Shown one piece after another: positions 1-46,363 of a DNA stretch of 46,363 nucleotides (position 1 is the first letter of the stretch; the number at the start of each line of letters is the position of its first letter). The notes below the pieces were generated by a model. The model made no database searches and had not been told where the DNA came from. It saw nothing but the letters and a program-made list of their open reading frames with translations. The stretch is from Nitrospinaceae bacterium (GTDB lineage: Bacteria > Nitrospinota > Nitrospinia > Nitrospinales > VA-1). The translations under genes were made by a program, and so were the position numbers. The DNA lies in NCBI GenBank assembly GCA_016763735.1, contig JAESTE010000117.1, positions 1 to 46,363 of the forward strand, written 5' to 3'.

Positions 1-1010
1 GGCGGGGCCGTGCAATACGCCTTGGTCTCGCTCAGGCCCCACGATACGCTCACCGCGGAACTCCCCGACATAACAGAGGCGTTGGGGAAAATGCCAGGGA
101 ACAGATAGCACGTGGGGAACGCACCCGCCGGTACCACTGCTCCGGTGGCAGGCAACGGGTTCACTACGTTGAAGGCCCGGGCGTATACCAGTGTGCGGTT
201 GTCTGCTCTGGTCACGGGCCTGGTGTAGTGCATAGGGGCGGTGGCGTCGAACTCGGGGCTCCATTTGTGGTAGATATCCCGCGCCCGCCCACTAAGGTCT
301 TCGTACGTGAAGTGTGCCCACACCTCGCCATTGGCCTGTGTAACGGACACACGGAAGTTGGCCTTGTGAGTGATCTCCTGTATGTAGGTCTCGCCGTCGG
401 CCACGTGCATCACGGTGCCATTGGCCCGCATCAGCTTGGCCCCGGCGTCGAATTTGAGCAGGGTCTCGTAATCAGGGCGGAGGACCGCTCCCACGTCGGC
501 AACGTTCGCGTACTGACAACTGGTGCCAGGTTGAGTGAAGGGTTGATGCCCAGTGGGTCTGAATAGAGTGGTGAACGGCGAAACGTCCTCGTGTGCATCC
601 GACGCGTTCATCAGCCCGGCGAAGTACTCCCAGGGCCACGGCAAACAGGTGGGCTTAGTGGTGGCCTTCAGCCCCAGACGTGTCCAACGGTACTCGATGT
701 ACTCGGCCATGTTCGAGTACGGGTTCACGTCCGTGAGGACTGTGCCGTCTGGGCTGGTCACGGTACGCGCAGGTAGCAAGCACATCTGGAAGTTGCGCTG
801 GTCTATCGCCCCCACTCGACTAGGTCCGACAGCATGCAGCGTGGTGAACTGTTGGTTCCACATACATGTTGCGAACGTGCCCGAGGTAGGCACTGTGTGT
901 TCGTTTGTCACAGGGTACGTAACAGACGGGACCAGGCCCTGTCCCAGTGTACCGAGGACGAATCCAGCCCAACACCACACCCACCACAGCCGCATTGCCC
1001 ATGTGTACAT
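1..1010 (-). CDS. Open-ended CDS (3' end lies beyond window start); predicted secreted/membrane protein
   Basis: Manual minus-strand translation in register with triplets 3-5 ... 1008-1010 shows no stop from 1010 down to position 3. It reads MYTWAMRLWWVWCWAGFVLGTLGQGLVPS...DGETYIQEITHKANFRVSV...AYCTAP. It is absent from the ORF track because it has no stop in the window. Plus-strand ORFs 228..566 and 553..1125 are its antisense. The N-terminus is hydrophobic and signal-like. The alternative ATG is at 995. Confidence 0.55.
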   Translation of the reverse strand, partial: MYTWAMRLWWVWCWAGFVLGTLGQGLVPSVTYPVTNEHTVPTSGTFATCMWNQQFTTLHAVGPSRVGAIDQRNFQMCLLPARTVTSPDGTVLTDVNPYSNMAEYIEYRWTRLGLKATTKPTCLPWPWEYFAGLMNASDAHEDVSPFTTLFRPTGHQPFTQPGTSCQYANVADVGAVLRPDYETLLKFDAGAKLMRANGTVMHVADGETYIQEITHKANFRVSVTQANGEVWAHFTYEDLSGRARDIYHKWSPEFDATAPMHYTRPVTRADNRTLVYARAFNVVNPLPATGAVVPAGAFPTCYLFPGIFPNASVMSGSSAVSVSWGLSETKAYCTAP

Positions 1011-1084
1011 GAATGTTTCGGCGACACACTTTCCGGCACCAATTGATACGTATAAATGTGTGCATTCATTAGTGACCATGTCCA

Positions 1085-4000
1085 TCAGGTGGACACCGCC
1101 GTTGTCCGGTGAGTCAGTAATTTAGAACTGGCCGAATCACTGGCTACAGGGTTGGGCTCTGCGCGAGGAGTCGGCGCAGGGTGTAGTTTGCGGTGGGCAC
1201 TACGCACAATCGCGTTGACGCCGAACAAAATACCAATGATGGCCCCGATCACCAACAACCCGCCTGCTCCGTAGTAGACCCATCGAGGGATGCCGTACAG
1301 CGGCTTGGTGGGGGCCGAAGTAGGGGCAGGGGTAGGTGCACTGGTGTTGGGGACCACCAGAGGGATCGTCACCGCTGCGATCGTAACGTTGCTGGTGTTG
1401 CACAGGTCGCCGATCCAGAACTCTTCGCACACACACGTCTCCAGGTCCGGGCGACTCACTGTGTGGTACCTGTCACACGCCTTGACGCATATCATGCTGT
1501 TGATGTACTTGCCCACGTTGGTGACTGGATCCGTCTCGTTTTCTCCGTCCACCCCCAGGGGATGCGCCACATCCGAGTACACGACTGACAGGAAGTCCGC
1601 CCGGTTGCACCCACACGTCGTCGGGTTGAGGTTGCCGTACAACACCACGGTCGCCTTGGTGGTGGCCTGAGGCTCCAAGGGGTGGGCCATCAGGGAACAG
1701 TTCACCAGAGTACAGTCGCTTGACATGTCGTAGTACGGTGGGGCACACACACACTTGCTGACAGTGGTGGTGGCCAAGGTGAAGGCCGCATCCGTGTCGT
1801 TGCCGCTGACGCTTCCGGTCAACAACAGGTCGTGGAACGCCAGCATCTCCACGTGTACCATCTCCTGTCGGGCATGTGGGGGCAACCCAGTGGACGCACA
1901 CACGCCGGTCAAGCACGTGGAACCGTTGTGCCCGGCCCAACAGTCGCAGGTCAGCACGTTCGCTGTGCCGACCAGTGTCCCGTTCCCGTTGCAGCCGGTG
2001 AGGGGTGTCACCGTACACTCCCCTGAACAACCGACGGACGCCGGCAACACACATCGCCCAGACGACACGTCGAAGTCGCCCACTCCACCGCAGTTGCAGT
2101 TGTATGTCCATGCGCCAGGGAACAGACATGTCACGCCAGTCGTACCTCCGCAGGGAACGGGGATGATGGGCAAGTCGGCCCCGCAGTGATTAAACCCACA
2201 GGAGGTCCCCGACCATCCAGTGTCACACAGACAATACGACAGTGACGTGGTGCCACTTGGAGCTCCGTAGGTCCCACACGCCGACGTATTGCACAGGTGC
2301 CCGGTCCATCCCGCGTAGCAATCGCATCCCCCGGCACGGACCCCCACACGAGGCGACCCTCCTCCGCACGCCGACACGTCGCACAGCATCCCGGTCCACT
2401 GAGACCCCATGCACGTGCACCCGTGTCCGCTGATCTGCGCCCTTCCGTTGGCAGAACACCTGGTCACGTTGCAGTACAGCCCTTCGTACGCCGCCTCGCA
2501 CACACAGTCCGTTGCCGAGTCGACGTATCTTCCGTGGACTCCGCACGCCTCGATACAATGACGGTACGTGGGGGAGATTGGGTCGGTGTCGCGCATCAAC
2601 GGGTACGTGCAGTTGCACCCGCCTGCTGCATCCGCCAAGGGTGCCGCCCCACCGCTCCGTACACACACGTTGGTGCTGCAGTTCTGTCCCTCTGCCACAG
2701 CATGCAACCACCGAGGTGTACATTGACACTGTGTCCCGTCCCAGTGCTGGCCCGGGGCTGTGCACCGCTTGGTGTCACAGAACGTTCCCGTGTACTGGCA
2801 TGGTTTGCCCCCTTGTTGGGGACACGACGCAGTATTGCAGGTCAACCCGTCGGTACTCTCTGCGCAGTGCATGCAATGGGGCTTGCACGCACCCAGACCG
2901 TCGGTGATCCAGTTCATGTTGGTGTGGGTGAAGGGGTTGATGGCCGGGGCGTACAATCCGCCCACCACGCCGCAGGTGCAGGTTGGCACCACCATCAGAC
3001 TGGGCTGGGAGGGGGCCCCGTCACATCGGCTGTACTCCCTCTGCCCTGTGATCACGAACCCACCACACTCGATCGACCCCGGCATGAGGGTGGACAGCGG
3101 GCACGCCGAACGGCAGCCGCGGTAGGGAAACACTGGCTTTCCATCTGTTGCCAACAACGAGAACGAGTCTGGGTACGGTACCGCCCGGTCGCCAGCCCCG
3201 CTGCAGTTGCAACCACTGGGGAGCAACGAAAGCCCGCCTGACTCGACGCAACGGTTGCGTGCGCAGTATTGCCCCCCCAACTTGTTGATAAAGAACGGAC
3301 GACATGTGCACTCGTCATTGGCGCAATGCCCCCCCACCAAGTCACAGTTCCCGCCACAGGCCTGAAGGTGTTGGCACACCACTCCGTTGTATCCGTGCGA
3401 GCAGGAACATTGGTACCGCGACTGGCCATTCAAGATGCATTCTCCGTGGTTGGAACACACGGTCAGGTTTCCGGCCAGGGCGCACGCCGACGCCGGGGTT
3501 TCGCATCTGTCTCCCACGTACGCTTGTCCGCCAGCCACGATACATTCACACTTGCTGCTGGTCGTGTTGCAATGTCCTGTTCGCAGAACGCCTTGCCCCC
3601 GTGCCGAACACGGCATGAAGGACGGCCCGCCACACGGCGAGTTCTGACACGTATCTCCGGTGGTCTTGAAATAAGTGTTGCACCTGCAGTACGGCCTTCC
3701 GTTGCGGTTTGTACACCCTGCCAGCGTGTCGGTGTCACAGCCCTTAGGGATGCAGACCCCTCGGTTGGAACACCAACTGTTCTGCGTGGGGTTCACACAC
3801 GAACCCGTGTAGGTGTTCTGGCACGTGGTCCCCCAGAACCCGTCGGCGCGATGGGTGGTAGTCGGTGGGCCCACCTGGTTCAACCAACACTCACACGTGG
3901 GGTCGGCCACGTCTCGGTTGCACACGTTCTCCCCAATACGGGAATGCCCGCCCTGTCGAATCAGCAACCCTTGGCACTCCTTTCCGTTCGGGCCATGGAC

Positions 4001-6295
4001 ACACGAGCGATCGTTGCACAACCCGTTTGTGCCCTCCTGCCACTTGGGATGGTCGCATGTGCAATTTCCGTATGCACACGCACTGGTGTCCACATACGTC
4101 TGCTGAGGATTGACGTACAACCCACCGTGACAATGGTGGGTGATCACCCGGAAGAACCCACTGTTACAACTGACGGACGGTGCGTTGCTGAAGGCATGGT
4201 CACAACAATCTCCTCCCCCACTCACGATCCCGCCGAGCCGGTTGCACAGGTGTATACACGACTCAGGTGCCGAAAGGGCCGTGTGCAGGGTCACCGTCAC
4301 GTTTGGACACTCCTTTGACAAACACGTGCCATGTGGACCACACGCGGTGTGGTGGTGTTGCGGGTCTCTTGGGCACAACTCCACCGAGCAGTCACCGTTA
4401 CTCCCGCCCCATCCCTCCGCGCACACACATCGACCCACGTAGTCTGAACTCCACGGTACGGGTGGGAGATCCTTCTTAGGGCCGATAGCGATCGCGCGGC
4501 CTCCCAGCAAATGGTTGCATGTGCCGCGGCCCGCGTGTGCGCCACACTCCTTCCCCCCTGGAACCAGGAGATCGGCGGCGGAGATTGGGCACCACCGTTT
4601 GCTGCATACGGCCCCGGCCCACCCGACCTCGCATACGCACCGCACGCTAGGTGTATACGCCAGACCCCGCGAGTAGGACTGGGCTTGGACCACGGGATTT
4701 GTATCGACACACCCGACGGTGTGTCCAGTGTGGCAGGACGGACACGGGATGCACATAAGTCCTCCACGCAGCTTGAGGGTGAACGGCTTGTTTGGTGTTG
4801 TCCGGTTCGAACACCCGTAGGGCATCACTGGCACACTGGGGTTCGTTGCGTCCAGTACGTACCGCTCGTCGAGTAAGTCCCCGTCGTACAGTGCACACTG
4901 ATGGTAGCTGGGGTACTTCAGCCAGTTGCGGCTTTTGTGGACCTTGAACGTACTAGGCGGGGCGTTGGTATTGTTGGTGCACAAGAAGATCGACGCATAC
5001 AGGTCAGTGGAGGGGATGCCGTCGGTGTCGTCCTTCTCTGTTCCACCGAAGAACCCTGGACGGCACACACATGTAACCCCAACTCCGGTCGACTTCTGGA
5101 TGCAGGTCCCGCGTCGGCCACACAGGTCGTATACGTTGGGGTCTGGACACACTATGTCCACGGCCGGGTCAAATCCGGTGGGGAACGATTGGTTGCAAAA
5201 CACACCGCCGAATCCGTTCTCACACAGGCACTGACCAGAGTTGACAAATACACCGTGGTTGCACAACCCGTCATGTGCGACCACAAATTGTGGGGTGTAC
5301 CCGTGCAGAACGTGGACACCGCCGACAATAAAGGGTGCTATGCTGGCGATGTGCACGTTCGGGGCGCACCACAGCTTGTGGGGAAACTCGGCACTGTTGC
5401 ACGTCGCGCCTCGGCCCAGTGTTAACCCGCGAGCAAGTCCCGCCCCATAACACAATTTGGCATACCCTCCTGGCAGGTAGAAGAACGGAGAGATCCACAT
5501 CTGTTCCCACTCAGGCATGAAGTACCCATGGTAGGTCGAATCCTGTGCGACTGTGCCGACGTTGGAGAGCGGGGCTGACTGGTTCGAACCTTGTCCCCAG
5601 ATCCCGCCTGGTGACTGGACCGCAATCGTGGAGTCCTTGACTTTGCACACGTATTGACTGGGCTTGAACCCAATGAAGGTGGCCCACGGGGCGTTCGTAG
5701 CCAGTGCAATATTCACCGCTGCGTTGTACGGCCTTGAACCGGCACCTCTGAGTTGCATCGTGGTTAGGCGAGACCGTGCGGTTGTGGGAGACTTCTCAGC
5801 ATTCCCGGCCGTGTTAAAGTTCTCAAATGAGGGACATGCGTCGTTTGCGGCCCCGCCGTACGTCTTCCTGTGCGCGGCTTGGGCCAACCAGGTTTGGAGG
5901 CTGATCTTGTGAGGGGTGGTGCGGGTGACGAGGAGGGGTATGTTACGATCATGGTGTGTGTCCACCGACTCGGCGTACATATGGTCGTTGAACCCGGCGA
6001 ATATGAGGGGAGTAGCCCACTTGTACTTGAAATTGAACCAGCCCCGGTAACCTGGTTGGTACCCCAGCTCTTCCTCGGTTGACAAGACAGTGATACCAGA
6101 CCGACCTTCCCACACACCTCCTGGGGGCGTGAACGATGTGAGGGCGGCGTTGCCCTGGAACGTGATGGACTTGTATGTCTTCCGGTCCCACCAGCACAGG
6201 CGGCAGTTCCCGTGGTCGTAGTCCCCTGCGAGCGCCACACAGCAGAGGGTTGCCCCCACCAGTGCCCAGAGCATCCTGGACGCCGAAGAGGTCAT
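1085..6295 (-). CDS. Giant EGF-like-repeat type I membrane glycoprotein (~1736 aa)
   Basis: Uninterrupted 5.2-kb ORF. The track start at 6316 is GTG; the first ATG at 6295 gives a signal-like MTSSASRMLWALVGATLCCVALA. There are at least 11 EGF signatures of the form C-x-C-x2-x-[FWY]-x-G-x2-C (CLCENGFGGVFC, CVCEVGWAGAVC, CSCSHGYNGVVC, CDCYAGWTGHLC, CLCDTGWSGTSC, CDCWAGHNGSTC and others). The C-terminus has a P/T-rich stalk, the TM segment WVYYGAGGLLVIGAIIGILFGVNAIV and a short tail. Confidence 0.85.
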   Translation of the reverse strand: MTSSASRMLWALVGATLCCVALAGDYDHGNCRLCWWDRKTYKSITFQGNAALTSFTPPGGVWEGRSGITVLSTEEELGYQPGYRGWFNFKYKWATPLIFAGFNDHMYAESVDTHHDRNIPLLVTRTTPHKISLQTWLAQAAHRKTYGGAANDACPSFENFNTAGNAEKSPTTARSRLTTMQLRGAGSRPYNAAVNIALATNAPWATFIGFKPSQYVCKVKDSTIAVQSPGGIWGQGSNQSAPLSNVGTVAQDSTYHGYFMPEWEQMWISPFFYLPGGYAKLCYGAGLARGLTLGRGATCNSAEFPHKLWCAPNVHIASIAPFIVGGVHVLHGYTPQFVVAHDGLCNHGVFVNSGQCLCENGFGGVFCNQSFPTGFDPAVDIVCPDPNVYDLCGRRGTCIQKSTGVGVTCVCRPGFFGGTEKDDTDGIPSTDLYASIFLCTNNTNAPPSTFKVHKSRNWLKYPSYHQCALYDGDLLDERYVLDATNPSVPVMPYGCSNRTTPNKPFTLKLRGGLMCIPCPSCHTGHTVGCVDTNPVVQAQSYSRGLAYTPSVRCVCEVGWAGAVCSKRWCPISAADLLVPGGKECGAHAGRGTCNHLLGGRAIAIGPKKDLPPVPWSSDYVGRCVCAEGWGGSNGDCSVELCPRDPQHHHTACGPHGTCLSKECPNVTVTLHTALSAPESCIHLCNRLGGIVSGGGDCCDHAFSNAPSVSCNSGFFRVITHHCHGGLYVNPQQTYVDTSACAYGNCTCDHPKWQEGTNGLCNDRSCVHGPNGKECQGLLIRQGGHSRIGENVCNRDVADPTCECWLNQVGPPTTTHRADGFWGTTCQNTYTGSCVNPTQNSWCSNRGVCIPKGCDTDTLAGCTNRNGRPYCRCNTYFKTTGDTCQNSPCGGPSFMPCSARGQGVLRTGHCNTTSSKCECIVAGGQAYVGDRCETPASACALAGNLTVCSNHGECILNGQSRYQCSCSHGYNGVVCQHLQACGGNCDLVGGHCANDECTCRPFFINKLGGQYCARNRCVESGGLSLLPSGCNCSGAGDRAVPYPDSFSLLATDGKPVFPYRGCRSACPLSTLMPGSIECGGFVITGQREYSRCDGAPSQPSLMVVPTCTCGVVGGLYAPAINPFTHTNMNWITDGLGACKPHCMHCAESTDGLTCNTASCPQQGGKPCQYTGTFCDTKRCTAPGQHWDGTQCQCTPRWLHAVAEGQNCSTNVCVRSGGAAPLADAAGGCNCTYPLMRDTDPISPTYRHCIEACGVHGRYVDSATDCVCEAAYEGLYCNVTRCSANGRAQISGHGCTCMGSQWTGMLCDVSACGGGSPRVGVRAGGCDCYAGWTGHLCNTSACGTYGAPSGTTSLSYCLCDTGWSGTSCGFNHCGADLPIIPVPCGGTTGVTCLFPGAWTYNCNCGGVGDFDVSSGRCVLPASVGCSGECTVTPLTGCNGNGTLVGTANVLTCDCWAGHNGSTCLTGVCASTGLPPHARQEMVHVEMLAFHDLLLTGSVSGNDTDAAFTLATTTVSKCVCAPPYYDMSSDCTLVNCSLMAHPLEPQATTKATVVLYGNLNPTTCGCNRADFLSVVYSDVAHPLGVDGENETDPVTNVGKYINSMICVKACDRYHTVSRPDLETCVCEEFWIGDLCNTSNVTIAAVTIPLVVPNTSAPTPAPTSAPTKPLYGIPRWVYYGAGGLLVIGAIIGILFGVNAIVRSAHRKLHPAPTPRAEPNPVASDSASSKLLTHRTTAVST

Positions 6296-6351
6296 GTAAT
6301 TCTGTTGGGGATACACCGGTGTGATGTCCTGTGTTGTTCACACCAGACCTT

Positions 6352-6708
6352 ATGTGCACCCGGCGACCATCACCCGAACTCCTTAAGGCGGCAGCCAAGG
6401 CCGCGACCTGGCAACTGCTCACGATCATCACCGGCACACTCGTGTTGTACCTCATGATGGGCGGGTTCGTGGCGGATCTCGAGGTGATTGTGGCCAACGC
6501 CGTGCTGGAGGTGTTTCTCTTCGTGGCACACGAACGGTTGTGGGACCCGCAGAACGGGGGGGGCCTGTGGTTGCCGTCCCTGACTTCCCGCCCTGACGGG
6601 ACCGAATTGAGTACAACTGTGGTAGAAGACCACACAGAGACCCACACCCTTGTTGCCACGGAAACCCCGGACAGTGAGTTCGTACCTCCGACTCCCGACT
6701 CGCCATGA
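6352..6708 (+). CDS. Small membrane protein, DUF2061-like
   Basis: The track start at 6331 is GTG; the first ATG is at 6352. KAAAKAATWQLLTIITGTLVLYLMMGGFVADLEVIVANAVLEVFLFVAHERLWD matches my memory of the DUF2061 pattern (K..TW...T...G...HERxW). An acidic, Thr-rich tail follows. The stop overlaps the next start (ATGA at 6705-6708). Confidence 0.5.
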   Translation: MCTRRPSPELLKAAAKAATWQLLTIITGTLVLYLMMGGFVADLEVIVANAVLEVFLFVAHERLWDPQNGGGLWLPSLTSRPDGTELSTTVVEDHTETHTLVATETPDSEFVPPTPDSP

Positions 6709-7370
6709 CCACCTTTGGCACGGACTACGACGGCACCGTCTTTGCCTACGTGTTCGCCGGCGCCGTGCTCATGATCATCAGCACCCATCTGGACTACCTC
6801 TGGAGCATGGCGGACCTGCAGAAGTTCCTCCCTGTAGACGACGGCAGCTCGGACGGGCCCGACGACCGACACTTCGGCAACGCACACCCCTTCCTCAACG
6901 TTCCCACCGGACTCGAAACTGTACTCCATCTAGGAGGACACGCTCTCTTCACCGTCGGATGCTACAAGTCCATTGAACCGGTGGCGGTATTGTCCAAGTA
7001 CGACACAGGCGAGCTAAGGATCTGGGTACTGGTCTCTACCTTGGCCATCCCCGCCATGATGATCCTGTCCAGTTTCCTGTCTGGTGTCCACCGCCTAGAC
7101 CAGGTCCCCCTGGCCAAGATGCTGGGGATTACCATCCACAACGGCGCATGGATCGTACTGGGCCTGTTCGCCGCCCTCAACAAGCAGTCCCCCTTCAACG
7201 TCTACGCGTACCTAGGCGGACCCCTGGTGGGCGTGTCGGTCCTGGTCATTGGCATGACCCGCTACTACTACAACGACATCAGCAAGCAGTCCAGCCGTAT
7301 GCTGGGGTCTGCTGGGATCATCACCGGGTTCATCTTCCTGCTCCTGGCCGTCAGCCGTCGTCCCATATAA
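6705..7370 (+). CDS. Multi-pass membrane protein (221 aa)
   Basis: ATG-initiated ORF with several long hydrophobic segments (VFAYVFAGAVLMIIS, IWVLVSTLAIPAMMILSSFL, AWIVLGLFAAL, LGGPLVGVSVLVIGM, GIITGFIFLLLAV). It is translationally coupled to the upstream gene through the ATGA overlap. Confidence 0.6.
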   Translation: MTTFGTDYDGTVFAYVFAGAVLMIISTHLDYLWSMADLQKFLPVDDGSSDGPDDRHFGNAHPFLNVPTGLETVLHLGGHALFTVGCYKSIEPVAVLSKYDTGELRIWVLVSTLAIPAMMILSSFLSGVHRLDQVPLAKMLGITIHNGAWIVLGLFAALNKQSPFNVYAYLGGPLVGVSVLVIGMTRYYYNDISKQSSRMLGSAGIITGFIFLLLAVSRRPI

Positions 7371-7444
7371 GGTCTTTCAAAGAAAAGATCCGTCGCGTGG
7401 CCGGGTCATGCATGCATATACTAAAAACAGTCTGTTCGGTGTAC

Positions 7445-8623
7445 CTAGCGTTTTAATTGAGCCAGCCACCCACACCGTACAGTAGGGGCACCACGGAACC
7501 GCCACGCACACAGCCTCCTCCACTTGGCTCGCCGACTCATGAACCTTTGGGGGTCCTTGCCGTAGACAATGCAGGCCAGTTCGTGCGCCATCTTGATGGG
7601 CACGCGGTACGTACACGAACCCCTCCCCCCTGGTACCGGGTACTTCGTCCAGGCCACCGGCAACGAACGTAACGCGTCGTCGGGTAAGCTGTACACCTTT
7701 TGAGCGTTGTCGCTGTTCATCCATTCCGTGCACCGGCCACACAAAGCCGCGTTGTTCAGGCCCCAGTTGGTGAGGCACTGGATGCACCTCTTCGTCAAGG
7801 TAAAGACAATGCACTCAAACGGAGTCCTGTCCCCGTCGCGTCGACAGATGATGCCCCACCGAGGGTCGACACGGAGCACCTTGTGCAGAGGCTTGCAGGT
7901 CCAGGCCAGCGCCAACAGTTCGTCGTTCTGTAGGAACTGCCCCACTCCATGTGCCCACACACTAATAGGCAGCTGAGGCAAGTCAACACGTGCCAACAAC
8001 TCAAAACCTTGGTTTTCCTGGGCCCACGCATCGTTGTGTATGCGTTCACGTGCCAAACGAGCCAGGTCATCCACTGCGTTGGTGCGGGCCTCTTCTGTGT
8101 GCAGGAAATCTCCCATCTCCGTCTGGATCAACTTCACCTCTTGCTGGAGGTGCAATACTCGAGGCATCAATACGGTCTCAATGTCAGTGGTGCAACGGCG
8201 GTCCTCTTCGTCAAAGTCAAACTTTCGATCCGCGACCTCGCGCCGGTCCGCACACCGCTCTGCCCGATTACGGCGGGGGGGAAAGCTCAAATTTTCCTTG
8301 TACCGCCTCCTTTCGGTGTGGCGGTAGTTGGTCCGGTTCATGAAGGCGACGTCCGCCAAACCATAAATATGTTCCCTGGTGTTGGCGAGTTCTGTGCCCA
8401 TCGTGTTGGCCCGGGCTTGCATCGCGTCGTACTGTGTCTTGAACCACTCCGGGGCCTCGAAGTACACCGACATGGTCCACCACGCGTTCTCTCTGTCACC
8501 TTTCTCTAACAAGTCATCGCCCCCGAATGCATTGTCCGCGAACGAGAAAGGGCGTCTCCCGAGGTTGGGGTACAGGTCGTGTTCGTGTATGACGGGTCGT
8601 TGGGGTGTCTTACGTGCAGCCAT
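7445..8623 (-). CDS. F-box-like protein with C-terminal CxxC zinc ribbon
   Basis: The track start at 8638 is GTG; the first ATG is at 8623. The F-box-like segment is LPQLPISVWAHGVGQFLQNDELLALAWTCKPLHKVL. It is followed by C-IQ-C-x11-C-GR-C. A palindromic TTTATAAA box sits at 8662-8669, upstream. Confidence 0.65.
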   Translation of the reverse strand: MAARKTPQRPVIHEHDLYPNLGRRPFSFADNAFGGDDLLEKGDRENAWWTMSVYFEAPEWFKTQYDAMQARANTMGTELANTREHIYGLADVAFMNRTNYRHTERRRYKENLSFPPRRNRAERCADRREVADRKFDFDEEDRRCTTDIETVLMPRVLHLQQEVKLIQTEMGDFLHTEEARTNAVDDLARLARERIHNDAWAQENQGFELLARVDLPQLPISVWAHGVGQFLQNDELLALAWTCKPLHKVLRVDPRWGIICRRDGDRTPFECIVFTLTKRCIQCLTNWGLNNAALCGRCTEWMNSDNAQKVYSLPDDALRSLPVAWTKYPVPGGRGSCTYRVPIKMAHELACIVYGKDPQRFMSRRAKWRRLCAWRFRGAPTVRCGWLAQLKR

Positions 8624-8696
8624 GTTTCGCTCAGTCACACACCTGCTGCAAGTTCACTGTATTTATAAAGGGCACCAGACTCTAGACTGACCACAC

Positions 8697-9362
8697 TCAT
8701 CGGCCGTCCATGTCCAGCTCTTGCCACGTAAAGGTCTCCCACGAGTTAAACACCACGAACCCGCTCACGTCTCGGTGTCGTACTTGGTACTGGACCCTCC
8801 TTCCGGCCGCCGTCTTGGACAACACGTTGATCCCTGCCCGGTTCTGTACGCTCTGGTACAGCACAGTCACGTCGTCCACGCCTTGCGAGAGGGACGGCGC
8901 GGGCATGGACTTGAACCGTGTGTGCTGGCTCTCGTCCAACGCTACCCAGAAGAACACAGCACCTAATCCCTCCTGGGCGGCAAACTTCTGTGTACGGACC
9001 CGGTCCTCCTCTTTGGGCTGGTAGTACAACTCACCGTCCTTCCCCGTCCACATCGGTTGCATCTTGTTCAACGCACTGCGTCCAGGGACCACCATCTCCG
9101 CGGCATTGGTCTTGGGCTTCCCACTGACCCGTGGCTTGGGCTTGTTCTGGCGCTGGGTGAAGACACTGGTCGTGTTCAGTTTCTGAACAGGCGGGTCGTG
9201 GGCAAACACACTGCGCCCGGCCTTCTTCTTCTCGTCTTCCAGACCGGCAAACACGCCGACCGGTGGTTTACGTCGGGCACGTCGTGGGGGCGGGTGGTCC
9301 TCCTGGTCGCTCACCAGGTCGTCTGCCGGGCCCTGTTCGTATCCACCAAACTCCGCGCTCAT
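8697..9362 (-). CDS. Hypothetical protein (221 aa), basic/Pro-rich N-terminal half
   Basis: ATG-initiated ORF with protein-like composition. It is divergent from the gene starting at 9433. No motif recognised. Confidence 0.6.
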   Translation of the reverse strand: MSAEFGGYEQGPADDLVSDQEDHPPPRRARRKPPVGVFAGLEDEKKKAGRSVFAHDPPVQKLNTTSVFTQRQNKPKPRVSGKPKTNAAEMVVPGRSALNKMQPMWTGKDGELYYQPKEEDRVRTQKFAAQEGLGAVFFWVALDESQHTRFKSMPAPSLSQGVDDVTVLYQSVQNRAGINVLSKTAAGRRVQYQVRHRDVSGFVVFNSWETFTWQELDMDGR

Positions 9363-9432
9363 GCCAGAGGCAACAAACGGTAACGGGTGTAAGGGTGCTT
9401 CCGTGTTTTATTCGCTACAGACTGTCTATACC

Positions 9433-10551
9433 ATGGCCAGGCCTTCCCGGAAACACGACCCGTCCCACTTCTGTCCCCCGGCCCACAAGGTGGTCAAGTG
9501 GCAGCCTGGGCACCGTGCCTTTGTCTTGGACAAGTTCGTGTTGCGTGGTGTCAAACCCACGGCCGCCGCACTGTTCTACCCGGCGTGGAGCTTCAAGTCC
9601 GCCACCAACGGATCCCTCAAGAGCGTGGACGCGACCTGTTCGGTGACAGGGTCAGACAAGTCCTTGACCGGGTTGGAGTTGGGGCAGTGCGTGGACCGTC
9701 AACTGGGGGACATTGTCAAGCTGCTCGTGGGCTACTCGGTGCCTTTGGCCCTCTTCCTGGACCAGGAAATGAAGTTGCCCGCCTCGTTGCCCAAGCGCGC
9801 GCTCCATGCTCTGCTGGGGTACCGCCAGACCATGCACGTGTACAGCCGCAAAGTGTTTGCCGTATTGGCGAGCCAAGGACTGGAACCTCTGGCCACTCAG
9901 GTGTGCTGCGGGTCGTGTGACGCCCGTCTGGGTACGGCCGTGGACTTGGTGTGCCGTGACCCGCGTCCTCCCTTTCACGACGTGTTGGTGGAGATCAAGG
10001 CCGGGTACTACCGCTACATGAACCGGTTTGTCACACACATGAGCCCGCCCTACCAGGCGTTCCCCGACTCTCCGTTCTACCAGTTCCAGTTGCAGCTGGC
10101 CTTCACCCGCATCTTGTACATGCGCACGTACCAGCACCGCATGGTGTCGTACTCGGTGGTGTTGAACGTGCACGAGCAGGGGATTGACCTGTACAGTTTG
10201 CTGCCTGCGGTTCAGAAGTGTGACGTTGGGGCCTGGAAGGTGTTAGTGAACACCCGTGACTTGACGGCGCCTCAACGCACGGCCATGCACAACCGGGCGA
10301 GGGCGCAGTACCTGGAGCAGAAGGGGTCTGTGCCCAAGCCCAGCAAGGTGAACCCGGCCACGGCAGCGGTGGCGGCGATACGCAAACCTCGGGCCAGGAA
10401 GGTGGCCAAGGGCCGCAAACGTCCTCGTTCTCTACCTGTCAACCGTATGGTGGCGACTACCCGGCGCCTCAGCCGAGGCAAGCTCAAGGTCACTAGGCGC
10501 CGTACGCGGTCAGCACGTTCGGCCACTCGACGTCGCAAAGTCACCAAATAA
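9433..10551 (+). CDS. PD-(D/E)XK nuclease-like protein (lambda-exo/YqaJ/herpes alkaline-nuclease-like motifs) with Arg/Lys-rich C-terminal tail
   Basis: The start was moved to ccATGg at 9433, because the ATG at 9361 overlaps the divergent gene's start. The motifs are GTAVDLVCRD ... VLVEIKAGY (D...E-x-K) followed by YQFQLQLAF. The last ~70 aa are highly basic (RKPRARKVAKGRKRPR...RRRTRSARSATRRRK). Confidence 0.55.
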   Translation: MARPSRKHDPSHFCPPAHKVVKWQPGHRAFVLDKFVLRGVKPTAAALFYPAWSFKSATNGSLKSVDATCSVTGSDKSLTGLELGQCVDRQLGDIVKLLVGYSVPLALFLDQEMKLPASLPKRALHALLGYRQTMHVYSRKVFAVLASQGLEPLATQVCCGSCDARLGTAVDLVCRDPRPPFHDVLVEIKAGYYRYMNRFVTHMSPPYQAFPDSPFYQFQLQLAFTRILYMRTYQHRMVSYSVVLNVHEQGIDLYSLLPAVQKCDVGAWKVLVNTRDLTAPQRTAMHNRARAQYLEQKGSVPKPSKVNPATAAVAAIRKPRARKVAKGRKRPRSLPVNRMVATTRRLSRGKLKVTRRRTRSARSATRRRKVTK

Positions 10552-10552
10552 A
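10547..10552 (+). terminator. Candidate polyadenylation hexamer AATAAA overlapping the stop codon
   Basis: The sequence is caccAAATAAAcattt. The TAA stop of 9433..10551 lies inside the AATAAA. Confidence 0.3.
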
Positions 10553-10569
10553 CATTTAGTTCAAGCACG

Positions 10570-11943
10570 CTACGAAGCGGTCTTGATCTTCTTGGTCCCC
10601 TTCTCCAGTCTGGCCTTGGTTCGCTTGGCCAGCCTGCGTCGGAACCGCACCACACGTGCGTCGATCTTGACGAGACACGGTTCACAGTAATCACTGTCAC
10701 TGTCCTCGTCGTCCGCCTTCGGTGGATACAAACTCATGTCCATGTCACACTCCGAACACGATCGACGGATGTGCTTGCGCTTGGGGGCCCGGGCCTTGGC
10801 CGCGTCCTCTACTTCCTGGAGCTTGGTGGTATGGGCCCTGCGGAACCTCTGCTTGAGATCGAGTTGAGCAGCCGCGATCCGCTCTTGCGTTTCCACTCTC
10901 GCCATGGTGCACCCAATACAGTAGTCCTTGTTGATGTCGGCGCGTTGTGGCGGCGGGTAGAACTTCATGTCCGTCTCGCAGCCCGCACACCACCGGTTGG
11001 TCTCTAACTTGGCCTCTATGTCTGCCATAGCCGCCACGTGTTTGAGGACGTCGCGTTTGGTCCTCTCCTTGACCTCCAGGTCTACCCTATCCGCCACGCG
11101 CTTGAGCATGTCGTCCTCGTCCTCGTCCTCCTCGAACGCGTCGTCCGGTATGTCCTCGGCCTCTTCGTCCTTCTTGTTGTCCTTCGCGCGCTTGGCGTCC
11201 AAGGCGTCTGCGGCGTCCATGCGATCCTTGACGACTTTGGCGTCGCGTTTCTTGGCACATGTATAGCACAGCTCCTCACACTCGTCGTCTGGTACGTCGC
11301 AGATGTGCGCGTCGCACTGGAAACACTTGTCGCACTGTTTGCACCACTCGTCCCCACATCGTGCGCAGACACCTCTCAGACACGATTCACAGACCATGTG
11401 TTTCTTGTCGCATTGGATGTTGTTCACCGTGTCGTTGTAGACTCCACAGTATTCGCATATGGGGTTGCCGTCCTTGTCGTCGGGTATGGCGCAGAATGTA
11501 CACAGGTCCACATCGTCTGCGTCGCAGACGTGCAAGCCACACTTGGCACACGTGTTGCACGAGGCACACCACGTGTCCGAACAACGTGTGCATTCTCCCT
11601 TCACGCAGGCCTCGCAGACCATGTGTTGTTCGGTGCACTCGGTGTCGCAAACCGACCTGTTGCGCACGCCGCAGTGGTCGCAGAGGTCGTTGTCAGCGTT
11701 CTCGTAAGCACGTTGTTCGGCGCAGTCGTGGCAGCGGTTGTATATTTCGGCAAGTTTCGCCTTGTAGTAACCGACTTGGTCTGTCAAGCACTTGACCAAC
11801 TTGTCGTCGTCCGGGACGTTGGTGAACCCCGCGTCTTCCAAGTCCTGTTCTATGTGGTCGGTGCCTATCTCAACCCACGTCGTAAGGATCTCCAGGGCAG
11901 AGGACTGGGACAAGTGGGGCAGTATCTTGGTAGGGTTTGACAT
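10570..11943 (-). CDS. Cysteine-rich protein with two tandem RING-HC-like fingers and two C-terminal zinc ribbons (GYTNVP family, paralogue 1)
   Basis: The start was moved from 12315 to ATG 11943 (MSNPTKILPHL...), because the track's N-terminal 124 aa run through the GTCGAC cluster and the palindrome arm. It has the conserved DLEDAGFTNVP box. There are two copies of C-x2-C-x11-C-x3-H-x2-C-x2-C-x4-C-x2-C, each followed by W-C-x2-C-x2-C-x2-C. An acidic coiled region comes next, then two copies of C-x2-C...DYC-x2-C. Confidence 0.75.
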   Translation of the reverse strand: MSNPTKILPHLSQSSALEILTTWVEIGTDHIEQDLEDAGFTNVPDDDKLVKCLTDQVGYYKAKLAEIYNRCHDCAEQRAYENADNDLCDHCGVRNRSVCDTECTEQHMVCEACVKGECTRCSDTWCASCNTCAKCGLHVCDADDVDLCTFCAIPDDKDGNPICEYCGVYNDTVNNIQCDKKHMVCESCLRGVCARCGDEWCKQCDKCFQCDAHICDVPDDECEELCYTCAKKRDAKVVKDRMDAADALDAKRAKDNKKDEEAEDIPDDAFEEDEDEDDMLKRVADRVDLEVKERTKRDVLKHVAAMADIEAKLETNRWCAGCETDMKFYPPPQRADINKDYCIGCTMARVETQERIAAAQLDLKQRFRRAHTTKLQEVEDAAKARAPKRKHIRRSCSECDMDMSLYPPKADDEDSDSDYCEPCLVKIDARVVRFRRRLAKRTKARLEKGTKKIKTAS

Positions 11944-11979
11944 GGCGAATGACTTTGTGTGGTTGTTTGACAACGAGCA

Positions 11980-12027
11980 GTCGACACCCGAGTCGACGTC
12001 CGAGTTGAAGTCGACTTGAGAGTCGAC
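11980..12027. promoter_or_regulatory. GTCGAC-box cluster 1 (4 copies)
   Basis: Exact GTCGAC at 11980, 11992, 12010 and 12022. The cluster lies 37-84 nt upstream of the minus-strand ATG at 11943. Confidence 0.7.
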
Positions 12028-12089
12028 ACGGATATAATAAAAATGTACCGCCACTGATGATACAAATCCACGCGCCCATACTCTCGAGG

Positions 12090-12470
12090 ATTTCGCCGAG
12101 GTTGGAAAAGTCAAGGTTTGGTCGAAGGTTTCGAAAACTTCAGAACGCGGTCCCTGAGTGATTCCAACAGCAAACGGTTTGGAGTCGACCAGATGAAAAC
12201 GTGACTTTTTCACTTTCTGAAATACTTGAAACTTGGAAGTATTTCTGAAGTATTGGTCAAGTATTTCGTACTTTCCCTCGAGAGACTTGACAAAAACTTG
12301 AGAAATACTTGACAAAAACTTGAGAAATACTTTGTACCGAGATTTTCCTGAAGTCCAATCGAGAGGGGGGGTAGGGTCTTGTTCCCCCCTAACCGATCGG
12401 CATCAAATCGGTGAATAAAAGATGTTCACCATTTGTGACAAAATAAATTAACCGATATGTCAGACTTTGT
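12090..12470. repeat. Left arm of ~1-kb imperfect palindrome
   Basis: The reverse complement aligns with 12632-13005. The core 12322-12400 is ~78/79 identical to 12703-12781, including matching G7/C7 and C6/G6 runs. The outer and inner parts are more diverged. The arm contains GAAATACTT/AAGTATTTC iterons at 12219, 12237, 12259, 12302 and 12324. Confidence 0.85.
12286..12329. repeat. 2 x 22-bp tandem direct repeat (CTTGACAAAAACTTGAGAAATA)
   Basis: Exact adjacent copies at 12286-12307 and 12308-12329, inside the left palindrome arm. Confidence 0.9.
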
Positions 12471-12631
12471 TACGGTAGTAGTAGAGTAGTGCAATGGGTT
12501 AGACATCCTAGACCCCCCCCCATCCTGTACAAAATTTGGGTATTAATCCAGACTAGTCTAGTCCTACTGCGCAAGGTACCATTCAAACATCCACCCGACT
12601 ATCCTGCAAACGTGAACCATACAATAGGTGT

Positions 12632-13005
12632 CACAGTTCCTGACATATCGGTTAATTGATTGTCTTCACGAACGTTGAACTTGTATATTCACCGAAAACC
12701 TACCGGTCGGTTAGGGGGGAACAAGACCCTACCCCCCCTCTCGATTGGACTTCAGGAAAATCTCGGTACAAAGTATTTCTCAAGTATTTCTCAAGTATTT
12801 TCATACTTTTCAACAAGTCCTTCGAGGGAAAACTACAAAATACTTCAGAAATACTTAAGGTTTTCAAGTTTCTGATCAGGTGAAAAAGTATCGATTTCAT
12901 CCGAGGGCTTACAAAACGTTTGCTGTTGGATCGTATCAGGGACGTGTGTTTGGTGGGTTTTGAAATCCTACTGGAAGACCTTGACTTTTCCAACCTCTGC
13001 GAAAT
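12632..13005. repeat. Right arm of ~1-kb imperfect palindrome
   Basis: This is the inverted partner of 12090-12470. It carries iterons at 12771, 12782 and 12848, plus degenerate copies. TTAACCGATATGTCAG (left) is matched by CTGACATATCGGTTAA (right). Confidence 0.85.
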
Positions 13006-13072
13006 TTCCCGCAAGTCTTCCCCAGGTTTCGGCACCCTGGATTGGAACCGGCTGAACCCGAGGGCAGGAGTG

Positions 13073-13122
13073 GTCGACTAAGACGGACAAGAGTCGAAAA
13101 GTCGACATGTCGAAAAGTCGAC
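13073..13122. promoter_or_regulatory. GTCGAC-box cluster 2 (3 copies + 1 near copy)
   Basis: Exact GTCGAC at 13073, 13101 and 13117, with GTCGAA at 13093. The 22-mer GTCGACATGTCGAAAAGTCGAC is identical to 26851-26872. The cluster is upstream of the H3-like gene. Confidence 0.7.
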
Positions 13123-13229
13123 CTCCTTCCCCGGACGACTTGGCTCTCTGCACCCCGACCTGGGGGTCAACAACCTCTGGGGGACACAGTTTGAGGCTTT
13201 CTGAGGTAGTGGTGACTGCGTTCGTTACC

Positions 13230-13868
13230 ATGGCACGTACCAAGCAATCCCGTTCCTCTGCCACCAAAGACAAGGCTGCACTCCCCAAACTCAAGGGCCA
13301 CAAGGCCGGTCCGTCTGGAAAGGTCACGCGTTCGACAATCAAAGGGCCCAAGAAGGGGGCCGGGGGCAAAGGCAAGTCGGGCAAGGTCCAACACTACCGT
13401 CAACCGGGTGATGTGGCGCACGCCAAGGTCAAGGGTTTGGCCCCAGGCGAACCCCAGCCACGTCGCACCAAGGACGGGTTCCTCTTCCGCAAACCGCGCT
13501 CGCACCCGGGCCAGAGGGCCAAGCGGTTCATCAAGAAGCTCCAGATGAGTGTGTTGCCGGTCTCCAGCATGGCCGGGGCACGTCGAGCCTTTGTGGGCGG
13601 GCTGGTGCGCATCAACGCACTGAACATGCGCGTGAGCCGCAGCGCCATGGCCACCGCACAGGAAGCCGTGGAGATGATCTTCCACACCATCGCCACCGAC
13701 GCGTTGTTGACCACTGTGGCCCGAGGACAGAAGACCCTGTCGGTAGGCGACCTGGAGTTGGCCTTCATGCGGTACTCGAGGTCGGGTCAAGGCACCAACA
13801 TGGTGTGGCAAGAGTACCAGTCGCTCAACCCGGACGGCACGTCACTCCAACTGCGTGCGTTGAGTTGA
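13230..13868 (+). CDS. Histone H3-like protein (212 aa)
   Basis: The start was moved to ATG 13230, giving N-terminal MARTKQS (H3 has ARTKQT). VQHYRQPGDVA parallels H3 KPHRYRPGTVA. RVSRSAMATAQEAVEMIFHTIATDALLTTVARGQKTLSVGDLELAFMRY parallels H3 [50 protein letters not shown]. Confidence 0.75.
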   Translation: MARTKQSRSSATKDKAALPKLKGHKAGPSGKVTRSTIKGPKKGAGGKGKSGKVQHYRQPGDVAHAKVKGLAPGEPQPRRTKDGFLFRKPRSHPGQRAKRFIKKLQMSVLPVSSMAGARRAFVGGLVRINALNMRVSRSAMATAQEAVEMIFHTIATDALLTTVARGQKTLSVGDLELAFMRYSRSGQGTNMVWQEYQSLNPDGTSLQLRALS

Positions 13869-13958
13869 TCCAACTTGGGTTGTGACTTGGAACCCCCCGC
13901 CAGTATGAGTACAGCTATAAACACCTATTTGAATTGTACCTGTTGTGTGAGTGCCAAC

Positions 13959-14516
13959 ATGCCGACGGCACGTTTGGCGGACCGAGACGTGGGGTGGAAA
14001 GACAAAATACGGTGCGACCTGGCGCATTCTGAAGTGGTGGACGACCGAGACGTGGCGCAGTTGTGTTCCCGCTTGAAACGGGTGCTGGTGTGGCACGCCA
14101 AAGACCATCTGTTGTTGCGGGGCCATTGCCAACTGGCCGAGTCGCCGAACAAGTCAACCGACGGCTGGATATGGATCATCATCCCGTGCACACGACAAGA
14201 CAAGCAAGACGTGTGGGTGTTGCGCACGCGTCGGTCCGTGACTCAACGCATGGACACAGACGACGTGCGTACGTGCACCCACCTGCAAAACAATCGGTTG
14301 TGGATGTGGATGGTCTTGTTCGCCTGGGGAGTCCACCGTCTACAAGAAACCTTTCGGGTGGCGCCCGATTCACCTGACGCACGGCTGTTGTGGCTGTGGT
14401 CTCAAAACGCCCACAACAACGGGCTGGACTTGGTGCGGTGGGTGCGTAGGTGTTGCGGGGTACTGGCCCGCACACTAGACGTCCTGTGTTCCGTCGACCG
14501 TGGAGCTGTGGCATGA
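13959..14516 (+). CDS. Hypothetical Trp-rich protein (185 aa)
   Basis: The first plausible ATG is at 13959, preceded by TATAAACA at 13916-13923. No motif recognised. Confidence 0.5.
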   Translation: MPTARLADRDVGWKDKIRCDLAHSEVVDDRDVAQLCSRLKRVLVWHAKDHLLLRGHCQLAESPNKSTDGWIWIIIPCTRQDKQDVWVLRTRRSVTQRMDTDDVRTCTHLQNNRLWMWMVLFAWGVHRLQETFRVAPDSPDARLLWLWSQNAHNNGLDLVRWVRRCCGVLARTLDVLCSVDRGAVA

Positions 14517-14586
14517 CCAGTAACTGAATGGATTTGTACATACCCACTCATGTCTCCCCTTCGTGTATAAAGATTGATCAAGCAGC

Positions 14587-15933
14587 ATGTCGCGCGCTAC
14601 CGTACAGAAACGGTTCACTGACTACATCACGCAACAGACCCCGCCCGCACGCACCGATGAAGTCGCCGGGTCCACCGAGGCCAAGAACGGCATGCACTCG
14701 GCCATGCGCGCCCTGAGCTCCAAGCAACGGTACCGCTCCCACTTCGCCGACGCCACCGAGAAGGTGGCCGATGCCTTGTTCGAGAAACACCCCGCCCTCA
14801 AGGCCTGTAGCGACGGCACCTGGGGCAAGTACTGCCAGTACACCCTGTTCTCGTGTCTGGACGAGACGTACCTGCCCCTCCTGGAGGAGGCCGCCAACGA
14901 CATTGACCACAAGGCACACACCGAGGCCGTGGTCATGATCAACTCCATCAAGTTCTTAGAATGCCAGCTGAAGGAGATATGGGAAGCCTTGATCACCACC
15001 TTCACCGACTCTGCGCCCCAGTTCGCCCTGTTGTGCAGCTTTGCCCGCGAGTGCTACGTGATCCGTGCCTCCGACGCACCCATCACCACAGCAGAGACCA
15101 AGCAAGGAGTCAAGGGCATGTTCACCGGGTCCAACAAGAGCAAGGACTTGTTCCGAGTCTACTTCATCCAGGACGAGGCCGAACGTCTGGCCTTTGACCG
15201 GTCGGTACGCAAGGGAAACCTGGGCATCCTGAAGAGCCATCGTCTCAAACACGCCGCGTCACGTCGCGAGTGGAAGAAGCGGGTGGAGGCCGGGACGCAT
15301 CCCGTCAAGTCCAAGAAAGGACGCAAGAGAGAGCGCCAGAAGAACAACGGCAAGGAGGCCAAGGACCAGAAGGTCCCCTCCAAAGACGACGACGAACCGT
15401 CGGTGGGAGACGGGTGTTGGATACTTGAGCGAGGTGTGCAGCCTCTGGCCGAGGCCGTGTACGCAGTCTTCCATCGTGAAGAACGTATCCGAGAGGAGAT
15501 AGTCAACGTACTGGAGCGTATCGTGGTCACCCCCGCAGGACTGGCCGACCAACACGCCGCCATTCAGCGCATGGCAGTGGACTCGGCCAGCTTCCCTACC
15601 CTGGCCATGCGTACGGCCTTGCAAGACTACCGTCAACAACTGTGGGTGGTGCTGATGTTCCTCCACGACAAGGAGATCCACAACGCGTTTCGTGCCTTGG
15701 TGACCAAAGACACCCCCGAGAACGAACGCGAAGCTATCATGAAGGAGGCCATCCGAGCCATCCTGCCCGACTCGGCACGTGACGACGAACCTATCCCGCG
15801 TGAGTGTGCCCCCACCCCGCAACCCCAGCCAGTGCAGGTGACTCCTGTGGTCAACAACGTGCCCAAGGCCGAAGACTGTACCGGTGCTGCCGGAGCGGAG
15901 AAGGACGCACTTGAATCAGACCAAGACGAGTAA
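14587..15933 (+). CDS. Hypothetical protein (448 aa) with central basic NLS-like stretch
   Basis: ATG ORF with protein-like composition. It contains KKRVEAGTHPVKSKKGRKRERQKNNGKEAK. TATAAA at 14566-14571 is only 16 nt upstream, so the true start could be the internal Met at 14692. No P-loop is present, so this is not the missing terminase exon. Confidence 0.65.
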   Translation: MSRATVQKRFTDYITQQTPPARTDEVAGSTEAKNGMHSAMRALSSKQRYRSHFADATEKVADALFEKHPALKACSDGTWGKYCQYTLFSCLDETYLPLLEEAANDIDHKAHTEAVVMINSIKFLECQLKEIWEALITTFTDSAPQFALLCSFARECYVIRASDAPITTAETKQGVKGMFTGSNKSKDLFRVYFIQDEAERLAFDRSVRKGNLGILKSHRLKHAASRREWKKRVEAGTHPVKSKKGRKRERQKNNGKEAKDQKVPSKDDDEPSVGDGCWILERGVQPLAEAVYAVFHREERIREEIVNVLERIVVTPAGLADQHAAIQRMAVDSASFPTLAMRTALQDYRQQLWVVLMFLHDKEIHNAFRALVTKDTPENEREAIMKEAIRAILPDSARDDEPIPRECAPTPQPQPVQVTPVVNNVPKAEDCTGAAGAEKDALESDQDE

Positions 15934-15948
15934 CACATACAGTCTTCA

Positions 15949-18900
15949 TTACATCACGTATCGAGTCATTTGTTTCTGCCGGTCTAAACGGCGTCTGTTG
16001 TTCAGCGCACTACGGTCTCTCTGTGCAAACAGTAGCGCTTGTTGTTCTTTGCACATCGTGGTGAAGGCTGTGATGCAGAGGATGGTGTCTGCGCGGGTCA
16101 TGGGGTGGCACTGCCTGATGTAGTCGGCCTGGGCACGGGTGTGGTGCTTGGTGCACACCAGGACGCCATGTGGGTAGATGAAGCAACGACGTTGAGGCAC
16201 CAACTCACGGGTACAGAAGGTGCATTGATGGGTCACGTGCCCGGTCTTGGTGAGTTCAGGGATCACCCGTCGCTGGGCCGCACGCACCGCACGTCGGGTC
16301 TGGGTGCACACCGTACAGATGTAGCCAAAACTAGTGTAGTCGCAGTGGTCCGGGTGGTAGACCATGGGCAGGCCGCACCCCGGGAAAGGACACAGCATGA
16401 TCACCCGTCCGTTCCATTGCAGGAGCCGGCCCAACAAGAACACTTCGCACAGGGGTTGACTGGAACATCGCATGTGCCCGCGTATCCGGTCCATCTTGCA
16501 GAACCTCTCGCCTGTGACGTAGTCCATGACAATGCCGTTGTACCCAAAGACGTTGTTGGGGTTGCGCTTGGAGATGGACGTCATGATAGACTGGGAGTCT
16601 TCGTGGGCCACCAACCCTCCCATGCCGTCAATCAAGGACGCGCCGGCCGGGTCGTCTACTATGGGAGGCATGGCCAGGTCCACTTCCGGCACCGGTGCGT
16701 CTGCGTTGCGGCGTACCCGGCGTGTCTTGCCCTTGGCACTGGACATGGGTTGACGCAACAACGAGTAGACTTGCTGGCACACCTGGCAGTAGTGGAACCG
16801 GGTACGTCCTTGTGCCAGGAAACGAGGCACACGGGTCAGCCCCAGCTTCAATTGAATGGCCTTGATCTGGTTGGTGATGTAATGGTCAGGCAGCTCGTAG
16901 GTGATGCACTGGCTGTGTTCGGTCCAGAACAAGCAGGTGACTTGCAGCAAGTAGAAGGAGTAGGGGAAGCGGTGACGGAATGCCTCGAGCCGGGTGCGCA
17001 AGGCTCGCTTGCCCATGCGGTACATGTCGTACTCCTGCACCAAGTCTTGCATGGACAACAATGCGGTAGGGGACGCGCCCAGGTCAGTTAGAAGAGGGAA
17101 CACGTCACGATGCAACACCGTGTCCACTTGGTCGTAGTGTCCCAGCCACGCGTACAAGTACTTCATGGACGACACCGTCATGGAAGGGATGTCGTCGGGG
17201 CGGAAGGGGTCGGTGTCGGGCCGAGTGCGCAGATCAAAGCGACCCGACTTGCCACGCTGGCAGGTGTGCAAGAAGGACGTCAAGGGGATACGTTGCCGTT
17301 GGTAGCAGTGCTTGAGGATGGCGTCCCGGGCCCCGATGCAGGCCCCATGGATCTTGTCGCGCAAGTCGTTGTCCCACAACTGAGTGATCTTTTTGGATTT
17401 GTTGCGCACCAGCCACTCTTCAGGGGAGGCTTCGGACAGCAGGGTGCGTACCGTCACCAAGGTCTCTTCCACCACGCGTGCGAACCCGGTCCAGTCACAC
17501 AGCAGACGCACGTGGCTGGCGAACACCGGGTCGTCGTTGATGGCCCACACCAAGGCTCGACGCATGGCAAAGGTCGTCAACCATTGACACTTCATGACCA
17601 CCTCGTCCAGCAACTCGGGTTGTTCAATGCTGATCTTCCGCAGCCTGTCTCGGCACACCAAGGGCAGCTGGAACTCTACTGGTGTACTAGGGTACTGCCC
17701 TGTCAACCCGGCCAGGATGATCTGACGGAGCAGCTCTCTGTTGCGGGGTCTGTTGCGTACGAACCGCTTGCACATGTTGGCGAACATGCGGGTTTGGCAA
17801 GGTTGCGGGGTGACCTTGGAGAGGATGTGTACCAAGGGTGCCACAGTGCCGGGCCGTAGTTGGAACCAGAAGCAACACTGGTGGGCGGCGCTGCGGATGT
17901 CGATGGCAAAGTGTTCAGGGGTACACAGTTGTTTGGCCAGGGCTTGGCCCAGAGGGGAGTGGACACAGTCGTGGCGTGCGCCGTACGCCATGTCGTGCAG
18001 GAGTCCCGCCAGATGGCGCATGCGAGGGGCGCATTTCTCGTCTGCCACCACTTCGTCCAATATTTCAAGACACTTGGCCCAGTGTTGTCGTCCACGTAAC
18101 TCTTGGTCGAGTCCAAACGCGTTGTGAGGGTTGTGTGCGTAGAGTTGGGAACCGTATTCGCGCAGCAAGGCAAGGTGGGGGCAATGGAGCTCACGTATCA
18201 ACCGAAGTCGCGTGGGTTCTTCTGCCGCCACCCGTTCCTCATGGGCCTTGCTGCGCCGATGAAAATCCTGATAACGTTCACCGGTCTGTGGTTGGAGCGT
18301 GGGTTCTTCACGGTACACCATGCTCGACTGGTCAATGACCCAGCGTCCGCCTTGCTCGGGGTCGCGGTACGCCCTCAATTGAGAGTAGAGGTACGAGGCC
18401 ATGCTGTCCACCAGCCCTTCGTACCGACTGGCAGAGGGCTGGAACGTGTAGGCTCCAAAGTACCCGCCCTTGTCGTTGCGCAGGTTGCGGTACAGCTGGC
18501 ACACGAACGTGGTGTTGACTCCGTTGAGGCGGCGGTAGTTGGGGCGCAGACTCAAGATGAAGTGGGTCACGTGCACCCGGCAGCACAAGATACAGGGACG
18601 ACGTTCACGCGGAGCTACTCCGGCTTCCATGAAGATCTGGTACTCTTCGGGGAACATGAGGGAAGTCAACACCACGCCACCACTGTGTTCGGGGAACCCC
18701 ATCAGTTGGTGTGTGCGCCCGGCACAGTTTTCTCCACGCGAACAGGCCGGGAAGGTGTAGGTACGGGGCGGGCCCTTCTGCATCTGGACGACATGGGTGC
18801 CGGCTTCGGCCAGGAGCTGCGACTCGAAGTCTGCGGTGAGGATGGGCAGCATGACCCGGCGTTGGTTGATGAGATACTTGACCTCGTCGCTGGTCAGGTT

Positions 18901-26893: not shown

Positions 26894-27190
26894 CTACATG
26901 TCTTTGTCTTGGGTCCCGGCCGACGCTTCTGCCACGGCACGCTGCAACGACTGTTCGATCCCCGTGGCAAAGGCGTAGTCCAGCACCCTCTTCTTAAGTT
27001 TCCATCGTTCGACCAGTTCTTCAGGGGAGAGGGCGTCGTCGGGTGCGGTGGAGGCGTTGGCCATCATGTCACGTATCACGGCCAGGTGGTGGTGGAAGGT
27101 GGGCTTGTCCATGCCCGAAGGAGTGGCCAACTTGTCCCAGTGTGTGCAGTCCTTCTGGGCACAGTGCGCGTCGGACTTAGTGTCTGCCAT
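26894..27190 (-). CDS. Small protein (98 aa), GMD-x2-TF paralogue B
   Basis: The internal ATG at 27190 (MADTKSDAHC...) was chosen because the upstream 47 codons are R/P-rich and antisense-like. HWDKLATPSGMDKPTFHHHLAVI matches KWLELEVPAGMDQETFFYRLRVL of the neighbouring gene. Confidence 0.5.
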   Translation of the reverse strand: MADTKSDAHCAQKDCTHWDKLATPSGMDKPTFHHHLAVIRDMMANASTAPDDALSPEELVERWKLKKRVLDYAFATGIEQSLQRAVAEASAGTQDKDM

Positions 27191-27195
27191 GTTGG

Positions 27196-27414
27196 TTAAG
27201 AGGGCTGGTCGTCTGCTCCGTCTAGTCGAGGCACGGATCCAGGGGCGGGCAAGTTGTTCTTGATGGCCCACGCGAGCAGCTTCTGGTACACGTACTCGTC
27301 TTCGGTGGAAGAGTCCACGCAGAGGCTGCACAGGGTCTCGTGGATGGGCAGACTACACAGAAACTTGCGGTCGAGTTCGCGTACAGTCACCACAGCAGTG
27401 GGCGGACTGGACAT
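27196..27414 (-). CDS. Possible small protein (72 aa)
   Basis: The internal ATG at 27414 gives MSSPPTAVVTVRELDRKFLCSLPIHETLCSLCVDSS... It is short, has no recognised motif and is weakly supported. Confidence 0.35.
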   Translation of the reverse strand: MSSPPTAVVTVRELDRKFLCSLPIHETLCSLCVDSSTEDEYVYQKLLAWAIKNNLPAPGSVPRLDGADDQPS

Positions 27415-27481
27415 GCAAGAGTGTGTTCCTGGTCTGGTCTGACTGAGTCGAAACAATTCCACGAGCTGTGAGTGTACAGAT

Positions 27482-28204
27482 TTATGAAAAATACTTCGAC
27501 AACTTTTGCTCTGTGTCGGGGTCAGGGGGGTTGTCCGCAAATTCCGCAAAGAACGCAGCCAGCTCTTCCGCATTGGTTGGGAGAGAGTGAAACCCGTACG
27601 TCTGGGTCTGGCACATACCCAGATTGCAGTCTCCACAGAAGTCCCCCATTTCCAGGAACGCGGCCGCCTCCAACTTGGCGTCGGCTCTGTCTCTGGCCGC
27701 TGGACTGAGATCCAGATCTGGCCACGCGTAGTGGGTGTTATCTTTTGGTCCCTCGAGTGTGAGCGGTTGAACCGGGACAGGACCCGGCCACTTCCAGACG
27801 ATGTGTGCGTCGGCCCAGCGACAGTACACGAGGTGCAGGGTGCGGTGTCGGTCGATCAGACACGCACGTGTCACCCACTCGTGCATTTCCAGCTCCATCT
27901 GGGCAGTTTCGAGGCACTTCTGATTCCTGGCACGGTCGGTGAGTTGATAGTGGTGGTGCATGGTGACGACAGAGCCAGCTGACCATTCGAAGTCCTTCAT
28001 GAAGGAGCTCAGGACGGAGTTTGGCATGCAATCGTGGTAGTTCCCTTGAATCACGATGCGGAGGCAGGTGTCGTTCCGGATCATGTACTCGCACTTCCGC
28101 TCTGGAGTGGACATGTCTGCGCGTACACACCGTACCGTGGTACCTGGATGAGTAGATCGACCACGACCTTTGACTTGATGGTGGGTTGAATTGTGGACAC
28201 ACAT
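27482..28204 (-). CDS. Hypothetical protein (~240 aa; start ambiguous)
   Basis: The ORF is open to 28357, but the region upstream of 28204 overlaps GTCGAC cluster 5 and the divergent gene. Candidate ATGs are at 28204 and 28114. No motif recognised. Confidence 0.55.
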   Translation of the reverse strand: MCVHNSTHHQVKGRGRSTHPGTTVRCVRADMSTPERKCEYMIRNDTCLRIVIQGNYHDCMPNSVLSSFMKDFEWSAGSVVTMHHHYQLTDRARNQKCLETAQMELEMHEWVTRACLIDRHRTLHLVYCRWADAHIVWKWPGPVPVQPLTLEGPKDNTHYAWPDLDLSPAARDRADAKLEAAAFLEMGDFCGDCNLGMCQTQTYGFHSLPTNAEELAAFFAEFADNPPDPDTEQKLSKYFS

Positions 28205-28211
28205 GACGCAT

Positions 28212-28248
28212 GTCGACTCGAGTCGACAGTCGTGAAACATGGCGTCGA
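28212..28248. promoter_or_regulatory. GTCGAC-box cluster 5 (3 copies)
   Basis: Exact GTCGAC at 28212, 28222 and 28243. 28212-28227 is a perfect 16-bp palindrome, GTCGACTCGAGTCGAC. The cluster lies between divergent starts at 28204 (-) and 28239 (+). Confidence 0.65.
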
Positions 28249-28847
28249 CTTCTTCCTCGTCGGGGGACGTCCAGCCCAGCAACCAGGTGCGGTGCGTGTT
28301 CAGCGTGGAGCTGCCTGCCGGGAACGAAGCCTTGGCCGACTTGCAGAAACACGCCATGTGGCGATACTTCTGCTTGGAAGACCGGCCCGAGGTGCTGGAC
28401 TACTACGTGGGGATTGCCATCAAGTGCATCCGGAAGGAGTACCCGTCTGTGGTGGGCGAGTTTGTGGCCGTCCTCCGCGGCAACGCAGGCGACACGAACG
28501 TGAACCGTAAATTGTATACATTAATGTCAGCCGTGACCTCGACCAATGGGTTCTACAACTACGTGCGTACCTACAGCAGCAACGACTGGGCCCAGACCAG
28601 CGTGGCGTTGAAACTGCTGGAGACATCCTTCAGGCAGTGGTTTGAAGGGCTGGATGTCAACCACCGGGTGGCCCAGACCCCACGCGACGTACACTTCAAA
28701 CACCTGGACGAGTTCGTGCACGACCATCGGGTGAGGGTGATCACGGGGCAGCTGACCGGGCACGTTTGGCAACCTCCGAACAAGAAGGCTGTGGCTGCGG
28801 CCGTGGTCGAGGCGCCTGCTTCCGCTTCCGACTCTGCGTCCCTGTGA
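28239..28847 (+). CDS. Hypothetical protein (202 aa)
   Basis: ATG ORF with protein-like composition. Its 3' end overlaps the convergent gene 28741..31320 by 107 nt. Confidence 0.6.
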   Translation: MASTSSSSGDVQPSNQVRCVFSVELPAGNEALADLQKHAMWRYFCLEDRPEVLDYYVGIAIKCIRKEYPSVVGEFVAVLRGNAGDTNVNRKLYTLMSAVTSTNGFYNYVRTYSSNDWAQTSVALKLLETSFRQWFEGLDVNHRVAQTPRDVHFKHLDEFVHDHRVRVITGQLTGHVWQPPNKKAVAAAVVEAPASASDSASL

Positions 28848-31320
28848 ACGGTTGCACCATCAGTGGAGGGCGGCCCGGCTCGTGACTCCGCACCGTGGGG
28901 TTGTGTACTGCTGGGGTCGAGGCGGCCAAGGGAGCAGGGGTGTGTTCCAGGAACGACCGCAGCACCATCGCGCCTTGTCCTTTCCTCTCGTCTCGAGGCA
29001 GCAACTGGTACACCGCCCGCAGGCTCTGTCTGATCAAGGCAATGGCCGGGTCAGGCATGGCCGGAGACGCCATGAGCATGCGCAGAGCCTTTTTGAATGA
29101 ATTAGACTTGACTCCACGTGTGACTGTGGCCCCGCACGTGTGCAACATAGCCCTGAGCACCACTGTGGTGTAGGCCCGTTCCACCGCCACCGGCCACGAC
29201 ATACCGGGTTCGAACACAGACACCACAGGGGACACCAGCAGGTAGCGACGGATAAAGGACAACGATCCCCTGACCAAGTCCCGTGCACACTTGTCCATGT
29301 ACACCAACAGCGCGTCCCGGGTACGAGCGACCTTCACCCTCTGTCCACGTGGCGCTTCGGCACTCAGGTCGGCACACGAGAGGTACAGCCTGTCGTCAGG
29401 GTCTTCTACCTGCTTCCTGGACCCAGAGGAGGGTCGGGGTGCGTGGTCAGAGAAGCGCTGGATACACCACGTGCGTGCCCCCGCCAACTGGTCTGCCAAC
29501 GACCCCAGGTCTACGGCGTGCAAGGGGAGGGTGTGCACGGGCACCGCACACATAACAGGGACGGAGCGGGCACGGGGCGGAGGAGGGGACACACGAGGAG
29601 GCAGTCTGTACGCGCCCTGGAGCCGTGCGTCCATGGCCTGCCACAGGTGCGCGGCACAGATCGGGTTGCGTACCCAGTCCATGCCCCGTGCCAAGTCTAC
29701 GGCAGGCAGGCTCCCTCCGTCCCACTCTCCTGTGCCGGTGCGCAACTGCTGCGGCCACTCCGGTCCCAAGTACGCCACGATCTGTTGCAGACGGCACCGG
29801 TCTTGGTGCAGCTTGAGACGTGCCGCATTGATGGCCTCTTCCACCCGGATGATCCCCACACGCAGACACGATTCACGGAAGGGCCGTTCCAGTGCCAGCA
29901 CAGACGTCTCGTCCATGACCGGGGGCACAAAGTCAAAGAGCCCGCTGCTGTACCACGCCAACACAGCCATGGGCGGGGCCAAGCAGGCCTGGGAGTTGTA
30001 GAGGTACCAGGAGAAACGCATACGTATCACCGAGATGCGGTGTCGGTAGGCCGGCAACAGGTCGAGCCCCAGCCGCTCGTTGTGGGACTGGGCCATGGTC
30101 GCGGTGGTGACATGACGCGGTTGCTGGTCGCTGTGGATGGCCACCCGCATGTCGTTGCGCATGTCTGAGTTCATCATCCACTGCCACTGCCACGACATGA
30201 CTGCGCGTTCTTGCTTGCGGGACAAGGCGGTGATGTCAATAACCCGGTAGAAGGGGTTGAACCACAGGTGGGCGTAGAACACAGGGATCTCCTGGGTCCT
30301 GCTCTGGGGCCGTCCTCGGTCGGCGTCGGGCACAGGGAACACCACCCCCTTGAGTGCCGTGAGCAGTTGGCGTTCGGTGTAGCGCAGCATGACATGAGGT
30401 CCTTGCCCCACGTTGGTGGACCTGATCCAGCTGTTGTACGACTGAGTCATGTGTTCCTTGTCTGGGTTGCACCGGTGAAACCCACGGGTGGTCAAGCTCA
30501 TGGCGCTGTTGCGTCCCAGTTGCTGCGAGGTGGCGTGTACCGCGGCCGAGTGCCACACCAGGTCTCCTGGGAACCCGTCCATCCCCCCTTCCAGTCGCAC
30601 CGCTTCCTGGGTGCACTTCAAGAAGAGAAACATGAACTTGCTGATGTTGAGTGTGGTGGCCAGGCGGTGGGGGTTGGTGCCGTACTGCGCGAGCAACTGG
30701 TCCAGCGTGAAGTCCATGCCGTCGCTGGTCTTGACCTGGAAATCCGTGAAGGACCGCACGGCAAACAGGTACGGCACCAGGTCGTGACGGTACAGGGCCG
30801 GGTTGTTGTCTGGGGGGATCTGCTGCAGCCAGCGTCCGTTGCTGCGGAGCCACACCCACAACGCCACGATGCAACACAACAGGGTCTGTTCCTTGGGTTG
30901 ACGAGGACGCCCCAGCAACAAGGACAGACGGAAGAATGTCTTGAGGGCATGACGCCACTGTGGCCCCCACCCGGCCTCCATGAACATGTGCATGAGGTCG
31001 GGGCGTGACTTGACCTCTTCGTCGTTCAAGGGCCATTGTTCTTGCTGAACCGCGGAGTAGTGTACCGGTCCGTAGTTGATCAGTTGGTCCGGGAACGCGT
31101 CAAAGACCTGATGGTCTCGCCACTGGCTGGGGGCCATGGGTCTGAACTTCAACTCACGCATCAAGGGACGGCACGACTGGACACAGAACCCGTTCCACTC
31201 GGAGGCATGGGTGCACAACAAGTCCAGTTTGCCGTGCCCATACCGCCAGCACATCTCGTCGTCACGCCGTGGGATGCACAGTGCCGGGCTCGAGGACGAG
31301 GACGAGGAGCTTTGCGCCAT
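28741..31320 (-). CDS. Hypothetical large protein (859 aa), poly-Ser N-terminus
   Basis: 2.6-kb ATG ORF (MAQSSSSSSSSPAL...) with a basic C-terminal tail (RKRKQAPRPRPQPQP). No motif recognised. It may be a virion-module gene, but that is inference only. Confidence 0.8.
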   Translation of the reverse strand: MAQSSSSSSSSPALCIPRRDDEMCWRYGHGKLDLLCTHASEWNGFCVQSCRPLMRELKFRPMAPSQWRDHQVFDAFPDQLINYGPVHYSAVQQEQWPLNDEEVKSRPDLMHMFMEAGWGPQWRHALKTFFRLSLLLGRPRQPKEQTLLCCIVALWVWLRSNGRWLQQIPPDNNPALYRHDLVPYLFAVRSFTDFQVKTSDGMDFTLDQLLAQYGTNPHRLATTLNISKFMFLFLKCTQEAVRLEGGMDGFPGDLVWHSAAVHATSQQLGRNSAMSLTTRGFHRCNPDKEHMTQSYNSWIRSTNVGQGPHVMLRYTERQLLTALKGVVFPVPDADRGRPQSRTQEIPVFYAHLWFNPFYRVIDITALSRKQERAVMSWQWQWMMNSDMRNDMRVAIHSDQQPRHVTTATMAQSHNERLGLDLLPAYRHRISVIRMRFSWYLYNSQACLAPPMAVLAWYSSGLFDFVPPVMDETSVLALERPFRESCLRVGIIRVEEAINAARLKLHQDRCRLQQIVAYLGPEWPQQLRTGTGEWDGGSLPAVDLARGMDWVRNPICAAHLWQAMDARLQGAYRLPPRVSPPPPRARSVPVMCAVPVHTLPLHAVDLGSLADQLAGARTWCIQRFSDHAPRPSSGSRKQVEDPDDRLYLSCADLSAEAPRGQRVKVARTRDALLVYMDKCARDLVRGSLSFIRRYLLVSPVVSVFEPGMSWPVAVERAYTTVVLRAMLHTCGATVTRGVKSNSFKKALRMLMASPAMPDPAIALIRQSLRAVYQLLPRDERKGQGAMVLRSFLEHTPAPLAASTPAVHNPTVRSHEPGRPPLMVQPFTGTQSRKRKQAPRPRPQPQPSCSEVAKRARSAAP

Positions 31321-31419
31321 GTGAATGAAGTCAGGTCACTGTAACCACCGGGACACGTCCTGTTGTTCTGCGCAGTCTTCTACACTCAGGTGGGCAAGTG
31401 AACAAATGGCGCAGGGGAG

Positions 31420-31526
31420 GTCGACTATGCCCGTGTCGACTCTGAAAGTCGACTCTGAGAATGTCGACTCTTTGGTAACGGATTCAAAGTCGACATCCGA
31501 GTCGACACCTCCCTCGCTGCGTCGAC
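31420..31526. promoter_or_regulatory. GTCGAC-box cluster 6 (7 copies; largest)
   Basis: Exact GTCGAC at 31420, 31435, 31448, 31463, 31489, 31501 and 31521. The cluster lies between divergent starts at 31320 (-) and 31538 (+). Confidence 0.75.
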
Positions 31527-31537
31527 GTCATTTGTTC

Positions 31538-33040
31538 ATGGACCAGGCTCGACCACTCAAACGGACCAAAGTGCACACGGAACTGTTCACGTCTGAGTAC
31601 GACGGAGGGGTCATCCAACTGGCCCGGGCCGAGGACGAATGCAGGTCAGGCACGTGTCCTCGGTCCTCGGTCGTGGCCGACTCGGGTACGTACGTGTGCA
31701 CCACGTGTGGACTGGTGAACGGCGTGGAGTACGACTCGTCTGGTGAACGGTTTGCGAAGGAGGGCACCACCAGGGTGTCTACCCACAGTGACCGGGCCAG
31801 GTTGGTGGACCTGTTGGGGTTGTACACTCCTGCACCAGTGGACATGTCGGGTACTCCTGTGCACCAGGCCGGGCGTGACAACGGGGTGGAGCGGTTGTTG
31901 TGCCACTACAATCTGGGGGTGAGGACCATTGAAGCCCAGTGTCGTATGCACCACTTGGCGCCCTTGGTGTGCAAGAAGTCGTTGGAGTTGTGGAAGAAGA
32001 CGTGTGTGCTGCGACGTGACCGTGGATCCTCCCGTGCTCAGGCCTTGACCGAGCTGAAGGCGCGGCACCTGGAGGAGACGGGTGTGTGCGACAACGCGTT
32101 GCACTACGCCAAGGTCCAGGCCCAGGGAGACAAGACGTCTGCCGTGTACCTGGCTGCACTGGACCAGAACACGTCGAGGAAGAAGCGGCACACCTACGAG
32201 ATGAAGCAGACCAAGGGCATGTACGGCGGGTGCCATCGTGAGGTGGAGGACCGTGAAGCCCCCGCAGTGTTGCTCTATGTGTTGCAGACCGAGAGCATGG
32301 CGCATGGTGCGGTTGACTTGGCGGAAACGTGTGACAGTACGGTGATGGAGCTGGAGGGGGCGGTGACTAGGCTGGTGCACAACCTGGACTTGCCGCACGT
32401 GAACCGGTATTGTCAAGTGTTGTGCCATGCCCGACGTCTGGCCCGTTCGTTCAGGGTGGACGACGCCTTCAGTTGGGGACTGGAGGAGTTGGTGCAAGGG
32501 CATGCACGGGCCGTGGGGCAAGGCATCCCTGACCGTCTGAGCAACACCGAGGTGGCCGGGGTGGCTGTGTTCTGGCTCATGTGTCGAGACAGACGGGACT
32601 ACGTGCGTTCGAACGCGGCCCGGCACAGCCCTTCGCCTTCGTGTAGACGGGGCAAGAACGGCCGGATGCCCTTGATTGACTTGAGACAGGGCCAGCACCA
32701 GAAGCCAGTGGTGTCCCGTAAGGTGGTGCGTCCACGGGCCACGTGTGACGTGCTCCAGGGGTTGACACTGGACCAGGTGATTGCGCGTTGCCACACCAAC
32801 ATGGCTCCCGTGACGGTGCAGACGTATACACGGTACCTGCGCGACGAGATGCCCTTGGCAGACCGTCTGGCGTTGTTGGAGTGCGCGCCCCGTCCACTGG
32901 TGCACATGGACCCCTTGACACGTCTCGACCGCAAGGCTCGTGCCCGGGTGACCCAAGAGGTGTTGCCTGTGCCCTGTGCCCCTGCCATCGCACTCGACCC
33001 GTGGCCCACTGACTTTGGCCTGGACTCGGCGGCCATTTGA
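31538..33040 (+). CDS. TFIIB-like transcription factor (500 aa)
   Basis: The start was moved to ATG 31538, because the track's N-terminus is encoded by GTCGAC boxes. The zinc ribbon is C-RSGT-C-x13-C-TT-CGLVNG (31640-31711); human TFIIB has ...DMICPECGLVVG. A long helical region follows and could hold cyclin-like repeats, but this is unverified. Confidence 0.65.
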   Translation: MDQARPLKRTKVHTELFTSEYDGGVIQLARAEDECRSGTCPRSSVVADSGTYVCTTCGLVNGVEYDSSGERFAKEGTTRVSTHSDRARLVDLLGLYTPAPVDMSGTPVHQAGRDNGVERLLCHYNLGVRTIEAQCRMHHLAPLVCKKSLELWKKTCVLRRDRGSSRAQALTELKARHLEETGVCDNALHYAKVQAQGDKTSAVYLAALDQNTSRKKRHTYEMKQTKGMYGGCHREVEDREAPAVLLYVLQTESMAHGAVDLAETCDSTVMELEGAVTRLVHNLDLPHVNRYCQVLCHARRLARSFRVDDAFSWGLEELVQGHARAVGQGIPDRLSNTEVAGVAVFWLMCRDRRDYVRSNAARHSPSPSCRRGKNGRMPLIDLRQGQHQKPVVSRKVVRPRATCDVLQGLTLDQVIARCHTNMAPVTVQTYTRYLRDEMPLADRLALLECAPRPLVHMDPLTRLDRKARARVTQEVLPVPCAPAIALDPWPTDFGLDSAAI

Positions 33041-33068
33041 AGTCATGTGTTTAATGTGTTCGTCCTCC

Positions 33069-33074
33069 ATTAAA
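33069..33074 (+). terminator. Candidate polyadenylation hexamer ATTAAA
   Basis: It lies 29 nt downstream of the TFIIB-like stop at 33040. Such A/T hexamers are scarce in this GC-rich DNA, but this could still be a chance match. Confidence 0.3.
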
Positions 33075-33105
33075 GTGTGCTGTGTCTGGGATACGAGTAG
33101 TCACT

Positions 33106-33762
33106 ATGGAAAGCGAGGACACACGCGTGTTCAATGGCCTGGCCCTGACCTTGTCGGGTCTGGGGCTGATCGGGCTGATCTTGGGGGAGATGATGCAGAG
33201 CCTGGGACTGGCGTGGAGCCCCAACCGTTTCTTCGAGATGAAGCACCAACGTGAAGGCAAGCCCGAGTACATCGCTCGGTCGGCGTGCGAGCAAGGGTTG
33301 TACTACACCCTGACGTTCGGGGCCATCAAGGGCGGGATCGTGGCGGCCATGGTCATGAACCACGAGTTTGAACACCACATGGCGTTCCTCTGGACCTTCC
33401 TCAACATGACATTGATCACTGGTGGACCCGTGGTGATCGCCTTTGCGTGCAGCGACCGCAGCGTCAAGGGTCACTACGTCCTGTCGTACCAAGAGCAGCA
33501 GTGGCTGAGGTGCCGGGCCTTGCCGGGAATCTTCATGCATTTGGTGGGCATGATGAGCCTGGGGATCGAGCTGGCCGTCGCGCACAACTGGCAATGGACC
33601 TGCATACTGTCGTCGTTGTTGGCGGCGATTGGGTTTTATTACTTCGTGCTGTACCGTCTCCGCGTGGACACAGACGGCACCGAGATGTTTGTACACGCCG
33701 TCTTGATCATCTCCTGGACCGTCCTGATTGTGGCCATCACCACGCTGCCCTACAAAGCGTGA
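33106..33762 (+). CDS. Multi-pass membrane protein (218 aa)
   Basis: The track start at 33082 is GTG; the first ATG is at 33106 (MESEDTRVF...). Five to six hydrophobic segments are visible (LALTLSGLGLIGLILG, GGIVAAMVM, LITGGPVVIAFA, IFMHLVGMMSLGIELAV, ILSSLLAAIGFYYFVL, AVLIISWTVLIVAI). Confidence 0.65.
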   Translation: MESEDTRVFNGLALTLSGLGLIGLILGEMMQSLGLAWSPNRFFEMKHQREGKPEYIARSACEQGLYYTLTFGAIKGGIVAAMVMNHEFEHHMAFLWTFLNMTLITGGPVVIAFACSDRSVKGHYVLSYQEQQWLRCRALPGIFMHLVGMMSLGIELAVAHNWQWTCILSSLLAAIGFYYFVLYRLRVDTDGTEMFVHAVLIISWTVLIVAITTLPYKA

Positions 33763-33765
33763 CGG

Positions 33766-34170
33766 TCAAGCGTTGCCCACCTCCCCCCACACTTGTCCGT
33801 CCCAGCAGATCTCCCCAGCTTCCAGATTCATGTTGGCAAGTTCATTGTCGCCGTACCCCTCCCCCGTGAACTCGAATACTTTCCCCTGCCCCACCAGCTG
33901 TCCGTCCGCCCAGTTTCCAAATACAATCTCATTCTTGGAATTGGAGTGTGGCGTGTCCCGACGGTAGACGCCAATGCCGTGAAACTTGCCGTGGGAGAAC
34001 CCTCCCTCGTACTTCATACGGTGTTGTTCAGTGTACAGGATGCCATGCCCATGGTACTTGCCATGTTGTACGTCCCCACGGTACACGATATCCACTGTGT
34101 CCACGAGGGCCACGACCACCTTGGTCTTGGGCACACGACACAGAGTCAACTTGCGGTCCTCGTCTTGCAT
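33766..34170 (-). CDS. MORN-repeat protein (134 aa)
   Basis: There are three MORN-like units: YRGDVQHGKYHGHGILY, YEGGFSHGKFHGIGVY and VFGNWADGQLVGQGKVF. Confidence 0.7.
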   Translation of the reverse strand: MQDEDRKLTLCRVPKTKVVVALVDTVDIVYRGDVQHGKYHGHGILYTEQHRMKYEGGFSHGKFHGIGVYRRDTPHSNSKNEIVFGNWADGQLVGQGKVFEFTGEGYGDNELANMNLEAGEICWDGQVWGEVGNA

Positions 34171-34314
34171 AATGAGGTGGTTGCCTGACCAAAGTCAGAC
34201 GACCCTCAGCACAGAGGGAAGATCCTCACCACGTCAAGGTCGTTACGGAGTCGTGAATAGTGCACACAAATGAGTAAAGTACCCCCGTTTCACATCAAGT
34301 ATACCACCCGCACC

Positions 34315-35359
34315 ATGCTCGTTCCGGTCCTCGCCTCTCTCGTGGTCGTCATGTCGGCGACCTCGTTGATCTTGGTGTCGTTCGTCATGAACGGGGATCT
34401 GGTGTTTTCCAACCCGCCCCTGTCCATTCACAACCCCACCAGTACATACAAGGCCACAGTAGACAACGACGACTCTGGGTTCGACATCAAGAAAGGCGAC
34501 ACGCTCCTGGCACGGTTCGACCACACGTCAGGGCTGGTACTTCGTGAGCTGGAAAACCTCACCACCAAGACCGGACAGATACGGTTCCATGAGCTGGACC
34601 GGAACGGCGAGCACTTCGTCTCCATCCGCGCACCTGACGCGTTGGCAGCCGATATCACCTACATCCTCCCCGCAGCAGACGGGTCGACGGGGCATGTGAT
34701 CAAGACGGACGGGGTAGGGCTCTTGAGCTTCACCAACATCACGTCAACCATCATCGACTCGGGTGCGGCAGGGAACCGGTTCAGCGACAACTACTTTGAC
34801 GCCGGGACCGCCGGGGCGGTGGCAGTGAAGAGCACAGGCACCCTTGTCATGACCTCGACCGGGAACACGACCATCAACGCTAACGCCGTCATCCTCAAGG
34901 GTCTGACCTACCCCCCTGGCCGACGGGACAGACGGGCAAGTCATCGGCACCAACGGAGGAGGGATACTGAGCTTTATCACCCCCTCTGGCGCTTCCACCT
35001 ACACACTTGCCGCCACTGTGTTGATCGGGTTCGATCCGGCGCAAACTATGACGTGTGAACTCGCCATCATCAACGGAATGGTAACCATGGACTGTGCGGC
35101 CACAACATTGGGGACCATCGTCGGTGGCGGCGTTGCGTACCTCGCCTCGACGGACACGCTTCCAGTCGCCTTCAGGCCTGTTGCATCGGAGGTGTGGATA
35201 CCGTGGTTTACTAAGTTCAACAACAACCCTACAACAGGGTACTTCACGATCCAGACGGACGGCACTATCCGGATCTTCGCTGCACTCAGCCTTTCGTGGA
35301 CAGGGGGGACGACAAACTGTGGGATTCATCATGGCGGGGCGACGTGGAAGGCGCCGTAA
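34315..35359 (+). pseudogene. Fibre/spike family member A1, interrupted by a +1 frameshift in a C6 run
   Basis: Frame 1 (34315..34914) encodes the TM anchor and first repeat up to GLTYP. Skipping one C at 34915 restores LADGTDGQVIGTNGGGILSF and the conserved C-terminal domain (VTMDC...GGATWKAP) in frame 2, running to the stop at 35359. The C6 run is at 34911-34916. The cause could be sequencing error, pseudogenisation or programmed slippage. Confidence 0.7.
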
Positions 35360-35387
35360 TGAGCCTTCACAAAGGAGAAGGTGAAAG

Positions 35388-35393
35388 AATAAA
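35388..35393 (+). terminator. Candidate polyadenylation hexamer AATAAA
   Basis: It lies 29 nt downstream of the A1 stop at 35359. Confidence 0.3.
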
Positions 35394-35429
35394 GAGAAGT
35401 AATCCAACCTGAGTCTATGCGTCGTCACC

Positions 35430-37961
35430 ATGTTCGGTTCAATTGTTTCCTCTCTCGTGGTCGTCATGTCGGCGACCTCGTTGGTCCTGGTGTCGTTTGT
35501 CATGCACGGAGACCTGACCATGACTGACCCGTCGGACCACATCCGCAACCCCGCCAGCACGTTCCGCGTAACGGTTGAGAATGACGCCGGAAAGGTGGAG
35601 ATGCGGAAGGGGGGCGACGTGCTGCTCCGGCTGGACGACACGAATGGGCTGCAGCTCCTTCCCTTGCAAAACGTAAGCGCCAAGACGGGGCTGGTGCGAT
35701 TCTATGAACTGGCACGTAACGGTGTCCAATACGTGGAGCTGCGTTCTCCTGACGCCTTGGCCGGCAACGTCAGCTTCATTCTGCCGATCGCAGATGGCCT
35801 CAGCGGGTACATCCTGGAGACAGACGGAAATGGCCAGATGTCATGGAACAACCCCCTGACCGTGGACTCCACGCGTATTGCAGATGGGGCGGGCACCACG
35901 TTCATCGACACAGACATCGGCGCCGGGAACATTACTATTGTGGCTGTGTCCGGGCTGACTGCGACAATCACTGGTCCGGCGTCTTACACCAGTACCGGCG
36001 AGACACACATCACCGGCGCCAACGGGGTCATTATCCAAGATCTAACCTACCCCGCGGTGGACGGGACCAGTGGCCAAGTCCTCAGCACAAACGGCGCGGC
36101 CGCGTTGAGCTGGATCAACACCGATGCCGATTCCACCAAGATCACCGACAGCGGGGGCACCACCTTCATCGACACAGATGCAACCTCTGGATTCATCTCT
36201 ATGGTGGCGGCGTCAGGGCTGGCCTCCAGCATCACAGGAACGTCCACCTTCAACAGCAGTGGAGCGATGTCGATAACGAGCGTGGCAAGCATCACACTCT
36301 CAAGTGCTGGGAATGTTATCTTCCAAGGCCAGACCTTCCCAGCAGCGGACGGGACCGTCAACCAAGTCCTCACCACAGATGGAGCGGGAACACTCAGCTG
36401 GGCTGCGGATGGACTGGGTGACGCCACCAGGATCACCGACGGTTCTACCACCTTCATCGACACAGACGCCACCGGGGGCACCATAACGATGTTTGCGGCC
36501 AGTGGATTGGTGTCCAGTATCACGGGCCCCGCCACCCTCAACAGCAGTGGTACCCTGACGTTAAACAGTGTGGCCGGGATCGCGATGACAAGTGCGGGCA
36601 CGATCTCGATTCACGGCATCCAGTACTCGGCGGTTGATGGCAGCTCTGGGCAGGTCATGTACACCAACGGGGCGGCGCAGTTGGCCTTCAAGACCCTGGA
36701 CATCATCACGAACGTGGACGGAACGGCGTCGATTCAAACCGCGGCGGTGGGCAACATCGCGATGAACGCCGGCAGTATAACGATTGCCGCCAACTCCACT
36801 ATCGACCTCAACGCCACGGGCGCCCTGACGTTTTCGAGTGCATCTGTGGCGTTCACAACCACCGGTGGCGGGCTGATAAGTCTCCATGGTCTCTCCCATC
36901 CTCCAGCCGACGGTACCACCGGACAGGTCATGTTTACGGATGGATCGAACACGCTGGGCTTCAAAACCCTGGACATCATCCAGAACGTGGCCGAGACGTC
37001 CTATGTGAAGGCGACCGCCGGCGGGGTGGTCGAGAGCGTTGCCACCTCCACCATGACGTTCGCTGCGACAAATGGCCTGACCATGACTGCCGCGGGGCTC
37101 ACACTCAGCACCACCGGTTCTGGAACGTGCACGATTAATGCCACGGGTCCGTTGCGGATGGACGGCGTGCTCGGAGTGGAATTGTCCAGCGTGGCGGCGA
37201 TAAAGATCCATGGTTTGACCTACCCCGCGGCGGACGGGAGCAACAACCAAGTCCTCGAAACTAACGGAGCGGGGGTGCTCAGTTGGGTTACGCTCAGCGC
37301 CGGTGACGCCACCAGAATAACGGATGGTTCTACCACGTACATTGACACGGACGATACCGGAGGCACCATAACGATGTTTGCGGCCTCTGGACTGGTGTCC
37401 AGCATCACCGGGCCGGCCACCCTCAACAGCAGCGGCACGCTGACGTTGAACAGTGTGGCCGGAATTGCAATGACGAGTGCGGGTGCGATATCGATCCACG
37501 GTTTGACCTACCCCGCCGCAGACGGGACCGCCGACCAAGTCCTCAAAACCGACGGAGCGGGGACGCTCGGTTGGGTGGCCAACGGGGGAATCACCAAGTC
37601 TACATTCACCACAAATCTCACAGGGGCCTCCACGACAATTGAGATAACGTGCTACCTGATGCAGGTCGGCGGAATGGTTACGATGGATTGTTCAAAGATC
37701 CTATTCACCGTGACATCTTCAAACCAGGCGGCTATCGTATCGGACAGTGCCATGGACTCCGCGTTTCGCCCTACAGCCACTACGGGTCCTCAGATCCCCT
37801 GGGTAACTATATCCTCTGGTACGGACGAGGCCGGATTCATTGAAGTGTTGACCACCGGTGTTCTGAAGTTCCATCGAAAAGACAACGCCGTATGGAATAT
37901 GGATGCCGCCAATTGTGGCTGGTACAGAGGATGCGCATCCTGGATCACTAGTTCATTTTAG
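35430..37961 (+). CDS. Fibre/spike family member A2 (843 aa, 7 repeat modules)
   Basis: The N-terminal TM anchor is SLVVVMSATSLVLVSFVM. There are seven [LQ]-[TS]-[YFH]-P-x-x-DG-x-x-x-Q-V-[LM]-x-T-[DN]-G-x-x-x-L-[SGA]-[WF] motifs, separated by ~70-110-aa Thr/Gly/Ser-rich modules. The conserved C-terminal domain is VTMDC...FRP...GFIEV...LKFHR...GCASW. Confidence 0.85.
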   Translation: MFGSIVSSLVVVMSATSLVLVSFVMHGDLTMTDPSDHIRNPASTFRVTVENDAGKVEMRKGGDVLLRLDDTNGLQLLPLQNVSAKTGLVRFYELARNGVQYVELRSPDALAGNVSFILPIADGLSGYILETDGNGQMSWNNPLTVDSTRIADGAGTTFIDTDIGAGNITIVAVSGLTATITGPASYTSTGETHITGANGVIIQDLTYPAVDGTSGQVLSTNGAAALSWINTDADSTKITDSGGTTFIDTDATSGFISMVAASGLASSITGTSTFNSSGAMSITSVASITLSSAGNVIFQGQTFPAADGTVNQVLTTDGAGTLSWAADGLGDATRITDGSTTFIDTDATGGTITMFAASGLVSSITGPATLNSSGTLTLNSVAGIAMTSAGTISIHGIQYSAVDGSSGQVMYTNGAAQLAFKTLDIITNVDGTASIQTAAVGNIAMNAGSITIAANSTIDLNATGALTFSSASVAFTTTGGGLISLHGLSHPPADGTTGQVMFTDGSNTLGFKTLDIIQNVAETSYVKATAGGVVESVATSTMTFAATNGLTMTAAGLTLSTTGSGTCTINATGPLRMDGVLGVELSSVAAIKIHGLTYPAADGSNNQVLETNGAGVLSWVTLSAGDATRITDGSTTYIDTDDTGGTITMFAASGLVSSITGPATLNSSGTLTLNSVAGIAMTSAGAISIHGLTYPAADGTADQVLKTDGAGTLGWVANGGITKSTFTTNLTGASTTIEITCYLMQVGGMVTMDCSKILFTVTSSNQAAIVSDSAMDSAFRPTATTGPQIPWVTISSGTDEAGFIEVLTTGVLKFHRKDNAVWNMDAANCGWYRGCASWITSSF
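36417..36617 (+). repeat. Internal duplication copy 1 within A2 (201 bp)
   Basis: It encodes GDATRITDGSTTFIDTDATGGTITMFAASGLVSSITGPATLNSSGTLTLNSVAGIAMTSAGTISIHG. The partner copy is at 37302-37502. Confidence 0.9.
37302..37502 (+). repeat. Internal duplication copy 2 within A2 (201 bp)
   Basis: By my manual alignment there are ~33 nt differences from copy 1 but only 3 of 67 codons are non-synonymous (F/Y, A/D, T/A). Confidence 0.9.
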
Positions 37962-38089
37962 TACCGTACGGAAAAGAATATACATGCCTCGTGCAACAAC
38001 CTACACATGCACACAATGGCTCGATCACTCCTGTCGTCCAGGACGCCACACCTTGGCATAAACCACTATTAATTGTCCCGGCGGTACCC

Positions 38090-39454
38090 TCAGATGGTCC
38101 ACGACGCAGACCCACGGTACAGCGTACAGTTGGTCGCCCCTCCGGCCCACCCAGACGTGTCGTCTCTCCAGAACTTCAGGGTGCCTCCGGGGTGGACTTC
38201 CACAAACCCACGGCCCTGTTCGCCTGTGTACGCGTGCATCCACGAGAGGTGGGGCACAGATCTGGCGTCGGGACGGAACCCCTCAGGCAACTTGTCCATC
38301 GTATCCAGAGACGGCTGCGGCAGCGGGTCCACGTCGAACGTGACTTGCTGGCAATCCATGAACACCGTGCTGCGGATCTTGAGCAGCTCACACATGAGAA
38401 CCGCAGGGGACATACCCACCGTCCCCGAGATGGTGGTCACGAAGAGTGCTTCGGTGAAGGTCTTGGACCAGCTCAGTTTGTGTTTCCCGTTGGTTGTCAA
38501 CACCTCGTTCTTGGTGCCGTCTCTGGACGGGTATTCCAGTCCTTGAATCTTGACGTGGCCGAACGGAGCCTCGATCGTCACGTGAGACGCCGACCCCAGG
38601 ATGTGGACATCTGCGCCGTCCAGCCGTAGGGTAGATCGCGGTGCACTGGCCCACACCATGCCTTCGCTGCTGGTGAGGGTCAAGGACATGTTGGACTTGA
38701 TGAACACCGTGCTCATGGCGGAGATTGTTGAGATGGATTGCTGTGCGCGGACCACAATGTTGCGGGCGGCCGTGGCCTCGATGTCTCCCGTGGCGAGAGT
38801 GGACACACGGGTGTCGTCGGTGCCGTCGCTGAGCGAGGTGCAATCGCACGTGGGCGCAGGACCAGGGGCCGGAGCGTTGGTGGGCAACCCCGTTTGGGTG
38901 GGGACGGTGGTGGGGACAGTGGTCGCGGGGGCAGTGGTGGGTGCTTCCGTGGCCACCGGCGTGAACAACAACAGCGGGTCTGCCCAGTACGTGTTGCCTG
39001 TCCCGTCGTTGACCAGGACGTAGCCGGGGTGTGCCGCGTTGGAGGGCAGGGTGAGCACCACATCGTCGACGTGAGTGGTCGGGGCGCGAAGGGTGAGGAA
39101 CGCACTGCCGTTCTCCGCCTGGGCAGACTGGAACTGCAACTGCCCGGTGCGGGGACCGAGAGCCAGGATCTGGACCCCAGAGGGACCGCCAAACTGCACC
39201 ACGTCATGGGCGTTGGCACGAATCGTGATTTGGGGGGCGGTGTGAGGCGGTCCAGCGGCGTACAATCCAGTGTGAGGGGGATCGGTGACGTCGCAACCAA
39301 TACTCAGCAGGGTTTCCCATATAAGCGTAGAGTTCTTTGGGAACATGGCAGGCGTGCCAATCTGTCCGATGGACGGGGGGACCCGAGACACGACCACGAA
39401 TCCAGCGCCGGTGAGGACACCGATGAAAAGCATAAGCGGGATGAGAGCAACCAT
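38090..39454 (-). CDS. Fibre/spike family member B1 (454 aa)
   Basis: The N-terminal TM anchor is MVALIPLMLFIGVLTGAGFVVV. One degenerate and one canonical motif are present (GLEYPSRDGTKNEVLTTNGKHKLSW). There is a P/T-rich linker followed by C-x-C (PAPTCDCT). The family C-terminal domain is VFMDC...FRP...GFVEV...LKFWR...GSASW. Confidence 0.8.
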   Translation of the reverse strand: MVALIPLMLFIGVLTGAGFVVVSRVPPSIGQIGTPAMFPKNSTLIWETLLSIGCDVTDPPHTGLYAAGPPHTAPQITIRANAHDVVQFGGPSGVQILALGPRTGQLQFQSAQAENGSAFLTLRAPTTHVDDVVLTLPSNAAHPGYVLVNDGTGNTYWADPLLLFTPVATEAPTTAPATTVPTTVPTQTGLPTNAPAPGPAPTCDCTSLSDGTDDTRVSTLATGDIEATAARNIVVRAQQSISTISAMSTVFIKSNMSLTLTSSEGMVWASAPRSTLRLDGADVHILGSASHVTIEAPFGHVKIQGLEYPSRDGTKNEVLTTNGKHKLSWSKTFTEALFVTTISGTVGMSPAVLMCELLKIRSTVFMDCQQVTFDVDPLPQPSLDTMDKLPEGFRPDARSVPHLSWMHAYTGEQGRGFVEVHPGGTLKFWRDDTSGWAGGATNCTLYRGSASWTI

Positions 39455-39574
39455 GATGACAGGTTGGAAGTTGAGTTACTGGAACGAGTGTGTTTGATTC
39501 TTGACGGTGATGTACGATTAGGCGGACTTGGTGGTCAGGCGAATGGATTTGTGTGGTGTTGGCACACCAGACAG

Positions 39575-39632
39575 AGTCGACATGCAGTAAAATGTCGACA
39601 TTTGACCGAGTCGACACATGGAAAAGTGTCGA
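39575..39632. promoter_or_regulatory. GTCGAC-box cluster 7 (4 copies)
   Basis: Exact GTCGAC at 39575, 39593, 39609 and 39627. The cluster lies between divergent starts at 39454 (-) and 39780 (+). AATGGATTTGT at 39541-39551 flanks it. Confidence 0.7.
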
Positions 39633-39779
39633 CTTTGCGTTATGACAGTCATACGCACACGGTCGCGTGCTGTGTGTCCTCCTCTACAATGACATTGCGC
39701 TTCGTCATAAGAGTTGTAAACATGAGTAAATTCGCCTATCCGCCCTGTCGTGTACTGCTACCGACAGACAACCTCCAAG

Positions 39780-41099
39780 ATGACGTTTGTCATCGCAGCC
39801 AGCGGCCTAGTGGCCGTGTGCTCCTTCACCTCGCTCATACTGGTCGCGTTCGTTATGAACGGAGACCTGGCCATCACCGACCCACCAGACCACATCCGCA
39901 ACCCTGCCAGCACGTACCGTGTGACAGTCGAGGACGACGGCGGAAAGGTCGAGATCAAGAAAGGATCCGATGTCTTGTTTCGACTGGACACCGCAGAAGG
40001 CATGCAGCTTCTGCCTCTTCAGAACCTCACCAAGAAGACAGGACAATTGTCGTTCCACGAACTGGCCCGCAACGGTGCCCACTACGTGTCCCTGCGTTCG
40101 CCAGATGCTCTGGCCGCCAACGTCAGCTACATCCTCCCCATAGCCGACGGCATTGCCAACGCTGTTCTCAAGACCGACGCGGCCGGGCAGATGGCCTGGA
40201 CCGCCACGGCGTTCGATTCCACCAGGATCCAAGACACGGCCGGTACCACGTTCATTGACACCGACGTCGCCTCGGGGAACATCACGGTGACGGCCCTGTC
40301 GGGTTTCACGCAGACGATCACCGGGTCGGCGTCCTTCACCAGTACCCACGAGACCCATATCACTGGCGATACCGGACTTGTTCTACAAGACCTTACGTTC
40401 CCGTCGGCCGACGGCACGTCTGGCCAAGCCATCACCACAGACGGAGCCGGGCTTCTGAGCTTCAGCACCGTATCCTCCAACAGCAAGATCATCGACTCGG
40501 CTGCCGCAGGCACCACTGCAAGTGGTGCATACTTCGACACCACCACTGCGAGTGCCGTTGCCGCCGCCAGCACAGGCACGATCACCATGACTTCCACGGG
40601 TACCTTCAACGTTGTAGCCAGCGCCGTTGTCCTGGATGGTCTCACCTACCCCACTTCTGACGGAACCAGTGGACAATCAATCACCACTGACGGGGCGGGG
40701 ACGCTGTCCTTTACCACTGTGGGTGGCGGTAGTGATGTGACGGCGGTGTACACAAGTATTCTCACCGGGGCAACCACCGGGAACATCACCTGTAACTTTG
40801 GCAAAAGCAACACATTCGTCACGATGGACTGCTCAGAGACCTTCCTCACCATGACCGGCCCCGGAGGCCCCACGTCCCTCGTCGCTGCAGTCGCGATCCC
40901 AGCGGCATACGTCCCGACAGGCAGCGACTTCACTGGGCCCTGGATGATGCAAGTTACCAGTACCATTGAGGTGGGATACATTACTGTGTCATCGTCAGGC
41001 ACCCTCACGTTCTGGCGTGCCGCTGCCGCTACGTGGACTGGCGATGCACTGACCTCGGGACCACACCACGGTTCGGCGACATGGCAGTTCGGTGCATAA
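39780..41099 (+). CDS. Fibre/spike family member A3 (439 aa, 3 repeat modules)
   Basis: The track start at 39750 is GTG; the first ATG is at 39780 (MTFVIAASGLVAVCSFTSLILVAFVM). The N-terminal 140 aa are closely similar to A1 and A2. The motifs are DLTFPSADGTSGQAITTDGAGLLSF and GLTYPTSDGTSGQSITTDGAGTLSF. The C-terminal domain is VTMDC...GSATW. Confidence 0.8.
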   Translation: MTFVIAASGLVAVCSFTSLILVAFVMNGDLAITDPPDHIRNPASTYRVTVEDDGGKVEIKKGSDVLFRLDTAEGMQLLPLQNLTKKTGQLSFHELARNGAHYVSLRSPDALAANVSYILPIADGIANAVLKTDAAGQMAWTATAFDSTRIQDTAGTTFIDTDVASGNITVTALSGFTQTITGSASFTSTHETHITGDTGLVLQDLTFPSADGTSGQAITTDGAGLLSFSTVSSNSKIIDSAAAGTTASGAYFDTTTASAVAAASTGTITMTSTGTFNVVASAVVLDGLTYPTSDGTSGQSITTDGAGTLSFTTVGGGSDVTAVYTSILTGATTGNITCNFGKSNTFVTMDCSETFLTMTGPGGPTSLVAAVAIPAAYVPTGSDFTGPWMMQVTSTIEVGYITVSSSGTLTFWRAAAATWTGDALTSGPHHGSATWQFGA

Positions 41100-41162
41100 C
41101 AGCTGACGCGTGGTTTCACACTCCGTGTATTCCAGTACATAAACGTTGCGTTCTATCACGTG

Positions 41163-41618
41163 TTAGTCAATGGTCACACCAATGATCTCCACCTCCAGTG
41201 GCAACGCATTGAATATGGCCTTGGCGTGGGCGTCTGCCGCTTCCCACGTGGTATGGATCTTGGACGTGATGTGGAAATCACGCATGAACACTTTGTCGTT
41301 GGAGAACAGCGAGGACATGTATGTCTCACGGGTCTTCTGGAGGGCCTTGGCGTCCTTGTCGCACACTATCATCCAAACGTCGTGGCGTTCGGGTTCGCCC
41401 TTGGGAGTAAACGTGTTCACCTTCACGCGGTCGATGGTGATGGTCTTTGTGGCCCACTCAGCCAACACGTTTGATGCTATCGTTACTAGTTCTGGCACCT
41501 TCACTTCGCCGCCCGAGTAGCACAGGGTCACATGAGACGGTCCGCCCTTGCTGGGTTTGAACGGAGAGTTCTCGGTCTCGGCACCCTTGCACCACACTGG
41601 CATGAAAATACCCGACAT
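41163..41618 (-). CDS. Candidate 2H phosphoesterase (LigT/AKAP7/ns2-like), 151 aa
   Basis: There are two H-x-[ST]-x motifs, SHVTL (aa 28-32) and FHITS (aa 115-119), 87 residues apart. E. coli LigT has ~82 between its two H-x-T motifs. The size is slightly small for the fold. Confidence 0.55.
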   Translation of the reverse strand: MSGIFMPVWCKGAETENSPFKPSKGGPSHVTLCYSGGEVKVPELVTIASNVLAEWATKTITIDRVKVNTFTPKGEPERHDVWMIVCDKDAKALQKTRETYMSSLFSNDKVFMRDFHITSKIHTTWEAADAHAKAIFNALPLEVEIIGVTID

Positions 41619-41738
41619 GGTGCACGAACTCTGGGCATCACCTCACTGACTTGGGCCAGGCCAAGTACATAAGTTTGGACTCGTCAGTACGAAACGACAA
41701 CACTTAACTTGGTCTGTGCACTTCGACAGGTGCGCACC

Positions 41739-42122
41739 ATGTTTAACCTTTGCGCTCGTGCCAAGCCTGTGAAACGAAAACCCGTAGTCATCTCGGAGAA
41801 GGCTGAACGTATCATGCGTGAAATCGAAGAACACTTCGCAATATGGAAGACAATCCTGCCAGCCTTCAACCTTGCCGAAGTGAATGGCGAGGACGCCCAT
41901 TCAGTGCCTGGTGTAGCAGCCCACCTGGCAAGGCAGCAAGCCTTCGTCGACAATTATCTCATTTCAAGAGATGCCTGCAAGAAGGCCAAAAGATGCACCG
42001 AATGCGCCAAATTCAGGTGCGGTGTCCACCTCGACCACTTTGGAAGTCTGGACACTGGTTGTCCCGGTGGGCTGTGTGTGAGCGCCAAGAAGAAGCAAGA
42101 CGCACGTCGAGCCATGTATTGA
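41739..42122 (+). CDS. Hypothetical small protein (127 aa) with C-terminal Cys cluster
   Basis: The track start at 41709 is TTG; the first ATG is at 41739 (MFNLCARAKP...). It contains CKKAKRCTECAKFRCGVHLDH...C. Confidence 0.45.
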   Translation: MFNLCARAKPVKRKPVVISEKAERIMREIEEHFAIWKTILPAFNLAEVNGEDAHSVPGVAAHLARQQAFVDNYLISRDACKKAKRCTECAKFRCGVHLDHFGSLDTGCPGGLCVSAKKKQDARRAMY

Positions 42123-42154
42123 AATACAATCCTCTGACACACACACTAACGCGT

Positions 42155-43375
42155 TCACAGTCCCTCGGGCCCGGTGATCCAGGTGGCCGTGCCGCGAGAC
42201 AGGCCACACCCGGTGACCCCGGCGGCCCATGGCGCCTCCCCGTCGCGCCAGAACTGCACACTGCCCTCAGGGCTGATCTCTATGAAGCCTAGGGCCGTCA
42301 CGCCTGCGTACTGCAACACCCATGTGCTGCGGATCGGGAACCCGGCAGTGGGACGGAACCCGTCAAAGATAGGGATGAACATGTTGAGCGACGACTGGTC
42401 TATCGGCCCCATGTCAAAGGTGTGGCGCACACAGTCCATGGTGACCTGGGAATGAACCCGGACCAAGGTGCACACCATGGCCAGCGCTGACATGTTGGTG
42501 GTGCCACTCAAGTCACTGGACATGGTAACCGTGGAGTACCAGCGCCGCCACTCCAGCTGGGAGTGCCCGTTAGTGGTGAGGTGTTCGCCCTGTTCTCCGT
42601 CCACAGAAGGGTACGCCAGTCCCTGGATCTTGACGAACCCACTGGTGGTGGCGTTGATGGTGACGTTGGCCGCGGTGGCCTTAATGTGCACATTGGTCCC
42701 GTCCACACTGGTGTTGCCCTCCACTCCATGTATCGTGACGGAGTGCCCAGCCATGAAAGTGATGTCCTGCTCGGCGGTACCTTGGAGCGACTGGAACACA
42801 TTGACGGCTGAGATCCCCGCCGTCAGTGCCCCGTCGCCAATGGCCGTGCACTCGCACTGGGCCGGCGCAGCTGTGGCCACAGGACCGTTGGTGGGCAGGG
42901 GCGTGGAGGTGGGAAGAGGGGTGCCAGGTACAGGAACCGACGGATCGGAGGGGCACCGGACACACTGGTCCTGTGGGTCGACCCAGTACGTGGTGCCCGT
43001 TCCGTCGTTGGCCAACAGAGAGCCTGGGATCACTGCCGGGTGGGCCGGCAACGAGAGGATGAGGTCGTGGTCCATTTCGCGAGGGGCGCGCAACACGTAC
43101 GACCCGGTGCCGTTTACCGAAGGAACCGACTGGAGTCGAATCTGTCCGGCGAAAGGACCTCGCGCCAGGAACTCTGCCCCGACGGAGTCAGCCAGACGAA
43201 GGACCTTGTGATGGTCCACATGGAAGGTTATCCCTGCCCCTGCGTCGTGTTCGACGTAGATCCCCGTGTTGAGCAACACGTTCCACAGCGATGTGGCGTT
43301 GGTGCCAGACAGGGCGGTGTAGCCCACCCCGGCGGTGATGCACGCGACAACGGCTAAAGGTACCATGGCGATCAT
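42155..43375 (-). CDS. Fibre/spike family member B2 (~406 aa)
   Basis: The track start at 43405 is TTG. ATGs are at 43375 (MIAMVPLAVVACITAG) and 43366. The architecture matches B1: TM anchor, P/T-rich linker with C-x-C (PAQCECT), GLAYPSVDGEQGEHLTTNGHSQLEW, and C-terminal VTMDC...FRP...GFIEI...VQFWR...GTATW. Confidence 0.8.
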   Translation of the reverse strand: MIAMVPLAVVACITAGVGYTALSGTNATSLWNVLLNTGIYVEHDAGAGITFHVDHHKVLRLADSVGAEFLARGPFAGQIRLQSVPSVNGTGSYVLRAPREMDHDLILSLPAHPAVIPGSLLANDGTGTTYWVDPQDQCVRCPSDPSVPVPGTPLPTSTPLPTNGPVATAAPAQCECTAIGDGALTAGISAVNVFQSLQGTAEQDITFMAGHSVTIHGVEGNTSVDGTNVHIKATAANVTINATTSGFVKIQGLAYPSVDGEQGEHLTTNGHSQLEWRRWYSTVTMSSDLSGTTNMSALAMVCTLVRVHSQVTMDCVRHTFDMGPIDQSSLNMFIPIFDGFRPTAGFPIRSTWVLQYAGVTALGFIEISPEGSVQFWRDGEAPWAAGVTGCGLSRGTATWITGPEGL

Positions 43376-43443
43376 GACGACTGGTAGATGTGAGGAGTGG
43401 TGCAATGGATTTGTGACTGCAGAGATCCATTGTCACTGCCCGA

Positions 43444-43515
43444 GTCGACATCTCCAAGTCGACACTCACATGTCAACTCCGGCAGAGTCAGCATGTGTCG
43501 ATTTTCAGAGTCGAC
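43444..43515. promoter_or_regulatory. GTCGAC-box cluster 8 (3 exact + 3 near copies)
   Basis: Exact GTCGAC at 43444, 43458 and 43510. Near copies are GTCAAC at 43472 and 43524 and GTCGAT at 43497. The cluster lies between divergent starts at 43375 (-) and 43544 (+). AATGGATTTGT sits at 43404-43414. Confidence 0.7.
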
Positions 43516-43543
43516 ATCGGCAAGTCAACTCGCTTGTCCAATC

Positions 43544-43867
43544 ATGTCTGACCCGGCCCTGTCTGACTCGGACGCGTCCCCCAGACCATCGAAGCGCCGT
43601 CGCGCCTCGTCCAAGGCCTCGAAGCCCCGTGCCCCGTCCAAGAACGTGAAGCGCAAGAAATCGGCAGCCTCCTCCTCCTCTTCCAAGCGCGCCTCGAAGA
43701 ACGAACAGATCAAGGCAGTGGCCCTCACGTGGAAGCAACTACACCCTGAGTTTGTCCTCCCCAAGCTGACGGGCGACCATGCCTCGTTCGTGCCGGACCT
43801 CCAGGCCTTTGTGTTGGACTTGGAGCGTCATCTCAAGTACTTCAAGACTATTCTGCGCAGCAAGTAG
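43544..43867 (+). CDS. Small basic Ser/Lys/Arg-rich protein (107 aa)
   Basis: The start was moved to ATG 43544 (MSDPALSDSDASPRPSKRRRASSKASKPRAPSKNVKRKK...), because the upstream track codons run through the GTCGAC cluster. Confidence 0.5.
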   Translation: MSDPALSDSDASPRPSKRRRASSKASKPRAPSKNVKRKKSAASSSSSKRASKNEQIKAVALTWKQLHPEFVLPKLTGDHASFVPDLQAFVLDLERHLKYFKTILRSK

Positions 43868-43915
43868 TACCCGCGACGAGGTGTATGTACATAAATTGCC
43901 ACTTGATACTCACAT

Positions 43916-43947
43916 GTCGACTTTGGTCGAGTCAACATCAAGTCGAC
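43916..43947. promoter_or_regulatory. GTCGAC-box cluster 9 (2 exact + 2 near copies)
   Basis: Exact GTCGAC at 43916 and 43942. Near copies are GTCGAG at 43926 and GTCAAC at 43931. The cluster is 37-68 nt upstream of ATG 43984. Confidence 0.6.
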
Positions 43948-43983
43948 TCTGAAACCTGTGAACCCCACACACTTTCAACCGCC

Positions 43984-44928
43984 ATGTCAGACTCTGTGCT
44001 TACCAAGCGCAACCACCATACAGCGTTCGCGCGACCACCCATCAAGAAGATGCCTGACGTGGACGAGGACAGCGCCTTCATGCTGCTGAACTTGTGGAAC
44101 ACCCGTCACCCCCACACAATCGAGACCGACTTCAAGGCCGACGGGTACACCAACGTGCCCACCCAAGACGCCATCATGACCTCACTAGGCCGTCAGCTCG
44201 AGTACCTCAAGGACGACACGCCCCCGGCGACTCCGCCTCTCGTGACCGTGTCCGACGACGCCGACGTTTGCGCCACATGCAGTGCAGTGGTGGGCACGGG
44301 AGCGCTATGTGACAATGACCACCCGGCCTGTGCGTCGTGCCTGTCCACGTCCACTTGCGGTGGCTGCGGCATTTCTTGGTGCCCCGAGTGCGACACTTGC
44401 GCCAAGTGCCCGGCACATCTGTGTGAGCACTCCGACCACAAGACCCTGTGTCAGTGGTGTGCTATGAGGGATGAAAAGTGCGAAGTATGCGACGGCTCCG
44501 ACCGCATCATTTTTCGTTGCGACGCCAGGCACAATGCCTGCATGGACTGCTTCATCAAGGGCCGGTGCCCCGACTGTGACGCGGCGTGGTGCAAGAAGTG
44601 CGTCTCGTGCTCTGGATGCCAGCGCCATCTATGCGCAAAGCTAGAGTGTGTGCTCGACCTGTGCATCAAGTGCCACGACAAGCACGAGGACGACCTCAAT
44701 GCACAGCGAGTGTTGCTGACCGGGAAGGAGGAGTCCAAGTCTGGTCCTGTCCTCACCCCCCTGGCCAGAGAGAAGAACCTGGACGTTGTGTCGTCCACCA
44801 GTAACAGACATGACTGTGGCTGTGTGCAAACCGTGATCAAGGTCGTGAAGGACAACCACCACGTCGGAGACGACGACCGCACCTGTATGATGTTGGACCG
44901 TCAAGCATCGTGCGCACTGATGCACTGA
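43984..44928 (+). CDS. Cysteine-rich protein with two tandem RING-HC-like fingers (GYTNVP family, paralogue 3)
   Basis: The start was moved to ATG 43984 (MSDSVLTKRNHH...). It has the box IETDFKADGYTNVP. The two fingers are C-x2-C-x9-C-x3-H-x2-C-x2-C-x5-C-x2-C and C-x2-C-x10-C-x3-H-x2-C-x2-C-x5-C-x2-C. Each is followed by W-C-x2-C-x2-C-x2-C. Confidence 0.75.
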   Translation: MSDSVLTKRNHHTAFARPPIKKMPDVDEDSAFMLLNLWNTRHPHTIETDFKADGYTNVPTQDAIMTSLGRQLEYLKDDTPPATPPLVTVSDDADVCATCSAVVGTGALCDNDHPACASCLSTSTCGGCGISWCPECDTCAKCPAHLCEHSDHKTLCQWCAMRDEKCEVCDGSDRIIFRCDARHNACMDCFIKGRCPDCDAAWCKKCVSCSGCQRHLCAKLECVLDLCIKCHDKHEDDLNAQRVLLTGKEESKSGPVLTPLAREKNLDVVSSTSNRHDCGCVQTVIKVVKDNHHVGDDDRTCMMLDRQASCALMH

Positions 44929-45033
44929 TACGCCTGTGTTTCGTGTAGCGAATGAACCAATGAAAACAGTTCCCCTACATATCGTTCCTAGCTCGCAATA
45001 GCACGTCTGCTTCGTGAGAACCTTCATTTCAGC

Positions 45034-46363
45034 ATGGCAGCAGTCGGTGGCGGTGCTACTGGGTTTCACGGGGGATATCGGCCGGCGTACCAAGGCATGC
45101 CGCCGAGCAACCCTCAAGTCGATTACCCGCGGCTGCTGAGCGTGGGCCCGGGCCATGGACCCGTGCCGTCCAACTCCGCGGGGGTCTACCCGTCCTCCAA
45201 CCCCTGGGCAGCCTTCTTTGGCAACCCCAAGGGCCCCATCTACCAGGCGCAGGGGTACGAGAAGGAGAACGCCGACCTGCCCGACGCGTACATGGGCCAG
45301 AACTACTTCATGAGCCAGGTCATGATCCGGGAGATCCTCGCTGGCGACTCGTACCTGGTCACCGAGGTGCTGCCCTGGCAGAAGTCGGAAGACAAGGACG
45401 AGCTGCGCTGGGACGTGATCACGTTCAACGACAACTTGTTGGGCAGACGGGCGGAGGAGTCCGTGTCCCGTATGCTCAGCTACCAGCGTCACGAAGAGAG
45501 CGCTGGGTTCGTGAGCTACGGTGTGGCCATGATCCTGGAGTCGGGTTTCTACAACACGGCTCAAGGCAAGATGCACTACGCCATGAACCTGCGCCAGATC
45601 TCCAACGCCACGGTGTCCACGGCATGCTTGGGCGCGGCCCAGGCCATTCTCAACCCCAAGGCCCCCTACGACGGGCTTAACCACAAGATGGACAGCGCCC
45701 TGCCCGACACCGAGTTCTTCAAACTGCTGGAACAGGAACGTGACGACTGGGGCATGGCACACGACACTACCTACGGTGTCAACCTCAGCCTCGACATGAT
45801 GAAGCGCAAGCTGGCGGCCCGTGGCGTCACCCCGAACTACGTGATCGCCCCCGCCGGCATGGCCAAGTTCCTCGAGTTCGGTCGCCCCGAGTTCCAGGGC
45901 AAGTCGGGCAACCCTATCGGATCTCTTAACGGCATCGAACGCGTCCGCGAGAGCAAGTCTGTGCCCATTGGCGAGGGCCGTGACCCCATCGACCCCTTCT
46001 TCCAGACCCGTACCATTGGCAGCTACTACAAGCTGTCGGCCGCGGCCTGCCGTGACGTCCCTGCCCAGTTCTACACCACTTCCATGCGCTCCATCTACGC
46101 GTGGTCCGAAGACGCCAACGGGTGGAAGAAACACACCCTGGCCAAGACCATCAAGGCCAGTGGCATCGTGGACAGCGAATGGGGACTGCGCGGGCTGGGC
46201 GAACGCTTCTTCGCGTCGTACCCGACCTGGGGCAAGTTCCTCAAAGACACAGACTTCCTGGCTCCTGTCGTCAAGGGCATCATGGAGAAGAAGAGTCTGG
46301 GCGCACTGCGTCGTATCATGGAACTTGACGGGGATGGCCTCGCCACAGTCCAGGTCCAAGGAC
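45034..46363 (+). CDS. Open-ended CDS (>443 codons, continues past window end); candidate abundant structural protein
   Basis: Frame 1 from ATG 45034 is open to the window end. It reads MAAVGGGATGFHGGYRPAYQGMPPSNP...WDVITFNDNLLGRRAEESVSRMLSYQRHEESAGFVSYGVAMILESGFYNTAQGKMHYAMNLRQI... It is missing from the ORF track because it has no stop. Composition is protein-like with a strong C/G-ending codon bias. The listed 572-aa minus-strand ORF 44641..46359 is its antisense. Confidence 0.75.
   Translation, partial: MAAVGGGATGFHGGYRPAYQGMPPSNPQVDYPRLLSVGPGHGPVPSNSAGVYPSSNPWAAFFGNPKGPIYQAQGYEKENADLPDAYMGQNYFMSQVMIREILAGDSYLVTEVLPWQKSEDKDELRWDVITFNDNLLGRRAEESVSRMLSYQRHEESAGFVSYGVAMILESGFYNTAQGKMHYAMNLRQISNATVSTACLGAAQAILNPKAPYDGLNHKMDSALPDTEFFKLLEQERDDWGMAHDTTYGVNLSLDMMKRKLAARGVTPNYVIAPAGMAKFLEFGRPEFQGKSGNPIGSLNGIERVRESKSVPIGEGRDPIDPFFQTRTIGSYYKLSAAACRDVPAQFYTTSMRSIYAWSEDANGWKKHTLAKTIKASGIVDSEWGLRGLGERFFASYPTWGKFLKDTDFLAPVVKGIMEKKSLGALRRIMELDGDGLATVQVQG

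Follow-up and report, generated by a model that had tools for sequence, protein, structure and literature searches.

An imperfect, non-coding palindrome of 924 bp (12086–13009) lies between two divergent genes in the window, the whole stretch of 46,363 nucleotides that was analysed, which is a complete 46-kb metagenome contig made of ORFans. The element is interpreted as a cis-acting protein-binding module, that is, a candidate dyad-symmetry lytic replication origin or an hr-like (origin/enhancer) element, and this reading is given a probability of about 0.45; the candidate origin possibly doubles as an enhancer in the fashion of a baculovirus hr. Its dyad architecture, the non-uniform conservation of its arms, a private iteron phased at 11 bp and its standing as a lone low-GC island make an origin the most likely reading. 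The intergenic gap that holds it (11944–13229, 1286 bp) is the largest non-coding stretch of the contig, as the original prediction had it, the runner-up measuring 536 bp.

The left arm (12086–12466) and the right arm (13009–12640) pair as inverted repeats with 77% identity over the 394 columns of a gapped alignment, which confirms the arms predicted at 12090–12470 and 12632–13005 and refines their limits. The dyad axis falls at 12547.5–12551.5 (about 12551), in agreement with the proposed symmetry about ∼12552. The 10-bp palindrome AGACTAGTCT, correctly predicted at 12550–12559, is about 3 bp off this axis; palindromes of 10 bp occur at 1.1 per kb, so the chance of one so near the axis is about 1%. 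Conservation between the arms is strongly non-uniform. The left outer arm (12086–12214, no strand) is mirrored by the right outer arm (12876–13009), the two being 65–80% identical with conserved blocks such as ATTTCGC.GAGGTTGGAAAAGTCAAGGT and TCCAACAGCAAACG. The two core copies of 79 bp (12318–12396 and, in inverted orientation, 12706–12784) are 100% identical; a near-identical core had been described with coordinates about 4 bp away. The longest perfect run between the arms is 79 bp, and none of 5000 column permutations gave more than 50; this non-uniformity argues against the neutral decay of a dead insertion. The left core comprises two iterons, TGTACCGAGATTTTCCTGAAGTCCAATCGAGA, a G7 run (12365–12371), TAGGGTCTTGTT and a C6 run (12384–12389). 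Inwards of the cores lie AT-rich inner arms, of which the left (12397–12466, about 30–38% GC) is a candidate unwinding segment with a 22-nt block at 12442–12463 that is 95% complementary to 12640–12661, and the right (12640–12705) mirrors 12401–12466. They enclose a centre of 173 bp (12467–12639), which is asymmetric, unstructured (fold z = +1.5) and carries a C9 run at 12513–12521.

The symmetry stops sharply at 12086 and 13009 with unique, differing genes on either side, unlike a hairpin-telomere concatemer junction of the poxvirus, ASFV or chlorovirus type, where it would extend outward into long inverted terminal repeats of identical sequence. From 12747 onward the right arm was reproduced, with one SNP, in an independent assembly, contig L001, which begins at this position within the perfect right core; a break here is expected for a true inverted repeat, and assemblies of the virus break at the element because of the palindrome. 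For the two genes on the left side, look-ups of the exact proteins returned no record, and the left arm is therefore without an independent assembly. The dyad architecture is statistically secure by alignment, folding and permutation.

Both arms contain arrays of a short motif. The 9-mer AAGTATTTC is present in eight exact copies, all within 12219–12856 (0.04 expected; 0 of 100 shuffles), and the exact copies are private to the element within the contig. Of the 16 copies with one mismatch or fewer, 10 fall inside 640 bp. The predicted figure of at least eight exact copies in both orientations was correct, but the degenerate copies in the 11-bp register number two with one mismatch and about seven with two mismatches, rather than three. 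The iterons are strictly phased at 11 bp. In the left array (12215–12335, 30–35% GC) the AAGTATTTC-type sites are arranged as one on the minus strand, three on the plus strand and five on the minus strand; the right array (12771–12875, 28–35% GC) has three to four on the plus strand, two on the minus strand and then degenerate copies, and each array forms a local sub-palindrome. The tandem repeat predicted as 2 × 22 bp at 12286–12329 was recovered inside the left array as a 22-bp unit present 2.2 times and 100% matched (12285–12332). Iteron copy number differs between the arms, and the iteron consensus has been maintained although the arms are 23% diverged overall.

The whole element folds to −277 kcal/mol, compared with −105 ± 6 for shuffles, and the iteron sub-palindromes fold significantly (left z = −5.2, right z = −4.0). 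The hairpin between the G7 and C6 runs was, however, no better than chance (z = −0.7 and −1.7) and was rejected as a structural signal; the proposal that each core can itself fold was not borne out. Base composition also distinguishes the element, which has 42% GC against about 59–60% for the genome, and 12051–13050 is the sole island of the contig below 47% GC. The centre had been proposed as the AT-richer part, but the AT-richest parts are the iteron arrays (28–35% GC) and the inner arms (about 30–38%), and the centre at 12480–12620 has 42–53% GC. GpC is strongly depleted across the element (observed/expected 0.27 vs 0.83), and this peculiar depletion together with the low GC could mark foreign DNA. 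The element has no credible ORF; only short non-ATG ORFs occur in arm sequence of 40% GC, and the arms were rejected as paralogous inverted small genes on that ground. A tRNA scan of the element found none, an Rfam search found no family at the gathering threshold, and a scan for bacterial-type promoters and terminators, a type of scan not suited to such a virus, gave nothing above shuffles.

Plus-strand GC skew is negative in all six genes left of the element and positive in 12 of 12 genes at 15.9–33.8 kb, regardless of gene orientation. The cumulative skew reaches its minimum on a plateau at 12.0–16.0 kb, the exact minimum being at 16021, ∼3 kb right of the element. Its range was 819, compared with 459 ± 80 in block permutations (0 of 5000), a small signal for which the breakpoint was picked post hoc.

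On sequence grounds the contig is classed as an uncharacterised herpes- or mirus-like virus of a eukaryote, most likely a nuclear dsDNA virus, because it combines a herpes-type terminase with a histone bearing an H3 tail. The terminase matches the PHROG 2 terminase large subunit (E = 5.3e-11). In the relatives, only P0013 passes the Pfam cut-off for PF02499 DNA_pack_C (E = 2.6e-6; 27.1 bits vs 22.8), P0004 and P0012 being sub-threshold at 16.6 and 17.3 bits. The right flanking gene (13230–13868, plus strand) encodes the histone, a 212-aa histone-fold protein (PF00125, 3.5e-6; PF00808, 6.7e-5) with an H3-like N-terminal tail (MARTKQS...), and its homologue in the relative L002 likewise begins MARTK. 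The left flanking gene (10570–11943, minus strand; GC3 0.76) is transcribed away from the element and encodes a 457-aa Cys-rich ORFan with repeated CxxC, acidic and basic, for which there was no Pfam match and no relative in IMG/VR. This protein is, speculatively, a candidate iteron-binding protein; an AlphaFold2 model of it (pLDDT 44.5) was unusable as evidence for a DNA-binder. The large neighbouring ORFs gave no Pfam, PHROG or PDB sequence match, searches for relatives of the histone and of a 1000-aa protein returned self-matches only, and phage records gave no blastn match. A 1329-aa protein had no IMG/VR relatives and a metagenome scan with its alignment was also empty; it is Cys/His-rich, has NLS-like basic stretches and belongs to an unannotated family with 663 relatives, and the suggestion that it is a capsid protein was dropped on these grounds. 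Herpes_ori_bp or any helicase family was detected in none of the 30 ORFs of the contig, and no origin-binding protein or other replication gene was recognisable within the 46 kb.

In the relatives L002 and L010 the syntenic neighbourhood lacks the element. Two distant relatives have non-coding palindromic islands of similar architecture, L003 at 17583–17995 and L004 at 2624–2785. The L003 island consists of three ∼130-bp units in alternating orientation. Local alignment scores between the element and these islands were at shuffle level, and an 11-mer that they share, CGAGAGGGGGG, was put down to chance and rejected as homology. The density of palindromic islands in the relatives is about 1 per 40–60 kb, with a different sequence each time. 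A skew extremum at the L004 island was rejected as independent support, as all genes diverge there and gene orientation accounts for it.

Each flanking gene has a complete promoter outside the element. The promoter/5′ region of the left gene (11944–12085, minus strand) has four [A/T]GTCGAC[A/T] sites at 11980–12027 and a TATAATAAAAA stretch at 12033–12045, and that of the histone gene (13010–13229, plus strand) has an AGTCGA(A/C) array with an 8-bp period at 13073–13122, outside the palindrome. These outer GTCGAC clusters had been placed correctly but assigned to the element; since such arrays are found in roughly 10 further gaps of the contig, at gene starts or between divergent genes, and the arm symmetry stops at 12086, they are a generic promoter-proximal motif outside the palindrome. 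The presence of these promoters bears on the explanation that the element is only an enhancer or shared regulatory platform, its iteron arrays binding a transcription factor for the two divergent genes or for more distant ones, with no role in replication. Enhancers typically contain phased arrays of short motifs in either orientation, and so do baculovirus hrs, which have enhancer activity. The element has such arrays and lies between divergently transcribed genes, and the analogous L003 and L004 islands are also intergenic, the latter between divergent genes. Yet both genes already own the standard GTCGAC-array promoter that is used contig-wide, and elsewhere in the contig about 510 bp between genes suffices for every gene pair. 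In L002 the histone gene is inverted and adjoins the next gene across a 70-bp gap, from which it is expressed without such an element. A purely regulatory role also fails to explain the large-scale dyad, the unwinding-type segments of 30% GC and the orientation-independent skew switch, and is considered unlikely.

A foldback transposon and an enhancer were the alternatives named in the original prediction, and both are weakened. In the former case a degenerate foldback-type or MITE-like element, maybe from a lower-GC host, would have inserted in a divergent promoter region of ∼360 bp. Drosophila FB elements have arms of subrepeats around a unique loop, and here arms of 11- and 22-bp subrepeats likewise surround a unique loop without a credible ORF. 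The outer boundaries are sharp, the terminal block at 12090–12117 being well kept (26 of 28 matches between the arms), the GC content (42% vs 60%) and GpC ratio are foreign, excision would leave both promoters unharmed in a gap of normal length, and L002 and L010 lack the element at the syntenic place. The target-site duplication by which a transposon was to be recognised is, however, lacking, no direct repeat being present at or near 12086/13009, where the flanks read ...CATACTCTCGAGG / element / TTCCCGCAAGTC.... The search for further copies of the 79-bp core, the iteron or the element, which the original prediction had proposed, found none in the window, in ∼120 kb of related contigs or in IMG/VR; the JGI metagenomes also held no copy, but that collection is without this virus altogether. 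Highly non-uniform arm divergence with a maintained iteron consensus is unlike neutral decay, and palindromic islands of other sequence occur in the relatives at a comparably low density. An inserted element is considered improbable.

It is very unlikely that the element represents fused termini or a packaging-cleavage region, with the arms as diverged terminal inverted repeats and cleavage at the centre, or that its 309-bp middle is flipped by recombination between the cores. In the former case the source of the contig would be circular or concatemeric DNA. Packaging of the DNA by a herpes-type terminase would accord with this, as would the breaks made by assemblers at the element. Herpes pac1 is a T-element flanked by C/G runs; the core has a T-rich stretch between G/C runs (G7-TAGGGTCTTGTT-C6), the C9 run lies near the axis and TCCCCGGTTTTTTTTTG, a sequence similar to pac1, is found in the units of the L003 island. 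The arms, however, are just 77% identical around a 173-bp asymmetric centre, unlike terminal repeats copied in replication, and the G/C-run cores are about 165–185 bp from the axis, much farther than the roughly 30–35 bp that separate herpes pac elements from the termini. Iteron arrays are no feature of pac sites, and unique genes continue on both sides without extended symmetry.

A pair of inverted ncRNA or miRNA-precursor-like hairpin genes, from which the iteron sub-palindromes of ∼100–120 nt would be transcribed and processed, is highly improbable: herpesviruses encode miRNAs, some near origins, and the significant folding of the sub-palindromes is accompanied by weak miRNA-precursor matches (best mir-3167, 30.9 bits, E = 0.003), but these Rfam matches are far under gathering scores (30.9 vs 86 bits) and fall on both strands, which indicates a generic hairpin shape and led to their rejection as evidence for an RNA gene, the stems are tandem 11-bp repeats of unequal copy number between the arms, as is typical of binding-site arrays, and no promoter or terminator signal stands out.

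The replication-origin reading gains from the lack of a target-site duplication and of a second copy, from the orientation-independent skew switch at 12–16 kb, from the L003 and L004 islands and from a fitting type of virus, with its herpes-type terminase and H3-like histone. Against it stand the want of UL9-type boxes and of a recognisable replication gene in 46 kb, the absence of the element in L002 and L010, a centre neither AT-rich nor symmetric, a skew minimum ∼3 kb off, and the positive predictive value of just 17–25% with which AT and palindrome signatures predict herpesvirus origins (PMC1904460). UL9/OBP boxes (GTTCGCAC core; (GAG)GGTGGAACG in EEHV) had no match with one mismatch or fewer in 11944–13229, and their counts across the window were at chance (56 vs 61 expected and 18 vs 21 expected). 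The herpesvirus comparison that had been proposed for this locus proved apt in view of the terminase and the histone and of the low-GC dyad island with iterons between divergent genes, the form taken by herpesvirus lytic origins, predicted or proven; it does not extend to UL9-type boxes, an AT-rich centre or the outer GTCGAC clusters.

If the element is an origin, a sequence-specific initiator, viral or host, would bind the AAGTATTTC sites. Sites one helical turn (11 bp) apart would lie on one face of the DNA, and the opposed arrays of each arm would allow cooperative multimeric binding and DNA bending, to which phased A/T tracts would add intrinsic curvature. Loading of both arms would strain the neighbouring AT-rich inner segments of 60–70 bp (about 30–38% GC vs 59% for the genome), and these would melt beside a GC-rich G7/C6 ‘clamp’ and permit bidirectional replisome entry. 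Transcription of the flanking genes would continue from ordinary GTCGAC-array promoters of their own beyond the ends of the element, and selection, or gene conversion between the two arms, would keep the 79-bp core identical.

It is possible, if rather doubtful, that with this element a replication origin has become recognisable for the first time in a mirusvirus-like ‘dark-matter’ lineage; it would have its own iteron, AAGTATTTC, an initiator unlike UL9 and, in the L003 and L004 islands, functional equivalents. Mirusviruses and related viruses infect unicellular eukaryotes, are abundant, have been recognised only recently and form a link between herpesviruses and giant viruses. Mirusvirus-like genomes persist as episomes (PMC12606086, PMC12768974), and in the mirusvirus literature compared, which also served for comparison of virus type (PMC12768974), no replication origin is described for mirusviruses or relatives. 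If this proposal is true, palindromic iteron-based origins between divergent genes would be an ancestral trait of herpesviruses and their protist-infecting relatives, and the avoidance of GpC would point to a further undescribed constraint, such as a need for the origin to evade a methyltransferase or nuclease that targets GpC. The candidate origin offers a private binding motif for DNA-affinity and EMSA work and a sequence signature for spotting equivalent elements in other genomes, and makes it possible to examine whether dyad origins of the herpes type are older than the divergence of these lineages.

The element may be compared with four known systems. With foldback (FB-type) transposons and MITEs it shares long inverted arms of short tandem subrepeats, a unique loop, no coding capacity, sharp and well-kept outer ends and a composition foreign to the surrounding genome; it differs in having no target-site duplication and no second copy found, and in its non-uniform arm conservation and preserved iteron consensus. 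EBV oriP, which serves as a latent origin and in the maintenance of the episome, is similar in its arrays of short protein-binding-type sites (candidate sites here) and dyad arrangement in a nuclear herpes-like genome, but oriP has two modules (FR, 20 × 30 bp; DS, four sites) ∼1 kb apart, whereas the element has mirrored arms, and no EBNA1-like gene was recognised in the contig. The hrs of baculoviruses, nudiviruses and nimaviruses, which serve as origins and enhancers, are likewise AT-richer non-coding islands of short repeats and imperfect palindromes; as with them, a multimeric viral factor presumably binds the element, a dual origin/enhancer logic is plausible and relatives have analogous islands of lineage-specific sequence. 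Unlike hrs, which are dispersed as homologous copies in each genome, the element is single-copy in the 46 kb, only part of the genome being visible, and in place of tandem ∼30-bp palindromes it forms one global 924-bp palindrome in a virus of an unrelated realm. Each arm contains opposed arrays of 11-bp units that form one sub-palindrome, and neither the element nor the L003 units match the canonical hr unit.

Compared with herpesvirus dyad origins, the element lacks UL9/OBP boxes, with no OBP gene in 46 kb, and its iterons are set out in arrays with 11-bp phasing, in place of boxes paired closely head to head. It is far larger than HSV oriS/oriL, and, unlike those origins, it has an asymmetric dyad centre that is not AT-rich, with the AT-rich segments on either side (12401–12466 and 12640–12705). 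Herpesvirus origins are virus-specific in sequence, typically contain clusters of inverted and direct repeats, are AT-richer and often lie between divergent genes (PMC1904460), and a large intergenic palindrome is present in OsHV-1/AVNV (PMC3623871). Like the dyad origins of HSV-1 (oriL/oriS), HHV-6 and EEHV4, the element occupies a non-coding gap in a GC-rich Duplodnaviria genome of a eukaryote, has a large imperfect dyad, several 9–12-bp sites in both orientations and AT-rich and tandem-repeat segments, is hard to assemble and has a virus-specific sequence. The closest herpesvirus example is the Ori-Lyt of EEHV4, a predicted 1.2-kb complex dyad domain with seven copies of a 9–12-bp binding site in a GC-rich genome (PMC4911795).

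The window, a complete metagenome contig of 46,363 bp with 59% GC, carries densely packed genes on both strands. An intergenic gap of 1286 bp separates the ATG of a cysteine-rich 457-aa gene (10570-11943, minus strand) from that of a histone-fold gene (13230-13868, plus strand); it is, as originally noted, the largest in the contig, the second largest non-coding gap being 536 bp. Gapped alignment of the left half with the reverse-complemented right half paired 12086-12466 with 13009-12640 over 394 columns at 77% identity, confirming the proposed inverted-repeat arms; the outer limits of the symmetry are sharp, and three matched blocks set the dyad axis at 12547.5-12551.5. Identity between the arms is very uneven: the outer and inner arms match at 65-80%, and a core at 12318-12396 is the perfect reverse complement of 12706-12784 (79/79 bp). 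When the alignment columns were permuted 5000 times, the longest perfect run was 50. The centre (12467-12639, 173 bp) lacks both symmetry and structure (folding z = +1.5) and includes a C9 run (12513-12521). The 10-bp palindrome AGACTAGTCT, previously noticed near the centre, was located at 12550-12559, ~3 bp off the axis; such palindromes occur at 1.1 per kb in the contig, giving a chance of ~1% for one so near. The predicted single-strand fold of the whole element (12086-13009) was -277 kcal/mol versus -105 +/- 6 for shuffled sequences, while the G7...C6 hairpin pointed out within the cores had a stability at the level expected from composition (z = -0.7 and -1.7). Upstream of the ATG, the frame of the cysteine-rich gene remains free of stop codons for 372 nt (11944-12315, minus strand, with a TTG at 12315), crossing the GTCGAC array and reaching the left arm, which is probably due to chance, given the drop in GC.

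An independent assembly scaffold (ENA assembly TULL18-1_SAMN07571238 scaffold_16518, 3765 bp) covers the right arm and the histone gene and differs from the window by a single SNP. Its start, at window position 12747, falls within the perfect core, which is where a genuine inverted repeat would stop an assembler. Exact-protein look-ups with the genes left of the element yielded no independent record of the left arm; a fold-back chimera is excluded by the 23% divergence between the arms. The element is real, statistically secure and unusual.

The repeated 9-mer of the original prediction, AAGTATTTC, was present in eight exact copies, all within 12219-12856, against an expectation of 0.04, and none of 100 shuffles reached eight. 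Allowing one mismatch, 10 of the 16 matches in the contig fell inside these 640 bp of the element, and the extra copies found with up to two mismatches keep the same 11-bp register. Tandem Repeats Finder reported a period of 11 at 12236-12267, 12285-12332 and 12771-12800, the second of these being a perfect 22-bp x 2.2 repeat. The iterons of the left arm are ordered as one minus, three plus and five minus copies, mirrored in the right arm; the arrays are thus opposed within each arm, giving each its own sub-palindrome, and both sub-palindromes fold significantly (z = -5.2 and -4.0).

The region 12051-13050 is the only island below 47% GC in the contig. GC is lowest in the iteron arrays (28-35%) and the inner arms (about 30-38%), whereas the centre is 42-53% GC, so that the AT-richer centre described earlier was not borne out; the cores are 65% GC. 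GpC is strongly depleted in 12086-13009 (11 observed, 41 +/- 5 expected; observed/expected 0.27, contig median 0.83), is absent from 12171-12399 and 12607-12906, and is scarce in all sub-regions, including the unique centre, while the CpG count is normal (36 versus 41). Homopolymer runs and AT-rich motifs may account for the depletion as a side effect, or it may reflect avoidance of some GpC-containing target. Scans of the element turned up no credible ORF, no tRNA and no Rfam family at gathering threshold. With a motif of its own in opposed arrays phased to the helical turn, overall dyad symmetry and low-stability neighbouring segments, the element has the anatomy of a protein-binding cis-element.

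GTCGAC occurs at 47 sites in the contig, against 23 expected. Arrays of [A/T]GTCGAC[A/T], with 2-7 copies at 8-25-bp spacing, were found at ~10 places besides the flanks of the element, including 7840-7870, 24292-24407, 26851-26887, 28212-28249, 31420-31526, 39576-39633, 43444-43515 and 43916-43947, and nearly all lie at the 5' end of a gene or in a gap between divergent genes. This recurrence identifies a contig-wide promoter-proximal motif, probably a promoter or transcription-factor motif of the virus. It is not similarly enriched in three related metagenome loci (L002-L004). The clusters at 11980-12027 and 13073-13122, originally described at the outer ends of the symmetric gap, are accordingly better read as the flanking genes' own promoters, and what is left without the palindrome is ~360 bp of ordinary intergenic DNA between divergent genes. 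An element serving only as an enhancer is plausible from its position but unlikely, as standard promoters are already present at both flanking genes.

Almost all ORFs in the contig lack a Pfam match. The 428-aa product of 24303-25589 (plus strand) matches PHROG 2 (E = 5.3e-11) and is a terminase large subunit of the herpes type. Only 16 relatives were found, all on unannotated metagenome contigs; one of these, P0013, passes the Pfam cut-off for PF02499 (herpesvirus DNA_pack_C; E = 2.6e-6) and two more score below threshold. The product of 13230-13868 has a divergent histone fold (PF00125, E = 3.5e-6) and an H3-like tail beginning MARTKQS (MARTKQSRSSATKDKAA...); a homologue in L002 (536-3, minus strand) is 33% identical and likewise begins MARTK, while a word-indexed search of 5.8 billion proteins matched nothing beyond the window's own sequence. 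In published descriptions of mirusviruses, GC content spans 25-72%, histones belong to the core functions and ORFans make up ~75% in AurliV-1 (PMC12768974; PMC12606086), and the terminase, the H3-like histone, the ORFan richness and 59% GC together fit these descriptions. On these features the contig is therefore classed as a herpes-/mirus-like virus of a eukaryote, not as a proven mirusvirus.

The 1329-aa protein at 15949-19938 (minus strand) is Cys/His-rich, is basic and NLS-like towards its N-terminus (PLKRKRNP, PRRKRTRR) and is probably not the capsid protein. Its family is unannotated and numbers 663 relatives, 399 of them at E <= 1e-10; some lie on 158-176-kb contigs. Three genes (34270-35058, 35430-37961 and 39780-41099) have common 264-288-nt repeats (34339-34638, 35454-37576 and 39807-40712) encoding ...P.ADG..GQVL.T.GAG.LSW, a motif that recalls the tail-fibre or collar repeats of phages, and one of them weakly matches PHROG 15416. 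Eukaryote-type domains stand out in the otherwise ORFan contig in a 1736-aa protein with EGF/teneurin-like repeats (1085-6295, minus strand) and a 134-aa MORN-repeat protein (33766-34170, minus strand).

The relative L002 (terminase 56-57% identical, 57% by tblastn) is collinear with the window over the terminase block, but its histone gene is inverted and lies 70 bp from the next gene, leaving no palindrome there in the sequence compared, which stops at the histone gene, 961 bp before the contig end. Comparison of L002 1-606 with window 13230-14587 showed that a 203-aa gene (13905-14516) is missing from L002; together with the inversion, this places a rearrangement breakpoint directly beside the palindrome. 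A second locus, L010, retains the terminase, 1000-aa and 1329-aa gene block and then diverges, with neither histone nor palindrome past it, so the element is absent at the corresponding place in both L002 and L010, and L005, L007, L008 and L013 contain no comparable palindromic element. In L003 (terminase 44% identical), a 720-bp non-coding gap holds three ~130-bp units alternating in orientation (17583-17995), which coincide with its only low-GC island and are accompanied by GTCGAC at the ends, by (CA)n/TATA stretches and by TCCCCGGTTTTTTTTTG, which resembles herpes pac1. The L004 island (2624-2785), lying between divergent genes, consists of nested palindromes that carry G6/C5 runs. Neither island has significant sequence in common with the window element. 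Palindromic non-coding islands thus recur in the lineage, at roughly 1 per 40-60 kb sampled, and are lineage-specific in sequence and not conserved in position.

The subrepeat structure of the arms, the sharp ends and the foreign composition could also mark a degenerate foldback or MITE insertion, the transposon alternative raised originally. This is improbable, since no target-site duplication was present at the element ends, no second copy was found in the window, the related loci or IMG/VR, arm conservation is non-uniform and the iteron consensus is maintained. Fused termini, a packaging site or an inversion site would account for G/C runs flanking T-rich stretches and for the pac1-like C4G2T9 motif in L003, but the arms have diverged, the centre is asymmetric and the distances are wrong, making this very unlikely. 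Hairpin RNA genes, suggested only by generic hairpin-shape matches, are the least credible explanation.

A minimum of cumulative skew is a classical signature of bacterial origins. Plus-strand GC skew is negative in all six genes left of the element and positive in 12 of 12 genes at 15.9-33.8 kb, whatever their orientation, and is mixed or negative past ~33.6 kb, with switch points at about 12-16 kb and about 33.6 kb. Cumulative G-C falls to -289 at 12 kb, remains level up to its minimum of -320 at 16,021 and then climbs, reaching +523 at 33.6 kb; the range of the curve, 819, exceeds all 5000 block permutations (459 +/- 80). The skew supports a replication-related polarity switch within 12-16 kb, with the palindrome at its left edge, at poor resolution and with a breakpoint chosen post hoc. 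Skew has been reported as unhelpful for herpesviruses (PMC1904460). The skew maximum beside the L004 palindrome was discarded as support, as it is explained by gene orientation.

The best single explanation would be that the element is a lytic replication origin of dyad symmetry that possibly doubles as an enhancer, a reading to which we assign a probability of about 45%; confidence is limited because, even among herpesviruses, signatures of this kind reach a positive predictive value of just 17-25% (PMC1904460) and because the element is not syntenically conserved. The mirusvirus literature examined describes no replication origin for this lineage, and the element is a reasonable, unproven candidate for one. 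The element contains no OBP boxes, no OBP gene was found among the ORFs of the 46-kb contig and the centre is not AT-rich; membership of the UL9-dependent class is not supported, and the element may at best resemble such an origin in function. Its nearest published counterpart is the Ori-Lyt predicted in EEHV4, a GC-rich herpesvirus: this 1.2-kb domain combines a complex dyad with AT-rich repeats and a 9-12-bp site present seven times, and proved hard to sequence (PMC4911795). The large intergenic palindrome of OsHV-1/AVNV (PMC3623871) provides a second analogue.

Follow-up and report, generated by a model that had tools for sequence, protein, structure and literature searches.

The window analysed here is the 46,363-nt stretch of contig JAESTE010000117.1 (GCA_016763735.1), to which all box statistics below refer. 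It is a mirusvirus-like genome, from the uncultured herpes-related viruses of microbial eukaryotes. The 3' half of its terminase begins shortly before Walker B and follows a putative 3' splice acceptor (a polypyrimidine tract ending in CAG, 24440..24462, + strand) that directly precedes the conserved LRGVTADIIVLEE (Walker B) start of this half, and the relative L004 has the same acceptor feature at its terminase 3' half. The arrangement matches published trans-spliced mirusvirus terminases, which have the same split and belong to viruses predicted to reproduce in the nucleus (PMC12768974). Gene starts were refined by a codon-usage log-odds score before the window was divided into intergenic (4,178 nt) and coding (42,185 nt) DNA, and the histone start at 13230 is backed by an independent gene call on a sister contig. 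The suspicion that the motif creates artefactual N-terminal ORF extensions (ATGTCGAC, read as MST) was confirmed, the extension segments scoring about zero in the codon model. Among the gene labels of the first-pass annotation, the H3-like histone is backed by a histone fold match; 'TFIIB-like' corresponds only to a zinc-ribbon match of E = 0.077 and 'RING-like' is without Pfam support, both being weaker than claimed.

The hexamer GTCGAC occurs exactly 47 times in the window, as had been estimated by eye; dinucleotide-preserving shuffles average 23.3 and never exceed 32. Earlier counts of the asymmetric 8-mer AGTCGACA were likewise reproduced (16 copies on the + strand and 7 on the − strand; shuffles mean 2.3, maximum 7), and none of these 23 copies lies inside a gene. 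We found 34 hexamers in intergenic and 13 in coding DNA (8.1 versus 0.31 per kb, a 26-fold difference; binomial p = 1e-25). Base composition predicts 0.8 intergenic copies, compared with 33 seen when a MITE-like element is excluded. In an unbiased scan of all hexamers GTCGAC ranked first for dispersed homotypic clustering, with 10 loci and 34 of the 47 copies clustered, while the runner-up reached 6 loci of 2 copies each (box-overlapping AGTCGA and TCGACA set aside). GTCGAC is the sole hexamer in the window with dispersed homotypic clusters, and this clustering is non-random, far beyond chance.

Thirty-three boxes fall into nine clusters (C1–C9) of two to seven copies. Their spans sum to about 560 bp, which upholds the earlier figure of less than 0.6 kb, although two ends had been off by one (real spans 28212-28249 and 39576-39633). 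Start-to-start spacing is mostly 10-28 bp, close to the 10-26 bp first proposed, but the step from 24305 to 24380 is 75 bp and that from 43458 to 43510 is 52 bp. Outside the clusters there are 14 copies rather than about 12: 12 are coding, one at 12184 is a non-consensus box within the MITE-like element, and one at 20011 is intergenic.

C1 (11979..12028) lies between two divergent genes, one Cys-rich, 10570-11943(-), the other the histone gene. Its four boxes recur every 12 bp, and a TATA-like TATAATAAAAA comes next, at 12033. C2 (13073..13123), which precedes the H3-like histone ATG (13230) by 107-151 nt, consists of three exact boxes and degenerate GTCGAA units, which together form an 8-bp tandem array at 13092-13123. 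Between a 1000-aa gene (ATG 24266, − strand) and the terminase 3' half lie the four boxes of C3 (24291..24408), two on the − strand followed by two on the + strand. C4 (26850..26888) is a tandem case, between 26894-27190(-) and 26181-26768(-), in which three AGTCGACA boxes alternate with degenerate units at an 8/16-bp period. C5 (28211..28249), in the divergent region between 27482-28114(-) and 28239-28847(+), has three boxes, the third of which (28244) covers codons 2-4 of the + strand gene starting at 28239. The largest cluster, C6 (31420..31526), places seven boxes, the left ones on the − and the right ones on the + strand, in the divergent region between an 859-aa gene (ATG 31320, − strand) and the zinc-ribbon (TFIIB-like?) gene (ATG 31538). 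C7 (39575..39634) separates the divergent fibre paralogues 38090-39454(-) and 39780-41099(+); its four boxes make up two inverted-repeat pairs. C8 (43443..43516) combines three + strand AGTCGACA boxes with degenerate GTCAAC/GTCGAT copies and is flanked by two divergent genes, the fibre gene 42155-43375(-) and 43544-43867(+). Lastly, C9 (43915..43947) comprises two boxes and degenerate copies in tandem arrangement upstream of a Cys-rich paralogue (ATG 43984), with a TATA-like CATAAAT 20 nt upstream. Two repeats already described are indeed present, namely the composite palindrome GTCGACTCGAGTCGAC at 28212, within C5, and the identical 22-mer GTCGACATGTCGAAAAGTCGAC at both 13101 and 26851.

The box consensus is approximately ARAGTCGACAY (11 bp), a palindromic core in asymmetric flanks; of the 33 clustered boxes, 31 carry A at −1 and 24 carry A at +1. 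An AGTC half is paired with a TGTC half in 23 boxes, while only three are AGTC/AGTC and one is TGTC/TGTC. Such a majority of mixed halves would not be expected if a simple homodimer bound a palindrome, so the flank asymmetry argues against a homodimer and makes the earlier suggestion of a dimeric factor doubtful. The GTCGAC core of the rDNA Sal box is recognised in an orientation-dependent manner by the monomeric Myb domain of TTF1 (PMC11358750), and a palindromic core therefore need not imply a dimeric binder. The boxes had also been called oriented, which holds for their asymmetry and fails for any single rule relative to gene direction: box arrows point outward in five clusters (C2, C3, C5, C6 and C8; five divergent regions) and backward in three (C1, C4 and C9), and no clean orientation rule relative to flanking genes was found across the nine clusters.

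Several clusters contain short tandem arrays whose period is 8-16 bp, and the motif is missing from relatives (see below), as for a recent neutral expansion. The clusters might accordingly be non-functional or selfish micro-repeats, slippage-prone palindromic units that expand where coding constraint is absent. However, nine loci share one 8-11 bp box despite differing spacers and periods (8, 12, 13 or 16 bp), and that the box alone is common to all points to selection on the box rather than to the spread of a single repeat unit. Convergent spacers and a 291-bp tandem spacer hold no box and the 916-bp MITE-like insert holds just the one non-consensus copy (one box between these last two), and the flank constraint at −1 and +1 also speaks against neutral expansion, which we regard as unlikely.

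Clusters occupy 6 of 10 divergent, 2 of 15 tandem and none of 9 convergent regions (Fisher p = 0.011, divergent versus convergent), and box density is 15.5, 5.2 and 0 per kb, respectively. This ties the clusters to gene 5' ends and not to 3' ends, in agreement with the association with gene starts noted at the outset. The range of 10-150 nt then given needs revision, real box-to-ATG distances being 11-200 nt (11 to 146 nt for the nearest box), and C3 precedes a splice acceptor instead of a start codon, its last box lying 55 nt and another 77 nt upstream of it. As proposed, only a subset of genes is marked: about 14 of 33 flank a cluster, and they are functionally mixed (the histone, Cys-rich paralogues, fibre paralogues, the terminase 3' half and ORFans).

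Siting also bears on whether the clusters could be polar roadblock, insulator or terminator elements that work like the Sal box, which shares the GTCGAC core, asymmetric flanks and repeated arrays with the boxes (PMC11358750; mouse/human AGGTCGACCAG...). The tandem boxes of C4 and C9 start 7 and 49 nt past the upstream stop codon, both facing the incoming polymerase as GTCGACT. Yet the Sal box serves mainly to terminate transcription downstream of its unit, whereas the convergent (3'-3') regions, where termination is most needed, are the ones devoid of boxes, and among tandem junctions just two have any. For most clusters, which are flanked by divergent starts, no incoming polymerase would be expected, and the Sal-box flanks (GGTCGACCAG) differ from those seen here. 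We consider such a function improbable, and equally so its presumed mechanism, in which a Myb/Reb1-type factor would bind the site one way and halt read-through or antisense polymerases at transcription-unit borders.

Several other promoter-like elements accompany the boxes. Four promoters contain an initiator-like CACAA(N0-3)YCATTS, sense to the gene and 10-28 nt gene-proximal of the nearest box, all on the − strand: CACAAAGTCATTC (11947..11959, 20 nt from C1), CACAACATTC (24272..24281, 10 nt from C3), CACAAATCCATTC (39541..39553, 22 nt from C7) and CACAAATCCATTG (43403..43415, 28 nt from C8). It is a possible initiator of these promoters. Two genes that lack boxes have a canonical TATAAA upstream at about −45, which suggests promoters of Pol II type. 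The boxes of two promoters are preceded by a TATA-like element and would then fall at or after the transcription start, a point that counts against a role in activation.

Boxes placed in a leader would suit an explanation by structure, in which RNA hairpins in 5' leaders (with effects on translation or stability) or DNA cruciforms, not duplex recognition, account for the clusters. All nine fold into box-on-box hairpins, six with z-scores of −2 to −5.4 against shuffles, and some pairs reach arms of 9-10 bp (AGUCGACAC/GUGUCGACU). A repeated palindrome, however, gives hairpin potential automatically, and C4, C5 and C9 do not stand out from shuffles (z −1.0 to −2.0). In addition, a cluster in a divergent region cannot occupy both leaders at once, pairing does not need the asymmetry of the 23 AGTC/TGTC boxes, a search for Rfam families gave no match, and eukaryotic translation is normally inhibited by stable 5' hairpins. 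We give this explanation little credence.

Baculovirus hr regions, arrays of ~30-bp imperfect palindromes bound by IE-1, enhance nearby promoters and are also origins. By analogy with these dispersed intergenic arrays of repeats centred on a restriction-site palindrome, the clusters might be replication-origin or genome-maintenance elements, like miniature hr or EBV oriP repeats, perhaps doubling as enhancers; the clade relative L170 encodes a herpes-type origin-binding protein (Pfam Herpes_ori_bp). The hr arrays are nonetheless far fewer and larger, whereas the units here are of 8-11 bp and closely associated with gene starts. At nine per 32 kb, the clusters are far denser than known origin sets, the strict bias to gene 5' ends is unexpected of origins, and an AT-rich unwinding element, looked for beside the clusters, was absent. 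An origin function is thus very improbable.

We favour, as the probable explanation, that the boxes are putative binding sites of a sequence-specific transcription factor, with homotypic clusters acting as upstream promoter or enhancer elements. A viral or host DNA-binding protein would bind each box, in clusters of 2-7 sites in the 5' intergenic regions of ~40% of genes, and the boxes, as upstream activating or promoter-proximal elements, would recruit a transcription machinery, probably of Pol II type given the predicted nuclear reproduction of the virus. The clusters in divergent regions, which are the majority, probably serve both flanking genes. One cluster, C3, would drive the separately transcribed 3' half of the trans-spliced terminase; such a half needs its own promoter, and the two boxes upstream of the acceptor count for a promoter role. 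Variable copy number, spacing and ATG distance do not fit a fixed-position core promoter, and these irregularities, together with the lack of one orientation rule, also count against an activator. Our analysis identified no candidate DNA-binding protein for the box; protein binding, transcriptional activation and any kinetic class are predictions from the arrangement of the sites.

Known promoter systems offer partial parallels. Early promoters of Nucleocytoviricota (mimivirus AAAATTGA, marseillevirus AAATATTT) are likewise virus-specific short motifs over-represented upstream of a gene subset, but they are AT-rich, usually single-copy and at fixed distance, and are regarded as core promoters for the viral RNA polymerase, whereas the boxes are GC-rich, multi-copy and variable in position. 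The yeast GAL1-GAL10 UAS is a homotypic cluster of several dyad-core sites between divergent genes, acting on both; this system is cellular, and its symmetric site is bound by a Zn2Cys6 homodimer, unlike the asymmetric viral box. The HSV immediate-early TAATGARAT elements (Oct-1/HCF/VP16) are, by analogy, short asymmetric multi-copy boxes in either orientation and at variable distance that recruit activators upstream of a gene subset, in a nuclear, Pol II-dependent virus of the herpes/mirus lineage. Their sequence is unrelated, the box genes here include apparent structural genes (fibres, terminase) and no obvious immediate-early set, and no VP16-like activator is known here. The immediate-early motif of medusavirus, GCCATRTGAVKTCATRTGGYSRSG, is palindromic, 24 bp long and 40-70 bp from the ATG (PMC8557863). 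Like the boxes, it contains a palindrome, marks a gene subset of a GC-rich, histone-encoding, nucleus-dependent giant virus, and is enriched in intergenic DNA, in divergent but not convergent regions (PMC8557863). It differs in sequence and length, multi-copy clusters are not reported for it while the 8-11 bp boxes come in 2-7 copies with no fixed position, and medusavirus belongs to a virus phylum other than that of the mirusvirus-like window.

Neither GTCGAC clusters nor other dispersed clustered hexamers were found in five relatives (~93 kb in total, terminase identity 32-56%), so the system is lineage-specific and leaves no phylogenetic footprint. The literature searched held no description of mirusvirus promoters and, in accord with the first-pass annotation, no match to a viral promoter of this form. 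The boxes would be the first candidate regulatory code in this virus group, one that is confined to this single lineage and predicted from sequence.

The hexamer GTCGAC, core of the box, occurs exactly 47 times in the window, matching the first-pass estimate of about 47 and exceeding every dinucleotide-preserving shuffle against which that estimate was to be checked (mean 23.3, maximum 32). Thirty-three boxes group into nine clusters, C1 to C9 (11979-12028, 13073-13123, 24291-24408, 26850-26888, 28211-28249, 31420-31526, 39575-39634, 43443-43516 and 43915-43947, respectively). Their membership is as previously described, although two of the earlier end coordinates were off by one. When all hexamers of the window were scanned, GTCGAC ranked top for dispersed homotypic clustering, with 34 of its 47 copies clustered at 10 loci; the next hexamers reached 5-6 loci with two copies each, setting aside the box-overlapping AGTCGA and TCGACA. 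The tenth GTCGAC locus is a pair at 7840/7865 that lies inside a gene, lacks the extended flanks and is probably due to chance.

When aligned, the 33 clustered boxes give an approximate consensus A-R-A-GTCGAC-A-Y of about 11 bp. The asymmetric 8-mer AGTCGACA was recovered 16 times on the plus strand and seven times on the minus strand, as first reported (shuffles: mean 2.3, maximum 7), as were the 28212 composite palindrome and the 22-mer that recurs unchanged at 13101 and 26851. Tandem Repeats Finder assigns periods of 12 bp to C1, 8 bp to C2, 13 bp to C3 and C6, and 8/16 bp to C4, and degenerate copies (GTCGAA, GTTGAA, GTCAAC) sit between the exact boxes. Spacers are unrelated between clusters, leaving the box as the sole sequence common to all loci.

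To place the boxes relative to genes, gene starts were refined using a codon log-odds model trained on long ORFs (window G+C 60%, with third-codon-position G+C of about 0.75 in real genes). Several ORFs proved to be extended through clusters by non-coding sequence, as expected from the suggestion that the motif creates artefactual MST-type N-termini. The histone gene has its true start at 13230 (MARTKQS), the same start being picked by an independent gene call on a sister contig, and that of the zinc-ribbon gene is at 31538; two further starts were refined to 43544, which opens the gene of a basic 107-aa protein (43544-43867), and 43984. The ORF 28239-28847(+) was judged to be a real gene; the part of 27482-28357(-) that it overlaps is a spurious extension. 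With these models, intergenic DNA contains 34 boxes in 4,178 nt (8.1 per kb; base composition predicts 0.8 boxes in all of it) and coding DNA 13 in 42,185 nt (0.31 per kb), so that intergenic density, on which the first-pass proposal hinged, is clearly the higher (binomial p = 1e-25). All 23 copies of AGTCGACA lie outside genes. Neutral micro-repeats are a less likely source of the clusters, given that the flanks are constrained and that boxes are missing from other non-coding DNA.

Clusters occupy six of 10 divergent intergenic regions, two of 15 tandem regions and none of nine convergent regions (divergent versus convergent, Fisher p = 0.011), with box densities of 15.5, 5.2 and 0 per kb, respectively, and divergent starts flank seven of the nine clusters. 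The presence of clusters in divergent and tandem regions, together with their absence from convergent ones, ties the element to gene 5' ends and argues against a 3'-end signal. A roadblock or terminator, which would be expected where transcription units converge, is less likely for the same reason. Under the giant-virus 'hairpin rule', palindromes downstream of stop codons mark transcript 3' ends; the boxes, found in 0/9 convergent regions, do not behave as such signals. Within the convergent spacers a search for poly(A) signals revealed nothing consistent, and Rfam and tRNA scans returned no match to known RNAs. Replication origins were also considered and are less likely, the clusters being too dense and too closely bound to gene starts. 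RNA or DNA hairpins might appear to account for the clusters, which do fold (z-scores -1 to -5.4), but this folding follows from the repeated palindrome and the mechanism cannot serve both genes of a divergent pair at once, making hairpins less likely too. The most economical reading, on sequence evidence, is that the clusters are transcription-factor sites that would act as upstream elements.

About 14 of the 33 genes flank a cluster, in keeping with the proposal of a box-bearing subset of promoters. They comprise the histone, two of three Cys-rich paralogues, three fibre paralogues, the 1000-aa and 859-aa ORFans, the zinc-ribbon protein, the terminase 3' half and several small ORFans, and their functions are mixed. 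Box-less, short upstream regions (36-120 bp) precede all nine genes of the window's first 12 kb and others such as those starting at 13905, 14587, 25670, 33106, 34270, 35430, 41618, 41739 and 45034, four of which (14587, 41618, 41739 and 45034) had already been listed as lacking the motif. In two of these box-less genes a canonical TATAAA precedes the ATG by about 45 nt. In box-bearing genes, whose clusters have 2-7 copies, the distance from the ATG is 11-146 nt for the nearest box and about 200 nt for the farthest. The earlier placement of clusters 10-150 nt before start codons is right as to gene 5' ends, but boxes reach further upstream and two C3 boxes precede a splice acceptor. Such a variable distance indicates that the box is no fixed-position core element. 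Nor does orientation obey a single rule: AGTCGACA points outward, to the nearest gene, in C2, C3, C5, C6 and C8, away from the downstream gene in C1, C4 and C9, and both ways in C7, so that neither 'AGTCGACA toward gene' nor its reverse fits all nine clusters.

The flank asymmetry noticed at first is borne out by the half-sites: 23 boxes have one AGTC and one TGTC half, while three are AGTC/AGTC and one is TGTC/TGTC. This mix is not the selection expected from a homodimer on a palindrome, and speaks against the dimeric binding factor proposed previously. A precedent exists in the rDNA Sal box, an asymmetric GTCGAC-core site read by a monomeric Myb domain (PMC11358750), from which it follows that a dimeric binder is not required for the boxes. 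The likeness is limited to the GTCGAC core and the asymmetry, since the Sal box/TTF1 terminator has GGTCGACCAG-type flanks and lies downstream of its unit, whereas the boxes have RA...AY flanks and leave convergent 3' regions free.

A possible second motif, GAATGGATTTGTG (CACAAATCCATTC on the gene's sense strand), was found sense to minus-strand genes at 39541-39553 (exact), 43403-43415 (one mismatch) and 11947-11959 (two mismatches), and in a shorter form, CACAACATTC, at 24272-24281. These four copies are all intergenic and sit on the gene side of the nearest box, 10-28 nt away from it; a fifth, at 14526-14538 ahead of the box-less gene 14587, is in the opposite orientation. In its CCATTC/TCATTC core the motif is similar to a Pol II initiator, and if it marks transcription start, the proximal box would fall at roughly -20 to -40. 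As the pattern was defined after the data had been seen, with four of its seven matches intergenic, we regard it as a lead and not a result.

The identity of the genome is informed by its terminase. In ORF 24303-25589 the codon model scores the first 53 codons or so as non-coding, and the coding part opens with LRGVTADIIVLEE (Walker B) right after a polypyrimidine tract ending in CAG (24440-24462). Homologues of this 3' half, comprising Walker B and nuclease, are 32-56% identical; one has Pfam DNA_pack_C (hits to which are weak), and the family profile matches phage large terminase (TerL; E = 2e-6). Ten of 11 aligned homologues start at or after the LRGVT/Walker B point, and the distant homologue P0011 is unsplit, with Walker A. 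The closest related genome, L004, splits its terminase in the same way (9940-11095) and agrees with the window in both the acceptor-like sequence and the adjacent genes; a relative further away has a gene for a herpes-type origin-binding protein. The 46-kb window has no ATPase (Walker A) half anywhere. In most mirusviruses, for which 1,202 genomes are published, the terminase is trans-spliced, with Walker B and nuclease in its C-terminal part, and the core functions of the group include histones, RING-type proteins and transcription factors, with nuclear reproduction predicted (PMC12768974). Because the split matches this published arrangement, and in light of the related genomes, we treat the window as a mirusvirus-like genome. 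Medusavirus identity had been suspected from a GC-rich window encoding a histone, and was discarded because the published medusavirus motif differs and the terminase points to mirusviruses.

Two C3 boxes precede the splice acceptor, and not a start codon, by 55 and 77 nt. Given a trans-spliced terminase, this is where the promoter of a separately transcribed 3' half would be expected, and the motif supports the idea that this half has its own transcription.

Upstream of the terminase 3' half lies a gene block (14587-24266) encoding a 448-aa protein on the plus strand followed by minus-strand proteins of 1329, 388 and 1000 aa; compared by layout, L004 has the same gene order, orientation and sizes at 606-9649. 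The block recalls the herpesvirus UL15-exon/UL16/UL17 layout, but the 448-aa ORF (14587-15933) was rejected as terminase exon 1, as no Walker A is present there or elsewhere in the window. The ORF that begins at 45034 and is cut short by the window end, without a sequence match in the PDB, is a candidate capsid gene (HK97-fold major capsid protein, portal or triplex).

Among other products, the Cys-rich paralogues (10570-11943(-), 25670-26143(+) and 43984-44928(+)) have an N-terminal ...TTW...HIE.DL..AGYTNVP domain in common. Pfam gives no match, leaving their original 'RING-like' label unsupported, and 5.8 billion proteins include no homologue outside the contig. The 'TFIIB-like' product (31538-33040(+)) retains a zinc ribbon only, at a Pfam Zn_Ribbon_TF E-value of 0.077 that falls below the cut-off, and shows no cyclin-fold repeats by sequence. 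The minus strand encodes a MORN-repeat protein (33766-34170; Pfam E = 9e-8) and a 1736-aa protein with EGF-like repeats (1085-6295), and the plus strand a DUF2061 membrane protein (6352-6708; precomputed Pfam on sister contigs); two multi-pass membrane proteins (6705-7370 and 33106-33762) have no Pfam match. One fibre paralogue (34270-35359) has an apparent +1 frameshift near 34915, past which frame 1 carries on the conserved ...LTYP-DGT-GQ-I-T-G-G-LSF... repeat and joins ORF 35048-35359; this could reflect a pseudogene, an assembly error or programmed frameshifting.

No GTCGAC clusters were found in the five related genomes L003, L004, L005, L170 and L171 (about 93 kb, syntenic terminase upstream region included), and no other hexamer forms dispersed clusters there. 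In L004, one 480-bp intergenic region holds four GACGTCC copies and a tandem CCATCCTACG array (11804-12008); it is a single local repeat, unlike the dispersed GTCGAC system. Relatives closer than 56% identity were absent among the 5.8 billion proteins, as were members of the Cys-rich family outside the window, while the 1329-aa and 1000-aa proteins had no relatives in IMG/VR and the 22-mer gave 0 hits in an exact scan of JGI metagenome contigs, a collection that does not include the virus. Box-cluster patterns were also run against IMG/VR, a generic one giving at least 120 hits and a more specific one giving 42; the loci of the latter were examined, and each of the 42 has one or two local tandem arrays on an otherwise unrelated phage or virus contig rather than dispersed clusters. 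Identical-protein look-ups found the virus elsewhere only as short sister-sample contigs, all inside the window, that are 99.4-100% identical and offer no footprinting signal, their differences lying almost entirely inside a MITE-like element. As the boxes are absent from relatives and the virus is seen only within the window, the box system is lineage-specific, within a scope of one contig of one uncultured virus.

The element itself (12090-13005; about 916 bp, low GC at 42%) is an insertion that separates C1 from C2 within the divergent region preceding the histone gene. It looks like a MITE: its terminal inverted repeats, imperfect and about 330 bp long, are 74-87% complementary, and inside it are arrays of the 11-bp AAGTATTTCTC. 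Up to 12439 the sister-sample contig L168 matches the window at 99.9% identity, and it departs from the window only within the element, a pattern suggestive of several diverged genomic copies.

We propose that the boxes form homotypic clusters of putative binding sites for a sequence-specific factor, and that the clusters may act as upstream activating or promoter-proximal elements, often common to divergent genes. In this they would work like the TAATGARAT elements of herpes simplex immediate-early genes or the GAL1-GAL10 UAS and, more loosely, the baculovirus hr enhancers. Baculovirus hr regions are arrays of about 30-bp imperfect palindromes serving as enhancers and origins; here the conserved unit spans only 8-11 bp and the spacers are unrelated, which sets the clusters apart from hr elements. 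Medusavirus has a palindromic immediate-early motif, GCCATRTGAVKTCATRTGGYSRSG, preferentially 40-70 bp upstream of the ATG (PMC8557863), alike in genomic statistics but unlike in sequence, copy number and positioning (here ARAGTCGACAY, 2-7 copies, 11-200 nt). The literature searched describes no viral promoter of GTCGAC form, in line with the initial impression, and the searchable literature makes no mention of mirusvirus promoters. The kind of feature, a virus-specific upstream motif, is familiar; its multi-copy, asymmetric, GC-rich form and its host lineage are new.

The mirusviruses, an abundant phylum that was recognised only recently, link herpesviruses with giant viruses, and we know of none that has been grown so as to reveal how its genes are switched on. 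A motif confined to the outside of genes and tied to their 5' ends provides a handle for predicting transcription units, and a bait sequence (oligonucleotide AGAGTCGACAT) for a regulator search by DAP-seq, EMSA or protein-DNA co-folding. The lack of the motif in relatives whose terminases are only 45-56% identical suggests fast evolution of regulatory codes in the group. More tentatively, and with the odds in our view against it, the boxes and a lineage-specific factor may constitute a private circuit defining one mirusvirus expression class, the promoter of the terminase 3' half included; the virus might supply the factor itself, from among its ORFan proteins such as the Cys-rich family. If true, such a circuit would be the first cis-regulatory grammar for Mirusviricota, and would imply very fast turnover of promoter codes between related viruses.

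Follow-up and report, generated by a model that had tools for sequence, protein, structure and literature searches.

ORF calling and translation place an open reading frame of 212 aa plus stop at 13230-13868 (+) of the 46,363-nucleotide stretch of DNA analysed here, referred to as the window. Its product, P0001, begins with the residues MARTKQSRSS and is very basic (pI 11.5). As a preliminary description of this DNA had reported, the gene sits beside a candidate origin and under a GTCGAC cluster: a ~900-bp nested inverted repeat with 11-bp periodic repeats (12090-13005) lies directly to its left, and the GTCGAC array is found 108 nt 5' of the start codon. The features of the locus are:

13073..13122, no strand assigned: GTCGAC/GTCGAA array with three exact and two near (GTCGAA) copies at 8-bp spacing (sequence; repeat families D5/I14)
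13230..13868, + strand: CDS of the H3-like histone, protein P0001 (ORF, Pfam Histone, family profile against the PDB, AF2 fold)
13230..13247, + strand: codons for MARTKQ, where removal of Met would expose an H3-type ARTK(Q) end that includes K4 (MARTK/MARKK kept in 5/5 lineages)
13233..13505, + strand: expanded basic disordered tail, aa 2-92, with GK-rich runs and without ARKS (composition, pLDDT, alignment)
13512..13550, + strand: alphaN helix, aa 95-107, following the H3-type PG motif, P93 G94 (AF2, profile alignment to H3 RPGTVALREIRRYQKS)
13569..13781, + strand: histone fold, consisting of alpha1 (114-127), L1, alpha2 (137-164), L2 and alpha3 (172-184) (AF2, Foldseek, residue map)
13797..13826, + strand: extra helix alphaC, aa 190-199, NMVWQEYQSL (alignment, AF2 models)

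GTCGAC occurs 47 times in the window, where about 15 copies are expected, and most occurrences fall in clusters between genes; we regard the array ahead of the H3-like gene as a candidate promoter element. An upstream in-frame ATG at 13107, which would give a protein of 253 aa, was ruled out as the start since it lies inside the array (gtcgacATGtcgaaaagtcgac) and 4/4 relatives of P0001 begin exactly at MARTK/MARKK.

Virus-like context of the contig

The contig has a GC content of 59%, versus 44% for the bacterial bin to which it was assigned, and is 92% coding, with ~90% of its ORFs lacking a Pfam match. Sister contigs encode TBP (7e-24), a C3HC4 RING finger and PriL, all of which fit the published mirusvirus core set (PMC12768974), and mirusviruses also have H3 as a core gene with high expression (PMC10132985). 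At 24255-25589 we found a weak, sub-threshold match to a terminase Walker B (PDB 4zni, E 0.28; PF03237, E 0.095), the only trace of the mirusvirus virion module of HK97 MCP, portal, triplex, protease and terminase. No capsid gene was identified in the analysis, and a 1329-aa neighbour considered as a capsid protein had no PDB sequence match. The GC content, the orphan ORFs and the TBP/RING/PriL genes support the earlier proposal that the histone is virus-encoded, and the contig is virus-like: it appears to be a mis-binned fragment of an uncultivated herpes/mirus-like DNA virus, whose identity rests on context.

The contig could instead derive from a compact eukaryotic or endogenised viral genome, in which case the gene would be a fast-evolving cellular H3 variant. 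The eukaryote-like genes encoded (TBP, RING, EGF, LRR, Ank and PriL) and the lack of an identified capsid gene would fit such an origin. We find it highly improbable, however, given the coding density and the proportion of ORFs without a Pfam match, the array-type GTCGAC candidate promoter motifs, the terminase-like Walker B (itself a weak match) and the equally orphan-rich contigs that carry 4/4 relatives. Furthermore, no cellular H3 is known to be so diverged yet ARTK-bearing, and the family falls outside the clade of eukaryotic H3 and CENP-A.

H3-class fold and C-terminal helix

The Pfam histone model PF00125 matched aa 84-178 of P0001 with 27.7 bits, a margin of only 1.3 bits over the cut-off of 26.4, and PF00808 matched with 23.5 bits (cut-off 21.4). 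When the PDB was searched with P0001 alone the best matches were H3 variants, and with a profile built from the five family members the top 60 matches were all H3 or H3/CENP-A chimeras (best 4e-12), the match extending over the alphaN region. Under local scoring this profile gave 40.9 bits for H3.1, 18.9 for HMfB, 17.8 for CENP-A, 2.7 for H4, 2.2 for H2B and -0.5 for H2A. An AF2 model built from a 7-sequence alignment has helices at 95-107, 114-127, 137-164 and 172-184, plus an extra helix at 190-199, with a pLDDT of 79-89 in the fold. The top 50 Foldseek matches of P0001 were all H3/CENP-A chains (prob 1.0), but with weak E-values (1e-3 to 5e-2). When the model was trimmed, H2B and HMfB matched it better than H3; this is because of the topology of alphaC, and the trimmed model does not sharpen the H3 assignment.

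Over the R-P-G-T/alphaN segment, HPGQRAKRFIKKLQMS aligns with RPGTVALREIRRYQKS, with G94 and A97 invariant across the family, and A97 and R99 of P0001 are the equivalents of H3 A47 and R49. In the residue map the H3 residues R69, R83, D106, T118, D123 and L126 are retained, and R63, K64, R72, K79, C110, H113, K115 and K122 are not. Identity to human H3 over the fold is 23%, and L1 exceeds that of H3 by 1-3 residues. The preliminary description had called the alpha2-L2-alpha3 region H3-like, a claim that would fall if no histone fold were predicted or if the likeness were limited to the six N-terminal residues. The Pfam score above cut-off, a family profile that matches only H3 in the PDB and the AF2 fold all agree with it, and the similarity goes far beyond these residues. 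At the level of sequence and predicted structure, P0001 is a very diverged H3-class histone fold of the H3 lineage.

Within the set of residues that make up the H3-H3' bundle (C110, H113, D123, L126 and I130), D123 and L126 are kept, H113 is replaced by A and C110 by T, and the positions vary across the family. Since several residues for DNA contact and tetramer formation (R63, K64, R72, C110, H113 and K115) are lost, canonical nucleosome-like assembly is uncertain. The C-terminal extension, previously put at ~30 aa, is real, with 28 aa extending past alpha3, but it is a conserved extra helix instead of a loose tail: alphaC bears a family-conserved [W/Y/I]-x-x-Y motif in which Y196 is invariant. 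The trimmed model (alpha1-alpha2-alpha3-alphaC) aligned with H2B chains over ~86 columns at an rmsd of 3.7 Å, and H2B shares with the AF2 model of P0001 one extra helix straight after alpha3. This likeness is one of topology only, the family profile (2.2 bits) giving no sequence relationship to H2B. The changed bundle residues, together with the extra alphaC, suggest a higher-order assembly unlike the canonical (H3-H4)2 tetramer.

The H3-like family, its tail and its probable H4-like partner

An exhaustive HMMER search of 1.84 billion representative proteins recovered only four true relatives of P0001; at E<=1e-3 neither canonical H3s nor further viral ones came up among these 1.84e9 representatives. 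Word-based homologue searches returned nothing beyond P0001 itself or the same relatives, and a search of IMG/VR contigs with P0001 alone gave no close relative. All four relatives lie on similar orphan-rich contigs, lack ARKS and carry MARTK/MARKK, the fold and the alphaC motif. Identity among the five family lineages is 29-38%, and one locus (L006) is syntenic with the window around the H3-like gene. Judged from these comparisons, the five proteins make up a small, conserved group that is confined to related contigs of virus-like character. Phylogenetically they branch outside the clade of eukaryotic H3 and CENP-A (SH-aLRT 90), with long branches and an unsure placement, and also outside the clade containing 37 H3s from IMG/VR viral contigs.

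The preliminary description held that P0001 copies the ARTKQ start of H3 with K4 kept, that it has no ARKS context, and that the region between tail and fold is expanded and basic. All three points stand. MARTKQ is present at 13230, and the relatives start with MARTK (three) or MARKK (one). ARKS, the K9/K27 cassette, is absent throughout all five family members, P0001 among them; P0005 carries two AAKS. Ahead of the PG motif the tail is 91 aa long in P0001 versus 41 in H3, and it contains 17 K and 8 R; the AF2 pLDDT of aa 1-70 is below 50. Apart from ARTK, the tails of the relatives are unalignable to each other. The MARTK codons differ synonymously between lineages (GCA/GCC/GCG/GCT, CGT/AGA/CGG/CGC, AAG/AAA), and purifying selection evidently acts on the ARTK head, the sole tail element in which it is visible, with the remaining tail free to vary. 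MARTK is also kept by 37/37 full-length H3s on IMG/VR viral contigs, even where other parts of the tail have drifted. Tails that preserve ARTK only occur in a few other viral-contig H3s as well, and this feature is not unique to the P0001 family.

A tail of this kind could act as a decoy, the free ARTK end on its flexible tether titrating or recruiting host proteins that bind the H3 N-terminus (PHD fingers, WDR5, RbAp46/48, K4 methyl-transferases or demethylases) and the fold serving mainly for dimerisation or nuclear retention. Such a role would fit the conservation of ARTK as the only constant tail element over five lineages at 29-38% identity, through synonymous codon changes, as well as the absence of ARKS cassettes and the retention of MARTK by all 37 viral-contig H3s despite tail drift. 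However, the fold, alphaN and the DNA-contact arginines (R49, R69 and R83 equivalents) are conserved too, as is a dedicated H4-like partner, and a pure decoy would need neither fold nor partner. ARTK may also simply be required for normal histone handling. We therefore consider a decoy unlikely, with H3-tail mimicry possible as a secondary role.

The putative H4-like partner is encoded by a divergent gene at 51750-52469 (-) of C85, a sister contig in the same virus bin. This gene was undetected by Pfam and was found via phmmer and a two-sequence profile, made from the C85 protein and its L002 homologue, whose PDB matches are H4 only (5e-12). The tail of the H4-like protein is acidic and then basic. 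The H3-like and H4-like genes are separated by 9 kb in L002, are head-to-head neighbours with 106 bp between them in L009, and overall co-occur in 3/5 lineages. From this co-occurrence we infer that the H3-like protein pairs with the H4-like protein. A common promoter for the two genes was rejected, as the GTCGAC array is missing upstream of the H4-like gene.

A PF00125 scan of the whole bin returned the H3-like gene only, and H2A and H2B were not found in the whole bin, an absence that is provisional because the virus genome (~190 kb, 7 high-GC contigs) is incomplete. Within the window, the earlier statement that H4, H2A and H2B are absent is correct, bar a weak H2B-like lead at 43493-43867 (124 aa, 'KQLHPEF', 11.9 bits to human H2B). 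This candidate is unsupported: it has no Pfam histone match, the ~55 aa past its basic tail are too short for a full fold, and no homologue was found among 5.8e9 proteins or in related loci. Extending the search for histone folds to the genome, as proposed in the preliminary description, changed the picture for H4, whose counterpart lies outside the window on C85, and left that for H2A and H2B as it was.

In the Nucleocytoviricota, viral histones are present in the virion and assemble into nucleosome-like particles (PMC9145170; Liu et al. 2021, cited in PMC12768974). By this precedent, the H3-like/H4-like pair might condense the genome in the particle, as in Marseilleviridae and Medusaviridae, and the high basicity of P0001 would suit such a role. 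However, about 190 kb of an incomplete genome yielded H3-like and H4-like folds only, short of the four core histone folds (H2A, H2B, H3 and H4, as singlets or doublets) that mark the virion nucleosomes of Marseilleviridae/Medusaviridae, and the lineage looks herpes/mirus-like, with a weakly supported terminase-type packaging ATPase. Portal-terminase motors thread naked DNA. Virion chromatin thus seems to us very unlikely and, if the weak terminase signal is real, packaging viral DNA in the virion is the least likely of the three functions first put forward (packaging, replacement of host H3 and H3-tail mimicry).

Proposed function and comparison with known systems

The viral H3-like protein might also act on host chromatin, joining host H4 in host nucleosomes and reprogramming host transcription. 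A role in host chromatin has been proposed for bracovirus H4 and pandoravirus H2B, precedents that are reviewed in PMC9145170. P0001 retains the H3-type N-terminus and alphaN, and SAMA at its alpha2 chaperone-site positions is close to the SAVM of replication-coupled H3. However, SAMA is not conserved in the family, the relatives having GATD, GALA, ASLD and DALE; fold identity to H3 is just 23%; the H3-H3' bundle residues are changed; and a private pair is suggested by the H4-like gene that the virus itself carries, which is just as diverged. We judge interference with host chromatin unlikely. Replacement of host H3 is less likely because the chaperone site and the four-helix-bundle residues are lost and the virus has its own H4.

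The reading that we favour, and hold to be probable, is that P0001 is a functional, highly diverged H3-class histone, and that the virus encoding it is an uncultivated, protist-infecting nuclear dsDNA virus of the herpes/mirus-like kind. P0001 and the H4-like protein would form an H3-H4-type heterodimer that binds DNA via the retained L1/L2 Arg/Thr contacts (H3 R69, R83 and T118 equivalents) and the lysine-rich tail. This heterodimer would be active in the nucleus of the infected cell, at viral genomes or replication compartments, and not within the capsid. Host or viral factors that recognise the H3 N-terminus, K4 writers, K4 readers and RbAp46/48-type chaperones among them, would still be able to read the conserved free ARTK end, and the loss of ARKS would make the protein a poor substrate for K9/K27 heterochromatin silencing.

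A further-reaching version, which we regard as unlikely, is that the two proteins assemble on viral DNA, within the host nucleus, into a private H3-like/H4-like chromatin particle that does without H2A-H2B and has a 'silencing-proof' tail. The particle would take the form of a tetrasome, or else of an open-ended polymer in the archaeal style, with the added H2B-like alphaC as its cap or bridge; ARTK would recruit the host H3K4/N-terminus machinery, and ARKS loss would block K9/K27 heterochromatin. If true, it would represent a herpes-lineage counter-measure to host chromatin silencing and a deep-branching H3/H4 pair relevant to the evolution of the H3-H4 tetramer.

Viral histones bear on the origin of eukaryotic chromatin and on how nuclear DNA viruses escape chromatin silencing. 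On our favoured reading of P0001 as a functional viral histone, the family is an extreme case that sorts the parts of H3 a virus needs from those it can drop: the ARTK end, alphaN and the DNA contacts R49, R69, R83 and T118 are kept, and the K9/K27 cassettes, the chaperone site and H113 appear dispensable. An H3-like and an H4-like protein, so far without H2A/H2B, also make a testable two-protein reconstitution system, and if the pair alone forms a particle it would be a natural H3-H4-only chromatin.

A virus-encoded H3 is not in itself new (PMC10132985, PMC9145170). A close parallel in setting is the H3 core gene cluster of the Mirusviricota (Gaia et al. 2023, PMC10132985; Medvedeva et al. 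2025, PMC12768974, with the orthogroup annotated PF00125), likewise a singlet H3-type histone in a herpes-like virus of plankton or protists. TBP and the C3HC4 RING of the sister contigs, together with the histone, match the published core functions (PMC12768974), and the mirusvirus H3 is described as phylogenetically distinct from eukaryotic H3, as is P0001. Set against the description of that cluster, P0001 differs in its doubled tail, its extra alphaC and its co-encoded H4-like partner; no paper combining mirusviruses with histone H4 was found in the literature searched.

With eukaryotic H3, P0001 shares ARTK, PG plus alphaN, the alpha1-L1-alpha2-L2-alpha3 order and the equivalents of R49, R69, R83, D106, T118 and D123, but it lacks the K9/K27 ARKS, has a tail of 91 instead of 41 aa, is changed at C110/H113 and other bundle residues, and carries an extra helix. 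Its divergence goes beyond that of CENP-A, with 23% identity to H3.1 versus 64% for CENP-A over the same columns. An assignment to CENP-A/CenH3 was rejected, since CENP-A is without ARTK, which P0001 has, the family profile favours H3.1 (40.9 versus 17.8 bits), and the longer L1 is unrelated to the CATD sequence.

Medusavirus and clandestinovirus (Mamonoviridae, Nucleocytoviricota), which are nucleus-dependent viruses, likewise encode a separate viral H3 and a very divergent H4. They belong to a different virus realm from that of the P0001 virus, and also encode H2A and H2B, neither of which was found in the latter. In the BFVD, the top fold matches of P0001 include the clandestinovirus H3, whose L1 is reported to be longer than that of H3, as in P0001. 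In their fold the medusavirus and clandestinovirus H3s are 43-44% identical to Acanthamoeba H3, and they keep most tail lysines, the medusavirus protein being without K4 (PMC9145170). P0001, in contrast, has 23% identity to human H3, and of the tail keeps K4 and the ARTK head and nothing else.

The H3-like gene encodes an H3-lineage histone fold

The H3-like protein P0001 is encoded beside two DNA elements, listed here in window coordinates.

12090-13005: nested imperfect inverted repeat, left of the H3-like gene; its outer arms reach 12090 and 13005
13073-13122: GTCGAC/GTCGAA array gtcgacATGtcgaaaagtcgac, three exact GTCGAC and two GTCGAA at 8-bp spacing, 108 nt upstream of the start
13230-13868, plus strand: H3-like histone CDS, an open frame of 212 codons, N-terminus MARTKQSRSS

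A longer ORF from an ATG at 13107 is not credible, since this ATG lies inside the array and all four relatives of P0001 begin exactly at MARTK or MARKK; we therefore place the start at 13230. The translation bears out the preliminary description, which had reported an H3-type MARTKQS start with K4, no ARKS motif, an expanded basic region before the fold and a C-terminal extension of ~30 aa. The tail before the Pro-Gly motif is 91 aa long, compared with 41 aa in canonical H3, and contains 17 Lys and 8 Arg without ARKS; the middle region aligns with H3 from RPGT through alpha3, and 28 residues lie beyond alpha3. An antisense 214-aa ORF (13167-13811, minus strand) overlapping the gene is probably a GC-driven decoy, and a 203-aa Trp/Cys-rich ORF directly downstream (13875-14516, plus strand) lacks homologues in the related loci and so may not be genuine.

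Pfam matched P0001 to PF00125 (Histone) at 27.7 bits, barely above the curated cut-off of 26.4, and to PF00808 at 23.5 bits (cut-off 21.4), while the single sequence found H3 variants and HMfB as its best PDB matches (E 0.01-0.05). Using exhaustive HMMER searches of 1.84 billion representative proteins, we found only P0003, P0005, P0006 and P0007 as true relatives (29-38% identity). The resulting five-sequence family profile matched PDB H3 chains at 4e-12; each of the best 60 matches was H3 or an H3/CENP-A chimera, and the aligned region spanned the tail and alphaN on to alpha3. Against single reference histones it scored 40.9 bits for H3.1, 18.9 for HMfB, 17.8 for CENP-A, 2.7 for H4, 2.2 for H2B and -0.5 for H2A. 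An AlphaFold2 model built on a 7-sequence alignment predicted disorder from residue 1 to ~85, helices at 95-107 (alphaN), 114-127 (alpha1), 137-164 (alpha2) and 172-184 (alpha3) with a fold pLDDT of 79-89, and a fifth helix at 190-199. When this model was compared with the PDB by Foldseek, the top 50 matches were H3 and CENP-A chains only (probability 1.0, TM ~0.65 on target, modest E near 1e-3). These results show that P0001 has an H3-lineage histone fold with alphaN. The H3-like alpha2-L2-alpha3 region described earlier is thus upheld by AlphaFold2, Pfam and the family profile, and the similarity runs well past the first six residues. A pure tail decoy, which the MARTK start would suit, is given less weight beside this fold.

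Divergence and conservation within the family

P0001 is identical to human H3.1 at 20 of 87 aligned positions (H3 residues 44-131), whereas human CENP-A shares 55 of 86 with H3.1. Residues P43-G44, A47, R49, R69, R83, D106, T118, D123 and L126 of H3 are kept; R63, K64, R72, K79, C110, H113, K115 and K122 are lost or variable. A quick maximum-likelihood tree placed the five family members outside the clade of human H3.1, CENP-A and 37 H3 proteins from IMG/VR viral contigs (SH-aLRT 90), with long branches that make the exact placement unsure, and a search of IMG/VR returned no close relative of P0001. The family is far more diverged than the virus-encoded H3s described so far.

Four of the five members begin with MARTK and one with MARKK. 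Since the codons differ synonymously among the five lineages (Ala GCA/GCC/GCG/GCT, Arg CGT/AGA/CGG/CGC, Lys AAG/AAA), selection acts on the peptide and not on the DNA. Beyond MARTK the tails are unalignable, Lys-rich in every member and devoid of ARKS. The C-terminal helix, too, is shared by all members; it bears the motif [W/Y/I]-x-x-Y, and Y196 is invariant. H2B is the core histone that has one extra helix immediately past alpha3, and a second model of residues 84-212 alone (pLDDT 77) best matched HMfB and then H2B chains (~86 columns, rmsd 3.7 A); the predicted extension therefore appears to resemble H2B alphaC in topology, though not in sequence (family profile versus H2B, 2.2 bits). Together, the comparisons show purifying selection on ARTK, the fold and alphaC in a small conserved family whose members all come from related virus-like contigs.

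ARTK-only tails also occur outside the family. The IMG/VR viral contigs yielded 37 full-length H3 genes, all of which start with MARTK and 26 of which contain an exact ARKS; this sample is partly biased because MARTKQTA was one of the six search patterns. A few (L050, L053, L059 and L064) have drifted tails resembling that of P0001. Some IMG/VR viral contigs matched by canonical H3 (L065-L067) encode multi-fold histones in which H2A-H3-type folds are fused and the C-terminal tail is acidic.

Partner histones and flanking DNA

Within the window, which is the whole of contig C84, we confirmed that there is no H4, H2A or H2B partner. The genome-wide histone-fold search proposed earlier gave a mixed outcome: a PF00125 scan of the whole bin detected no gene besides the H3-like one, and phmmer with human H4 added a divergent H4-like gene on sister contig C85.

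C85:51750-52469 (= L073:17750-18469), minus strand: divergent H4-like histone, 239 aa
L009 (related virus-like locus) 703-1503, minus strand, and 1610-2200, plus strand: H4-like and H3-like genes, head-to-head neighbours with a 106-bp gap
Window 43493-43867, plus strand: orphan 124-aa ORF, the sole H2B-like lead (11.9 bits, Ser/Lys/Arg-rich tail)

Pfam does not detect the C85 protein. As a single sequence its PDB matches were nearly all H4 (E 0.03-0.4), and a two-sequence profile with its homologue from L002, another related locus, matched H4 chains only, at 5e-12 over H4 residues 16-98. Its N-terminal region of ~145 aa is acidic and then SPKK-type, a long arrangement seen likewise in both homologues. 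L002 carries its H3-like and H4-like genes on one contig, 9 kb apart, and the head-to-head arrangement of L009 resembles eukaryotic H3-H4 gene pairs. The H4-like gene thus co-occurs with the H3-like gene. No paper combining mirusviruses and histone H4 was found in the literature searched.

Searches of the bin and the related loci turned up neither H2A nor H2B, an absence that is provisional because the virus genome is incomplete. The orphan ORF contains a short 'WKQLHPEF' stretch ('KQLHPEF') resembling H2B alpha1-L1 and has a GTCGAC pair just upstream (43444-43463); its reading as H2B is not supported, since it lacks both a Pfam histone match and homologues and is too short to make up a complete histone fold. 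In the related locus L008, a 78-aa gene (2394-2630, minus strand) 4 kb from the H3-like gene has a weak precomputed Pfam match to PF02961 SAM_BAF (barrier-to-autointegration factor), and may encode a second chromatin protein of the virus group.

The GTCGAC cluster reported beside the H3-like gene is present as the array listed. The window contains 47 copies of GTCGAC where base composition predicts ~15, and most of them lie in intergenic clusters, which fits a role as promoter motif; no such array is found at the H4-like gene. The inner arms of the inverted repeat (12272-12417 and 12686-12831, 146 nt) are 87% complementary. The repeat is partly made of 11-bp periodic AAGTATTTCTC/GAAATACTTGA units, and the trough of 51% GC in which it lies separates divergently transcribed genes; it looks like a herpes-style origin palindrome, compatible with the candidate origin proposed earlier.

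Viral context and proposed role

C84 belongs to a 1.5-Mb, 192-contig 'prokaryote' bin with a median GC of 44%, within which C84, C85, C136, C81, C117, C114 and C91 have a GC of 55-62% and together comprise ~190 kb. C84 is 92% coding, with Pfam matches in only a few of its 34 ORFs (EGF, MORN, DUF2061, zinc fingers). C85, C136 and C81 encode TBP (7e-24), peptide deformylase (2e-15), a C3HC4 RING finger, primase large subunit, and LRR and ankyrin proteins, with no DNA or RNA polymerase among the 69 ORFs scanned. Mirusvirus core functions include TBP, C3HC4 RING, histones and Snf7 (PMC12768974), and a highly expressed 'H3 histone' gene cluster has been published as part of the mirusvirus core (PMC10132985). 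The best PDB and Pfam matches of window 24255-25589 (plus strand) are terminase large subunits, falling on a Walker-B-like segment GLRGVTADIIVLEEAAHI. As both are sub-threshold (4zni, E 0.28; PF03237, E 0.095) and no capsid gene was identified in our search, assignment to a herpes/mirus-like virus is plausible but not proven. We give less weight to a cellular origin of C84, for which the lack of an identified capsid gene might speak. L006, a related virus-like locus, keeps the neighbourhood of the H3-like gene: the 448-aa, 1329-aa, 1000-aa and terminase-like genes all have homologues there.

We propose that the H3-like and H4-like proteins would form an H3-H4-type heterodimer, which would bind DNA with its basic tail and with the Arg and Thr contacts kept in L1/L2. 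If the motor is of the portal-terminase type, DNA enters capsids naked, and the pair would therefore most likely act at viral genomes or replication compartments inside the infected nucleus rather than in the virion; a role as a virion packaging protein carries less weight. With Met removed before Ala, P0001 would present the conserved ARTK end free, and many conserved H3 binders dock on such an end (PHD fingers, WDR5, RbAp46/48, K4 methyltransferases and demethylases). That ARTK is retained while ARKS is lost points to a histone that would still be recognised as H3 and would be a poor target for K9/K27 silencing. Deposition into host chromatin is likewise given less weight; the alpha2 chaperone-recognition site is SAMA in P0001 and is not conserved among its relatives. 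The altered positions H113 and C110, along with the additional alphaC helix, suggest that higher-order assembly may be non-canonical.

Virus-encoded H3 is already known from Medusavirus, Clandestinovirus, Marseillevirus doublets, mirusviruses and others (PMC9145170, PMC10132985), so the H3-like gene is not a new kind of thing. The family differs from those described in being far more diverged and in its distinct architecture, in which the tail is doubled and an alphaC helix is added; it is accompanied by a divergent H4-like partner.

Follow-up and report, generated by a model that had tools for sequence, protein, structure and literature searches.

Five paralogous genes encoding predicted fibre-head proteins in a herpes-like, probably mirusviral, genome fragment

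Fibres and attachment proteins in described viruses

Structurally, the C-terminal knob of the five proteins considered here is closest to the receptor-binding proteins (RBPs) of lactococcal siphophages (TP901-1 ORF49, or BppL; p2 ORF18; bIL170). In both, a neck or stalk leads to a head at the C terminus; however, sequence identity to the family knob is just 11%–17%, the phage stalks are short and have none of the YPxxDGxxGQ modules of the family, and the phage proteins have no membrane anchor and dock to the baseplate through an N-terminal shoulder or stem.

A different part of the family, the first (alpha) module of the stalk, is shared with gp28 of the T7-like cyanophage P-SCSP1u (PDB 8I4M) and with fibres of PA5oct-like Pseudomonas phages and uncultured marine phages, in the form ...G.IRF.E..NG..YV.LKAP......LP.ADG..GQ.L.TDG.G.LSW. 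The tail fibre of P-SCSP1u is trimeric, with the alpha module in its distal, receptor-side part (PMC10575957). In gp28 the module is unresolved in the cryo-EM map, and the likeness is one of sequence only. Phage fibres begin with a tail-docking domain, which is not present in the family, a hydrophobic segment standing there instead, and in place of the family knob many phage fibres with the module have a peptidase S74 chaperone or another kind of tip at the C terminus.

Descriptions of the fibre-head fold to date come from non-enveloped virions (bioRxiv 10.1101/2023.01.23.525297). The fold is that of a homotrimeric C-terminal head, a beta-sandwich of ~100–180 aa, carried on a fibrous shaft or neck (triple beta-spiral, beta-helix, or coiled coil). 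The head fold modelled for the family is also that of adenovirus fibre, reovirus sigma1, Zamilon Zav_19, and Marseilleviridae NMV_189, although no sequence similarity of the family to these fibres was detected. They combine a stalk with a trimeric knob for attachment, and the family, known from sequence and monomer models, follows the same logic. These fibres are held on non-enveloped capsids by protein–protein attachment (penton base, capsomer), whereas in the family a predicted transmembrane segment replaces capsid attachment and the genome is herpes-like.

Type II membrane proteins with an N-terminal signal anchor and a C-terminal binding domain occur in enveloped herpes-type viruses, as in EBV gp42 and HSV UL45. 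Their heads are C-type-lectin-like, without a repetitive fibre stalk or phage-type modules, and the likeness to the family is a functional analogy with no homology. EBV gp42 is described as a receptor-binding protein (PMC5155155). The main text of the two main mirusvirus genomic surveys makes no mention of fibres, glycoproteins, or transmembrane attachment proteins.

A herpes-like genome fragment

The family lies in a GC-rich, marine stretch of 46,363 nucleotides (the window, meaning the whole stretch of DNA analysed) that is a genome fragment of a herpes-like eukaryotic virus, most likely a mirusvirus, and it is this setting that makes the finding unusual. The terminase, histone, and source of the data are the basis for assigning the window to the mirusviruses. 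Relatives of the ORF at 24303..25589 carry PF02499 (herpes DNA_pack_C); its terminase homology begins just before Walker B, and Walker A is not encoded anywhere in the 46 kb. Most mirusviruses have a trans-spliced terminase (PMC12768974), and the arrangement in the window thus matches split mirusvirus terminases, although the split is shared by alloherpesviruses and is therefore not exclusive. Against PDB sequences, the terminase gave only a weak phage TerL Walker-B match. An H3-like histone (Pfam Histone fold, E 4e-6), with an internal MARTKQS start motif and ARTKQ tail, is also encoded, H3 being one of the core gene clusters of mirusviruses (PMC10132985); neither this ORF nor its neighbour at 13905..14516 matched PDB sequences. 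The window further encodes MORN and AN1-like zinc-finger proteins, an EGF-rich type I membrane protein of 1736 aa, and a putative capsid protein (45034..46362) that has no Pfam match and a 37% identical relative on a terminase-bearing IMG/VR contig. No terminal repeats were found at the contig ends, and the window is thus a fragment of a genome.

Only in phages and bacteria do the stalk modules and knob have clear sequence relatives, and mirusvirus-like elements are known to integrate; the contig might thus be cellular DNA—a protist with an endogenous viral element, or a bacterium or prophage—and its products cellular adhesins or phage fibres. This origin is extremely improbable in view of the eukaryotic-virus-type genes (herpes-type split terminase, H3-like histone, MORN, EGF, AN1-like), the dense, uniform gene packing with GC3 about 0.75 throughout, and the lack of any tRNA or Rfam RNA in the window. 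Phage structural genes, including tape measure, baseplate, and portal genes of phage type, are absent among the neighbours of the family, and megablast of the window against phage records returned no match, a result that together with the context genes rules out a phage origin of the window. A giant virus (Pandoravirus, Mollivirus, Medusavirus), suspected from GC, ORFans, MORN, and histone, was likewise rejected, there being no NCLDV hallmark and the terminase being of herpes type.

Five paralogous genes

The sequence-only reading had described five related genes with a common architecture, and the ORFs, blastp paralogy, and shared domains bear this out. Identity is 39%–48% between A-type members (E 1e-65 to 1e-118), 34% between B1 and B2 (E 4e-84), and 24%–31% between A- and B-type members (E 1e-18 to 6e-29), and the paralogy of the five is far above chance level. 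No sixth paralogue was found elsewhere in the 46-kb window.

A1 (34315..35359, plus strand) consists of a predicted transmembrane segment (34315-34392), the alpha module (34540-34731), one repeat module (34732-34975), and the knob (34976-35356). The longest paralogue, A2 (35430..37961, plus; 843 aa), has its transmembrane segment at 35430-35507, the alpha module at 35655-35846, six repeat modules at 35847-37574, and the knob at 37575-37958. In A3 (39780..41099, plus; 439 aa), the corresponding elements are at 39780-39857, 40008-40199, 40200-40712 (two repeat modules), and 40713-41096. The B-type genes are on the minus strand. B1 (38090..39454; 454 aa) has its transmembrane segment at 39377-39454, an alpha-type module at 38984-39175, and the knob at 38093-38467, with a Pro/Thr linker containing CxC and one long repeat module between them (38468-38983). 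B2 (42155..43375; 406 aa) has the same plan, with a transmembrane segment at 43298-43375, an alpha-type module at 42983-43174, a Pro/Thr linker (CxxC, CxC) and one repeat module together at 42548-42982, and the knob at 42158-42547. The cysteine-bearing linker attributed to the B-type members is present in both, as TCDCT in B1 and as CVRC and CEC in B2.

A2, B1, A3, and B2 are intact ORFs with the boundaries originally assigned to them. The idea of a nine-kb cassette of five genes holds for its five members, but A1 is frameshifted in this assembly, and two genes outside the family separate A3 from B2: one at 41163..41618 (minus), with a weak 2H/2'-5' RNA-ligase-like Pfam match (E 0.004), and one at 41739..42122 (plus), with no match. 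Searches of the five proteins against Pfam, PHROGs, and NCBIfam gave no significant match, the best being DUF2345 (E 0.045) and one function-unknown PHROG; A2 had no match among PDB sequences. No existing record was found for the gene products of the window.

Stalk modules related to phage tail fibres

The repeat modules are Thr/Gly/Ser-rich and end in ...YPxxDGxxGQxLxTDGxGxLSW. Counted by the motif ...[YL]Px(2-3)DGxxGQxLxT[DN]GxGxLS[WF], first module included, there are two modules in each of A1, B1, and B2, three in A3, and seven in A2, that is, one to six beyond the conserved first module. Repeat lengths are 81–108 aa. The first module is conserved in all five, although the literal motif given for it is approximate (A1 has IRAP, not LRAP), and only its last 24 residues are common to it and the repeats (hhalign probability 97%, E 2e-11).

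A resemblance of the module motif to phage tail-fibre repeats had been suggested at first, and significant matches to genuine tail-fibre modules show it to be real. The alpha-module profile matches P-SCSP1u gp28 (E 1.4e-8), annotated tail fibres of PA5oct-like phages match the modules by tblastn, and phmmer likewise retrieves true tail fibres. Homologues of the module are encoded within clusters of phage tail or structural genes (L002, L006, L007), adjoining tape-measure-like genes in L002 and L006, and alpha-module patterns in IMG/VR and JGI metagenomes found phage tail genes only. One protein (P0058), from a podophage structural gene cluster, contains both the alpha module and the knob. The ectodomain may be of phage origin. 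Against the PDB, the repeat-module profile gave sub-threshold matches only, to a Gp5-named protein and an adenovirus fibre chain (E 0.3–0.6), and stalk pLDDT is below 50 in both AlphaFold monomer models of A3. None of the five proteins has a C-terminal Peptidase_S74 chaperone detectable with Pfam, PHROG, or NCBIfam; the C terminus is the knob.

A fibre-head knob at the C terminus

The C-terminal domain is ~120 aa long and aligns over ~120 columns, of which 14 are invariant. Conservation of the domain in all five members is as first described, whereas the individual motifs hold less strictly: A1 has GYFTI and lacks [LV].F.R, and A3 has AYVP in place of FRP. In two separate AF2 monomer models of A3, its knob (40713..41096, plus) is all-beta, with pLDDT of 75–95 in one and 84–97 in the other. 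For both models, the best 50 Foldseek matches in the PDB are all fibre or receptor-binding heads (target-normalised TM-score 0.29–0.62, probability 0.87–1.0). They include the heads of TP901-1 ORF49, p2 ORF18, and bIL170 (E 3e-5 to 2e-3, probability 1.0), Zamilon virophage Zav_19 (rmsd 2.4 A over 124 columns), reovirus sigma1, adenovirus knobs, and Listeria PSA gp15. In BFVD, the highest scores go to uncharacterised metagenomic 'Pithovirus'-bin proteins, phage proteins with minor tail or tail fibre annotations, and adenovirus fibres. On these models, the C-terminal domain is a viral fibre-head, or RBP-head, fold, and the Foldseek comparison proposed by the sequence-only reading is consistent with an attachment protein.

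Searched against 1.84 billion proteins, the knob profile has significant matches in this virus and one relative only, besides about 40 weak matches almost all at the extreme C terminus; some of the weak relatives carry BppL_N or phage tail Collar domains. Knob patterns found no relatives in IMG/VR. One knob relative (P0063) sits on an uninformative ORFan contig. Identity of the knob with the 'conserved jelly-roll protein' of mirusviruses is unlikely: a core gene would give many matches, and the profile finds two viruses at significant E-values.

Predicted membrane targeting and site of display

The N-terminal hydrophobic, transmembrane-like segment noted initially was recovered in 5/5 members as an uncharged stretch of 22–25 residues with a Kyte-Doolittle 19-residue mean of 2.0–2.5, and none of the five has a second comparable segment. 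It would act as a signal anchor, making each a single-pass membrane protein in which a conserved base with the alpha module would be followed outwards by a stalk of one to six repeats and then the knob; in the B-type stalk, the Pro/Thr linker with CxC is probably O-glycosylated. The knob contains a conserved cysteine pair, which together with the linker CxC would suit an extracytoplasmic location. N-glycosylation sequons show no enrichment over composition.

The segment could instead be a cleaved signal peptide, releasing soluble trimeric fibres that would either dock non-covalently onto the particle through the base or work unattached as lectins or decoys. Its place at the extreme N terminus would fit, as would the scarcity or absence of charges before it in A2, A3, B1, and B2, and a conserved base of ~110 aa could dock on a particle, as in phage fibres. 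In B1, an Arg directly follows the segment, and a short related protein (P0052) has the classical n-h-c layout of a cleavable signal peptide, so that some members may be secreted and not anchored. For the family as a whole, this is unlikely: an uncharged stretch of 22–25 residues exceeds the typical core of a cleaved signal peptide, and the A-type segment is strongly conserved (16/26 codons identical between A1 and A2), which would be unexpected of a discarded sequence.

That the five genes encode signal-anchored trimeric receptor-binding fibres, on the viral envelope or on the infected-cell membrane, has about an even chance of being correct. The proteins would trimerise and project from the envelope and, en route, also from infected-cell membranes, with the knobs binding receptors, plausibly glycans, on the surface of a protist host. 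Divergent knobs and unequal stalk lengths would give the five paralogues several specificities and reaches.

An envelope is suggested for mirusviruses by electron microscopy of one system (PMC12606086), in which the outer layer appears tegument- or envelope-like. This speaks against a virion without an outer envelope, in which the fibres would be rooted in an internal membrane, capsid, or tegument and pass through the shell like vertex spikes. Known carriers of the fibre head are all non-enveloped and icosahedral, and variable stalk length would suit passage through a shell, but herpes-like capsids of the HK97 type have no internal membrane, and the arrangement is very unlikely.

The proteins might also be made in infected cells and shown on host membranes without entering virions. 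Possible roles there include cell–cell adhesion or aggregation for spread, capture of prey or bacteria, superinfection exclusion, and receptor masking. This reading accounts just as well for a membrane-targeted ectodomain that bears a binding knob, the large EGF-rich type I surface protein in the window indicates that the virus remodels membranes or surfaces, and the family is not conserved across relatives, as would be expected of accessory functions. Display confined to host membranes is nonetheless rather unlikely, since every characterised protein with the fibre-head fold is a virion attachment protein and a conserved base with a variable tip is typical of virion-mounted RBPs.

Diversification, distribution, and significance

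Among A-type members, identity is 47%–69% in the base and 30%–37% in the knob, and the 5′ ends of the genes show a mosaic pattern of nucleotide identity. Variable module number and the 5′ mosaic would fit a diversifying attachment family, in which new variants may arise as paralogues recombine and modules are gained or lost.

Two homopolymer runs differ in length between assemblies. A1 is not a single ORF in this assembly: a C6 run at 34911-34916 (plus), inside the GLTYP motif, breaks the frame. A contig 99.97% identical to the window (L001) has C5 at this position and an intact gene of 362 aa, counted from an upstream ATG equivalent to window position 34270, whereas deletion of one C from the run gives a paralogue of 347 aa when the ATG at 34315 is taken as the start. 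With the start at 34270, the protein would gain a basic N-terminal tail, MSKVPPFHIKYTTRT. In A2, the reverse is seen at a G5 run (36153..36157, plus), where L001 has one more G and A2 is truncated (P0002, 330 aa).

A second virus, whose terminase is 56% identical, has an A-type homologue (35% identity, E 4e-48) adjoining a short gene that consists of a hydrophobic segment and a knob. Of the other contigs compared, L003 ends before the cassette position, L004 has no cassette, and L008, a more distant relative, has no family copy in the 20 kb around its terminase and putative capsid gene. The family is thus rare and is not a core entry machine of the lineage.

A broader proposal is put forward tentatively, as somewhat doubtful: that a mirusvirus lineage mounts phage-derived trimeric fibre-knobs in its envelope by an N-terminal signal anchor, the family having grown to a five-gene host-range cassette that varies by module duplication and recombination among paralogues, possibly with on/off switching at homopolymers. 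If true, this would be the first fibre-head receptor-binding fold on an enveloped virion—taking the fold beyond non-enveloped capsids to proteins anchored in a membrane—and a case of a tailed-phage ectodomain captured by a eukaryotic virus. A family with a recognisable receptor-binding head is a concrete attachment-protein candidate for one mirusvirus lineage, and recombinant knobs could serve to capture or stain host cells from plankton, a route to host identification. Building blocks that a eukaryotic virus has in common with the tail fibres of marine phages also bear on the movement of receptor-binding modules across virus realms.

Promoter modules shared by the cassette had been suggested too, and this does not hold: the clustered upstream motif TGTCGACT stands before B1/A3 and B2, has no copies upstream of A1 or A2, and recurs genome-wide, at the starts of many further genes of the window. 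Five TGTCGAC(T) copies (39576-39633) lie in the divergent spacer between B1 and A3 (39455..39779), and the cluster upstream of B2 (43444..43516) has three exact TGTCGAC copies together with GTTGAC and ATCGAC variants.

Five paralogous fibre-like genes

The gene coordinates of the sequence-only reading held for four of the five genes, which ORF listing and translation returned as intact: A2 (35430..37961, plus strand, 843 aa), B1 (38090..39454, minus strand, 454 aa), A3 (39780..41099, plus strand, 439 aa), and B2 (42155..43375, minus strand, 406 aa). A1 (34315..35359, plus strand) had likewise been given as a single gene but lies in two frames, split by a run of six cytosines. That all five are paralogues was borne out by pairwise BLASTP, with E values of 1e-18 or better throughout: A-A pairs share 39–48% identity (E 1e-65 to 1e-118), B1 and B2 share 34% (E 4e-84), and A-B pairs share 24–31% (E 1e-18 to 6e-29). 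No additional family copy was found anywhere in the window, and two unrelated small genes separate A3 from B2.

Membrane anchor and stalk modules

Each of the five proteins begins with an uncharged hydrophobic stretch of 22–25 residues (Kyte-Doolittle 2.0–2.5), and no second segment of that kind was found in any of them on the same scale. The hydrophobic segment is followed by a base of approximately 110 residues, at the end of which lies the first, or alpha, module with the pattern ...TGQIRFHEL.RNG.HYVSLR[AS]PDAL...ILP.ADG..G.VL.TDG.G..SW. Beyond this module, the stalk contains one repeat module in A1, six in A2, two in A3, and one each in B1 and B2. These repeats are 81–108 aa long, rich in Thr, Gly, Ser, and Ala, and end in the motif GLTYPxxDGxxGQVLxT[DN]GxGxLS[WF]; only the terminal 24 residues are common to the alpha and repeat modules (profile-profile comparison, probability 97%, E 2e-11). 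B1 and B2 additionally possess an inserted Pro/Thr/Ala-rich linker with a CxC or CxxC.

No curated family covering the stalk modules was found. Besides the virus's own copies, phmmer with A3 matched only proteins having the motif modules; Peptidase_S74 is present in one of these relatives and He_PIG in three, of which two have TIG as well. A profile of the alpha module, built from 14 sequences, matches residues 702–762 of gp28, the tail fibre of cyanophage P-SCSP1u (PDB 8I4M; E 1.4e-8). The gp28 fibre is trimeric, and the matched region falls in its distal part, which the structure does not resolve (PMC10575957). Among cultured phages, tblastn matched annotated tail fibre/minor tail proteins of PA5oct-like jumbo phages as well as a structural protein of a Pelagibacter phage and a protein annotated 'intramolecular chaperone'. 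When IMG/VR and JGI metagenomes were scanned with patterns, the module turned up in two proteins, a tail protein of 1279 aa and a tailspike-like protein of 934 aa, each encoded beside a tape-measure-like gene. The resemblance of the motif to phage tail-fibre repeats, suggested in the sequence-only reading, is thus verified, since the module occurs in phage tail fibres and tail genes. Judged by their sequence, the modules of the stalk group with a phage tail-fibre module that is widespread but has no curated family.

The C-terminal knob

The C-terminal domain, or knob, comprises approximately 120 residues. Fourteen of its positions are invariant, among them those of a Cys pair (TC...VTMDC); an NCG is usual as well. 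When full-length A3 was modelled in AlphaFold2 on a shallow alignment, approximately residues 320–439 formed a confidently predicted all-beta domain (pLDDT 75–95), and pLDDT stayed below 50 throughout the region upstream. In a second model, confined to the last module and the knob and using 29 knob homologues, knob pLDDT rose to 84–97. A Foldseek comparison of this domain, proposed in the sequence-only reading, returned for both models nothing but viral fibre or receptor-binding heads among the best 50 PDB matches. The best of these are lactococcal phage TP901-1 ORF49, p2 ORF18, and bIL170 (E 3e-5 to 2e-3, probability 1.0); the Zamilon virophage protein Zav_19 superimposes with an rmsd of 2.4 Å over 124 columns, and further matches include reovirus sigma1, many adenovirus knobs, and Listeria phage PSA gp15. 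In BFVD, the best-scoring matches are uncharacterised proteins of the metagenomic 'Pithovirus LCPAC001/LCPAC304' bins, adenovirus fibres, and phage proteins with a minor-tail or tail-fibre annotation.

The knob profile was also run exhaustively, by HMM search, against 1.84 billion representative proteins; it matched the window's four complete copies, P0052 (a protein of a related virus; E 7e-12), and approximately 40 further proteins more weakly (E 1e-6 to 1e-3). Nearly all of the weak matches span the whole profile, lie at the extreme C terminus of their proteins, and align convincingly, sharing RIG..VT, IP..FRP, G.L.I...G.I, and NCG.....SW. Two of these weak relatives, P0071 and P0090, carry BppL_N and a phage tail Collar domain, respectively. 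P0058, also matched by the profile, combines an alpha module with a knob, and its gene sits between the portal-side and adaptor genes of a podophage. As modelled, the knobs belong structurally with the fibre-head or receptor-binding-protein-head fold. According to the preprint in which that fold was extended to a virophage and Marseilleviridae, it occurs in non-enveloped icosahedral virions (bioRxiv 10.1101/2023.01.23.525297).

Sequence variation among the paralogues

Identity within the A type is 47–69% in the base and 30–37% in the knob, and knob divergence is about equal within and between types. The 5′ ends of the A genes (compared at 34315–34465 for A1, 35430–35580 for A2, and 39783–39930 for A3) are mosaic in nucleotide identity. 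Over the TM segment, A1 and A2 have 16 of 26 codons identical, with near-identity over codons 8–25 and only two synonymous differences reported in the first 26 codons, and A2 and A3 share 83% nucleotide identity over codons 27–50, the 24 codons that follow the TM segment. This mosaicism suggests gene conversion between the A paralogues.

A further comparison is with an 8.7-kb contig of another assembly (TULL18-1_SAMN07571238), which is 99.97% identical to the window. Only two indels separate them, both homopolymer length changes, one in A1 and one in A2 (positions 4637 and 5879 of that contig). The frame-breaking C6 run of A1 (34911–34916, plus strand), which lies inside the GLTYP motif, is C5 in the second contig, where A1 is intact; deletion of one C from the window's copy restores a 347-aa paralogue. 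Conversely, the G5 run of A2 (36153–36157, plus strand) is G6 there, placing A2 out of frame. The adjacent paralogues are hence in reciprocal states, with A1 off and A2 on in the window and A1 on and A2 off in the second contig. The overlap contains 23 homopolymers that are 5 nt or longer, and 10 of these fall within A1 and A2, so the location of the indels is not statistically unusual (p ~0.19). Slipped-strand phase variation and assembly error are equally likely explanations.

Identity of the virus

The window is a genome fragment and has no terminal repeats at its ends. It is approximately 60% GC (GC3 ~0.75) and carries dense genes, mainly ORFans, on both strands. An ORF at 24303..25589 (plus strand) encodes a fragment of a herpes-type terminase, comprising the Walker B region (GLRGVTADIIVLEEAAHI) and the remaining C-terminal part; two of its 17 metagenomic relatives carry PF02499 (herpesvirus DNA_pack_C). 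Homology begins at the Walker B region, and full-length relatives possess the Walker A motif PRR.GKT. The Walker A part is encoded nowhere in the 46 kb, which is consistent with the trans-spliced terminases of most mirusviruses and of alloherpesviruses. In a survey of 1,257 mirusvirus genomes (GC range 25–72%; Nature Microbiology), most terminases are trans-spliced, with 'Walker B + nuclease' encoded separately from the remainder of the ATPase domain. The trait is also found in alloherpesviruses. TULL18-1 appears among the assembly sets in the survey's supplementary tables, where its count is 7 (PMC12768974).

A histone-fold protein is encoded at 13107..13868 (plus strand; Pfam Histone E 4e-6; probable true start 13230). 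Its internal MARTKQS is similar to the N-terminal tail of H3 and precedes a long basic tail; the protein is too divergent to match PDB histones by sequence. H3 histone is one of the core gene clusters of mirusviruses (PMC10132985). Other eukaryote-type genes encode a MORN protein, an AN1-like zinc-finger protein, and, on the minus strand at 1085–6295, a Cys-rich protein of 1736 aa. This last protein has the layout of a type I membrane protein, with a signal peptide at its N terminus and a TM segment at its C terminus, and it contains EGF/teneurin-type repeats and a Pro/Thr stretch. The adjoining 3–1085, on the same strand, encodes a 360-aa protein with a hydrophobic N terminus. The two proteins are additional candidates for surface or envelope glycoproteins of this virus. 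A partial ORF (45034..46362, plus strand) lies directly downstream of the cassette region and runs off the contig end. Its relative on IMG/VR contig UViG_3300010373_001294 (37% identical) lies beside a terminase, and the ORF may represent the N-terminal part of the major capsid protein. The window very probably derives from a herpes-like eukaryotic virus and, with somewhat less assurance, is likely to come from a mirusvirus specifically.

Related viruses

A relative is present in Logan sample SRR29965054, with a terminase 56% identical; one of its contigs, L003, is collinear with the window neighbourhood at 14.5–27 kb. A short contig from the same sample, L005, contains two family genes (135–692 and 799–1968). 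The first encodes P0052 (185 aa), a signal-peptide-like hydrophobic segment and a knob without a stalk, which may be a knob-only member with a layout comparable to that of the tail-less Marseilleviridae protein NMV_189. Directly 3′ of it on the same strand, and cut by the contig end, is an A-type homologue, 35% identical to A2 (E 4e-48), in which a hydrophobic N terminus is followed by an alpha module and three or more repeat modules. The family is therefore kept in at least two viruses, and its identity between them is lower than that of the terminase, the compared genes being putative orthologues at most.

In the more distant IMG/VR relative L008, no family copy was found in the 20 kb around the terminase and putative capsid gene. 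The terminase match at 4735–5318 of this contig (GC 0.58) is broken into two segments with 62 nt between them, and the long ORFs are fragmented too; both features are consistent with spliceosomal introns as reported for mirusviruses.

Predicted function and relation to known systems

By anatomy and homology, the N-terminal signal anchor would direct co-translational insertion with the N terminus inside and the C terminus outside. The conserved cysteines are disulfide-competent and fit an extracytoplasmic domain; N-glycosylation sequons are not enriched in the five proteins, which argues neither for nor against glycosylation. The proteins would trimerise, as do the homologous phage fibres and every fibre head characterised so far, and would travel on a membrane acquired by the particle. 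In the only mirusvirus system in culture, electron microscopy points to a coat that is tegument- or envelope-like (PMC12606086). The knob would then bind a host-surface receptor. Its reach would depend on the flexible Pro/Thr linker and on how long the stalk is (two to seven modules, all counted), and the conserved bases and TM segments are possible points of contact with other components of the envelope or tegument.

The window proteins lack features by which a phage tail fibre is recognised, having neither a tail-docking N terminus nor a tail gene cluster nor an S74 chaperone; with type II herpesvirus glycoproteins such as gp42, the analogy is functional only. In the literature searched, proteins of this kind were not found described for mirusviruses or herpes-like viruses. 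The finding amounts to a known receptor-binding architecture placed, as predicted from sequence and models, on a membrane anchor in a herpes-like virus. The family offers a testable entry point to how mirusviruses attach and to the identification of their hosts; its narrow distribution tempers this significance, and location, oligomeric state, and ligand are predicted only.

A probable regulatory motif and a second paralogous family

The motif (A/G)TGTCGACT(C/T)(T/G) occurs at gene 5′ ends in clusters of two to five copies, 11–30 nt apart (11980–12028, 13101, 24291–24408, 26851–26888, 28211–28228, 31434–31507, 39576–39633, 43444–43516, and 43915). Exact TGTCGAC is found 29 times in the window against an expected 11.9 ± 4.1 (maximum 21 in 100 shuffles), and the TGTCGACT motif probably serves the virus as a promoter or regulatory element. 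Several ORFs with MST.. starts begin inside the motif (ATGTCGAC), and these start codons may therefore be artefacts. Searches of the stretch at approximately 11950–13100 found no convincing ORF, Rfam family, or tRNA; this stretch of about 1.1 kb has a GC content of ~0.51, as against 0.60 elsewhere, and is flanked by TGTCGACT clusters.

A second paralogous family is Cys-rich and zinc-ribbon-like, with CxxC repeats and the N-terminal pattern ...TTW....HI..DL..AGYTNVP.... Its members, at 10570–11943 (minus strand), 25670–26143 (plus strand), and 43885–44928 (plus strand), match one another by blastp (E 1e-24, 8e-10, and 2e-5), and one of them is immediately downstream of the fibre cassette.
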